Part shown: positions 1 through 37,788 of the stretch, piece after piece
Layout: each line of letters starts with the position of its first letter
How positions within the stretch are numbered: position 1 is the first letter of the stretch
From: a virus
Virus record (IMG/VR): IMGVR_UViG_3300020215_000050
Span: 85,495-123,282 of that record
DNA length: 37,788 bases
Strand: one strand, 5' to 3'
Program-made: the position numbers and the translations under genes
The notes under the pieces: model-generated
The model's input: the letters and a program-made list of their open reading frames with translations, nothing else
Databases searched by the model: none
What the model was told of the DNA's origin: nothing

Positions 1-750
1 CGAGTTGCCCACGAACACCCGCGCCGCCTCGACGCCGACGTTGGCCCCGACGTTGATCTGGGCCGGTCCCACGGAGACCGTCAGCGTGGAATTGGCCACC
101 GTAAGCGACGTCTGGTTCACGACCGCGTTGACGGTAGAGTTTCCGACGAAGTAGCGGGCGGGCTCGACTACCGAGTTCGCCCCCACGGCCACGGTCCCCG
201 GGCCTACGGTGACCGTGAGGGTGGAGTTGGCCACGGTCAGGGCCGTCTGGGTCAGGTTGTTGTTGACCGTCGAGTTTCCGACCAGGAGGCGGGTCGCGGA
301 GAGGTCGGCGTTCGCGCCCACGGCCACCGATCCCGGGCCTACGGTGATCGCCAGGGTCGAGTTCGACACGCGAAGGCTGGAACTGTTGGCGACCGCGTTG
401 ATCGTCGAGTTTCCGATGTTCAGGACGCCCGATCCGCCCGTGACCGCGAGGATGAAGCTGTTGGAGACGGTGAGGTTGTTGGCGACCTTGTCGAAGACGA
501 AGCCGGCGGAGCCGTTCGAGGCGCCGGAGTCGTTGAACTGGACCTGGGTGTTGGAGCCGGCGGGGGAGACGGAGATGCTCGTCAGGCCCGCGCCGTTGCC
601 GAAGAACCGCGAAGCGTAGACGTTCCCCCAGTAGAGGGTCGTGTTGCCCAGGTCTATGCTGAGGTTTGAGGTCGGCCGGATGTCCGCCGCGACGGACGAC
701 ACGCCCTCGACGTACAGGCCCTTGCGGACCCTAAACTGCTTGTCTGCCAA
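1..750 (-). CDS. Tail fibre protein, 3' end outside window (MADKQFRVRKGLYVEG...)
   Basis: Absent from the ORF track. Read by hand from TTG at 750 with GGGGAG SD at 757-762; open to the window edge. Has a PAGSNTQVQFNDSG fibre motif and 45-aa Asn/Thr/Val-rich repeats. Confidence 0.85.
   Translation of the reverse strand, partial: MADKQFRVRKGLYVEGVSSVAADIRPTSNLSIDLGNTTLYWGNVYASRFFGNGAGLTSISVSPAGSNTQVQFNDSGASNGSAGFVFDKVANNLTVSNSFILAVTGGSGVLNIGNSTINAVANSSSLRVSNSTLAITVGPGSVAVGANADLSATRLLVGNSTVNNNLTQTALTVANSTLTVTVGPGTVAVGANSVVEPARYFVGNSTVNAVVNQTSLTVANSTLTVSVGPAQINVGANVGVEAARVFVGNS
2..418 (-). repeat. Intragenic 135-bp (45-aa) tandem repeat, at least 3 units
   Basis: GAGTT(T/G)CC recurs at 2, 137, 272 and 407. 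The protein unit is approximately VGNSTVNxVxNxxSLxVxNSTLxxxVGPxxxxVGANxxxxxxRxx. Confidence 0.85.
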
Positions 751-756
751 TGGCTA

Positions 757-787
757 CTCCCCGCGCTTCACTGTCCACGCGACGGGG
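757..787 (-). promoter_or_regulatory. RBS-occluding hairpin upstream of the TTG-start fibre gene
   Basis: CCCCG(U)CGC-GUGGACAGUGAA-GCGCGGGG-AG; the 3' arm contains the SD. Confidence 0.5.
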
Positions 788-795
788 TATTTATG
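788..795 (-). promoter_or_regulatory. T4-type late promoter (CATAAATA)
   Basis: 7/8 match to TATAAATA, intergenic, in a GC-rich context. Confidence 0.75.
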
Positions 796-803
796 GCCAA
801 CCC

Positions 804-1496
804 TCAGCGCAGGCTGACCCCGATGATGGGGCCCGGATCGCTCGGAGACGCGGCGGTCGCGGTGATGGTCGACGTCAGTGGACCTGCGCTCAATCCATAG
901 GCGCCGCCGGTCGTGTAGATGGCGTCGTGAAGGTGATCGTAGGCCTCGGTGATGCTTACGCCGAGGGTCGCCGTCCAGGTGAAGCTTGTTAGCACCGATT
1001 CGCCTATTGCCGCAGCGAAAACACCGTTCTCGGGGATGTCCAATGCCCCGCTGGTCCCAGCGAGGCCGAGCGTGTCGAAAGCTTCGTCGGGTTCGATGAG
1101 ATTTTCGACGCTATAAAATGCAACGAACCCGTGGCGCGCGTTGAGATTCAGCGTGAGGGCAAACACCAGTTCGTCGATTCTCTGCGGCGGCTGCGCAAGG
1201 AAAAAGGCAGCGTGCTGTCTATGTCCACCCGTCGTGAAGTCGATCGCCTGAACCAGCCTGGTCGCTGGAACGCCATTGACAGTCAGACTTAGGTCGCCGC
1301 TCGACCCGGTCCCATTCTCCGTCGCCATCCCGTGAACGAGAAGGCGGCTGTTCGGGCCGCGCTTCATGTTTGTGAAGTCCGCGGCTGCATTGAAGGTAAA
1401 GCTATAGGCCACGCCGGCCGAGTTGTCCGTGTCGCTGCGGTTGAGGGCGTGATAAGCGATCGACGGCTTCTGCCTGTGCGTGCGCGCATAGATCAT
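804..1496 (-). CDS. Hypothetical beta-rich protein, probably fibre-associated; atypical codon usage
   Basis: 230-aa ORF coupled to the upstream gene by TAATG; many A/T-ending codons. Confidence 0.7.
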   Translation of the reverse strand: MIYARTHRQKPSIAYHALNRSDTDNSAGVAYSFTFNAAADFTNMKRGPNSRLLVHGMATENGTGSSGDLSLTVNGVPATRLVQAIDFTTGGHRQHAAFFLAQPPQRIDELVFALTLNLNARHGFVAFYSVENLIEPDEAFDTLGLAGTSGALDIPENGVFAAAIGESVLTSFTWTATLGVSITEAYDHLHDAIYTTGGAYGLSAGPLTSTITATAASPSDPGPIIGVSLR

Positions 1497-2026
1497 TATG
1501 ATCGCGGTTCCGAGTGGAGCGTGACCTTGTGCGCCACGGCGGCGAGCGTCACCGTCGTGAGGTTTGTGAGATAACCGAACAGGCTGGTGCCGGAGAGCAG
1601 GACGGGCTTCAAGATTCCGTTCACCTCGCAGTAGAGCGTATCGCCCCAGTCTGTCGGCGCCCCCAGATCAACGAACCCCAGGTAGGAGGCCCTATCGCCC
1701 GAGGGTATGTTGAAGACGTTGTCGTCGGCGATGGCGCTGGGCGGCGTGACGTTATAGAGATGCAGGCGAAAGGCGGAGGCGACCGCCGCGCTGGATGCAA
1801 TCAGCAGGGAGGCGCCCGTGAGCACGATGCGCTTGCCGGAGTTTCCCATGCTCGTAAATTCCTGGGCCGCCCCGACGCAGTCGCCCGCTGCGTGGGAGCT
1901 CGCCGCGGGCGTGAAGTCTGCGCTGGCCGAGAAGGCCGTGAGCTTCTCCTCGACGGAGAGGAGGGTCGGGACCTCCCTCTCGACGCCCTGGGAGTCCAGA
2001 ACCGTGATCGTCGCTACCTCTGCCAT
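1496..2026 (-). CDS. Hypothetical virion-associated protein
   Basis: 176-aa ORF tightly packed in the fibre operon. Confidence 0.75.
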   Translation of the reverse strand: MAEVATITVLDSQGVEREVPTLLSVEEKLTAFSASADFTPAASSHAAGDCVGAAQEFTSMGNSGKRIVLTGASLLIASSAAVASAFRLHLYNVTPPSAIADDNVFNIPSGDRASYLGFVDLGAPTDWGDTLYCEVNGILKPVLLSGTSLFGYLTNLTTVTLAAVAHKVTLHSEPRS

Positions 2027-2027
2027 G

Positions 2028-2171
2028 CTACACTACCTGTCCTACGTACATCGCGTTGTGTTCCTCGCTGAAGTCGAGCTGGTAGACGACCTCGTCGTCG
2101 ACCTCGGTCGAGATGATTATCGCGGTCCCCGTCGAGACGAACTGGGTGACCTCCGTCGTGACTATGAGCAT
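2028..2171 (-). CDS. Small hypothetical protein, 47 aa (MLIVTTEVTQF...LDFSEEHNAMYVGQVV)
   Basis: Below the ORF-track cutoff. TGATG overlap with the upstream gene, fills the gap exactly, normal codon bias. Confidence 0.7.
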   Translation of the reverse strand: MLIVTTEVTQFVSTGTAIIISTEVDDEVVYQLDFSEEHNAMYVGQVV

Positions 2172-2668
2172 CAGACCACCACCAGGCTCCTGACCATCTT
2201 GAAGGTCGTGTTGGCTATCGTCGGGGTCACCCAGAGCCTGAAGTTGCCCGACGCTATGTTGCAGGAGACCGTCATCAGCGACTGGTTGCTGAAGGCGACC
2301 CCGTACTCCTCGTTGTACGCGTTGGTCCCGTCGTGGAGGACGATGAGCTTGCCCACGTGGTAGTCGTTGTTCGTGTTGTCCTTCACCGACACGAAGTACT
2401 CGCCCGACCGGTACGTCGCGATGGCGAAGCTATCCAGGATCTGGGCGTCCGTGTTCGAGCTCGTGTACTCGATGCCGAGGACGACCCCGACCGTGTTCCC
2501 CGAGGAGATGGGCTGGGCGATCTGGACGACCGCGCCGTTGGCGAGCTCCGTGTAGAGCTTGCCGTCGCCCGTGTTGATCGCGAGCTCGCCCGCGGCAAGC
2601 TGCGCCGCCGAGGGTACTACCCCCGCCGTCGTGTTAGCCTTGAGCGTGATCCTGGTTGGGCCGGCCAC
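2171..2668 (-). CDS. Fibre-associated protein with Mtd_N-like N-terminus
   Basis: ITLK...VPSAAQLAAGELAINTGDGKLY N-terminal motif. The C-terminal DSFAIATYRSGEYFV...LHDGT..Y..EYG domain is recognised from T4-like fibre proteins. Confidence 0.75.
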   Translation of the reverse strand: MAGPTRITLKANTTAGVVPSAAQLAAGELAINTGDGKLYTELANGAVVQIAQPISSGNTVGVVLGIEYTSSNTDAQILDSFAIATYRSGEYFVSVKDNTNNDYHVGKLIVLHDGTNAYNEEYGVAFSNQSLMTVSCNIASGNFRLWVTPTIANTTFKMVRSLVVV

Positions 2669-2678
2669 CGGTTATCCT

Positions 2679-3170
2679 CTACCCGGCGGCGTTGCGCCTC
2701 GCCGCCCTCTTGGTCTCGTTGGCCGCGGGTGGCGGCGTTGGGGTGTTCGCTGCGGCGAGCTCTCCCGCGAGCCTCTTCGTCTCGCCCTCCAGTCGGTCGA
2801 CGTCCTCCTTGAGGCGGTCCCTCTCGAAGGTGACCCGGGTGTTCTGGGACTCGGCGTTCTCCGCCCTCTCCCTCCAGCCCGCGAGCTCCTGGCGGAGCCT
2901 GACGGCCTGGGCGAGGTGCTCCTCGATCTGGGCGTTCTGGGACGCGAGGGTCTTCCTCGCCTCGGCGAGCTCGTCGTTTGCGGCCTGGGCCTCGGCGACC
3001 TTCTTGTCGGCCTCCTCGGCGATTGCCAGGGCCTGTCGGCTCTGCTCCTCGAGCCTCTTCGTCACCATCTCGAGCTGGGACTCGAGGAAGAGCTTCTCGG
3101 TCAGTACGGTCTCGAGCAGCGCCTTCTGCTTGTTGATGAAGATCTGGGCAAGCTCGTTGTTGATGTCCAT
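2679..3170 (-). CDS. Coiled-coil hypothetical protein (possible fibre chaperone)
   Basis: 163 aa, E/A/K/R/L-rich heptads; AGGAG SD upstream. Confidence 0.75.
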   Translation of the reverse strand: MDINNELAQIFINKQKALLETVLTEKLFLESQLEMVTKRLEEQSRQALAIAEEADKKVAEAQAANDELAEARKTLASQNAQIEEHLAQAVRLRQELAGWRERAENAESQNTRVTFERDRLKEDVDRLEGETKRLAGELAAANTPTPPPAANETKRAARRNAAG

Positions 3171-3194
3171 AGTCTCACTCCTGTTTCATTACGA

Positions 3195-4736
3195 TTAGGT
3201 GAAGGTGCCGCCGTCGATGTCGTCGAAGACGGGTACGCCGCTGGCGCCGGCCTGCAGGACCTTGCCCTGGGCGCCCGCCGCCGTGACGGCCAGGGCCGCC
3301 GCGTTCTGTCCGTAGATGACGCCGTTGTTGGCGAAGACCGAGACGCCCGTGCCGCCGTCGGGGACGGTCAGGTCCGAGGTCAGGCTGCCGGCGAGGATCG
3401 AGATCTTCGTCGAGTTGGCGAAGAGGGCGCCGCCCGAGTCGAGGACCGCGAGCAGGGTGCCGAGCCTGAAGGTGTTGTTCGCCGTATCGACGGTCGTCGT
3501 CGGCTCGACCTCGAGGTCCTTGAAGAGGGTGAAGATGCCCGAGTTGGAGGCGTCCCTGAACAGGCCGCCGAACTGGGTGACCGACGAGTTGCCCCACTGG
3601 CCGTACATGCCGATGTCGATCGTGTTCGCCGTGCCGTTGTTGATGGCGAGCTCGATCATCGAGTCTTCGACGGAGATGGTCGCGACGTTCAGAGTGACGA
3701 GCGAGCCGTTGACGAGCAGGTCGCCCGAGAACGTACCGTTGACGGCCGTGAAGCCCGCCGTGAAGTTCGCGTTGGCGGTGACGTTGAGGTCCGTGCCCCC
3801 GACGTTGACGTTGGCCGATGTCAGGTTAGTCAGCGCGCCCGACGCCGCCAGGTTGGCGGAGAAGGTCGCGTTCGAGGTCACCGACATGTTGGTGCCGCGG
3901 ATGAACGTGTTCGTCGAGTCGACGTTCATAACGTGGCCCTGGAAGGTCACGTGGGTCGTCGTCGAGTTGCCGAAGATGTTCGCGGCGAAGATCGTCGAGT
4001 TGGACTTGTAGAGCTGGGTGTTCGAGGTGACGGTGACCGTCGTGTCCGTGACGACCAGGTTCGAGGTGATCGTCGTCGTCGTGCCCGCCAGCGCGATGGT
4101 CGCGGACTGGACGTTGGCCACGGACGAGGTGACCTTGACCTCCGTTACCGTGGAGTTGCCCGTCGACAGGATGTTGTTGACGGTCGAGTTGCCGATGAGG
4201 GTCGTGTTGCCCTGGATCAGCGGCACGGTGAGGGTGTTCGCGATCGTGACGTTGTTCGTCGCTTCGTCGAACGTGAAGCCCGGCGAGCCGGAGAACGCGC
4301 CCGAGTCGTTGTACTGGACCTGGGTGTTGGCTCCGCCGGGGGTGCCCGACGTGACGACCTGGACCCACGAGCCGTTTGCGTTGAGGTAGTAGTTGCCGTC
4401 GGTGAACTGGGCGGAGGTCGGGATCGTCCACGTCGTGTTCGACGTGGAGTTCATGACCTTTATCGCCGTCGAGTTGACGGAGAGGTTGATCGTCGAGTTG
4501 CCGACCTTGAGGGCGTTGATGAAGCTGCCCGAGTCGACGACGATGGCCTGGTTGGCGGTGAGGGTGCCGGGGAACCGCCGGCCGGCGATGGCGACGGTGT
4601 TCGAGGTGGAGCCGTCTTCCTGGCCGATGAAGAGGACGCCGCCGTTGGAGGTCCAGACGAGCTCGCCGAAGTTGGTAGCGGGCGGCGTGCCCTGCTCCAT
4701 GGACCTCTTGATTTTAACGGTCGTCGGACCAGCCAT
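3195..4736 (-). CDS. Tail fibre protein (Mtd_N-like N-terminus, C-terminal DGGTF motif)
   Basis: 513 aa, N/T/S/G/V-rich. Contains VKIKRS...GEL, PGGANTQVQYNDSG, GDLLVNG...VEDSMIELA and a DIDGGTFT end. Confidence 0.85.
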   Translation of the reverse strand: MAGPTTVKIKRSMEQGTPPATNFGELVWTSNGGVLFIGQEDGSTSNTVAIAGRRFPGTLTANQAIVVDSGSFINALKVGNSTINLSVNSTAIKVMNSTSNTTWTIPTSAQFTDGNYYLNANGSWVQVVTSGTPGGANTQVQYNDSGAFSGSPGFTFDEATNNVTIANTLTVPLIQGNTTLIGNSTVNNILSTGNSTVTEVKVTSSVANVQSATIALAGTTTTITSNLVVTDTTVTVTSNTQLYKSNSTIFAANIFGNSTTTHVTFQGHVMNVDSTNTFIRGTNMSVTSNATFSANLAASGALTNLTSANVNVGGTDLNVTANANFTAGFTAVNGTFSGDLLVNGSLVTLNVATISVEDSMIELAINNGTANTIDIGMYGQWGNSSVTQFGGLFRDASNSGIFTLFKDLEVEPTTTVDTANNTFRLGTLLAVLDSGGALFANSTKISILAGSLTSDLTVPDGGTGVSVFANNGVIYGQNAAALAVTAAGAQGKVLQAGASGVPVFDDIDGGTFT

Positions 4737-4999
4737 TAGAACGTACCCCCGTCTACCTCGGCCAGCTGACCGACCACGTATTTATCGGTGTCGGCGTCGT
4801 ACTGGGGGATCGCGCCCTCGCTCGGGGATCCCTCGACGACGTCGAGGAGCTGGTCGAACCTGCCCGCGGTGCCGTCGACCCCGACGATCGCCGTGGTCTG
4901 GACCGTGGGCGTGCTCGTCTGCACGGGCCTGAGGATGCCGCCCTGGTTGGTCACGCGGACGGCGACGGACCTGCTCGCCCTCAGGGTCGCGGTAGGCAT
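4736..4999 (-). CDS. Small fibre-associated protein ending VDGGTF
   Basis: 87 aa with an LLDV...GAIPQYD motif; coupled to genes on both sides. Confidence 0.75.
   Translation of the reverse strand: MPTATLRASRSVAVRVTNQGGILRPVQTSTPTVQTTAIVGVDGTAGRFDQLLDVVEGSPSEGAIPQYDADTDKYVVGQLAEVDGGTF
4779..4786 (-). promoter_or_regulatory. Late promoter (GATAAATA) embedded in coding sequence
   Basis: Made of non-preferred codons GAT AAA; about 43 nt upstream of the 513-aa fibre start. Confidence 0.6.
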
Positions 5000-5322
5000 C
5001 AGCGGGTTACCTCCGGCGTTACGGACGCGATGCCCTCGATGAGTCGGGACACGACGCCGTTGGAGTCGACGAGCTCGACGTCATAGACGTACCTGCCCGC
5101 GACGACGTTGGCCGTCTGGTTCGCGGTCAGGCTCAACGTGACGGAGCCGTTGGCGACATTGACGGTGAAGGGGGTGTTCGCCGTGGAGGAATAGTGCTTG
5201 CGGAGCTGGGACCTGCCCGTGTAGCCGGTCAGGTTGAGGGCCGTGCCGGAGTCGTCCTCGACGTCGAAGGCGACGGAGAACGTGGTCCCCTGCTCGATCA
5301 CGATGTTGACCTTGCTGCTCAT
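4999..5322 (-). CDS. Conserved T4-like virion protein (BppU N-terminal-like fibre/baseplate adaptor)
   Basis: NIVIEQGTTF...LNLTGYTGRSQLRKHY...GRYVYDVEL...RLIEG...VTPEVTR pattern. Confidence 0.8.
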   Translation of the reverse strand: MSSKVNIVIEQGTTFSVAFDVEDDSGTALNLTGYTGRSQLRKHYSSTANTPFTVNVANGSVTLSLTANQTANVVAGRYVYDVELVDSNGVVSRLIEGIASVTPEVTR

Positions 5323-5328
5323 GGGACG

Positions 5329-5336
5329 TATTTATG
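5329..5336 (-). promoter_or_regulatory. Late promoter (CATAAATA), probably leaderless transcript
   Basis: Intergenic, 6 nt before the ATG, no SD. Confidence 0.75.
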
Positions 5337-5340
5337 GACC

Positions 5341-5709
5341 TCAGTAGAGGAAGACGTCGGGGCTGCCCGCCTCCGGGTCGACCACTGAGGGGAAGTGCAG
5401 GGCGTTGTCCGGATCCGCCGTGTCGTTCACGACGACGATGATCTTCTTGTTCTCGGCGAAGACCGTGCCCGGGGACGTGCTGATGAGGCCGCCTCCCCCG
5501 TGGGTGTTCTCGTCCTGCTCCACCGCTACGAGCAGGTTGTTGACGAAGACCGTCGACTGGTGGGTGACCACCGTGGTCGCCAGGCAGAAGCGGGCGTCCG
5601 TGTGCCTGTGGGCCTGGAACTGGCCGTCGCCGTCGGCCCCGTGCTCGGGCTGGGTCTGCTTGCCGCCGAGTGGCTGTCCGCCGAGAGGTGAGCTGCCGCC
5701 GATCGCCAT
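5341..5709 (-). CDS. PAAR-like spike tip protein (gp5.4-like) with N-terminal extension
   Basis: AHRHTD.RFC...QSTVFVNNLLVAV..D..THG...VFAENK...D...H......GSPDVF gives PAAR-type repeats with Cys/His ligands. Confidence 0.75.
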   Translation of the reverse strand: MAIGGSSPLGGQPLGGKQTQPEHGADGDGQFQAHRHTDARFCLATTVVTHQSTVFVNNLLVAVEQDENTHGGGGLISTSPGTVFAENKKIIVVVNDTADPDNALHFPSVVDPEAGSPDVFLY

Positions 5710-5710
5710 C

Positions 5711-6955
5711 TTACCAGCAGGTCACCCTGACCATGCCGGCGCCACCTGCGCCGGAATCGCCGATCTCGGCGCCGCCTCCCCCGCCTCCCGGCTGTGAGCC
5801 CGCCGTGGCGTTGTTCGAGTCGTGGGCGCCCGCCCCTCCGTCGCCTCCGAAGAGGCTGTTCCCGCCCGCCGAGCCGCCGGGGGTGCTGTCGACCGAGCCC
5901 CCTCCCCCGCCGGCTCCGCCGTGGACCGAGTTGCCGCCCGTGGCGGGATCCGTAGACGCGCCACCCAGACCTCCGCCTCCGCCTCCGCCGCCGCCGAAGG
6001 CCCCTCCGCCCTCGACTTGGTTGCCGCCGCCCTTTCCGCCCCAGTAGTCGGGCGGCTCCCTATTTCCAGTGGGTGACGTGCCCGAGGTGCCGCTCTGGCC
6101 CGCAGCGGTCGCCCCGGCCCCGGCCCCGCCGCCGCTGTTGGTGGTGACTCCGGCCCCGCCGCCCCCTCCGAATGCTTGGATGAGGGTCGCGCCCGAGCCA
6201 AAGGTGGTGGTGCCGCCCGTGCCGCCTCCTCCGGTCGCTGCCGTCTGGGACGACGCGCCTGCCCCGACGCTGACGCTCTCGGTCGCGCCGAGGTCGGCCA
6301 TCCTGAAGACCTTGCTTACCCAGGCCCCGCCGCCTCCTCCTCCTCCTCCCGGGTTGCCGCTGCCCGACACGCCGCCGGATCCTCCTCCGCCCCACGCCTC
6401 GACGAGGCACATGTTCTGTCCGCCCGAGGGCTTGGTCCAGGTGCCCGCCCCGGTCGCGGTGAACGTCTGGACGTCGACCGTGATCGCGTCCGACGGCGGC
6501 ACTATGTCGTCGATGAGGGCCCTCTTGAGGACCCCGCCCTCGAGCACGAAGCCGTAGACCGTGGCCGAGTCGATGGTGGTGTCGGTCGGCGTCGTCTCGG
6601 AGGGGGTGTCCTCCTTGGTGGCGACGATGAGGACGGTCGCGTTCCCCGAGAGGCTGATCGCCGCGTCGGCGTTGCTGCTCTCGAGGACGGTCCGGGTGAG
6701 GGTCGTGCCCGACGAGGTATAGACGCCCGTGCCCAGCTCCCAGTTGGCCCCGTCGACGATCCTGTAGCGGACCGTCTGGCCGTTGGTGATGCCGCAGTCG
6801 GCGAACGTCTGGGCGCCGAAGACGGCTGTGGTGAGGGTGATCGTGCCGGTGCCGGTCGTCGAGGTCTTCATCCAGCCGTTGTTGCAGAGCTGGACCGCCT
6901 CGGCCTGCACCGAGAGCAGGACGTACGCTACGAGGGCGAGGAGGAACTTCTTCAT
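5711..6955 (-). CDS. Glycine-rich fibre-type protein with signal-peptide-like N-terminus
   Basis: TSTTGTGTITL...WELGTG.Y...TLTR N-terminal domain; TWTKP...VEAWGGGGSGG Gly-rich domain ending GGAGMVRVTCW. Confidence 0.8.
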   Translation of the reverse strand: MKKFLLALVAYVLLSVQAEAVQLCNNGWMKTSTTGTGTITLTTAVFGAQTFADCGITNGQTVRYRIVDGANWELGTGVYTSSGTTLTRTVLESSNADAAISLSGNATVLIVATKEDTPSETTPTDTTIDSATVYGFVLEGGVLKRALIDDIVPPSDAITVDVQTFTATGAGTWTKPSGGQNMCLVEAWGGGGSGGVSGSGNPGGGGGGGGAWVSKVFRMADLGATESVSVGAGASSQTAATGGGGTGGTTTFGSGATLIQAFGGGGGAGVTTNSGGGAGAGATAAGQSGTSGTSPTGNREPPDYWGGKGGGNQVEGGGAFGGGGGGGGGLGGASTDPATGGNSVHGGAGGGGGSVDSTPGGSAGGNSLFGGDGGAGAHDSNNATAGSQPGGGGGGAEIGDSGAGGAGMVRVTCW

Positions 6956-6964
6956 GATGAAAAA
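6948..6964. promoter_or_regulatory. Dispersed pseudo-palindrome copy TTCTTCAT-G-ATGAAAAA
   Basis: 7/8 inverted repeat. The 15-mer CATGATGAAAAAACC (6953-6967) is identical to 32899-32913. Confidence 0.6.
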
Positions 6965-6967
6965 ACC

Positions 6968-8380
6968 TTACTTCTTCTTGGGTTCGGGGGCCGTGTCCCT
7001 GCGGATGTAGACGACCTTCTCGGCCTGCAGCTTCCTCTTCTCGAGGGCGTAGAGCCGGTCGTCGACGTCCTTGATCGCCTCGATGAGGAGGCCGACGAGG
7101 TCGCCGTAGCGGACGGCCATGAAGTTGTCGAGCCCGGCCCCGGCGACGTCCGCCTCGGTGACCGCCTCGGGGACGGCCTTGAGGACCTCCTGGGCGATGA
7201 GGCCGATGCGGATCTTGTCGGAGCCCACCTTCTTGAACCGCCTGCCCCTCAGCTTGCGGACGGCCTCCATCGGGTCGGCGATGTCCTGGACGTCGCTCTT
7301 GATGCGGGCGTCGGAGGTGGTGACGAAGTCCGCCGCGGTGACGACGTTGAACGTCACGTTGGAGGTCGTGTTGATGTTCTGGAACAGGCTGAAGTGGATC
7401 GTGTCGTTGGCGGCAGTCGTCGTGATGACCACGCCGTTGGCGACGGCGAACGTCAGGGCGTCGTTGGACGAGGTGTCCGCCACCACGTTGGACTGGCCCG
7501 AGACGACGATGTGGGCGAAGGTGTTTCCGCCTCCCCCGATCGTGCCCCAGGAGCCGGCCGCGAAGCCCTCGAACTGGTTCGTCTCGTTGTTGTACCGGAA
7601 GTGGCCGTTGGAGCCCGTGGGCCTCTGCGTCGTGTTGCCGACGGGGACGAAGATGGCGTCCGTGCCCGTGACGTGGAGCGAGACGGTGGGGGCCGCGTTC
7701 TTGACGCCGACCCTGTCGTTGGTCGCGTCGACGTAGAGGACGCTGGTGTCGAACGTCGCGTTGACGCCGCCCACGGCGAGGGCGGTCGTCAGGGTGCCCA
7801 GGCCCGTGATGCCCGTGTACGCGCCCGAGAGGCGGGCGGACGGGATCGTGCCCGTGTGGTTGGTGACGGCGAGGAGGGACGCGGCCGTGTTGCCGCCCAC
7901 CGTGTCGGCGTCGATCGTGAAGTCGCCCAGGCTCTGGTTGACCCACTTGGAGGTCGCCGAGTCGTACCTGAGGATGTGGGCGTTGGCCGGCGCCGAGACG
8001 TTGAAGTCGTTCAGGTCGGCGAGGAGTAGCTTGGTGCCGATGAGGCTGAAGTTGTCGGCGGAGTTGACGACGAGCACCCTGTGGGTGGCGTTGCCCGCCG
8101 TGATCATGACGTTGGCGCCGAAGCCCAGGCTGACCCTGGCGACGAAGTGGGTGTTGTCGTGGAACGTCAGGTTCGCCCGGGCGCCGTTGTTGCCGCCGTA
8201 GGCGTTGGTGAAGAAGAGGTTCTTGACCTGGAGGGCGCCGTCGATGACCGCGTTGCCGACGGCCGCGTTGGAGTTCACGGTGACGACGACGTTCGACATC
8301 GCCGTCGCGAGCTCGTTCGTCTTCGTCCGCCAGAAGCTTACGAAGTTGTTGGCATTGGTGTTTGCGACCGCGACGGTCAT
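6968..8380 (-). CDS. Tail fibre with C-terminal peptidase S74 intramolecular chaperone
   Basis: WRTKTNEL N-terminus, PVGNTTQRP...FRYN...FEG motif, TSDARIKSDV...GLIAQEV...VPEAV...LIEAIK coiled coil. Confidence 0.88.
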   Translation of the reverse strand: MTVAVANTNANNFVSFWRTKTNELATAMSNVVVTVNSNAAVGNAVIDGALQVKNLFFTNAYGGNNGARANLTFHDNTHFVARVSLGFGANVMITAGNATHRVLVVNSADNFSLIGTKLLLADLNDFNVSAPANAHILRYDSATSKWVNQSLGDFTIDADTVGGNTAASLLAVTNHTGTIPSARLSGAYTGITGLGTLTTALAVGGVNATFDTSVLYVDATNDRVGVKNAAPTVSLHVTGTDAIFVPVGNTTQRPTGSNGHFRYNNETNQFEGFAAGSWGTIGGGGNTFAHIVVSGQSNVVADTSSNDALTFAVANGVVITTTAANDTIHFSLFQNINTTSNVTFNVVTAADFVTTSDARIKSDVQDIADPMEAVRKLRGRRFKKVGSDKIRIGLIAQEVLKAVPEAVTEADVAGAGLDNFMAVRYGDLVGLLIEAIKDVDDRLYALEKRKLQAEKVVYIRRDTAPEPKKK

Positions 8381-8571
8381 CTATCCTTGACCAGCTTCTC
8401 CAGGAGGCCCAGGATGCGGTTGACGTCCCCCCGCAGCTCCTTTACCTCGTCCCTCATGCTATTTAGGTCGGCCGACCGGGCTTTCCTCAGCTTGTACGCC
8501 CTGAGGCCGGAGTCGTCCGTGTTCAGGACCGCGCCGGGGTTGTTCTTCGCCCTGACGAACTTGTCGTGCAC
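8377..8571 (-). CDS. Small coiled-coil protein typically following VrlC-like genes
   Basis: R...GAVLNTD...Y..RK pattern with a C-terminal heptad; synteny. Confidence 0.75.
   Translation of the reverse strand: MHDKFVRAKNNPGAVLNTDDSGLRAYKLRKARSADLNSMRDEVKELRGDVNRILGLLEKLVKDR
8460..8467 (-). promoter_or_regulatory. Late promoter (CCTAAATA) embedded in coding sequence
   Basis: Rare codons CTA AAT; 80 nt upstream of the S74 fibre gene. Confidence 0.55.
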
Positions 8572-8572
8572 G

Positions 8573-11500
8573 CTACACCTGCAGGGCGATCGCGCGGACG
8601 TCGTTCAGCCTCGGGGCCAGCGCGGCGTCCTCGGCGAGCATGACGATCTTCAGGCAGAAGGTCTTGTAGGACCGGTAGACGGCCCCCGTCGCGGAGCTGT
8701 ACTCGGCGATGCCCGTCGAGGAGTTCGCGAAGACGGCCCGCGGGTTGGAGCCGTCGGACGGGACGGCGGTGGGCAGGGTATACTCGATCTCGACGAAGTC
8801 GCGGGTGTTCATCTGGTCCGAGTACATCTCGGCGCCCGTGCCCGCGGTCAGCTTGGTCCACTTCTTCGTGTCGAAGGCCTCGCCGTCCTCCTGGTTGAGG
8901 AACTTGACGTAGACCTGGACGTCCGTGCCCGACGGCCTCCAGGCCGTGACGTGGACGAGGATGTCCTCGGCCTCCTGACCGTCCTTGAGGACGACGTTCT
9001 TGGAGACGTACTTGGCCAGGGCCTCGCCGTAGTTGCTGTTGGCCTCGTTGGTGTCGGAGTTGTTGACGATGTTCTCGATCGCGAGGCCCGTCTTGCTCCT
9101 CAGGTCAATGACCGGCGAGACGAACTCGGACTCGGTGGAGAAGGTCGCCCTGAACCGGCAGCTCTTGTTGCCCGAGATGTCCGCGAGCTCGTTCGAGTAG
9201 CTCTTTACGATCCTCGTGAAGTCGAGGAACTCCGTCTCCGTGTTGTTGACGACGTCCTTGAAGCCGTCCTGGACGTCGCTGGAGTCGTAGCCCCTGTACG
9301 TGAAGACGAGGTTCGTCCTGTTCGGCTTCAGCGTGGCGTAGCGGGGGACGATGGCGTGGTAGTCCAGGTCGTCGACCGAGACGAGCTCGGCGTTGGCGAT
9401 CCTGGAGTTCGCCGTGATCAGGGAGACGTTGCCGACGGCCGTGGGCCTGTGGAACTGGATGTTGGCGCCGGCCGCCCAGCCGCCCGTCGAGGAGTCCAGG
9501 TAGACCGTCTCGTTGGGCTCGTCGATGAACTGGACGATGCCGAACGGCTGGGTCGTGTTGGCCCCCGTGAGGACGTGGGTGTCGTTGGCGGTGTAGACGA
9601 GGTCGCCGACCTGGACGAGGATGTCGGAGTTGGACCGGACCAGGCCGCTGTAGGTGATGAACTCGTCCGTCTCGTTGTCGAGCACGGCCACGGCGCTCGA
9701 GCCCGCGGTGAACTGGGCCCGGTAGAGGATGAACTTCATGTCCTCCTTCTGGTGGGAGGACCACGTGTTCATGTTCGAGGACGTGAACAGGACGCCGGCG
9801 TAGGGGTTCTGGTAGATCTGGACGCCCGTGTCGACGTCGAACTCGCCCGTCTCGCCGATCCAGATGCGGTACTCGGGGCTGTCGCCGTCGGGCTTGACCA
9901 TGAGGGCGTACTTCTCGCCGTTGGTCATGTAGACGGGGTGGTCGAAGGTGAAGGTCGTCGCCTCGGTGCCGTCGTCGGAGACGTTGACCTCGTCGGACGT
10001 CAGGTAGGCCCGGCCGATGATCCTCGTCGTGTCGGGGAAGCCGAACCTCATCTCCGTCACGAAGACGGTGATGCCCAGGCTCGGGTCCTTGGACTCAAAG
10101 AACAGGTCGAGCTTGGTCGCGAACGCGCCGGAGTCGCTCGTCGGTATGTTGGCGAAGATGCTCTGCGCGAGGGGGTCGAGGTAGCCGCGCCGCATGTTCG
10201 ACCAGTCTCGGCCGCCGCCGGTGTTGCGGGGGCGGGGCGGGTTCCTCGTCTGCGTGGTGGTCGTGACGATGACCTGGGTGTTGGTCGTCGTGACGACGCC
10301 GATCTCGGGCTCGATCGTGTTGAGGGTGACCCCCTGGGTCGTGACCGCGAGCTGGGCCGCGGTGAAGCGGGCGTCGGCCCTCGTCAGGATGGCGGTGTTG
10401 CCCGTGACCAGGTCGGAGACGTCGCAGAGCAGGAAGTTCCTGTCGCCCTGGCGGAACGTGCCCGCCGGGATGCTGAACAGGCCGAGCAGGTTGCCCGCGC
10501 TGTCGGACGTCAGGTTGGCGCCGAACGCGCCCGTCCTCGTCAGGATCTTGTCCTCGCGGCCCTCCTCGGGGTTCGTGACGTTCGAGTAGTCGGCCGGCGC
10601 GCAGTGGGCGTCGACGTTGACGTTGTCGAAGAAGGCGTGGATGCGGGTGTTGGGCTTCAGGTTGGTGGCGACGAAGGCGACCATCCTCGGCCGGATGTAG
10701 GGCTCGAGCGAGACGTCGCGGACGAACGGGCCGATCTGGTGCTGGTTCGTCATCGTCTCCATCTGCAGCTCCTCGACGATCCGGGTCCGCGTCTCCGTGG
10801 TCGTCGTCGTGGTCGTCCTGCCCGAGGTGACGGTGTTCGTCTGCCTCGTGTTGGAGGTCTGCACAGTCCTCCAGTCGCCGAACTGGCTGCCGAAGGAGCT
10901 GTCGAAGAAGTCCTCCCACGGCTGGCTCAGGTCCATCGTGATGTTCTGGTTGGGGACGCGGGTCTCGTCCCTCTTGTTGTCGAAGTTCGGGTAGAGCGTG
11001 CACTTGCCCGTCCACGCCCACTGGCTCTCGACGCAGTTCCTGATCTTGGAGGCGAAGTGCTGGTGGATCCAGGCGACGTGCGTGTAGGGGAGCGTGACGT
11101 AGTTGCCCGTCCTCTGGGTCGTCGAGTTCGAGCTGTTGTAGGTGAAGTCGACCGCGTGGGTCCTGAACGGCGGTCGGGCGACCCCGTAGTCCTGGTCGAT
11201 CGAGACCCGATACTCCTGGTCCGTGACCTTGCCCAGCGAGTGGCTGTTGAAGGGATCTGCGAAGATGCCGTTCTTGAACCTGTCCAGGCCGTCGACGTCG
11301 GGGACCGTGAAGTCCCTCGCCTTCTGCTCGAGGGCGTTGAGGACGGTGTAGTACTCGACCCTCTTGAGCCTCTGGTCTATGACGCCGACGTCCCGCATCG
11401 TGTAGCGGCGGTTCGTCTTGATGTCGTGGCGGACCTTGAGGTCGTGCCTGCCCAGCGACTCGGCCTCGCGCTGGCTCAGCGTCGGCCAGGCCGGGACGTA

Positions 11501-14374
11501 GGCGGTGGCGACGAGCATGACGTCGTCGTCGTGGGTCGGGGTCGTCGGGAAGACGCCGGGCTGGCCCTGGACGACCGTGAAGTCGCCGAGCTTGTTGACG
11601 ACGACCAGGTCCCGCCGCGGCAGGTAGGTCGTGATGTCCGCCTGGAAGTTGGAGTCCGGCTCCGGGTGATAGCCGATCGTCGAGGCGGCGAAGCCCACGC
11701 CGGAGTTGGCGGGGTTGATCGTCGCCGAGCCCACCGCGGTGGCGTCCGCGGCCGTGTTGGCCTTGTGGAGCCTGAAGTCGACCGCGTCCCTGAGGTCGAC
11801 GACCTCGCCCGCGCTGGTCCGGTAGGTCGGGATCTCGCCCCACTCGATCGTCGTCGAGTTGGCGGTGTTGCTCGTCGGGTAGGAGTCGACGGAGTAGAAG
11901 CCGACGCCGCCGTTGGTGTTCGGGTTGAAGTAGCTGAACTTGACGAGCAGCTTGGACGAGGCGGAGACCTTGCTCCTGTAGGCCGGCTTGACCCGCAGGG
12001 TCGCCAGGTCGTACCACGCGTCCCGCTGGCCGTCGTCGAACTCGAACCAGTGGCTCTGGTCGGGGTTGGTCACGTCGTAGGTCGTGCCCGCGTAGACCGC
12101 CTGGATGTCGTAGACGTCGGGGAAGCCAAGGCACCACGGTCCCGTGATGCCGTTGTTCGAGCAGTCGATCTTGACGTACCTGTCCTTGCGGACGTCCTTG
12201 CCGATGGGAAAGGCGTCGTGCTTGAGGACCGGGTAGTGGACGTGGACCGTGGAGGTCGCGGTCAGGGCCGCGTTGAGCTCGAGGTCCGAGTTGATCTGCA
12301 GGGTCGTGTTCGAGGCGACGATGATGTTTGCCGACGCGGACGAGAGGTCGACGTGGCTGCCCTCGGGGTACAGCTTGGCGTAGTTCATCGCCGTGTTGGT
12401 CTGCGTCAGGTTCGCAGCGAGGACCATGTGCGTCGCGTTGGTGACCGACACGATCCTGCGGTAGTCGAACCCGCCGCCGCCCTGGTGGAAGCACTTGATG
12501 TACTGGCCGGCCTTGAACTGGACGTCGAAGGCGGTGGACGTGCCGACCAGGTTGGCCACCGTCGTGTTGCCCGAGACGGTGCCCGCGAGGTTGGTCGTCA
12601 GGACGTCGACGGTGAGGACGACGTCGAAGTTGGCCTTCTCGGCGAGGGACGTGATCGTGCCCGAGGCGTTGATCCTCTCCGAGCCGCCCGCGGCCGCCGG
12701 GTTGGTCGTGACGGAGATGAAGCCGTTGACGGCCAGCGTGGCGTTGGCGTAGTCGCGGAACACGAACTGGGTGTCGGAGGCCCCGGAGTTGTCGTAGAGG
12801 CTCTTGGTCGCCCTCGCGCCGGTCGGGAAGACCAGGCAGCCCAGCTCGCCGTCGTGGAGGATGGCGACGTTGGAGGTGGAGCCGTTGGCGTTGTGCTGGG
12901 TCTCGAGGACGACGTCCGCCCTCGCCCCGGAGTAGCCGGCGGTGTTGGCGTAGATGGCCTTGACGTCGGAGAACGACTGGCCCGAGTTCATCCGGACGTT
13001 GTCGAGGTACACGAGGTACTGGCAGTTGGCGATGCCCTTGGTGCCCGAGTAGTGCTCGACCATCCTGATGTGGGCGTTGCCGATGTTGTTGCCCGAGCGG
13101 GCGGCGTCCGGGTCCTCGAGGTCGGTGATCGAGGCCTGCGCCTGGTCGTAGAGCTGGACCTCGTCGAGGTTCTTGTAGTCGAACGTGCCCAGCATCTGGT
13201 CGACGATCACGTACTTGCCGTAGTTCGCCGTGACGATCTGGGCCTCGGAGGTCTGCGTCGTGAAGGCGCGGGTCGTGACGATGTTGGACGTGCCGATCTT
13301 CTCGATGCGGTAGCCCTTGACGTAGGCGATGCCCGTCGAGATGGAGTAGGCGAAGAGGTTGGCGTCCTCGAGCCCCGTGTTGGCGTTGATGCCCGGGAAG
13401 GTCTCGATGGTGAACGGCTTGACGTGATAGTCGCCGGACTCCTCGGAGGTCCTCCTGCCGAACTCGTCGCCGAGCTTGTTGTAGACCGGGTCGATGTTCT
13501 GCTCGGTCGGCTCGCGGTTGTCGAACTCGACGATGGCGAAGAAGTTGACGTTGTTGGTCGTCTCCGTCCTGAGCTTGGAGACGAGGACGGGGGTAAGCTT
13601 GAGGCGGTGGGCGCCGGGGGCGTTGAAGTTGGGATACCCCAGGGCGTTGTCGTTCAGGCTCTCGTCCTGGTCCTCGGTGATGATCTCCTCGAGCGTGTCG
13701 AAACCCACCCGGTAGTTGGTCGGGTCGGTGTCGAACTCCTTGATGACGATCGTCTGGCTCTCGACCCTCTGGAAGAAGCCCTTGTGGTAGATGATGCCGT
13801 CGCCGATCGTGACGCCGTAGCCCTCGCCCGTCGCGTCCGGGTCGTTGATGACCTGGATCTGGTCGAGGAGGTTGCCGTTGTTCAGGCTCGTGTCGTGCTT
13901 GCCCTGGTCGGAGGTGTAGACCTTGATCCACTCGCCCGCCGTGAAGGTGGATTCGGAGTTGGCGCCCGTCCTCAGGTAGGAGACGTAGAAGCGGTTGGAC
14001 TCGGGGAAGCTGGCCTCGAAGCCCTCGACCGCCTTGTGGCAGATGGCCCTGACGCCGGACGTGTTGCCGACGAGGAGCATATCCGACTCGATCTCGGAGA
14101 CGGACAGGTCGGCGTTGGAGGCGAACGAGTCGCCGACGGAGACGTAGCGGAACGGGTCGTGGTAGGTGACGTGGCAGCCGTCGACGACGGAGCCGTCCTT
14201 GAAGACGTGGTCGCCGAACCGCTTGATCTGCTGGTTGAGGATCGTCTGGAGCTGGGTCAGCTCCCTCGCCTGGACCGGGGTCGCGGGCCTGAACAGGACG
14301 CGGTAGAAGTCCGCGTCCTCCTCGAAGTCGTCGTAGTAGGGGTTTACGTTAAAGTCGGTATTGAGGACAGACAT
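8573..14374 (-). CDS. Large baseplate/fibre-anchoring structural protein (VrlC/DUF4815-like)
   Basis: 1933 aa. NVNPYYDDF...YRVLFRP..PVQARELTQLQTIL N-terminus, APGAHRLK, RRYTMRDVG.I..R..RVEYYT, DRFKNGIFADPF, DPLAQS. Confidence 0.88.
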   Translation of the reverse strand: MSVLNTDFNVNPYYDDFEEDADFYRVLFRPATPVQARELTQLQTILNQQIKRFGDHVFKDGSVVDGCHVTYHDPFRYVSVGDSFASNADLSVSEIESDMLLVGNTSGVRAICHKAVEGFEASFPESNRFYVSYLRTGANSESTFTAGEWIKVYTSDQGKHDTSLNNGNLLDQIQVINDPDATGEGYGVTIGDGIIYHKGFFQRVESQTIVIKEFDTDPTNYRVGFDTLEEIITEDQDESLNDNALGYPNFNAPGAHRLKLTPVLVSKLRTETTNNVNFFAIVEFDNREPTEQNIDPVYNKLGDEFGRRTSEESGDYHVKPFTIETFPGINANTGLEDANLFAYSISTGIAYVKGYRIEKIGTSNIVTTRAFTTQTSEAQIVTANYGKYVIVDQMLGTFDYKNLDEVQLYDQAQASITDLEDPDAARSGNNIGNAHIRMVEHYSGTKGIANCQYLVYLDNVRMNSGQSFSDVKAIYANTAGYSGARADVVLETQHNANGSTSNVAILHDGELGCLVFPTGARATKSLYDNSGASDTQFVFRDYANATLAVNGFISVTTNPAAAGGSERINASGTITSLAEKANFDVVLTVDVLTTNLAGTVSGNTTVANLVGTSTAFDVQFKAGQYIKCFHQGGGGFDYRRIVSVTNATHMVLAANLTQTNTAMNYAKLYPEGSHVDLSSASANIIVASNTTLQINSDLELNAALTATSTVHVHYPVLKHDAFPIGKDVRKDRYVKIDCSNNGITGPWCLGFPDVYDIQAVYAGTTYDVTNPDQSHWFEFDDGQRDAWYDLATLRVKPAYRSKVSASSKLLVKFSYFNPNTNGGVGFYSVDSYPTSNTANSTTIEWGEIPTYRTSAGEVVDLRDAVDFRLHKANTAADATAVGSATINPANSGVGFAASTIGYHPEPDSNFQADITTYLPRRDLVVVNKLGDFTVVQGQPGVFPTTPTHDDDVMLVATAYVPAWPTLSQREAESLGRHDLKVRHDIKTNRRYTMRDVGVIDQRLKRVEYYTVLNALEQKARDFTVPDVDGLDRFKNGIFADPFNSHSLGKVTDQEYRVSIDQDYGVARPPFRTHAVDFTYNSSNSTTQRTGNYVTLPYTHVAWIHQHFASKIRNCVESQWAWTGKCTLYPNFDNKRDETRVPNQNITMDLSQPWEDFFDSSFGSQFGDWRTVQTSNTRQTNTVTSGRTTTTTTTETRTRIVEELQMETMTNQHQIGPFVRDVSLEPYIRPRMVAFVATNLKPNTRIHAFFDNVNVDAHCAPADYSNVTNPEEGREDKILTRTGAFGANLTSDSAGNLLGLFSIPAGTFRQGDRNFLLCDVSDLVTGNTAILTRADARFTAAQLAVTTQGVTLNTIEPEIGVVTTTNTQVIVTTTTQTRNPPRPRNTGGGRDWSNMRRGYLDPLAQSIFANIPTSDSGAFATKLDLFFESKDPSLGITVFVTEMRFGFPDTTRIIGRAYLTSDEVNVSDDGTEATTFTFDHPVYMTNGEKYALMVKPDGDSPEYRIWIGETGEFDVDTGVQIYQNPYAGVLFTSSNMNTWSSHQKEDMKFILYRAQFTAGSSAVAVLDNETDEFITYSGLVRSNSDILVQVGDLVYTANDTHVLTGANTTQPFGIVQFIDEPNETVYLDSSTGGWAAGANIQFHRPTAVGNVSLITANSRIANAELVSVDDLDYHAIVPRYATLKPNRTNLVFTYRGYDSSDVQDGFKDVVNNTETEFLDFTRIVKSYSNELADISGNKSCRFRATFSTESEFVSPVIDLRSKTGLAIENIVNNSDTNEANSNYGEALAKYVSKNVVLKDGQEAEDILVHVTAWRPSGTDVQVYVKFLNQEDGEAFDTKKWTKLTAGTGAEMYSDQMNTRDFVEIEYTLPTAVPSDGSNPRAVFANSSTGIAEYSSATGAVYRSYKTFCLKIVMLAEDAALAPRLNDVRAIALQV

Positions 14375-14381
14375 TCAGCCG

Positions 14382-15887
14382 CTAGACCTTCAGGATGACG
14401 CGAACCGTCTCGTTCGTGACCGCGGTCCTCACGATGGGCTCGAAGTTCTGTACGCAGAGGACCTCGCCGCTGTTCTCCTCGACGTCCGGGGTATTTATTG
14501 CGCTTATCGTGGCCGCCACGGAAGAGTTCGCGCCGATGATCGTCTCCGCGTTGGCGAAGGTGCCGAGGACGGAGCTGAAGCGGAGGTAGGTCGTGTTCGA
14601 CCACAGGACCGTGCCCGTCGCCCCCGACGTCTGGCCCGTGATGACCTCGTCGTTGGAGAAGGGGCTGGTTATGCCCACGCCGAGGGCGATGTTCGCCCGG
14701 TAGTGCTGGACGATCTCGGCGTTGACGAAGGCGTTGGCGGAGTTCCTCGCCAGCGGGGCCTTGATGATGCCCGCCGTCCTGAAGTCCACGTTGGAGGGCA
14801 TGGCGTCCGAGCTCTCGATGTCGATCGAGATGGACAGGCGCTGGCTCATCAGCTCGTCGACCGGGTTGGACCCGTGCCCCCCGGGCGGGCCGATCACCGC
14901 CCTCAGGACGACCGACGTGTTGCCCACGCCCGCCGCCGCCACCGCGTTGACCGTGGCCCGGGAGTAGCCCGAGCCGACGTTGATGACGGAGACGTCCTGG
15001 ATCTTGAAGGTGTTCGCGTTGACCGTGCAGTAGGCCTTCGCCCCCGAGCCGTCGCCGGTGATGCGGATCTGGGGGGTGATGAGGTACTGGGAGCCGAGGG
15101 TGACGTTCGACATGGCTGTGGCCAGGGTGACGAAGTTGCCCGTCGAGTTGGACACGTAGTCTGTGATCACGCTCAGGAGGCCGGCCCCGTTCCCCGCCTG
15201 GATGTACATGGCGGAGTCGACGTAGATGTCGTTCGAGGTCGACGCCGCGTTGGCGATCTGGAACAGGGTGTTGGACACCTTCGAGACGATCGTCCCGTTC
15301 GTGGTGGCGACCCAGTTGTTGCCGTTGGTCTCGACGAGGATGACGTCGAGAGCCCCGTCGATGGCCGCCTCCTCGATGGTGGCGTTGGCCTCGATCGGGA
15401 AAAGGGTGCTCGTCTCGTGGGCGTCGAGCTTGGCCTGGGTGACCGTGAACATGTACTTCCAGATGTAGCCGTCGCCGGTCTGGAAGGGGGTGTTCGCCGT
15501 GGTCGTCGGCTTGGAGGTGGAGCGGGTGTTGGCGTTGTTGAACAGGCACTTGTAGACCTTCCGCTCGTCCGTGATGACGAAGAAGGTCTTGTCCCTGAGC
15601 TCCTCGTCCCGGTCGTCGTAGGCCGAGTAGAGGGTGTTCGTCGTCCAGACGTTCCTGGTGACCAGGTAGGCGCAGTCCGTGTCGTCGAACTTCTTGGCGT
15701 AGATCATCTCCCTGTGGGGCAGGTAGTGGCTGACGTAGAGGGACTCGTCCGCCTCGTCGGGGTCGTCGTCGTCCGTCCACGGCGTGTACCGGCTGACGAA
15801 CACGTAGTGGTTCGTGTTCGCGAGGGACTCGAGGAAGTGCTGGAGGAGGCAGCTCCTCCAGTAGTTGGTTAGAACCATGTGGGTCAT
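14382..15887 (-). CDS. gp8: Baseplate wedge subunit gp8
   Basis: VYKCLFNN...S..KP, GDGYIWKYMF, PPGGHGSNPVDEL, terminal PIVR....ETVRVILKV; follows gp7. Confidence 0.88.
   Translation of the reverse strand: MTHMVLTNYWRSCLLQHFLESLANTNHYVFVSRYTPWTDDDDPDEADESLYVSHYLPHREMIYAKKFDDTDCAYLVTRNVWTTNTLYSAYDDRDEELRDKTFFVITDERKVYKCLFNNANTRSTSKPTTTANTPFQTGDGYIWKYMFTVTQAKLDAHETSTLFPIEANATIEEAAIDGALDVILVETNGNNWVATTNGTIVSKVSNTLFQIANAASTSNDIYVDSAMYIQAGNGAGLLSVITDYVSNSTGNFVTLATAMSNVTLGSQYLITPQIRITGDGSGAKAYCTVNANTFKIQDVSVINVGSGYSRATVNAVAAAGVGNTSVVLRAVIGPPGGHGSNPVDELMSQRLSISIDIESSDAMPSNVDFRTAGIIKAPLARNSANAFVNAEIVQHYRANIALGVGITSPFSNDEVITGQTSGATGTVLWSNTTYLRFSSVLGTFANAETIIGANSSVAATISAINTPDVEENSGEVLCVQNFEPIVRTAVTNETVRVILKV
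14492..14499 (-). promoter_or_regulatory. Late promoter (AATAAATA) embedded in gp8
   Basis: Codons GCA ATA AAT in an otherwise G/C-ending gene; about 118 nt upstream of the 1933-aa gene. Confidence 0.6.
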
Positions 15888-15890
15888 TTA

Positions 15891-18800
15891 TCAGCTCGTA
15901 AAGGTCTGCAGCTCGGTATTGGTGGCCCTGCGTGGCAGGTATTTAAGCTTTCTTATCCAGCCGTTGCCCACGTTGCTGCCGTTCTGGTGGCCGATGTTCA
16001 GCACGGTCGCGGCATCGGGCAGGCTGACGGAGGTGTCTGTAGACGGCGATCCGCCGTTGCAAACGGCCGCCGCGTCGTTGAGGGCCCAGGCGAAGGCCAC
16101 CTTGCTCGTCGTGCCGAGGGCGTTGATGCCCTTGGTGAAGCTGACGACCGACGAGTTGTTGTCGTCGACGATGAGACGGGCCTCCGGGGTATCGTTCCAG
16201 AACAGGCCTATCCGCTCGGGTTCGCTGAAGTAGAGGTCCCAGACGTAGTCGACCGGGTTGCCCGAGCGCAGGTGGGGCGTGAACTCGGCCGAGATCGTAC
16301 CCGCCGTGGCGCTGTATGGGAATAGGGTCGTCAGGATGGCGGTCTGGTCTTGCTGGCGTGTGACGCTAGCCGTGGTCGTCGGGATGTAGCTAGTGGCCCA
16401 CGAGACGTCTTCCTCGAACTGCATGCCGAACACGTCCACGTACGCGGCGGCGTCGCCCGCGTAGCTGAGTATCGCGTCCTCCGTGCCGAAGGCGCCGCCC
16501 CAGGCATTCGCGGAGGCGAACCTCACGTGGGGGACCGCCGTCGTTGCTGCCCCCGTGTCGGCGGCGAGCACGACCCTGTACCACCCGTCCGGGCAGGCCT
16601 CGATCGAGGAGGCGAGGTAGGTCCACGACGCGGCGTTGTCGTCTGTTATCGTGCCGCTCTGCAGGTCGACGATGATGCCCGCGCCCGTGCCCGAGCCGTC
16701 GGCGAGCATCACGGAGACGTACCGGCGGGTCCCGTACTTGAGGTACACGGACAGGACCTGGGTGTCGGAGGTGCCCACGGCAGGCCGGTTCGCCGTGTTG
16801 CCGATGAAACCGTGCGTACCCGTGGTGGCGGTCTCCGTGACCCGGCACGCGCTGTTCGCCACCCCGTCCGGCCCCGTGACGGACTTGCTAACCGTGGCCC
16901 GCTCGACCGTCCATGCCGACTGCGTGTAGTCCGAGGAATGGAGCATCTGGTTGGTGCGCTGGGGCTCGATGAGGAGGCCCCTCGGCGTCAGGTTGGTAGG
17001 ATTGTAGTCGTAGCGGGGCTCGTCGACCGCCGCGGTGGTCAGGATGCCGTTCGCGTTGTAGTACGTACCCGTGGACGCCCGGGTGTGCGTCAGCTTGTCG
17101 AACGGGTCGCCGGCGAAGGACAGCGCGCCGTTAGAGCCGTGCCAGATGGTGATGTTGGGTTCGGTGTTGGAGAAGTCGATCGCCATGCCCGTCTCGCTGC
17201 CGAGCAGAGTCAGGGAGCTCGTGCCCGCGCCCACGTTGGCGCTGCTCGTGTTCGGGGTGACCGTCGACTCGAGGTCGACCTCGTCCCGGACCACGGCGGT
17301 GCCGAACAGCTCCACGCCGGCCGGGTGATAGACCTTCCGCAGGGTCTCCTCGTACCGGTCCAAGGACCTGCTCGACTGGACGTCGTAGCTGTACTCCTGG
17401 TAGTAGAACGAGTCCTGGATGTACTTGTCTGCGTTGAGGAAGCCCTTGGTCGACGTCCACTCGCCCCTGCCGAAGCCCACTGCGCCGATGACCGCCTCGG
17501 CCTCGAGCTCCGTCTCCTGGGCGACGTCGCCCCACACGAGGGCCTCGCCGTCCTCGGTCGTCAGCGTCTCGTCGACGTTCTCCCTCCTCAGGAAGTCGTT
17601 CCCCGAGTAGTTGAGGGTCAGCGCCTGGCCGTTGGCGTAGCCGAAGCCCGAGTCGACGACGCGCATAGCCGTCGCGACGTTGGAGCCCGCCACGGCCTCC
17701 CCCTCGATGACCGCGTTGTTGCCCATGTAGCCGTTGTTGGCGGCCAGCTCGAAGGAGAGGATGGAAGGTTCGACGACCCAGACGGTGACGTCCTCGGTAT
17801 ACTCCGAGCCGGGGTTGATGTTGACGAGGCTGCCGATCGTGCCGACCGTCGTGTTGCTCGCCTCCTCCCAGTCGGAGACGAGGGCGTTGTCGTTCATCGT
17901 CGTATTGGAGGCGAGAGTCTCGGTGACGAAGACCTGCGTCCCGTCCTCGGTGTAGATCGCGCCCGTGTCCTCCTGGAGGACCATCGGGTTGTACAGGAAC
18001 GTGAAGTCCTCGAGGGTGTCGTTCTCGTAGGGGAGCACGATCGTGTCGGAGAAGCTCAGGATCTCGGTGTTGACGATCGAGCCTACCTCGAAGGTCGCGC
18101 CCGAGCCGACGAAGGCCGCGTCGAGGGGGACTCCGTCCTCGCAGAAGATGTAGTCCGCCCCGTCCTCGGTCAGGATGGCCTTGTTGATGATGTACACGAG
18201 GGAGTCCATCGTGTAGCCGGTGCCGCCCCACTGGATGCTGAACTCGATGAGGCCCGTGCCGCGGGCGCGGAGCTCGCTGACCCTGACCTCGAGCCCGATG
18301 CCCGTGCCCTGGTCGTCGCCCGCCCTGTAGGCGTCGCCGATGCGGTTGTCGAGGCCCCCGCCCGTGACGACCATCTCGGTCACGCTGCCCAGGATCCTCG
18401 GGATCTTGGTGGGGTCCTCAAAGCCCTCGTAGGAGATGGGCTCGCCGACCTCGAATTCGCCGACGATGTTGGACAGGTAGAACAGGTAGACGGGCCGGCC
18501 GCGGACGTTCCGGATGACGTAGTCCTCGACGATGGCCGTGGCCTCGGAGTTCACGCCCGTGATCTGCTTGAGCAGGTAGTCCTGGTTGAAGCGGGTGTAG
18601 TTGATCTCCAGGTACTTGGGCTGGTGCCAGGTGCCGTCCGACGGGGCGAGCATGTCCCGGGACGGGATGTAGATGTCGATGTCCTCCCGGTAGATGAGCT
18701 GGAACAGGAGCTTCAGGCCGGCGTTCGAGCCCTTGGACCGGTACAGGTCGAGGATGTGCTTCTGGAGGAATCTTCTATCACCAAGAATTTCCACGGGGAG

Positions 18801-19025
18801 CCCGTGCATGTACTCGATGACGAAGTTGTCGAGGAGGGCCTCGCGGGTGTCGTCGATGTCTCGGTTCCGCTGGAGGTTCCTGGCCTCGGACAGGACGTTG
18901 TTGGACTCTCCCAGCCACTCGTAGTAGCTCTTGACGAACTCGACGAGCTGCGGGCCCTCGGTGCGGTAGACCTCGGGGAACTGCCTCTCGATGAAGTGGG
19001 CGATGCGGGGGTCCGCGGCCTTCAC
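15891..19025 (-). CDS. gp7: Baseplate wedge initiator gp7-like protein fused to a C-terminal ConA/LamG-like domain
   Basis: QFPEVY...FVKSYYEWL, DLYRSKGS..GLKLLF, IQDSFYYQEYSY...HPAGVELFG; then a TRASTGTY...GLLIEPQRTN domain. Confidence 0.82.
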   Translation of the reverse strand: MKAADPRIAHFIERQFPEVYRTEGPQLVEFVKSYYEWLGESNNVLSEARNLQRNRDIDDTREALLDNFVIEYMHGLPVEILGDRRFLQKHILDLYRSKGSNAGLKLLFQLIYREDIDIYIPSRDMLAPSDGTWHQPKYLEINYTRFNQDYLLKQITGVNSEATAIVEDYVIRNVRGRPVYLFYLSNIVGEFEVGEPISYEGFEDPTKIPRILGSVTEMVVTGGGLDNRIGDAYRAGDDQGTGIGLEVRVSELRARGTGLIEFSIQWGGTGYTMDSLVYIINKAILTEDGADYIFCEDGVPLDAAFVGSGATFEVGSIVNTEILSFSDTIVLPYENDTLEDFTFLYNPMVLQEDTGAIYTEDGTQVFVTETLASNTTMNDNALVSDWEEASNTTVGTIGSLVNINPGSEYTEDVTVWVVEPSILSFELAANNGYMGNNAVIEGEAVAGSNVATAMRVVDSGFGYANGQALTLNYSGNDFLRRENVDETLTTEDGEALVWGDVAQETELEAEAVIGAVGFGRGEWTSTKGFLNADKYIQDSFYYQEYSYDVQSSRSLDRYEETLRKVYHPAGVELFGTAVVRDEVDLESTVTPNTSSANVGAGTSSLTLLGSETGMAIDFSNTEPNITIWHGSNGALSFAGDPFDKLTHTRASTGTYYNANGILTTAAVDEPRYDYNPTNLTPRGLLIEPQRTNQMLHSSDYTQSAWTVERATVSKSVTGPDGVANSACRVTETATTGTHGFIGNTANRPAVGTSDTQVLSVYLKYGTRRYVSVMLADGSGTGAGIIVDLQSGTITDDNAASWTYLASSIEACPDGWYRVVLAADTGAATTAVPHVRFASANAWGGAFGTEDAILSYAGDAAAYVDVFGMQFEEDVSWATSYIPTTTASVTRQQDQTAILTTLFPYSATAGTISAEFTPHLRSGNPVDYVWDLYFSEPERIGLFWNDTPEARLIVDDNNSSVVSFTKGINALGTTSKVAFAWALNDAAAVCNGGSPSTDTSVSLPDAATVLNIGHQNGSNVGNGWIRKLKYLPRRATNTELQTFTS
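18771..18787. promoter_or_regulatory. Dispersed pseudo-palindrome copy TCTTCTAT-C-ACCAAGAA
   Basis: AT island in gp7 built from GAA ATT CTT GGT GAT AGA AGA. Confidence 0.45.
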
Positions 19026-19026
19026 G

Positions 19027-20832
19027 TTAGTCCTCCGCGTCGGTCACAGTGACCGTGATGTCCTCTGGGTCGACGGTCAGGAACTTGTTGGCGCGGACGG
19101 TGACGTCCCTGCCCTCGGTCACGCCGTGGATGCTGATGTAGCCCGAGTAGGACGCCACGTTGAGGGTCAGCGAGACGTCGCCCGAGGCGTAGTTGACCGT
19201 GCCGATGTCCGACTCGAGCACGACCCTCTCGCCGTCGTCCGTCGTGTAGACGATGATCGTGCCGTCGCCGTCGTCCTGGAGGACGGCCTCGAACTCCGTC
19301 TGGTTCTTGACGTAGCCGAAGGCGTCGCTGTACACGATGCCGTCGTGGGTGAGGGGCTGGGAGGAGCGGGTCTCGTCCCTGAGCCGGTTGTCGAACGAGA
19401 AGACGAGCGACTGGGTCGACCCCGTGTTCGGCGACCACCGGCGGACGAGGGTCACCTCCGTGTCGTTGGAGACGATGGACTCGTCGGCGTCGTCGATGTC
19501 CCTGACGAGCTGGCTGTACCTGAAGTCGATGCCGAAGTCCTCCAGCTCGTCGTCGACGTGGGTCTCGATGGCCTCCCTCACCAGGGAGACGATCTCGCTG
19601 TGGCTCTTCGTCGTCCTGTCCTTGTCGTAGACTACGTTCGAGTTGATCTTGAGGTAGAGGAACTCGGGGTCCTGGATGACCGACTCCGTGACGATGTTCT
19701 TGCCCGTCAGGTAGGCGATGATGTCGTTCTTGAGCTGGTTCGAGATGACCGTCCCGCCCGCGGGCTTGACGGAGATGATGACCCTGCCGTACTGCTTGGG
19801 CGTGACCTCCTCTCCGCCGTATGCGGTGACGGCCTCGAGCTGGGGGAACCGCTGGCGGACGAGGTTGATGAAGTCGGCCTTGGTGACCGCCCGCTCCTGG
19901 GTCGTGAAGTGGCGGGGGGCGTTGAAGCGGATGCCGTCGACGTCCTCCTTCTCGGAGCCGCCGTAGGCGCGGGTGATCGTGGTCACCGTGTCCAGCTCGA
20001 AGCCCTCGACGAGGTCGTCGGACGCGAAGGTGCCGAGCAGGTTGGCCTCCTCGCCCGTCGTGTCCCGGTAGAAGACCCTGACGAGGTTGCCCGTCTCGAG
20101 CTCTTTACCAATTGTTCCATTACCAAAAACAATTTCGTACCGGCCGTCGTAGGCGCCCTGGAGGAACCACACCTCGTCCTCCTCGGTCAGTCCGTAGAGG
20201 TTCTCGGCCCGCGTCCACTCGGAGTTCGTCGTGTCCGTGTTGGAGGTCTGGACGACCACCTCGATGGAGTCGATGTCGATGTTCGCGGACTGGAGCACGT
20301 AGGTGCTCGTCGAGTTGACCGTGAAGACCTCGCGGACGAGGACGCCCTCGAAGATCTCGACGTTGGCGGAGACGTAGGTGCCGCCGGCACCGCGCTGGAC
20401 TACGTGGGCCGAGTCCGTGATGAACTGGTAGCTGATGGAGTTGCCGTCCTCGTCGAATCCCTGGGAGACGAAGGGGTGGTACTTGGGGATCGTGACGGTG
20501 TCGGGGGTCTGCCCGTTGACGTCGACCACGCAGGTGACCACGGCACGAGCTGAAGTCCTCGATCGCGGGACATAGTTGAGCTCCTTTGCGCGGGAGTAGG
20601 CGGAGTCGAGCAATCTGGCAGTATCCAGAAACATCTCGGACCCGATCATGTTCAGGTAGAAGCCGTTCTGGAAGGTGTTCAGCGCGAGGAGGTCGAGCAG
20701 GATCGCCATGTTCGAGCCCTCGAAGTTGAAGTCGAGGAACTTGTCCTGGCTCTGCAGGTACTCCTTCAGCGCCTCCCTGTAGGCGAGGAAGTCCAGCTGG
20801 TCGGTGCTGAGGAAGCGGCGCGTGCTCGGCAT
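19027..20832 (-). CDS. gp6: Baseplate wedge subunit gp6
   Basis: LDF...L..YL..Q..F.DFNFEGSNM.ILLDLLA.NT, EMFLDTA, FGNG.IGK, QERAVT..D, GGEE..P.QYGRV.ISVKP. Confidence 0.95.
   Translation of the reverse strand: MPSTRRFLSTDQLDFLAYREALKEYLQSQDKFLDFNFEGSNMAILLDLLALNTFQNGFYLNMIGSEMFLDTARLLDSAYSRAKELNYVPRSRTSARAVVTCVVDVNGQTPDTVTIPKYHPFVSQGFDEDGNSISYQFITDSAHVVQRGAGGTYVSANVEIFEGVLVREVFTVNSTSTYVLQSANIDIDSIEVVVQTSNTDTTNSEWTRAENLYGLTEEDEVWFLQGAYDGRYEIVFGNGTIGKELETGNLVRVFYRDTTGEEANLLGTFASDDLVEGFELDTVTTITRAYGGSEKEDVDGIRFNAPRHFTTQERAVTKADFINLVRQRFPQLEAVTAYGGEEVTPKQYGRVIISVKPAGGTVISNQLKNDIIAYLTGKNIVTESVIQDPEFLYLKINSNVVYDKDRTTKSHSEIVSLVREAIETHVDDELEDFGIDFRYSQLVRDIDDADESIVSNDTEVTLVRRWSPNTGSTQSLVFSFDNRLRDETRSSQPLTHDGIVYSDAFGYVKNQTEFEAVLQDDGDGTIIVYTTDDGERVVLESDIGTVNYASGDVSLTLNVASYSGYISIHGVTEGRDVTVRANKFLTVDPEDITVTVTDAED
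20113..20129. promoter_or_regulatory. Dispersed pseudo-palindrome copy TGTTCCAT-T-ACCAAAAA
   Basis: AT island in gp6: 11 consecutive A/T-ending codons. Confidence 0.5.
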
Positions 20833-20833
20833 G

Positions 20834-21031
20834 TTACGATGCGATCCAGTACGAGACCCACATGACGAGGTCGAGGATGGACACGATCACGACGAGGCTG
20901 AACAGGACCGCCGCGGCCGCCGCGTCGTCGGGGCCGTTCCCCTCGATGCACGTGTACACCAGCGCGGCGAGGAAGAAAGCGGCGGGGAACATGAGGACCA
21001 GCGCGGTCCAGAACAGGATGCCTTCGATCAT
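20834..21031 (-). CDS. Small two-TM membrane protein
   Basis: 65 aa with two hydrophobic stretches; ATGA overlap with gp25. Confidence 0.7.
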   Translation of the reverse strand: MIEGILFWTALVLMFPAAFFLAALVYTCIEGNGPDDAAAAAVLFSLVVIVSILDLVMWVSYWIAS

Positions 21032-21435
21032 CGGATCCTCGCGAGAACCTGGTTGAGTTCGACCACCTCGGGCGAGTTCTGGATCCCGAACGTGACCGTC
21101 GCCATGTAGCTGTTGTAGTCGGGCTGCATCCTGACGACGACGTCGATCAGCCTCGCCCTCGGCTCCCAGTTCGTGATCGTCGTGATGATCGCCTGCCGGA
21201 TGAGCTCCGCGGTGACCGGCGTGACGTTCTCGAACAGGTACTTCTGCAGGCCCGAGCCGATGTACGGCCTGAACCGTCGCTCGAACGGGCCCGTGAGGAG
21301 CAGGGTCCTCACCGACCTCTTCACCGCGTCGGCGTTGGTGACCAGCGCGACGTCTCCCTTGAGGGGGTGGACGTCGAGGTTGATCCGGAAGTCCCGGTAG
21401 CGGACCGGGACCTTCTCTCGCTCGGTCCTCGCCAT
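21028..21435 (-). CDS. gp25: Baseplate wedge subunit gp25
   Basis: HP.KGD......AVKRSVRTLLLT..FER.F.P.IGS.L...LFE...WEPRA. Confidence 0.95.
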   Translation of the reverse strand: MARTEREKVPVRYRDFRINLDVHPLKGDVALVTNADAVKRSVRTLLLTGPFERRFRPYIGSGLQKYLFENVTPVTAELIRQAIITTITNWEPRARLIDVVVRMQPDYNSYMATVTFGIQNSPEVVELNQVLARIR

Positions 21436-21436
21436 C

Positions 21437-21553
21437 CTAGTGGTTCAGGCTTCCCAGCGCGTGGAGGAGGTAGAACAGGCAGAACGCCCCGAACGCCGCC
21501 AGACCCGCGAGGAGACCGATCCACATCCCGATTATCTTCAGCCATTCCTTCAT
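21437..21553 (-). CDS. 38-aa single-TM membrane peptide (MKEWLKIIGMWIGLLAGLAAFGAFCLFYLLHALGSLNH)
   Basis: Below the ORF-track cutoff. Fills the gap exactly; late promoter 6 nt upstream. Confidence 0.65.
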   Translation of the reverse strand: MKEWLKIIGMWIGLLAGLAAFGAFCLFYLLHALGSLNH

Positions 21554-21559
21554 GGCCGC

Positions 21560-21567
21560 TATTTAGG
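21560..21567 (-). promoter_or_regulatory. Late promoter (CCTAAATA), probably leaderless transcript
   Basis: Overlaps the upstream stop codon; 6 nt to the ATG. Confidence 0.6.
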
Positions 21568-23749
21568 ATGAACTCGGGGGCTCCCACTCGAGCGTGCTGT
21601 ACCTCGTCGGGTTCGTCGAGTCCTGGTTCAGCTCCTGCGCCTCCTGGGCCTTCGCGAACTTGTCGACGTCGGTGTTGGCGCTCTTCTGCTCGTAGACGAG
21701 GAGACCCGCGTCGATCCACGGCTTCCAGTTCGTGTTCGCGTACTGCTGGTAGTTCGAGATCGGGTTCCACTTCTCGTACTGGCCCCTCGCCTCGTAGTCG
21801 ACCTGGTGGCCGCTGAACTTGCCCTGGACGGTCGTCATGACGCCGGTGTTCGCCGTGTTCGCCAACTCCGTCGCGGGCAGGTCGACGCCCGTCGTCGTCC
21901 GCGTGACGTGCTCGTTCGCCTCGTTCTTGGCGATCTGGAAGGCCGACGCCCACTCGTCGTGGGTGAGGGTGCTCCGGTCGTGGTTGGCGACCTGCTTGGC
22001 GAGGGAGGCCGCGTACTGGATCGTCTGGTCGAAGTTCCCGGTGTCGACCGTGGCGCAGCCCTGGAGGACGCCGGACGGGTCGAACTTCCCGAACAGGTCG
22101 TGGCCCATGCCGCCGAAGACCTTGGAGCTCGTCATCGAGGTGACGTCGTCGAGGAGCCCCGAGCCGCGGGACATGCTCGAGAGTCCGCCGTTGAGGATGC
22201 CCGCGGTGGCGTTCCCCATCGTCTGCCCCTGCCCGTTCTGCATCAGGTAGGCGAGTCCGGCCGCGGCTCCCCCGATGTGGTCCCGGTAGACGGCCATGCC
22301 GCCCGCCTCGCCCAGGTAGCCGAAGCGGGTGACGAGGTCGGTCACCCCCTCCACCTTGGGCACCTTGAGGGGGTTGTTGGCGCGGACGTTGAACGGGATC
22401 GTGTTCTGGGTGTCGCCGTCGTCGAGCTGGGTCACCTCGGACAGCTGCCTGAAGGCCGGGTGGCTGCTCGTCGGGAACAGCTTCCAGTTCTTCTCGGTCT
22501 GGCTCGGGCACCGGACGGAGCCCTGGAGGGCGGAGAGGACGCTCTTCGCCATGCCCAGCTTCTCGGCGAGGCCGCCGGACAGGAACGGGTTGGACTTCAT
22601 CCCGAGCGAGCTCGCCAGCTCCGCCTGCTTGGCGGGGGACTCGAACAGTTCCAGGTCCTGGAGCAGGTCCTCCAGCGTGGAGTAGTCGTCCGTCTCCTCG
22701 TGGTGGATGTCGGCGTCGGTGTCGTGGGTGGCCGTGTTCGCCGCCACGGCGTCGGCGAAGCTCGCGTTCGACTTGACGACGTGGAGGAGCCGGTTGACGG
22801 AGACGACGGAGTTGTCCCAGGTCGTCTGCAGCTTCCTCAGGCCCTTGACGCCGGGGGCGGAGTCGACCACGGTGATGAGGGTCGGCGTGTCCGGGTAGTA
22901 GTCCAGGCTGATGAGGTCGAAGTTGAGCTTCAGCGCGAGGTCCATCGCCTTCTGATAGACCCGCTGCGGGTTGGCCCTGGGTTCGATCCGGACCACCCTG
23001 CCCCGCCGCGCCTCTGGGAAGGGCGTGAAGGCCCCCGACTGGACGTAGCCGGAGTGGATAAGGAAGGTGACCGTGCGGTCGCTGTAGCCCAGGTTCTGGG
23101 CCGCCTGGAGGGCGTCGAGGTACTGGTTGGGGGCGTTGACTCGCTCGATGACGTTGACCGCCAGGTGCTTGAGGTTCTCGACGATCTGCTTCTTGGTCAG
23201 CCCGTCCTGGTCCGCGAGTATCTGCTGGGCGTAGCCCGCGACGAGGACGTTGACGAGCCGGTAGTTGTCGCTGAGCTGGTAGCTCTGGGCCGTGTAGGCG
23301 TCGGAGTCGAGCACCGACGTGTTCGTCGTTGGCCTCGCCCCCTCGGGGACGGCCGTGAAGTAGCCCGGGTTGACCTCCTGGGCGGTCACCGCCCTCTCGA
23401 GCCGGGCGTAGTACCTGCCCAGGCCGGCCATGAGGGCCCGCATGTCCACGGTGGAGCTGAAGTTGGTGAAGTCCCACGTGTTGTTCGACGCCGCGGTGGC
23501 CGACACCCTGACCTGGTTGTGGCCGGAGTTCGGGCGTCGCTCCGTCGTCACCTCGCCCGTGATGACGTCGATGTAGAGGGTGTTCGCTGCCTCCCGGTTG
23601 TTGGAGCGGGTCGTCGTCTGCCTCGGGTTGGGGTTGCCGAGCAGCGGAACTGCGGTCACCGCGTACTTCGGGATCGTGACGCCCGTGGACAGGAGGACGC
23701 TGTTGCCGACCTCGGTCGCCCCCGGCGGGATGAAGACCTTGCTTACCAC
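21563..23749 (-). CDS. Baseplate-hub-associated protein with degenerate peptidase M15-like domain
   Basis: QLSDNYRL...IVENLKHLAVNVIERV...IHSGY parallels the M15 domain of gp5 but lacks the Zn ligands; GTG start overlaps the gp5 stop. Confidence 0.7.
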   Translation of the reverse strand: MVSKVFIPPGATEVGNSVLLSTGVTIPKYAVTAVPLLGNPNPRQTTTRSNNREAANTLYIDVITGEVTTERRPNSGHNQVRVSATAASNNTWDFTNFSSTVDMRALMAGLGRYYARLERAVTAQEVNPGYFTAVPEGARPTTNTSVLDSDAYTAQSYQLSDNYRLVNVLVAGYAQQILADQDGLTKKQIVENLKHLAVNVIERVNAPNQYLDALQAAQNLGYSDRTVTFLIHSGYVQSGAFTPFPEARRGRVVRIEPRANPQRVYQKAMDLALKLNFDLISLDYYPDTPTLITVVDSAPGVKGLRKLQTTWDNSVVSVNRLLHVVKSNASFADAVAANTATHDTDADIHHEETDDYSTLEDLLQDLELFESPAKQAELASSLGMKSNPFLSGGLAEKLGMAKSVLSALQGSVRCPSQTEKNWKLFPTSSHPAFRQLSEVTQLDDGDTQNTIPFNVRANNPLKVPKVEGVTDLVTRFGYLGEAGGMAVYRDHIGGAAAGLAYLMQNGQGQTMGNATAGILNGGLSSMSRGSGLLDDVTSMTSSKVFGGMGHDLFGKFDPSGVLQGCATVDTGNFDQTIQYAASLAKQVANHDRSTLTHDEWASAFQIAKNEANEHVTRTTTGVDLPATELANTANTGVMTTVQGKFSGHQVDYEARGQYEKWNPISNYQQYANTNWKPWIDAGLLVYEQKSANTDVDKFAKAQEAQELNQDSTNPTRYSTLEWEPPSSS

Positions 23750-26700
23750 CTTCGGATCCTACCCCCGTTGCCCGAGCGGGACCAGCCGACGTGGACCCAG
23801 CTCTTGTAGATGCCGATGGACGTGACCTGCGGGATGTTTCTCTCGATCCACGCCGCGACCTCCCTCGGCGACTTGCCCGCGACCTTGATGTCCGCGGCCT
23901 GCCCCTGGATGTGGTCGGAGTTCTTCGCCACGCCCGAGCTCTTCTTCCTCAGCGCGGCGTTGTACTCGGGCGACCGGTAGCCGGACGTGATCGTGACGTT
24001 CCCGACGTTGTCCTGGATGCGGTCGAGGACGTTCGTCGCCAGCGCAGAGAGGTTCTTAATTATCGTGCCCGAGGCGACCTGTCCGCGGGGCGTGTTGATC
24101 ATCGCCGGGTGCTTCAGTTTACTGGTCGGGCAGAGGTCGCCCAGCGTGAAGTACCTGGAGATCTTGGTGCCCTCGTTGACGTCCCCGCCGACGACGCCCC
24201 GCTCGCCCACCATCGGCTCCTTCTCCGCCTGGGCGGGCGTCTGCTCCTCGCCCACGCCGGTCTGGAAGTCGCCGGGCTTGTTGTTGGCCCCGCCCGTGAA
24301 CGCGTCGATGTTCGACGGCTGCTGGCCGCCGACGCCGGTCTCGTTGCCGCCGAAGCACTCGTTGTAGACGCCCATGCCGTAGCCGGCCCGGTTGCCCCAC
24401 GCCCCGCCGCTGAACGCCCCGTTGTCCCAGCCCTGGAACCTCTCGTATGCGGCCGCTCCCCTGATGGCCCCCGCCATGTCGGTCGCGTTGATCATGCCCG
24501 CGCCCCCCGAGCCCGAGTGGCTGCCCCTCGCCTCGTGGTCGATGAAGCGCACCTGCGCCTCCCGCGTCCTGTAGTCAAGGCCGTTCTGCTGGCTGAACTG
24601 CTGGAGGGCCGTCAGCCTCGGTCCCCGCCACTGGGCCATGCCGAAGCTCGTGCCCGCGTCGCCGAGGGCCTGCGGGTTGAGCGAGCTCTCCTGGATGAGG
24701 GCGCCCGTCATGGCCGCGGCGCCGTGCCTGGACCAGCCCCTCGACACGAGGTCGTTGGCGATGTCGCAGGCGTTGCCCCTGAAGTTGCCGAGGGACGCCG
24801 GTCCCACGGGTCCGCCGCCGGTCGTCGGCTGGAAGAGGTCGCCCCCCGCCGTGGCGCCGCCGCCGGAGTTGATCGAGCCCGGGGCCTCCTGGCCGTTCTG
24901 GCCCTGCTCGTCCTGGGCCTCGTTGGCGTCCATCTCGCCCTGCGTGACCTGCTCGGAGTTGATGTTGGAGGCCGAGTCCGCGGGCGTGCTCTCGGGGGTG
25001 AGCTGGGCCGGGGTCGCCTCGACGTTGGCGGTGGAGGTGCCCGTCGCGGCCGTGGCCGACGCCGCCCCGCCCGAGTTGAGGTGGATCTGGGTGCCGTCGG
25101 CGTTGATGTTGCCGCCGGCCTTGAGGTTCATCGCCCCGCCGGACTGCATGTTGAAGACGCCGCCGCTCTTCTCGTGGATCGCCCCCGTGGCCGTGATCAG
25201 CGCGTCGGACGCGACGACGACCTTCAGGCCCGCCTTCGTCTCGATCAGCTGGTCGCCCCTCGCGATCGCGGTCATCTTGCCGTTGGCGTTGAGGACGAAG
25301 TTGCCGCCCGAGGAGATGATCGCCTCCTTCTGCGACTGGAGGGCGAGGTTCTTCGCGTGCATCGCGGTGGCGCCGATCGTCTGCTCGCTCCGGTTGCCCT
25401 CGACGTGGCTGACGGAGTCGCCGTGGACGGTCTCGCCCGAGTTCCCCCTCACCACCCGCTGGTCCGTGCCCCTGACGGAGGTGTGCCTCTTGCCGCCGAC
25501 CTGGACGTCGTGGTCCTTGCCCACGCGGGTGACGGCGTTCTTCTTCGTCTGCTGGATGGAGCTGCCCTCGGTCACCCTCGCCGAGTCGCCCCTGACCAGC
25601 TCGTGGAGCTCTCCCGCCACGTTGACGAGGTACTTGCCCGTGACGTCCCAGCGCACGTTGCCCTGGACGGAGATGTTGAAGTCGCCGCCGATCGACAGCT
25701 TCACCGAGCCCATGACGCCCACCGAGTCGTCGCCGATGACGACCTGGTAGCGGTCCTTCCTGATGTAGAAGATGCCCGAGCCGTCCGCCTGGAGCTGGAT
25801 CATCGAGCCCGAGGGGTGGAGGACCTCGACCTTCTGGTTGCCCGGCGTGTCGTCGAGGAGGATGTGGTTGCCGCCCTCGGTCGACTTGACCATGTGGGCC
25901 ATGCCGTACTCGCCGCCGTGGTTGTAGAGGGGCACCGCCCACTCGCGGGGCACGGACCGGGCGTCGAGGGAGTCCGCCTCGCGGGCCTCCTTGAACTGCC
26001 ACAGGGTCGGCTCCTGGATCTTGGCGAGGTACTGCTGCTCGGGGCCGCCGCCGACGTCTCGGAAGCCCGTCGTCGCGGGTCCCCCCGAGAGCGCGTTCGT
26101 CCTGACGGGCGCAGGCACGTCCGACTGCCTTGTGGCGGCGTACGTCGGCACGGGATGGTGGGGGCCGCCCTGATAGCCCCGGGAGGCCCCCGGCCCAGCC
26201 GAGGGAGCCTGGCTCTGGTCGTCGCCGGAGCCGCCTCCCCCCTGGGTGGTGTCGTTGACCGGGTCGATGACCTGGCCGGGCACGGAGCCCGGGTCGGACG
26301 GGTTGGAGATCCTCTTCGTCCCGTCCTTCTCGACGTTGGAGTTGGTGTTGTAGCGGTTCTGCATCCAGTGCGGGACGCTGAACGTCGGGCACTCCTTGGA
26401 CGAGAACTCGTTGTGGCCGGCGACCCTCAGCTGGGGGAAGCGGCGGATGAAGGCGTCGACGAGCTTGCCCAGGACGTCGAACTGGATCGCGTGGAACTTG
26501 GAGTCGAGGGGCAGCCTCATCAGGTTCGACCGCTGGCCCGACTCGGGGAGCCCGCCGATGAGGCAGATGCCGATGTTCTGCATCGACTGGCCGCCGATGG
26601 ACGGGCGGTTCATGTTGCCCGTGTGGCTGCCCGTCTGGCCCATGTCGCGGGTGCGGATCAGCTGGCCCGTCTCGTCGATGACGAGGTGATAGCCGATCCC

Positions 26701-27660
26701 CTTCCCGTCCATGTCCGACCTGCTCAGGTGGTCGGCCCTCATCTGGTCGAGCGAGTAGCGGGAGTTCTTCTTGGTCGCCGAGCAGTGGATCGTGATCATG
26801 CCCACGTCCTGGGGTGCGGTGGCGACGATGGCGTCGAAGTCGGACCTGACCTGGGCCGTCATGTTCTGGGCGGTGAAGGGCTCGCCCGGTCCTGCGGCGG
26901 AGCCCATGTTGGCGCCCGCGAGGGGCGAGGGCTCACGGGCCGCGGTGGGCACGGTCGCGCCGCCCGCGCCGAAGAGCGTCTTGGCGAGGTCGGGGAAGTT
27001 GGCGAGCGTCTGGTCGCCCACGCCGGCCGCGCCCTGCGGCCTCTGCATGCCCGTGTTGACCTGGCCCGGGCTGAGCCTGTCGATGGCGGCGGCGAGCGGC
27101 GCGAGGGTCGGTCCGGGTCCGCCGATGCCGGACATCGCGTAGACCATCTTGACTGCGTCGTCGTTCTTGAGCAGGTTGGCCATGTTCATGACCGAGCCCA
27201 CCGTCGAGCCGAACTTGCCCCCCGAGCCCAGGCCCGGGATGCCGCCCGCGAGGCCGGTCTGGAAGAGGCCGCCGATGCCGCCGGGTCCCGCCGACGAGAT
27301 GGCGTGCTGCCTGCCCAGGTATTCCCTCTGCAGGGGAGAGAAGCCCGGCCTGCCCGCGAAGGAGCCGAAGACGACGGGCTGCTGGGCGTCCCTGCCGTCG
27401 AGGAAGACGCCGAACACCCACGAGCCGTCCTTGAGGTCGTGGTTCTGGCCGATGCCGGACATGCCCGATGCCGTCGTCGGCAGCATCACCCACGCCCACG
27501 GGAGGTCCGCCGTGGGGACGCCGCCTGCAGCTCGTTCCGGGTGGACGCCGAGGCAGCGCACCTGGACGCGTCCCATCTGGAGCGGGTCCTGGACGTTCTC
27601 CACCACGCCGATGTAGGCCGTCAGGCCCGCGGCGAACCAGTTCTCCGGGTCCTGTCTCAC
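23743..27660 (-). CDS. gp5: Baseplate central spike gp5 with amidase, tail-lysozyme and M15 peptidase domains
   Basis: OB-fold GVVENVQDPLQMGRVQVRCLG.H...LPWA...GSWVFG.FLDG..AQQP; TEGGNH...DDTPG.....HPSG; V.G beta-helix repeats; three hydrolase motifs. Confidence 0.93.
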   Translation of the reverse strand: MRQDPENWFAAGLTAYIGVVENVQDPLQMGRVQVRCLGVHPERAAGGVPTADLPWAWVMLPTTASGMSGIGQNHDLKDGSWVFGVFLDGRDAQQPVVFGSFAGRPGFSPLQREYLGRQHAISSAGPGGIGGLFQTGLAGGIPGLGSGGKFGSTVGSVMNMANLLKNDDAVKMVYAMSGIGGPGPTLAPLAAAIDRLSPGQVNTGMQRPQGAAGVGDQTLANFPDLAKTLFGAGGATVPTAAREPSPLAGANMGSAAGPGEPFTAQNMTAQVRSDFDAIVATAPQDVGMITIHCSATKKNSRYSLDQMRADHLSRSDMDGKGIGYHLVIDETGQLIRTRDMGQTGSHTGNMNRPSIGGQSMQNIGICLIGGLPESGQRSNLMRLPLDSKFHAIQFDVLGKLVDAFIRRFPQLRVAGHNEFSSKECPTFSVPHWMQNRYNTNSNVEKDGTKRISNPSDPGSVPGQVIDPVNDTTQGGGGSGDDQSQAPSAGPGASRGYQGGPHHPVPTYAATRQSDVPAPVRTNALSGGPATTGFRDVGGGPEQQYLAKIQEPTLWQFKEAREADSLDARSVPREWAVPLYNHGGEYGMAHMVKSTEGGNHILLDDTPGNQKVEVLHPSGSMIQLQADGSGIFYIRKDRYQVVIGDDSVGVMGSVKLSIGGDFNISVQGNVRWDVTGKYLVNVAGELHELVRGDSARVTEGSSIQQTKKNAVTRVGKDHDVQVGGKRHTSVRGTDQRVVRGNSGETVHGDSVSHVEGNRSEQTIGATAMHAKNLALQSQKEAIISSGGNFVLNANGKMTAIARGDQLIETKAGLKVVVASDALITATGAIHEKSGGVFNMQSGGAMNLKAGGNINADGTQIHLNSGGAASATAATGTSTANVEATPAQLTPESTPADSASNINSEQVTQGEMDANEAQDEQGQNGQEAPGSINSGGGATAGGDLFQPTTGGGPVGPASLGNFRGNACDIANDLVSRGWSRHGAAAMTGALIQESSLNPQALGDAGTSFGMAQWRGPRLTALQQFSQQNGLDYRTREAQVRFIDHEARGSHSGSGGAGMINATDMAGAIRGAAAYERFQGWDNGAFSGGAWGNRAGYGMGVYNECFGGNETGVGGQQPSNIDAFTGGANNKPGDFQTGVGEEQTPAQAEKEPMVGERGVVGGDVNEGTKISRYFTLGDLCPTSKLKHPAMINTPRGQVASGTIIKNLSALATNVLDRIQDNVGNVTITSGYRSPEYNAALRKKSSGVAKNSDHIQGQAADIKVAGKSPREVAAWIERNIPQVTSIGIYKSWVHVGWSRSGNGGRIRRW

Positions 27661-27848
27661 TCTTTGTTTTCCATGTCGTCGATCATCAGGTCGACCATCG
27701 TCTCATACGGGTTCGGGCCGTCGAAGCCGTGGTAGGCCATCGCCTTGATGTCGCCGACCAGCTCTACGGTCTTCCACCCCCGGTGCTCGGAGTAGGCGCG
27801 GAAGGCCTTCTCGATCAGCATCGCGTACTTCGACTCCCAGCAGCTCAC
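27657..27848 (-). CDS. Small hypothetical protein, 63 aa (MSCWESKYAMLIEKAF...MENKE)
   Basis: GTGA overlaps on both sides and a GGAGG SD. It is the real tail of ORF 27657..28244. Confidence 0.7.
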   Translation of the reverse strand: MSCWESKYAMLIEKAFRAYSEHRGWKTVELVGDIKAMAYHGFDGPNPYETMVDLMIDDMENKE

Positions 27849-29278
27849 TGGCCGGTCCCTCCCTCGTCGTCGAGCGAGGACCTGCCGATGTCCTTCCAGT
27901 AGGCGTCCCGATACAGGTCGAGGACCATCACGTGCTTGTCGGGGGCGAGGATGCTCTCGGAGACGCTGCCGACGATCCACTTGCCGGACAGCATCGGGTC
28001 GGGCTCCCCCTTGTTCTCGACGCTCTCGAAGATCGGGATGACGACCCTCACGAGGTCGCCCGCGTCGACCATCGTGTCGCCGGGGACGGTGATCGTGAGG
28101 CCCATCTGGCTCAAGGCGACGCGGACGGACTGGAACATGCCGCCTCCCTTCTTCACCACGTTGGGCTTCTCCTCGGGGTCCTTCTGCCTGAGGATCGTCT
28201 TGGAGGCCTGCTCGTAGGCGTACCCCGTCTCCTGGGACGCCCACTCGCCGATGAACTGCTGGGTGTTCAGCTTGGCGTCCTCGCCGTTGCCGAACCCGCC
28301 CAGGACGAGGAACCCGTCCCTCTCGTGCTTGAACACGCTCTCGGTGATGGATTTTTCCATGATGGAATAAAGGACGGTCTCGTTCTCGTAGAGGCCCTCG
28401 CGGATCTTCTGGAGGGTGTCGAACCTGCTGTGGACCTGGTAGTTGATGATGCGGCGGATGTCCCTGGCCTGGACCGAGTCCTCGTCGCCCACTTTGTTGA
28501 CGTACTTATCTGAGGCGTAGGCGTACCAAGTCTCCTGGTTGTTGGGGTTCTGGCCCGGGGTCGTGCCGGGCTCGCCGGGGGTCCCGGGCGCCCCCTGCTC
28601 CCGCTTGTTCACGGGCTGGGAGACGAGGTCCTCGAACATCCTCAGGTAGTAGCCGTCGTGCCTCTCCCAGAACAGGAAGTAGTCCGACTTCCCCCTCACG
28701 CCCTTGTAGCCCCTCCTGAGGAGCATGTCGATCGCCTCGAAGGGGGAGTAGTTGGGGATCACGAGCTTCTTGGCGGGGTCCTTCATCTCGGTCGGCTGGT
28801 ACAGCTTCCCCGACTGGAGGTCCCTGGTGAGGATGTCCTTGATGATCGAGCCCGCGTCGTCCGTCGTCGTGTAGCTCCGCATGATCTGGCTGAAGGCGTT
28901 GCGGAACACCTCGGGCGAGCAGAAGTGGAGGGTGTAGACCATCGACTGGCCGGCCCGGTCGGGCTGCTCGTCCGTCACCTTCCACACCCGGAAGGTGCCC
29001 GTCTTGGCGCCGTTGTCGGGGGTCTCGAAGCTGACGTCGAGGTGCTCCTCGCCGACGATGGGGAACTTCGCGAGCATGCCGATCGCGTCGTAGACCGTCA
29101 GCGTGCCCGAGATGAAGTACTCGAAGATGCTCGTCTTGAAGGTCAGCTCGGTGAACACGTACTTGAGGTCCAGCGTCTCGCCCGCCCAGTTCCTGAGCTC
29201 GAGCTTGGTGACGTCGACGTTGTGGGCTATGCCCCTCTCGTCCGAGGAGGTGCCGTCGGGACTAGATTCGATCGCCAC
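27845..29278 (-). CDS. Baseplate hub protein (gp27-like)
   Basis: SIFEYFISGTL.VYDA...FPIVGEE, IPNYSPFEAI, YFLFWE..DGY, TVPGD...AGD, SGKWIV; lies between gp53 and gp5. Confidence 0.8.
   Translation of the reverse strand: MAIESSPDGTSSDERGIAHNVDVTKLELRNWAGETLDLKYVFTELTFKTSIFEYFISGTLTVYDAIGMLAKFPIVGEEHLDVSFETPDNGAKTGTFRVWKVTDEQPDRAGQSMVYTLHFCSPEVFRNAFSQIMRSYTTTDDAGSIIKDILTRDLQSGKLYQPTEMKDPAKKLVIPNYSPFEAIDMLLRRGYKGVRGKSDYFLFWERHDGYYLRMFEDLVSQPVNKREQGAPGTPGEPGTTPGQNPNNQETWYAYASDKYVNKVGDEDSVQARDIRRIINYQVHSRFDTLQKIREGLYENETVLYSIMEKSITESVFKHERDGFLVLGGFGNGEDAKLNTQQFIGEWASQETGYAYEQASKTILRQKDPEEKPNVVKKGGGMFQSVRVALSQMGLTITVPGDTMVDAGDLVRVVIPIFESVENKGEPDPMLSGKWIVGSVSESILAPDKHVMVLDLYRDAYWKDIGRSSLDDEGGTGQ
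28353..28369. promoter_or_regulatory. Dispersed pseudo-palindrome copy TTTTCCAT-G-ATGGAATA
   Basis: 7/8 inverted repeat using non-preferred codons CTT TAT...GAA AAA. Confidence 0.6.
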
Positions 29279-29798
29279 CGAACACGGTCCTCAGCTCATC
29301 GTATGCCTGCTGCGCGTAGCGGCGGTCGAGGAGGCGGATGGACCTCCTGTCCTCGTTCCTCGCCTGCTCGTACTCCCAGATCGTGACCTCCGTGTCGAAC
29401 CCGATCCTCTCCGCGGGCGGGAGGGCGGCCCGCGTCTCTGGGCTCATCCAGTAGGTGATCGCCGGGTCCGTGTTCTCGTAGTGGTGGACGGTGGACGCCG
29501 CGTGCTCGTAGGAGCCGTACTTGTCGACGACGTACGCGTGCAGGTCCTCCTCGGTCATCACCCAGTCGACGTAGGGGTCGAGGATGTCGTTCGCGAGGTA
29601 GACGAGCCAGACGTACTTGGAGTCGCCGTAGTAGGCGAACGCGATCGTGTCGGGCCTGTCCCACGCCTTGACGGAGTAGGGATAGAAGACCCGGTACTTC
29701 TCGATCACCTCCCTGCCCAGGCCCGCCCTCAGGAGCAGGTTGAGCGCCGCGCGGTCCTCGTACTCGACCCGCGGGTGCGCCTTGAACCAGTCGCCCAT
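29262..29798 (-). CDS. gp53: Baseplate wedge subunit gp53 (LysM-like)
   Basis: DRPDTIAFAYYGDSKYVWLVYLANDILDPY.DW...KYG...HHY...EYE...NE.RR.I.LL. Confidence 0.93.
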   Translation of the reverse strand: MGDWFKAHPRVEYEDRAALNLLLRAGLGREVIEKYRVFYPYSVKAWDRPDTIAFAYYGDSKYVWLVYLANDILDPYVDWVMTEEDLHAYVVDKYGSYEHAASTVHHYENTDPAITYWMSPETRAALPPAERIGFDTEVTIWEYEQARNEDRRSIRLLDRRYAQQAYDELRTVFGGDRI

Positions 29799-30685
29799 CA
29801 GGCAGTCCCCGTGTTGTCGGTGCCGGCGCCGCCCGTGCCCGGGGTGGTGGTGCCCGTGCCGCCCGGCGCGGTGTTGCCGTCGTAGGTCTCGCGGGTGGCC
29901 GCCTCGACCTCCTTCAGCGTGATGCCGAACTCGATCACGCAGGGCTCGTCGGAGCCGGCGAAGAAGGCCTTGACCCCGTCCGCCGAGTTGTCGACGTGCA
30001 GCTCGGTCACCACGCTCTTGAAGATGGGATAAAGAATTTCTTTGTCGCCGGCGAGGAACTTGACGTAGACCTCGTTGGGGAAGTTGAGCAGGAACTCGTT
30101 CTTCTTCGTCGGGTGCATCCTCGAGCGGATGTACTTGAGGATGTCCCTCAGCGCCTGGCTGTCCTCCTTGGTCTCCGGCGCGACCCTCCAGTGGAGCTGG
30201 TGGGTGCGGAGGTGGACGCCCTCGAAGACCGCCGTGATGTGCGGGTTGATCGCCGTGCCCGTGAACCGGTCGAAGATGCCGCCCGGGATCAGCGCGGACA
30301 TCGTCCTTCTCGCCAGGCTCTTGGCGAAGTCGGGGAGCACCTGACCGCCCTCCTGGAGGAGGTCCTCGAGCGTGCCCCCCTCGATGTACTTGTTCACCAT
30401 CGGCTCGGTGACGTTGGCGAGTCCCCCCACGAGGCCGAACTCCTCCTCGGCGTACTGGATGCCGTAGCTCTCGTGCAGGTTGAGCGGGAGGGGGAGGACG
30501 ATGGAGGCCTGGTCGACCCGTATCGCCTTCTGCTTGGGGTTCGACCGCTTGAACTCGACGAACTGGAGGATCGTGAAGTAGTGGGCGTGGTCGTGCGGGA
30601 ACCGGAGCGAGGAGGTGCCGCCGGTGACGGACTCCATGCCTGCCGGGATCGCCTCTTCTGGTAGTGGACTGGAGCGGTTGGCCAT
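29798..30685 (-). CDS. gp48: Baseplate tail-tube cap gp48
   Basis: IVLPLP......Y...Y, AINPH....FEG..LRTH...W..AP....DS, P.......TLKEVE. Confidence 0.85.
   Translation of the reverse strand: MANRSSPLPEEAIPAGMESVTGGTSSLRFPHDHAHYFTILQFVEFKRSNPKQKAIRVDQASIVLPLPLNLHESYGIQYAEEEFGLVGGLANVTEPMVNKYIEGGTLEDLLQEGGQVLPDFAKSLARRTMSALIPGGIFDRFTGTAINPHITAVFEGVHLRTHQLHWRVAPETKEDSQALRDILKYIRSRMHPTKKNEFLLNFPNEVYVKFLAGDKEILYPIFKSVVTELHVDNSADGVKAFFAGSDEPCVIEFGITLKEVEAATRETYDGNTAPGGTGTTTPGTGGAGTDNTGTA
30015..30031. promoter_or_regulatory. Dispersed pseudo-palindrome copy CTCTTGAA-G-ATGGGATA with adjacent palindrome at 30028-30046
   Basis: AT island in gp48 (AAA GAA ATT CTT TAT). Confidence 0.4.
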
Positions 30686-30709
30686 CTGCCTACATAGTGG
30701 GGTTCGCGG

Positions 30710-30717
30710 TATTTATT
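30710..30717 (-). promoter_or_regulatory. Late promoter (AATAAATA) heading the baseplate unit
   Basis: In the divergent gp48/gp4 intergenic region. Confidence 0.75.
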
Positions 30718-30730
30718 GTGGATTCTAGCG

Positions 30731-31174
30731 ATGGCTTGGAAGGGGAAGTTCAGACCCCTCAACCCCGGAAAGTACAGGGGCAAGGACCTCAACAACATCA
30801 TCTATCGCTCGAGCCTGGAGCTCCGGTTCATGCGCTACTGCGACACCTCGAGCAGGGTGGTCTGGTGGTCGTCGGAGGAGGTGGTCGTCCCCTACTACGA
30901 CCCCGTCAAGAAGAAGCAGAGGCGCTACTTCCCCGACTTCGTGCTGTGCCGGCTCACCCCCGAGGGCGAGGAGGAGAAGATCATGGTCGAGATCAAGATG
31001 GCGAGGGAGAGCCTGCCGCCCACCCACTACAAGGGGAAGAGGAAGGCCCGCGTCATCTCCGAGGAGCTGACGTGGCGGACCAACCAGGCCAAGTGGGCCG
31101 CGGCGCGGCTCTTCTGCAATAAATACAACCTTAGATTTGAGCTCGTAGACGAGAAGGTGGTCGCAAGACTCTAA
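30731..31174 (+). CDS. gp4: Head completion nuclease gp4 (TnsA-like)
   Basis: MAWKGKFRPLNPGKYRG...IIYRSSLE..FM.YCD...W.SEE..VPY...RYFPDF...VEIK...NQAKW.AA. Start moved to ATG 30731. Confidence 0.95.
   Translation: MAWKGKFRPLNPGKYRGKDLNNIIYRSSLELRFMRYCDTSSRVVWWSSEEVVVPYYDPVKKKQRRYFPDFVLCRLTPEGEEEKIMVEIKMARESLPPTHYKGKRKARVISEELTWRTNQAKWAAARLFCNKYNLRFELVDEKVVARL
31118..31125 (+). promoter_or_regulatory. Late promoter (AATAAATA) embedded in gp4
   Basis: Codons AAT AAA; about 49 nt upstream of gp2. Confidence 0.6.
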
Positions 31175-31752
31175 TGGCAGGCGGTCCGTTCACGGAGATC
31201 CTTCGCAGAGCGTATCAGACCGGCCGCACCCCCGACCGGGTGGACAGCCGCGAGTGGTTCAGGGCCCAGGCCCAGAAGGTCCGCTCCGTCAACGTCCAGC
31301 GCCTCGTCCTCGACCCGCGAGCTACGCAGACCCTCGTGCCGGGGAAGATGTACCACTACTTCTACGACCCCAAGCACAAGGACACGCTCCCCTACTACGA
31401 CAGGTTCCCGCTGATATTTCCGTTCCGCCTGCTCGAGGGCGGCTTCATGGGCATCAACCTCCACTACCTGCCCTACCCGGCGAGGGCCCGGCTCATGGAC
31501 GCGCTCTACTCCCTCGAAGACCGCCGGTACAAGGAGGACAAGCGCCTCCGCCTCAGCTACGAGATCCTCAACTCCGCCGCGAGGTTCTCGTACTTCAAGC
31601 CCTGCGTCAAGCGGTACCTCAACGGCCACGTCCGGTCCCAGTTCCTCCCCATCCCGTCGGAGCAGTGGGAGATAGCCCTCTTCCTGCCCACCGAGCGGTT
31701 CATGAAGGAGAGCAAGCAGGACGTCTGGAAAGATTCGATGGACAAGCTCTAA
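31174..31752 (+). CDS. gp2: DNA end protector gp2
   Basis: PGKMY.YFYDPKHKDTLPYYDRFPLI...GF.GINLHYLP...KPCVKRYL..HV.S...W..ALFLP.E.F. Confidence 0.96.
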   Translation: MAGGPFTEILRRAYQTGRTPDRVDSREWFRAQAQKVRSVNVQRLVLDPRATQTLVPGKMYHYFYDPKHKDTLPYYDRFPLIFPFRLLEGGFMGINLHYLPYPARARLMDALYSLEDRRYKEDKRLRLSYEILNSAARFSYFKPCVKRYLNGHVRSQFLPIPSEQWEIALFLPTERFMKESKQDVWKDSMDKL

Positions 31753-32411
31753 TGGACATCCAGCGCTTCCACTCCGCCCTCGGCAGGCTCAACGGCGTCT
31801 CGTCGCCGGCGAGGTTCCGGGTCAGGGTCTTCGCCGACTGGGCGAGGTCCGACGCCGAGGACTCCGCCTTCGGCCGCGAGTTCGAGTTCTGGTGCGTCTC
31901 GTGCCAGATGCCGGGCATGACCTTCCTGACGGCGGACGTCGACAACATGGGCTACGGCCCCCGCAAGGACTTCCCCACCGTCCCCGTCTACGAGCCGGTC
32001 AGCATGCAGTGCATCGTCGACGGCACGCAGGCGGTCACCACCTTCTTCACCCGGTGGTGCCAGAACGCGGTGAACATCAACTTCGAGCCCCACGGCGCGC
32101 TGGCGGGCAGGTCCCGCGGCGCCTACCCCTTCCAGGTCCGCTACGAGAAGGAGTACGTCGCCGAGAGGGTCTCGATCCAGGCCTACGACGAGGAGGGCTT
32201 CGTCACCCGCGAGGTCGACCTCCACCAGGCCTTCCCCAAACACATGGGCGCCCTCGAGTACAACTGGGCGACCACCGACAGCCTGCTGATCCTGCCCGTG
32301 ACGCTGATGTACTACACGTGGACGAGCACGGACATGTACGGCAACCAGGGCGGCACCCAGGCCGCCCACACCTCCGGCTCCGTCCCCGACGAGCCCGAGA
32401 CAGACCTCTAA
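31752..32411 (+). CDS. gp54: Baseplate tail-tube initiator gp54 (gp19 fold)
   Basis: True start is ATG 31752 (TAATG overlap). C....MPG..F.T, YGP....P....Y..V, FF..W, AFP......YNW. Confidence 0.8.
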   Translation: MDIQRFHSALGRLNGVSSPARFRVRVFADWARSDAEDSAFGREFEFWCVSCQMPGMTFLTADVDNMGYGPRKDFPTVPVYEPVSMQCIVDGTQAVTTFFTRWCQNAVNINFEPHGALAGRSRGAYPFQVRYEKEYVAERVSIQAYDEEGFVTREVDLHQAFPKHMGALEYNWATTDSLLILPVTLMYYTWTSTDMYGNQGGTQAAHTSGSVPDEPETDL

Positions 32412-32429
32412 CATGAAGGAGTGAAGACT

Positions 32430-32633
32430 ATGTGGTTGAAGCTTACCAAGGCAAACGAAACCGTTCCAGACGTTTGGATCAACATGAGCCTCGTTGTCCG
32501 CATATACGCGAACGAGACCAACAGTTACACCACGATCGACTTCCAGGATGCAGATCACATCCAGGACAACATCGTGGAGACGCCGGAGCAGATTTTTAAT
32601 ATGATGGAGAAAAAAAAGAATGCCGCTTCCTAA
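32430..32633 (+). CDS. Small hypothetical protein, FlbD-like pattern, low GC
   Basis: AAGGAG SD 8 nt before ATG 32430; WLKLT...VWIN...V.RI...T.I.F......VETPEQI. Confidence 0.6.
   Translation: MWLKLTKANETVPDVWINMSLVVRIYANETNSYTTIDFQDADHIQDNIVETPEQIFNMMEKKKNAAS
32595..32611. promoter_or_regulatory. Dispersed pseudo-palindrome copy TTTAATAT-G-ATGGAGAA
   Basis: Good right half-site, overlapping the gp26 RBS; lies in an AT-rich gene, so less diagnostic. Confidence 0.35.
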
Positions 32634-33309
32634 GATAGACCACCCCCTGTTCGACGCCACCCTGCCATCGGGGAAGAAGGTGAAGTACAGGCCGTTCACC
32701 GTCAAGGAGGAGAAGGTGCTCCTCCTCGCCAAGGAGGGGAACGACGCCAAGTCGGCGTTCGGCGCCACCCAGCAGATCGTCAACAACTGCGTCGTCGGCG
32801 ACGTCCAGGCGGACAGGCTGCCCCTGTTCGACATCGAGTACCTGTTCCTCCTCATCAGGGCCAAGTCCGTCGGCTCGAAGGTGAAGCTCAGGATTCGCCA
32901 TGATGAAAAAACCACCGTCGACACGGAGGTGGACCTGAACCAGATCAACGTGCGCCAGCCGGCCAAACCCCACAAGGGCGTCGTCCAGCTCAACAAGAGC
33001 GTGGGCATCAAGCTCCGGCACCCGACGATCACCACGCTGATGGAGCGGGACCTAAAGGACATCTACGACGTCCTCGCCGACTGCATCGACAAGGTCTTCG
33101 AGGGCGACGAGGTCTACGACCTCAAGGACTTCAAGAAGGAGGAGGTGGACGAGTTCATCTCCGGCTTCACGACCGAGCACATGGAGCAGATCAAGCAGTT
33201 CTTCGACAGCGCGCCGACGATCGAGATCACCGCGAAGTACAGGACGAAGGACGGCGGCGAGCACACCAAGACCATCTCGGGGCTCGGGGATTTTTTAGGG
33301 TCTGCCTGA
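32620..33309 (+). CDS. gp26: Baseplate hub assembly protein gp26-like
   Basis: MPLPKI..P.F...LPSGKKVKYRPFTVKEEKVLLLA...FDIEYLFL.IRAKSVG...I..FF...P...GL.DF. Confidence 0.92.
   Translation: MPLPKIDHPLFDATLPSGKKVKYRPFTVKEEKVLLLAKEGNDAKSAFGATQQIVNNCVVGDVQADRLPLFDIEYLFLLIRAKSVGSKVKLRIRHDEKTTVDTEVDLNQINVRQPAKPHKGVVQLNKSVGIKLRHPTITTLMERDLKDIYDVLADCIDKVFEGDEVYDLKDFKKEEVDEFISGFTTEHMEQIKQFFDSAPTIEITAKYRTKDGGEHTKTISGLGDFLGSA
32894..32910. promoter_or_regulatory. Dispersed pseudo-palindrome copy TTCGCCAT-G-ATGAAAAA
   Basis: Codons ATT CGC CAT GAT GAA AAA; shares an exact 15-mer with 6953-6967. Confidence 0.6.
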
Positions 33310-33343
33310 GCCACTCGTCTCTGGTGGCGCACTACAGGCTGAC
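33291..33343 (+). other. Putative -1 programmed ribosomal frameshift signal (U UUU UUA plus stem-loop)
   Basis: In-phase heptamer at 33291-33297; stems GCCTG(33304-08)/CAGGC(33335-39) and GCCAC(33310-14)/GTGGC(33324-28). Confidence 0.75.
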
Positions 33344-33485
33344 GTTCGAGATGAGACAGAGCTTCGGCTGGCCGATCGAGGAGCAGGAGGCCATGTACCC
33401 GTTCGAGAGGGACGCGTACCTGATGCTCCTAGAGGAGTGGGCCGAGAAGAAGGCGGAGAGGGCCGAGAAGGCTAAGAATGCTTAA
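33291..33485 (+). CDS. gp51: gp51-like baseplate hub assembly domain in the -1 frame of gp26
   Basis: LSHSSLVAHYRLTFEMRQSFGWPIEEQEAMYPFERDAYLMLLEEW matches the short gp51-like family pattern; no SD-supported start before the conserved part. Confidence 0.8.
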   Translation, partial: FFRVCLSHSSLVAHYRLTFEMRQSFGWPIEEQEAMYPFERDAYLMLLEEWAEKKAERAEKAKNA

Positions 33486-35373
33486 GCTACCGAGACTCGA
33501 CCCGGCGGACCAGCCGATCGTACGCGAGATAGGCGCCATCTTTGAGCCCTACGTCGAGTCGATCACGAGGTCGATCCAGCAGCAGATCAAGGCGGGCGAG
33601 AAGCGCGAGCAGGCGATCGTCAACGCGACCACGCAGGCCGAGGAGCACATCCGCAAGGCCCTCGACCAGATGCTGCCCGAGAGGGACGAGGAGTCCAAGC
33701 AGCCGACGATGGCGGAGATCGCCAGGCTGCTGCAGTGGTCGATGGACAAGAGCGCGGACATCCAGCGCCGGGTCTTCGACCACGCGATGGACAACATCGA
33801 GTTCCGCGAGCAGATCATCGAGGGCATCCTCGAACAGCTGAGCACGGATATCAAGGGCATCCTCGCCGTGTCCAAGGACATGACGAACGACGAGCTCACC
33901 GGCTACCTGAAGCAGCTCGTCAACCACGAGGAGCGGAAGAAGCGGCAGGACATCGAGGACCGGCGGGAGAAGCGCGGCGTCCACCGCGAGGAGCCGGACA
34001 TCGAGCGCTACCACCGGAGCCTGTTCCAGAAGCTCGGCGACCTCGCGGGCACGGGCTTCAACCTCGTCGCGATCCTCTCCAACGTCATCACCAAGGCGCT
34101 CGGCGTCCTCGGGGCGGCCGGCATCGGCCTCCTCCTCGCGCAGGAGATGACGCCGAAGCTCAAGGAGGCCCTCGCGCGGCTCTTCTGGGAGTCCCTCGAC
34201 GCCATCTGGAACGCGATCAAGACCGAGCCCGTGATCACCCCGGGCGGCTTCTTCGACCGCATGTTCCAGCACATGGAGGACTGGATCGCCGCCTGGTGGA
34301 ACAGGATCGACGAGGACATCAGGACCAGGGCGCACCCGATCGACCTGGGCAGGCTCTTCAACGACACGATCGGCTGGCTGTGGGGCGAGCTCGACCGCCG
34401 GATCCGCGAGAAGGAGAACGTCGTCCCGGGCACCGAGAACCTGGAGGGCTCCCTCCTCAGGTGGCTCGAGAAGGTCGACGAGGACATCAGGAACAGGGAG
34501 CACAGGATCGACTTGTCGCCGCTCCTCAAGACGCTCACCGACGCCTTCAACTCCCTCGACCCCAAGGTGAGGGCGGGCATCGCCGAGGTCGACCGGGCGG
34601 TCGTGGGCTTCCTGGGCTCGCTGTGGAGGACCGTCGACGGCGTCGTAACGAACACGCTGGGCTCCGCCGACGCATGGTTCGTCCAGCAGGCGGAGAGGCT
34701 CTTCCGCGGCATCGACGAGTCGGTGCAGAGGGGCCTCGCGGGCATCGACGAGAAGGTCGTCGGTCCGATCAAGGGGATGGTCGACTCGCTCGTCGGCAGG
34801 GTCTCCGAGGAGTGGGCGGCGGGCCTCGAGGGCGTGGCCGGCCTCTCGACGGCCGTCGGCGAGTGGCTCGCCATGTTCGGCAGGAGGTTCCACGAGGAGT
34901 GGACGGCCGGCCTGGACTCGCTGGGCAAGCTCGGGGCGCTGGTCACCAACGTCGTCGACAACTTCCTCGTCGTCTTCAGCAAGTCGTGGGTCGACGCCCT
35001 CCAGTCCGCCGAGGGCCTGGCCGAGAAGCTCCAGGGGCTCGTCAAGCAGCTGTGGGACAAGCTCTTCGGCTGGCTGGGCAGGGCGGTCGACTTCGTCCTC
35101 CCGGGAGGGCCCGAGCCGGCCAAGCCCGAGATCATCGAGCAGGCCCCGGGCATCAAGTCCGAGAAGAGGTCGATGCAGAACGACAGCCTCCGGCAGAAGG
35201 CCGAGCGGCTGGACCGGACGGCGACCCAGCCGAGGGGCAGGGCGGCGCCCGTCATCGCGACCACGACGACGAACCGGTCCGTCACCAACAACACGACCGT
35301 CGTCCGCAAGAGCCGGGCGAGCCCCTCCGGGCCGCTGACGAGCTCGGTGGGTGGGAGCGACCGAAACTGGTGA
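33478..35373 (+). CDS. Putative tape measure protein (gp29-like)
   Basis: 631 aa, helical with periodic W/F residues and one hydrophobic segment; directly follows gp26/gp51. Confidence 0.6.
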   Translation: MLKLPRLDPADQPIVREIGAIFEPYVESITRSIQQQIKAGEKREQAIVNATTQAEEHIRKALDQMLPERDEESKQPTMAEIARLLQWSMDKSADIQRRVFDHAMDNIEFREQIIEGILEQLSTDIKGILAVSKDMTNDELTGYLKQLVNHEERKKRQDIEDRREKRGVHREEPDIERYHRSLFQKLGDLAGTGFNLVAILSNVITKALGVLGAAGIGLLLAQEMTPKLKEALARLFWESLDAIWNAIKTEPVITPGGFFDRMFQHMEDWIAAWWNRIDEDIRTRAHPIDLGRLFNDTIGWLWGELDRRIREKENVVPGTENLEGSLLRWLEKVDEDIRNREHRIDLSPLLKTLTDAFNSLDPKVRAGIAEVDRAVVGFLGSLWRTVDGVVTNTLGSADAWFVQQAERLFRGIDESVQRGLAGIDEKVVGPIKGMVDSLVGRVSEEWAAGLEGVAGLSTAVGEWLAMFGRRFHEEWTAGLDSLGKLGALVTNVVDNFLVVFSKSWVDALQSAEGLAEKLQGLVKQLWDKLFGWLGRAVDFVLPGGPEPAKPEIIEQAPGIKSEKRSMQNDSLRQKAERLDRTATQPRGRAAPVIATTTTNRSVTNNTTVVRKSRASPSGPLTSSVGGSDRNW

Positions 35374-35756
35374 AGACGGTCCTGGCGGCCCTTCTCTGCC
35401 TCGGCTGGATGGCCTCCGAGGTCGGGACGATTACCGTGGGCGACGACCGGGGCGGGTTCCTCAACTTCTACATCGAGAAGACCGAGCGGTTCCGCCGGTC
35501 GGGCGAGAGGGTCCGCATCATGGGGAGGTGCGACTCCGCCTGCACCCTGTACCTGAGCCTGCCGAGGGTCTGCGTCGGCCCGAACGCCCGCCTCGGCTTC
35601 CACCAGGCCAGCCGGCCAGACGGCAACCCGATCCTCCTCAGCTACTACCCGAGGCCGATCCGCGACTGGCTAGACTCCGTAGGCGGACTGCCTCCTTTCT
35701 CTTCCCTGGTCGTGCTGCAAGGGGAGGCTCTTCGGCGCCTCGTTCCCCCGTGCTGA
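35370..35756 (+). CDS. Exported ClpP/crotonase-fold-like hypothetical protein, 128 aa
   Basis: GTGA overlap; signal-like MKTVLAALLCLGWMA; DRGG...GRCDSACT...VCV...A.LGFH motif. It is the real tail of ORF 33735..35756. Confidence 0.72.
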   Translation: MKTVLAALLCLGWMASEVGTITVGDDRGGFLNFYIEKTERFRRSGERVRIMGRCDSACTLYLSLPRVCVGPNARLGFHQASRPDGNPILLSYYPRPIRDWLDSVGGLPPFSSLVVLQGEALRRLVPPC

Positions 35757-36363
35757 GCTTGTACGCGTAGGCCTTCCACTCCACCCGCGTAGCAGTCTCA
35801 GTCCGCGTCCTCATCTTGATCGTGTCCAGCTGCTTCCTCTGGATCGTCGAGTCGATCATCGCCTGGAGGTTGTCCTGGATGAGGATCGCCACCCGCTCGC
35901 ACGCCCCCGCCTGGTCCTCGAGCCTCTTTTTCTCGTACTGGTCCTGCTCCGTCCTCGCCCTTAACTTGTACTCGGCCGCGAGGAGCCGGTTCCTCGTCGC
36001 GACGCTGAGGTAGTAGATCCTCATCTTCCTCGGGTTCGTGTCGATGTCCCGGAACCAGCGCTGGCTCTTTACCCTCACGAAACCCTCATACTGTCCCGGC
36101 AGCGGGACCCATATCCCGCACCTGTGGCGCTCCCGAAAGCGGACGACCTGGTTGGCGGTGACCCCCAGCCTCTGTAGGTTGTGAACGATCCAGCCAACGT
36201 ACTCAAAGGTCACAGACCGTTCCGTACGGTGGCCATCGCCATCGCGAAGAGGGGGATCCCGATCGAGAAAACCCGTATAGCGACCCTGACCCTTCGCGAG
36301 GACTCGTACCTCATCATGTACTCGAACCCCATCCCGCACAGGAACGAAAAGAACACCAGCCAT
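35638..36363 (-). CDS. Hypothetical protein (orphan)
   Basis: 241-aa ORF, helical C-half with phage-like codons. Extended -10 (TGaTATGTT, 36370-36378) lies 6 nt before the ATG. Confidence 0.6.
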   Translation of the reverse strand: MAGVLFVPVRDGVRVHDEVRVLAKGQGRYTGFLDRDPPLRDGDGHRTERSVTFEYVGWIVHNLQRLGVTANQVVRFRERHRCGIWVPLPGQYEGFVRVKSQRWFRDIDTNPRKMRIYYLSVATRNRLLAAEYKLRARTEQDQYEKKRLEDQAGACERVAILIQDNLQAMIDSTIQRKQLDTIKMRTRTETATRVEWKAYAYKLSTGERGAEEPPLAARPGKRKEAVRLRSLASRGSASGSS

Positions 36364-36389
36364 CCGCCCAACATATCACAGCCCCGTAG

Positions 36390-36422
36390 AAAAATGAAGG
36401 CGGACGTCTCCGCCCGCCCTCA
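36390..36422 (-). terminator. Intrinsic terminator
   Basis: TGAGGGCGGGCG-GAGA-CGTCCGCCTTCA-TTTTT. Confidence 0.85.
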
Positions 36423-36557
36423 CCCTGCCCGTGATCGGACATGTCGCCACCGCCGGTTTTACCCCATGTGCGGAGTGCGCCGGCCTAGGCCGGCCCCTCC
36501 CGCGGGGTCCCACGAGCCGTCGACTGGGAGGTGGGCGTCTGCACGGTGTAGCGAGTC
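36390..36557 (-). ncRNA. Putative structured small RNA B (about 167 nt)
   Basis: Bounded by a sigma70-like promoter and a terminator; multiple helices; no credible ORF inside. Confidence 0.6.
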
Positions 36558-36562
36558 GCGAT

Positions 36563-36591
36563 AGGATAACCCGGACGGGCCCGGATGTAAA
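36563..36591 (-). promoter_or_regulatory. Sigma70-type promoter TTTACA-N17-TATCCT with AT-rich UP element
   Basis: -35 at 36586-36591, -10 at 36563-36568. Confidence 0.75.
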
Positions 36592-36613
36592 CCGAAAAGT
36601 TGGAATTTTGTGT

Positions 36614-36650
36614 AAAAAAAAGGGGCCCGACGCCCAATCGCCGAACCCCT
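36614..36650 (-). terminator. Intrinsic terminator
   Basis: AGGGGTTCGGCG-ATTGGG-CGTCGGGCCCCT followed by a T run. Confidence 0.88.
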
Positions 36651-36673
36651 CTTCCAAGAGCGTACACTACGTC

Positions 36674-36690
36674 ATAGTCAAGATGGAGAA
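36674..36690. promoter_or_regulatory. Dispersed pseudo-palindrome copy ATAGTCAA-G-ATGGAGAA
   Basis: Good half-site, intergenic, between the two putative RNAs. Confidence 0.35.
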
Positions 36691-36692
36691 TC

Positions 36693-36791
36693 AAATGGGA
36701 CCCGCCCTCTCAGGCGGGCCCCACCCGCGCGGTGTTACCCGCACTTTCGGTTTGGACTGTATGCCGAAGCACCAGGACCCAATCCGACAGT
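36693..36791 (-). ncRNA. Putative structured small RNA A (about 100 nt)
   Basis: Downstream of a near-consensus promoter: C(UUCG)G-capped long hairpin, 6-bp hairpin, then an 11-bp GAGA-loop hairpin plus UUU. Confidence 0.6.
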
Positions 36792-36795
36792 CGCC

Positions 36796-36824
36796 AACTT
36801 AATAACGCTTCTGCGCGATGTCAA
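36796..36824 (-). promoter_or_regulatory. Sigma70-type promoter TTGACA-N17-TAAGTT
   Basis: Perfect -35 at 36819-36824, -10 at 36796-36801, directly after the gp32 stop. Confidence 0.8.
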
Positions 36825-36826
36825 CG

Positions 36827-37788
36827 TTAATTTTGAATCTCGCCGCGTTCTTTTGCAGCGGCCTGTGCGGCGATCTGCTTGAAGAAGTCCAGCTCGTCCC
36901 CGCCCGGGTCCTGCGTCGGCGCCGCCATGACCTGGGGCTTGGTCGTCGGGGTCACCTCGACCGGGGGCTTGGACCAGGTCGTCCGGTCGTCGTCCTCGTT
37001 CCAGGGGGCGCTCTGTTTGTCTTCCCCGTCGTCCTCCGACCCGGTCGCCTGTGTGCCGCCGTCGAGGCCGAGCACCTTGTTCAGCCTCCGCTTCAGCTCC
37101 TCGTAGCTCTTGAAGCCGCCGCGCTTTGGGTCGACGAACTCGGACAGGTCGTACCGCTGCTGGGCGATCTGCATCATCCGCTTCTCGTCCGCGAGCTGGG
37201 ACGAGGACTCAAACTCGCTCTTGTCGTAGTTCGGGAACTCGCCGACCATGTGGACCTTGAGCTTGAAGTTGCAGCCCTCGAACCAGTCGAACGGGTAGGC
37301 CGGCTTCTCGTCCGGGAACTGCGGGTTCATCTTCTCGTTGATCTTGTCGAAGATCTTCTTCCCGTAGCGGAAGAGGAAGACCTTCCCCTCGTTCTCCGGG
37401 TTCTTCGGGTCCGACACGACGTAGATGTTGCTGATGTACTTCAGCCGCCTCTTCTGCCTGCGGGCGATCTCCTTGTTCGCCTCGATGCCGCTGTCCCACA
37501 GCTTCGAGTTGAACTCAGACACCGGGTCGTCCTTGCCGATGGTGGTCAGGGACTTCTCGATGTACCAGCCGCCCGGGCCCTTGAAGCCGTGGTCGAAGAC
37601 CTTGACGAACGGGACGTCGCCCTCCTTGATCTCGGGGAGGAAGCGGATGACGGCGTAGGCGTTGCCCGCCTTGTCCCTCTGGGGGGCCCAGAACCGCTTG
37701 TCTTCTTCTCGCTGGTTGGAATTTTGCTTCTTCATCTCCTCTTTGAGGCGCTCGAGGTCAGAAGCAGAGGTGCGCCTGAGCGGCGCGA
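36827..37788 (-). CDS. gp32: Single-stranded DNA-binding protein gp32 (start outside window)
   Basis: D.RFW....DKAGNAYAVIRFLP, HGFKGPGGWYIE.SLTT.G..DPV, NIYVVSDP.NPENEGKVFLF.YGKKIFDKI, NYDKSEF. The frame stays open upstream of ATG 37735 (APLRRTSASDLERLKEE). Confidence 0.97.
   Translation of the reverse strand, partial: APLRRTSASDLERLKEEMKKQNSNQREEDKRFWAPQRDKAGNAYAVIRFLPEIKEGDVPFVKVFDHGFKGPGGWYIEKSLTTIGKDDPVSEFNSKLWDSGIEANKEIARRQKRRLKYISNIYVVSDPKNPENEGKVFLFRYGKKIFDKINEKMNPQFPDEKPAYPFDWFEGCNFKLKVHMVGEFPNYDKSEFESSSQLADEKRMMQIAQQRYDLSEFVDPKRGGFKSYEELKRRLNKVLGLDGGTQATGSEDDGEDKQSAPWNEDDDRTTWSKPPVEVTPTTKPQVMAAPTQDPGGDELDFFKQIAAQAAAKERGEIQN

Follow-up and report, generated by a model that had tools for sequence, protein, structure and literature searches.

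Introduction

The known dispersed signals of T4-like phages are promoters, MotA boxes, PeSLs, and RegA/RegB sites. In the consensus UP element, 3 nt separate the T-run from the A-run. The stoperators of cluster A mycobacteriophages are asymmetric, number tens of copies, keep one orientation relative to transcription, and lie mostly in short intergenic gaps; the phages that carry them are temperate and have an immunity repressor. The stems of PeSLs are real terminator-like hairpins and are found between genes in hyperplastic regions (PMC2839356, PMC4122927). The targets of T4 RegA are A+U-rich and unstructured and usually contain an AUG, with aaAAUUGUUAUGUAA as the SELEX consensus (PMC3014915).

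When short dispersed motifs override codon bias within essential virion genes, they give direct evidence that selection acts at the nucleic-acid level, and a further lineage-specific word would point to a new regulator or host factor in uncultured soil phages. GC-rich phages are handy for finding such signals because selected AT-rich words stand out in them. Here we describe a word in a phage of this type; if it were a mere resemblance between start regions and promoter A-tracts, the finding would be ordinary.

Results

An AT-rich word recurs in a GC-rich, T4-like soil phage

The phage is of the lytic T4-like type and is represented by a contig of 123,282 bp that is 74% complete. The stretch analyzed here (the window, 37,788 nucleotides) is the final 37.8 kb of this contig; the other 85.5 kb was unseen by the first-pass annotation. 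Site coordinates are window positions unless marked "genome", which refers to contig numbering. Megablast of 6.5 kb against deposited phages gave zero matches, and the relatives compared at the DNA level were L082/L083 (G003/G002) and L002 (G001); the nearest gp6 relatives are 58–60% identical. Contigs from four soil runs were compared, and the phage contig was reproduced in two.

The first-pass annotation described nine 17-mers in the window as one family of pseudo-palindromes. All nine are present at the positions given, and six of them share a word of ~17–19 bp, T(4–5)-N2–3-(G/A)TGAT-(G/A)GAAAA, that occurs in ~15 copies per 123 kb, whereas the sites at 3182, 30015, and 36674 score below 12 bits with a matrix built from non-window copies and fall outside the family. 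The half-sites at 24053 and 27667 also exist but do not stand out.

6948–6964, no strand assigned: copy, CATGATG subtype, read on both strands, 19.4 bits, repeat family D16
18771–18787, minus strand: copy in the gp7-like baseplate wedge gene 15891–19025(−), codons ~79–85, 20.0 bits
20113–20129, minus strand: copy in the gp6-like baseplate wedge gene 19027–20832(−), 20.0 bits
28353–28369, plus strand: copy, antisense in tail gene 27845–29278(−), PHROG 350, CATGATG subtype, 22.6 bits
32595–32611, plus strand: copy just upstream of the gp26-like hub gene 32620–33309(+), within its leader and ribosome site, 20.1 bits
32894–32910, plus strand: copy, sense, in the gp26-like baseplate hub gene 32620–33309(+), codons 91–96, 18.6 bits
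3182–3198, minus strand: non-member; TAA stop of gene 3195–4736(−) plus the AT-rich ribosome site of gene 2679–3170(−)
30015–30046, minus strand: non-member (30015–30031) and adjoining island in the gp48-like gene
36674–36690, minus strand: non-member, intergenic; TTGACT on its reverse strand matches the −35 hexamer of the phage's early promoters

The copy at 28353 scores highest within the window, and the top-scoring copy of all is at genome 40051 (24.9 bits). Gene 5711–6955(−), which has a tail-fibre-assembly-like PHROG match, has its start codon and ribosome site overlapped by the copy at 6948; this copy shares the 15-mer CATGATGAAAAAACC (6953–6967) with the copy at 32894 (from 32899). This shared 15-mer is real, but the weight that had been placed on it is not warranted, as the window contains 76 repeated 15-mers. 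On its sense strand, the copy at 18771 reads TTCTTGGTGATAGAAGA and spans seven consecutive A/T-ending codons. The copy at 20113 lies within 11 consecutive A/T-ending codons (20104–20136) in a conserved YEIVFGNG block and contains a 7-bp inverted repeat (AATTGTT / AACAATT). Of five copies originally placed in mid-gene positions, those at 18771, 20113, 28353, and 32894 stand; the site at 30015 is also mid-gene but is not a copy of the word. Next to it, the low-GC3 island at 30024–30046 (AAA GAA ATT CTT TAT) is separate from the word and holds the 13-nt palindrome AAAGAAATTCTTT; in related strains from two other soil samples, covered thinly and listed in part, no change is listed inside 30015–30046. 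At 36674, no TAnnnT box was found 16–18 nt past TTGACT.

The word is enriched in DNA that did not define it

We scanned the unseen 85.5 kb with a matrix built solely from the nine originally listed sites. At a threshold of at least 16 bits there were 11 matches, compared with 0.6–0.8 expected from local dinucleotide-preserving shuffles of 24 or 40 nt (maximum 3 in 60 shuffles), and at a threshold of at least 14 bits there were 20 matches compared with 1.4 for column-permuted matrices. A second matrix, from non-window copies, is partly circular because these copies were chosen with the nine-site matrix, and we excluded it as independent evidence. Most of the unseen signal at 16 bits was intergenic (7 matches, 0.21 expected); within genes the signal was modest at both thresholds, with 3 matches compared with 0.42 under synonymous shuffling at 16 bits and 7 compared with 4.0 at 14 bits. 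Counts thus exceed the codon-shuffled null, in agreement with the selection that the first-pass annotation had proposed. Within the window, the consensus TTTTNNNTGATGGAAAA with three or fewer mismatches gave 9 matches at 6 places (0.25 expected).

The core of the word is specific. The pattern TTT-N0–4-GTGAT-N0–4-AAA occurred 6 times, compared with 0.5 when the core was permuted, 0.13 when blocks were shuffled, and 0 when the flanks were swapped, and with T and A flanks fixed the GTGAT core was 12-fold commoner than any permutation of the same letters. Two other approaches were uninformative: single-linkage clustering merged the AT-rich 12-mers into a single giant cluster, and a 15/16 match between two islands is insignificant alone, since ~2 such pairs are estimated among AT-rich words. 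An Rfam search returned no family, and comparison of the two small word-carrying genes revealed no similarity, which rejects their paralogy.

Copies occur in both orientations relative to local transcription (9 sense, 6 antisense), in different reading frames (TTT GGT GAT AGA AAA at genome 567; TTG ATG ATA GAA AAA at genome 23679), and in non-coding DNA. Six are mid-gene, and four or five belong to leaders or start regions. For 14 of the 15, RNA hairpins do not exceed those of shuffled sequences in stability; the exception is the promoterless copy at 20113 in the gp6-like gene (fold z −3.5). The word was not found in two related GC-rich phages (0 copies). It is non-random, lineage-specific, orientation-independent, and unstructured.

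Copies within genes override codon bias

As first reported, G/C bias at third positions, which the motifs override and which otherwise stands at 95%, collapses locally: genome-wide there are 20 low-GC3 islands (at least 5 of 6 codons A/T-ending), compared with 1.4 ± 1.2 in synonymous shuffles. Homologous codons in gp6, gp7, the gp48-like gene, the PHROG-350 tail gene, and the gp26-like hub gene are G/C-ending in relatives. At the gp7 copy (18771), for example, L082, L083, and L002 all use G/C-ending codons, and the gp6 island at 20113 is missing in relatives. Random A/T-ending recoding of 8-codon stretches reached 16 bits in just 0.66% of cases. The enrichment in unseen DNA, the variety of reading frames together with non-coding occurrences, and the use of rare codons that relatives do not use lead us to conclude that the sites are selected rather than products of chance. 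This part of the earlier proposal stands; its second part, a dimer bound to a pseudo-palindrome, does not fit the asymmetric core (G/A)TGAT(G/A)G.

Recombination could also have left these traces: the in-gene islands might be short patches acquired from low-GC relatives, as had been raised earlier, or the word might be the stem-loop of PeSL-like promoter–terminator cassettes, which promote shuffling. The gp6 and gp7 islands do fall on blocks conserved among T4-like phages, where low-GC relatives have similar A/T-ending codons, and the promoter-linked copies approximate the PeSL layout (PMC4122927), with a weak T5-loop-A5 stem preceding a sigma-70-type promoter. Patches from different genes, however, would not share one word across reading frames and non-coding DNA. 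Moreover, the stems are unstable, the mid-gene copies have no promoter, the island boundaries are abrupt, and flanking homology is absent. An exact donor for the 33-nt gp6 patch was absent from IMG/VR, although this single search is weak evidence. We regard recombination as a very improbable origin of the word.

Some copies adjoin early promoters or gene starts

At three early promoters, whose −35 boxes lie at genome 40045, 39148, and 36397, the core of the word is centered at about −48 to −50, and an A-run (AAAAAAG-like) lies 4–5 nt upstream of TTGAC(T/A). The word is present at only 3 of 12 predicted early promoters. The copy at genome 40051 sits between divergent promoters, outside both predicted transcripts. 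The mid-gene copies (gp6, gp7, PHROG-350, the hub gene, genome 567, and genome 23679) have neither −35/−10 boxes nor start-codon context. The start region at 32595 is the most AT-rich genome-wide and that at 6948 the second most; start regions, into which several copies fall, are expected to be AT-rich in any case.

Other familiar signals were considered. A late promoter of the T4 type (TATAAATA-like, located ~10 nt before the late transcript start) was rejected, as the late box of this phage, (C)AATAAATA(C/A), is absent from every copy of the word. MotA-box middle promoters were rejected by domain search and by eye. Boxes for IHF, Fis, CRP, Fur, Zur, DnaA, and CodY and the lambda operator half-site GGTGATA fit poorly when compared by eye.

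The word might instead be a composite of ordinary AT-rich signals, in which AU-rich translation starts, early-promoter A-tracts, and unrelated low-GC3 islands merely resemble one another. These signals would have in common a T-run, a start-like (G/A)TG, and an A-run. Three of the originally listed sites rank among the genome's four most AT-rich start regions, and the promoter-linked A-run falls exactly at the position of the UP proximal subsite. In the relative G001, A-rich blocks, (A)TGAAGAAA or AAAGAATGG, stand directly upstream of TTGACA boxes, and the low-GC3 islands of this relative are promoters that lie embedded close to the ends of genes. In addition, just about a quarter of the phage's own (G000) low-GC3 islands match the word, and in-gene enrichment in unseen DNA is modest. 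Three results oppose such a composite: the 12-fold excess of the GTGAT core is measured with flanks fixed, ordinary annotated gene starts do not score with the matrix, and the mid-gene copies lack promoter boxes and start-codon context. Weighing both sides, we consider a composite a somewhat unlikely explanation.

Possible action at the RNA level

A different possibility is that the word acts in RNA, as an unstructured AU-rich, start-like segment (U-run, GUG/AUG, A-rich codons) bound by the phage translational repressor RegA, ribosomal protein S1, or ribosomes, in which case it would serve as an operator, decoy, or pause site on mRNA. The phage encodes a RegA homologue (E = 4e-40), the sense strands GAAAUUGUU (gp6) and AAUUGUGAUAGAA (leader at genome 31260) are similar to the RegA SELEX consensus, and GAUAGAA matches the RAYARAA tail of strong RegB/S1 sites. 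The lack of structure and the four or five copies in real leaders or start regions also fit. However, 6 of the 15 copies run antisense to the genes around them, and the top-scoring copy is probably untranscribed. In RegA sites, the poly(A) tract is 5′ of the AUG, whereas the A-run of the word is 3′; the known targets of RegA belong to the early and middle classes and do not include baseplate genes; and there is neither a RegB gene nor a GGAG adjoining GAUAGAA. Action in RNA is improbable given these mismatches.

Symmetry and candidate binding proteins

The first-pass annotation took the sites to be palindromic operators for a dimeric DNA-binding protein, with stoperator-like silencing, parS/Noc-like organization, or packaging/replication as possible roles. 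The copies at 6948, 28353, and 32894 do give TTC..CAT-G-ATG..GAA whichever strand is read, the flanking T-run and A-run mirror one another, and the copies are dispersed and orientation-independent. But mirror symmetry of the word is limited to these flanks, the core GGTGATGG is not self-complementary, only those 3 of 15 copies have the both-strand reading, and inverted repeats in the in-gene islands are at chance level (p = 0.07). The proposed roles fare no better. No copy has a CAC|GTG dyad, there is no orientation rule of the stoperator type, no repressor was found, and ~15 scattered copies are ill-suited to pac or ori. A profile search of the contig, which is 74% complete, detected no ParB_N (PF02195), HTH_3, HU/IHF, or MotA domain, and ten genes adjoining copies had no informative Pfam or PHROG match. 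A palindromic operator for a dimer is very improbable on this evidence.

Discussion

Our preferred reading, held tentatively, is that the word is a DNA-level site for a putative protein, with its home in regulatory DNA and a few copies recoded into baseplate genes. We make it our leading guess because copies occur in both orientations, three are found around −48 to −50 of early promoters, and the highest-scoring one is flanked by divergent promoters. The word would be a recognition site on double-stranded DNA for a phage- or host-encoded protein; its home context would be just upstream of some early-promoter −35 boxes and in gene leaders, and codon changes, synonymous apart from a few conservative ones, would have created a few extra copies inside late baseplate genes. 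Binding may modulate early promoters or shut them off, or it may mark the genome as a whole. We infer both the binding of a protein to the word on DNA and the effect of binding.

A more ambitious reading makes the word the operator of a genome-wide DNA-binding system of a kind not known to have been described in T4-like phages. A putative protein would recognize ~15 AT-rich landing pads, located at early promoters, within leaders, and in late baseplate genes, for early shut-off or genome organization. The phage's cytosines are probably replaced by sugar-modified hydroxymethylcytosine, and the landing pads might be the only readable patches in such cytosine-modified DNA. We consider this operator system decidedly improbable.

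How does the word, taken as a DNA-level site, compare with described systems? Like parS/Noc sites, copies are dispersed and 16–17 bp long, with T-rich left and A-rich right flanks and a GTGA-containing center, but they lack the perfect dyad (TGTTTCAC|GTGAAACA; 16-bp TGTTNCACGTGAAACA-like) and the contig has no ParB_N domain. As with stoperators, a short asymmetric site is repeated across a phage genome beyond a true operator; the word differs in its mixed orientation, its lytic T4-like phage, and the absence of any repressor found. T4 RegA operators (PMC3014915) are also A+U-rich, unstructured, often AUG-containing, and present at several gene starts, and this phage has a RegA gene, but RegA recognizes RNA sites of a single orientation at the starts of early and middle genes, whereas the word occurs in both orientations and in mid-gene positions of late genes. 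PeSLs (PMC2839356, PMC4122927) share with the word a short composite motif beside early promoters that is repeated across a T4-like genome. Unlike PeSLs, the word folds at shuffle level except in the gp6 copy, is followed by a promoter at only 3 copies, and also occurs, promoterless, inside core baseplate genes. Compared with UP elements, the word has a specific TGAT core and a spacing of 7–8 nt between T-run and A-run, accompanies only 3 of 12 early promoters, and has ~12 other copies with no promoter. An UP element is a block of A/T-tracts at −38 to −59 of a promoter. At three promoters the position and the A-run of the word fit this, with the A-run falling at the UP proximal subsite and having a counterpart in the analogous A-rich block of G001.

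Identification of a recurrent AT-rich word

The contig is a T4-like myovirus of 123,282 bp and 64% G+C from a soil metagenome, and Logan contigs of two probable source runs reproduce its sequence. The minus strand carries 150 of its 164 called genes, and third-position G+C in large genes is 0.93–0.99. The window, the final 37.8 kb of the contig, contains gp8, gp7, gp6, gp25, gp5, gp53, gp48, gp4, gp2, and gp32, together with tail-tube-like, gp26-like hub, and tape-measure-like genes. Plain coordinates below refer to the window; genome coordinates refer to the full contig. All nine 17-mers that the first-pass annotation listed as pseudo-palindromes and inferred to be binding sites are present at the positions given.

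Nine 17-mers and their locations
3182, translation start region
6948, translation start region
18771, gp7
20113, gp6
28353, PHROG-350 tail gene
30015, gp48-like gene
32595, translation start region
32894, gp26-like hub gene
36674, contains TTGACT

Sites 6948, 32595, and 3182 lie in three of the genome's four most AT-rich translation start regions; the TTGACT of 36674 corresponds to the –35 hexamer in early promoters of this phage but lacks a partnering –10 box; and the other five sites are mid-gene. Palindromy is confined to 6948, 28353, and 32894, and a palindromic operator for a dimeric protein fits the set poorly and is improbable. The exact 15-mer shared by two sites is real, but repeated 15-mers are frequent in the window (76 versus ~8 under a first-order Markov model).

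Because the remainder of the contig had not been seen when the sites were chosen, it provided a clean test set, and we scanned these 85.5 kb with a weight matrix built from the nine sites. First, at a threshold of at least 16 bits, we found 11 matches, compared to 0.6–0.8 (maximum 3 in 60) in dinucleotide-preserving shuffles within 24- or 40-nt blocks, which retain local AT-rich islands. At 14 bits or more, there were 20 matches versus 1.4 with column-permuted matrices. Second, the signal was strongest in intergenic DNA (7 versus 0.21 expected), and the in-gene count exceeded synonymous shuffles modestly (3 versus 0.42). Between fixed TTT/AAA flanks the GTGAT core occurs six times, versus a mean of 0.5 for rearrangements of the same five letters; with swapped flanks it never occurs. 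Two GC-rich relatives, G001 (136 kb) and G002 (176 kb), lack this flanked core. Finally, a single word emerges from the unseen matches, consisting of a T-run, 2–3 bases, (G/A)TGAT, (G/A), and GAAAA. This motif is real.

Example copies from the unseen region
Genome 40051, TTTTTGGTGATGGAAAA
Genome 2788, TTTGATGTGATGGAAAA
Genome 23679, GTTTTGATGATAGAAAA

A second matrix, from nine non-window copies, was used solely for sorting members from non-members. Sites 28353, 32595, 18771, 20113, 6948, and 32894 ranked highest in the window and 3182, 30015, and 36674 scored below 12 bits, so six of the nine belong to one family by a test that is partly circular because its nine copies were picked with the original matrix.

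Placement of the copies

Non-coding DNA, ~10% of the genome, holds 9 of the ~15 copies. Three precede early promoters that read TTGAC(T/A)-N17-TA(G)nnT, with the core centered at approximately –48 to –50 and the A-run adjoining the –35 box. Divergent promoters flank the best copy, which falls outside both predicted transcripts. Both orientations relative to transcription are represented, with 9 copies in sense and 6 in antisense.

Copies near gene ends
Genome 857, leader or start region
Genome 31260, leader or start region
Window 6948, leader or start region
Window 32595, leader or start region
Genome 2788, after a stop codon
Genome 67904, after a stop codon

Predicted early promoters of this form occur at 12 intergenic places (genome 3637–122318), including window 36824(–), often with an A-tract directly upstream; TAGnnT is an unusual –10 flavor. 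The main rival explanation, that the family is a resemblance shared by AU-rich start regions, A-tracts of promoters, and some unrelated islands, is possible but doubtful.

The GTG of one copy begins an 8-codon mini-frame (genome 31240–31270(–); 11240–11270 of locus L101) whose TGA overlaps the ATG of gene 30993–31247 (ATGA), a possible coupled leader mini-ORF. In the gp26-like hub gene, in-frame ATT codon 91 (32893–32895) stands at the start of a motif copy, and GGTGA precedes it by 8 nt; T4 gene 26 reportedly has an internal AUU start, and a candidate internal start here may be worth a look.

Codon recoding within genes

As the first-pass annotation had noted, third-position G/C bias collapses locally: 20 stretches have at least 5/6 A/T-ending codons, compared to 1.4 ± 1.2 expected. 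The gp6 copy lies within an unbroken run of 11 A/T-ending codons, although the whole gene has only ~31 of them among 601. At homologous positions in gp6, gp7, the gp48-like gene, the PHROG-350 gene, and the hub gene, GC-rich relatives (38–66% amino-acid identity) use G/C-ending codons, which makes the recoding particular to this phage's lineage. Two unrelated small genes read the word in different ways, as TTT GGT GAT AGA AAA and as TTG ATG ATA GAA AAA, and it also occurs in non-coding DNA. Simulated random A/T-ending recoding of 8-codon stretches reached 16 bits or more in 0.66% of trials. The word is present in only ~1/4 of low-GC3 islands; those lacking it either correspond to embedded late promoters or to early promoters, or have no explanation.

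One unexplained island, AAA GAA ATT CTT TAT in the gp48-like gene (30024–30046), contains a perfect 13-nt palindrome, AAAGAAATTCTTT. All three genomic occurrences of GAAATT(C/G)TT read in the sense direction of baseplate genes (gp6, gp7, gp48-like). An exact 20-nt direct repeat, GAGGAACTTGACGTAGACCT, lies at 8897–8916 in a 1933-aa virion gene and at 30053–30072 in the gp48-like gene, the latter 7 nt from this island. Another in-gene island, AAT CTT CAG AAA AAA CTT CGA AGA ATC (genome 30522–30549(–)), adjoins an internal TTGACA at 30497–30512; the two may form a promoter embedded in the gene together with its upstream element.

Candidate roles

The motif is not a late promoter, as the late box is (C)AATAAATA(C/A), the sole AT-rich word to come out on top when k-mers were compared blindly with synonymous shuffles. 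This box often falls within the 3′ terminus of the gene before it.

Late-promoter boxes
Window 14492–14507(–)
Window 15939–15957(–)
Window 30709–30727(–)
Window 31110–31138(+)
Genome 1602
Genome 25786
Genome 56788
Genome 57590
Genome 62480
Genome 64854
Genome 67747
Genome 74349

A MotA-box role was rejected, and neither MotA nor RegB was detected in the contig. The proposed parS-like role fails, and the contig has no ParB; among domains searched in this 74%-complete contig, no binder gene was found. No Rfam family matched the motif. A hairpin role was also rejected: 14 of the 15 copies show no folding advantage over shuffled sequence, and inverted repeats in low-GC3 islands are at chance level. 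The exception is the gp6 copy (z –3.5), whose 9-bp A-U-rich hairpin (20108–20132(–)) has seven Watson-Crick pairs (AAUUGUU/AACAAUU) plus two more. A single exact-match search turned up no donor sequence for the patch in gp6, which is weak evidence against copying. Recombination or PeSL-type explanations (PMC4122927) fit worse than the reading favored below and are the least probable of those considered.

A clear homologue of the RegA translational repressor is encoded at locus L081 (genome 17965–18330(–); PF01818, E = 4e-40). Published RegA targets are A+U-rich, AUG-containing, and unstructured (PMC3014915), in keeping with action of RegA, S1, or ribosomes on motif RNA, but the antisense copies do not fit and such a role seems unlikely. 

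We tentatively favor a DNA-level recognition site for a putative protein because the motif is orientation independent and unstructured, its best copy is probably untranscribed, and its position at three promoters is fixed. The first-pass interpretation is partly supported: selection of the sites is supported, but its details, namely a dimer, parS, or stoperators, are not; among its observations, the motif, six sites, and codon collapse stand but the palindrome does not.

Comparison with related phages

In G001, the record of L002, the corresponding place before TTGACA boxes is taken by another A-rich block, either (A)TGAAGAAA or AAAGAATGG. Unlike the mid-gene islands of this phage, most in-gene low-GC3 islands of G001 (3448, 8763, 17495, 60176, and others) correspond to embedded early promoters (TTGACA-N17-TATAnT) with (A)TGAAGAAA in front.

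Follow-up and report, generated by a model that had tools for sequence, protein, structure and literature searches.

A candidate −1 ribosomal frameshift joining gp26 to gp51 in an uncultured T4-like phage, and the conservation of its signals among relatives

Can a T4-like phage obtain both a short and a long tail assembly chaperone from one gene, where T4 uses two? This question is raised by the gp26 locus of the DNA analysed here, in which a gp26-like gene ends on a T-rich heptamer and a gp51-like reading frame continues from that heptamer in the −1 frame. In T4, gp26 and gp51 are hub assembly chaperones, with gp51 being required for assembly and absent from the particle (Leiman et al. 2010, PMC3004832). 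That the two proteins serve T4-like phages as tail assembly chaperones was published by Vladimirov, Gautam and Davidson (Virology 2022;566:9-15, doi 10.1016/j.virol.2021.11.003). As summarized in a passage of the PRFect paper, that study describes some T4-like phages as carrying one short and one longer fused gene, with no frameshifting, and a passage of the paper on phage Adele (PMC12846349) cites the same study for poly-T −1 frameshift signals in T4-like TAC-N genes. The system described below is a new example of a kind already published, and the idea that gp26 and gp51 are chaperones is not new; most likely to add something are a covarying stem downstream of the shift site and the distribution of one-gene and two-gene layouts.

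The window, i.e. the whole stretch of DNA that was analysed, forms the final 37.8 kb of an IMG/VR virus record of 123 kb and has a G+C content of about 65%. Its source is an uncultured, GC-rich T4-like phage. The gene order around gp26 (Table 1) is common to S-PM2, phiM12, HTVC008M and the KVP40-like phage QD01, in all of which a gp19-like tube gene precedes gp26. In phiM12 and HTVC008M, the genes annotated as tape measure sit where the window has its tape-measure-like gene. Only one PF12322 gene is found in the 123-kb record, which is 74% complete; hence, the record holds no separate gene for a long form, and this counts for frameshifting as the origin of such a protein.

Table 1. Features of the window surrounding the gp26-like gene; positions are counted from the first letter of the window.
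Feature	Position	Strand	Basis or remark
gp48-like tube cap	29798-30685	−	
gp4 head closure	30716-31174		
gp2 DNA end protector	31174-31752		
gp19-like tail-tube paralog, upstream of the chaperone gene	31752-32411	+	phrog_45 tail tube, E 1e-19; weak PF06841
68-aa ORF, no function assigned	32430-32633		inserted between tube paralog and gp26
gp26-like gene, 229 aa, zero frame, short form (TAC-N)	32620-33309	+	PF12322, phrog_150
Slippery heptamer T_TTT_TTA	33291-33297	+	X_XXY_YYZ phase of gp26
6-nt spacer GGGTCT, heptamer to GCCTG stem	33298-33303	+	sequence
Local GC-rich hairpin, candidate frameshift stimulator	33300-33343	+	GCCTG/CAGGC and GCCAC/GTGGC arms
−1 frame extension, gp51-like, 62 codons and stop; C-terminal part of the putative 288-aa long form (TAC-NC)	33297-33485	+	
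Tape-measure-like gene, 631 aa	33478-35373	+	weak matches to phrog_1535 (8e-08), phrog_305, phrog_4200
gp32	farther along the window	−	

The gp26 protein matches PF12322 (T4_baseplate) over residues 13-226 with 193 bits (gathering cut-off 24.5; E 7e-57) and phrog_150 with an E value of 7e-63, and its AF2 model has a pLDDT of 91. A VIA-align fold search with this model against 48,161 chains placed 3fgx_B first (Z 8.1), followed by 2ob9_B, the tail assembly chaperone of HK97 (Z 7.0 at an rmsd of 4.2, with 83 aligned residues within residues 1-89 of the model), and YqbN, 3klu_A (Z 6.7); all three align to model residues 1-94. These Z values are moderate. A Foldseek search of the model against the PDB returned no match at E <= 0.001, and a profile search of PDB sequences with gp26 gave weak, unrelated matches only. 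Taken together, the gene order from tube via gp26/51 to tape measure and the HK97-like fold of the N-terminal domain support the analogy that a first, sequence-only reading of the locus had drawn, in which the gp26/gp51-like pair would be the equivalent of the lambda G/GT-type tail assembly chaperones.

For such genes, Xu, Hendrix and Duda reportedly described a conserved −1 frameshift in Mol Cell in 2004, lambda gpG/gpGT being the reference case. As in lambda, the chaperone gene of the window lies between the tube and tape measure genes, the two predicted products would share their N-terminus, and the −1 shift would take place a few codons before the stop. However, there is no detectable sequence similarity between the lambda proteins and gp26 of the window, which exceeds gpG in length by about 90 residues and contains one further domain at its C-terminus. 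The heptamers differ as well, with U_UUU_UUA in the window and G_GGA_AAG in lambda.

The 3' end of gp26 reads GAT (33289) TTT TTA GGG TCT GCC TGA (33307-33309), and the heptamer T_TTT_TTA is embedded in the zero-frame codons GAT TTT TTA, exactly in the phase that had been proposed from the letters alone. That these are codons which the genome almost never uses is borne out by counts over the 20 high-GC3 ORFs of the window, where TTT accounts for 3.5% of Phe, TTA for 0.4% of Leu and GAT for 3.7% of Asp codons. The run at the heptamer is the only T6 run that the + strand contains anywhere in the window (37.8 kb). The frameshift site of HIV-1 gag-pol consists of U_UUU_UUA and a downstream stem-loop. 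The likeness, an identical heptamer with a hairpin a few nucleotides downstream, concerns the signal only, whereas the HIV-1 site is read by a eukaryotic ribosome and belongs to an unrelated gene. A second heptamer, A_AAA_AAG, just 5' of the gp26 start was considered and rejected as a part of the system; in its −1 frame, a stop codon follows after 8 codons.

From the heptamer onwards, the −1 frame begins with FFRVCLSH and reads FFRVCLSHSSLVAHYRLTFEM...MYPFERDAYL...KNA*, with 62 open codons up to 33485 (stop codon 33483-33485). It overlaps the ATG (33478) of the 631-aa tape-measure-like ORF by 8 nt, an overlap that had been noticed before. We propose, with a probability of roughly 70%, that one gene yields a short and a long chaperone by a −1 ribosomal slip on U_UUU_UUA. 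Most ribosomes would read GAU UUU UUA GGG UCU GCC UGA and release the 229-aa protein, the presumed equivalent of T4 gp26, lambda gpG and TAC-N proteins in general. A minority, we infer, would move one base back on the heptamer, with tRNA-Phe on UUU re-pairing with the overlapping UUU, either in a joint slip with tRNA-Leu in the A site or on its own, during the wait for the tRNA that decodes the very rare UUA. These ribosomes would continue with AGG GUC UGC to the stop at 33485 and afford a protein of 288 aa (226 + 62), in line with the two product sizes given by the sequence-only reading. This putative long form would correspond to T4 gp51, lambda gpGT and TAC-NC proteins and would carry the junction peptide ...GLGDF(F/L)RVCLSH.... 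The hairpin that starts 6 nt downstream may act as a stimulator by delaying ribosomes on the heptamer.

If lambda G/GT and T4 gp26/gp51 are a guide, the short and the long form would both cover the tape measure protein, the product of the gene just downstream, and neither would be retained in the virion. The extension of the long form could then dock the complex onto the hub or the tube initiation site. A structural model of these 62 residues predicts three helices (pLDDT 86), the first of which starts at residue 9; a complex prediction of the extension with the tube paralog, run without controls, gave a score of 0.00, which speaks neither for nor against contact between the two.

If the heptamer is functional, it should be preserved in relatives. 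Two sets of junctions were compiled, one from 80 viral contigs (gp26 37-45% identical to that of the window) that were reduced to 62 non-redundant junctions, and one from 80 metagenome contigs that gave 74 distinct junctions, in part overlapping with the viral set, as judged from contigs of identical length. The gp26 proteins of the relatives share 36-47% identity with that of the window. A heptamer of the form T_TTT_TT(T/C) is found 7-16 nt before the gp26 stop in all 62 viral and all 74 metagenome junctions. The codon preceding it is ACT, AGT, GAT, TCT or AAT, encoding T, S, D or N, and it invariably ends in T, whichever amino acid it specifies; hence, the heptamer is conserved beyond what the protein sequence needs. 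The gp51-like ORF is shifted by −1 relative to gp26 in all lineages examined, and an in-phase T_TTT_TTN was retained throughout the aligned junctions, as had been anticipated. This can be seen in isolated phages with an annotated gp51, which is in the −1 frame in each case: gp26 ends on ...TCT TTT TTC GCA TAA in S-PM2, ...AAT TTT TTT ACT TTG TGA in phiM12 and ...AGT TTT TTT TAA in HTVC008M. The same layout is shared by Stenotrophomonas phage Mendera, Agrobacterium phage OLIVR6 and the KVP40-like Straboviridae phage QD01. Among these systems, the window represents a GC-rich member with the heptamer variant TTTTTTA, the relatives having T_TTT_TTT or T_TTT_TTC.

A −1 frameshift has also been proposed for the chaperones of Vandenendeviridae and Andersonviridae (Pseudomonas phage Adele paper, PMC12846349). 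These resemble the window in a slippery motif that is rich in T and lies towards the 3' end of TAC-N, in a −1 frame that stays open across divergent genomes and in a downstream piece that is annotated as a separate small gene; they differ in the motif, which is GTTTTT, and in belonging to another chaperone family.

A conserved T run could, however, also act at the level of transcription. RNA polymerase would then add one U on the run, and a fraction of the mRNAs would contain a plain fusion ORF that is translated without any ribosomal shift. We regard this as rather unlikely, while acknowledging that the conserved element is indeed a run of one base, with six T residues in the window, seven in most relatives and eight in some, that one added U leads exactly into the −1 frame, and that a simple scan revealed a weak, G-U-paired terminator-like hairpin just 5' of the T run of the window (33275-33289), of a kind that is as common in shuffled sequences. 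The known efficient slippage sites of bacteria have runs of about 9 or more. The runs of the 62 relatives fall short of this, with 6 (5 loci), 7 (52) or 8 (5) residues and never 9 or more, as does the run of 6 that the window shares with the TTTTTTC relatives. Moreover, the 30 nt upstream of the run lack a consistent structure in the 62 relatives (mean z −0.39).

Further evidence on this point comes from the sequence downstream of the heptamer. The stimulator of a frameshift is usually located 5-9 nt past the heptamer. In most relatives, a stem of 9 bp starts 7 nt after the heptamer and closes a loop of 38 nt; a stem at this distance occupies the position of a ribosomal stimulator and not that of a slippage hairpin. 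It was found from single folds of the 60 nt past the heptamer, in which the pairing GAGYCA/UGGCUC recurred, and its pairs were subsequently counted on a gapless alignment of the 62 junctions (columns 15-23 with columns 62-70). In total, 84.6% of the cells are paired, compared with 23-40% if the 3' side of the stem is shifted by 1-3 columns. Individual positions covary, as exemplified by column pair 16/69 (CG 25, UA 20) and column pair 19/66 (AU 27, UA 8, UG 5), and neither the paired fraction nor the covariation score was reached by any of 500 shuffles. The underlying changes are largely synonymous, e.g. Leu CUG/UUG together with Gln CAG/CAA, or Ala GCU/GCA. The covarying stem at the stimulator position and the T runs of 6-8 residues are read here as favouring ribosomal frameshifting over slippage of the polymerase.

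The hairpin of the window itself is a weaker case. The stem-loop recognized in the sequence-only reading does exist: GCCTG/CAGGC encloses GCCAC/GTGGC and is separated from the heptamer by 6 nt (2 nt if three additional outer pairs are included). With a minimum free energy of −18.7 kcal/mol it is, however, not better than dinucleotide shuffles (z −1.18), 25 of 200 of which fold as well, and taken alone it is not statistically significant. In a context of 110 nt, it is beaten by a different fold. It is located where the relatives have their covarying stem, of which the window could form only 5 of the 9 pairs. Lineages devoid of the 9-bp stem often possess a strong local hairpin 2-10 nt after the heptamer, with z values of −5.1 in S-PM2 and −4.2 in the relative L006, and it is this local-hairpin group to which the window belongs. 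RNAalifold gave no consensus structure over all 62 junctions because the lineages differ in this respect, and no Rfam family was found at the shift site. In the metagenome scan, no relative exceeded 45% identity, which puts the window's own hairpin beyond covariation analysis. A Shine-Dalgarno-like GAG GGT (Glu-Gly) 9-10 nt upstream in many relatives was dropped as a candidate element; its codons vary freely (GAA, CAA, GGA, GGC).

A further alternative dispenses with the fusion altogether and assumes two separate proteins, with the small gp51-like ORF being translated from its own start. In the window, the earliest possible starts in the −1 frame are GTG 33324 and ATG 33351. Database records of relatives indeed annotate a stand-alone 'baseplate hub assembly catalyst' of 45-58 aa, and in several relatives an ATG 4-5 codons past the heptamer lies close to the gp26 stop, such that coupled re-initiation would be conceivable. 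Nevertheless, two separate proteins are very unlikely on several grounds. Neither start of the window is preceded by a purine-rich Shine-Dalgarno sequence, in agreement with the sequence-only reading, which had seen no supported start ahead of the conserved part. The −1 peptide matches phrog_634 ('baseplate hub assembly catalyst') with an E value of 4e-15 from residue 2 onwards, such that the likeness to the gp51 family starts at the heptamer, ahead of all possible starts, and points to a −1 frame that has no start of its own.

The peptides of the relatives lead to the same view. They comprise 56-66 aa and can be aligned without gaps from the heptamer, the peptide of the window included, with the consensus FF-x-L-x-L-S-H-x-x-L-x-x-Y-Y...P-x-E-R-D and the motifs L-S-H, Y-Y, Q-H-H-K-Y and P-x-E-R-D-x-Y; P-[FYW]-E-R is present in all 69 complete −1 ORFs of the metagenome set. 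The invariant residues L9, Y13 and F17 lie upstream of ATG 33351, and the predicted helix 1 begins upstream of both candidate starts. Across the relatives, the earliest ATG in the −1 frame ranges from codon 4 to codon 62 or is absent; in many it is at codon 45 or later, or missing, and of the 57 codons of L006 and L007, the first 44 include neither ATG nor GTG nor TTG. Instead of a conserved independent gp51 start at variable frame offsets, which the sequence-only reading had named as evidence to the contrary, starts thus vary or are missing and the frame is constant. A separately translated ORF would likewise not explain why the heptamer is conserved at synonymous sites, nor why gp51 of T4 is a continuous fusion (see below). 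Homopolymer runs are prone to sequencing indels, but that the assembly has gained or lost one T here, and that gp26-gp51 forms one ordinary reading frame in the actual genome, is most improbable: the two-frame layout recurs in over 130 different junctions, which come from many assemblies, and in isolated phages whose genomes are finished.

The proposed frameshift in a single gene gains further support from T4, in which the two products are encoded separately. T4 gp51 (249 aa) matches PF12322 at residues 1-201 (E 4e-52) and phrog_634 at residues 147-246 (E 1e-23), and its C-terminal ~50 residues align with the extension of the window and the −1 peptides of the relatives. T4 gp26 (208 aa), in contrast, stops at ...GLKEFFELL, a ...GL-x-x-FF motif that coincides with the site of the relatives' heptamer. 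As gp51 runs through the heptamer position into the −1-like segment, it is a hard-wired fusion in one ORF. The T4 pair is hence composed of the same families as the system of the window, a shared PF12322 domain and a phrog_634 extension, and likewise consists of a short and a long protein. Unlike in the window, where both forms would arise from one gene by a −1 shift, T4, Acinetobacter phage 133 (Acj133) and Klebsiella phage Mineola, all Tevenvirinae, possess two divergently transcribed genes and no slippery site. In a small tree, the N-terminal domains of Tevenvirinae gp26 and gp51 cluster together (support 76/78), a grouping that fits a duplication in that lineage, albeit with weak support.

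More tentatively, and with somewhat less than even confidence, the conserved downstream stem may belong to the signal by which these chaperone genes are recoded, divergent lineages such as this GC-rich phage having replaced it with a local hairpin at that site, and the one-gene layout may be ancestral, with the T4 pair being a later duplication. If this holds true, the one-gene frameshift layout that extends from cyanophages to KVP40-like Straboviridae would be the original state, and the two genes of T4 would result from a later duplication that fixed the fusion. Provided that it is absent from the study of Vladimirov et al. (2022), the conserved stem, if real, would be the first evidence for ribosomal frameshifting over polymerase slippage in these phages, and its covariation offers a handle for deciding between the two. 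For genome annotation, the stand-alone 'baseplate hub assembly catalyst' of 45-60 aa in hundreds of T4-like genomes is, with near certainty, the C-terminal portion of a longer protein made by frameshifting, for which a joined CDS would be fitting. Production of both forms from one gene would account for the appearance of T4 gp51 as a gp26 to which a tail has been added, and T4-like myoviruses would join the near-universal scheme of short and long chaperones of long-tailed phages.

Adjacent to the T run near the 3' end of gp26, the short-form tail assembly chaperone gene, lies a weak hairpin containing G-U pairs (TCTCGG GGC TCGGGG). It bears solely on the alternative of transcriptional slippage, in which RNA polymerase would add an extra U at the T run and the ribosome would not shift; hairpins of this kind are equally common in shuffled sequence. 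In its appearance, the structure resembles a feeble intrinsic terminator.

The start of gp26 is preceded by an A8 run, which is out of the ordinary in a genome of 65% G+C and creates an in-phase A_AAA_AAG heptamer (GAG AAA AAA AAG) within the closing part of a 68-aa ORF. This heptamer looks unlikely as a recoding site, because just 8 codons are open in its -1 frame before a stop. The gp26 ATG lies 2 nt downstream, and the run may be an A-rich leader aiding gp26 initiation. As for the 68-aa ORF itself, gp26 directly adjoins the gp19-like tube paralog in S-PM2, phiM12, HTVC008M and QD01, whereas in the window this ORF intervenes; hence, from gene order, it looks like an insertion particular to the window's lineage.

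Further ORFs and sequence elements of the window
Feature	Position	Strand	Remarks
718-aa ORF	21321-23477	minus	No PHROG match at E <= 0.001
gp5-like baseplate hub/tail lysozyme protein, 1304 aa	23743-27660	minus	PHROG hits place an amidase-like region at residues ~281-448 and also an endolysin-like C-terminus at ~1164-1304
68-aa ORF	32430-32633		Between tube paralog and gp26; good Shine-Dalgarno sequence (AAGGAG); no family match
A8 run	32610-32618		Upstream of gp26
Hairpin	33275-33289		Immediately 5' of T run
241-aa ORF	35638-36363	minus	No PHROG match at E <= 0.001

Among Ackermannviridae and similar phages, a small -1 frame ORF with an M-P-W motif follows gp26 in Vibrio phage BX-1, Salmonella phage Sajous1 and Aeromonas phage TSW001, and no X_XXY_YYZ heptamer is present at their gp26 ends (GTT TTT CGC TAA, ATT TTC ATT TAA and CTT TTC ACT GTT TAA, respectively). 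The sole slip that would be possible there is that of a P-site tRNA-Phe (T_TTY). Alternatively, the small ORFs may have independent starts of their own.

Straboviridae contain both layouts: the KVP40-like Vibrio phage QD01 has the one-gene frameshift arrangement, with gp26 ending GAT TTT TTC GTA TAA, whereas the Tevenvirinae T4, Acj133 and Mineola carry separate, divergent genes 26 and 51.
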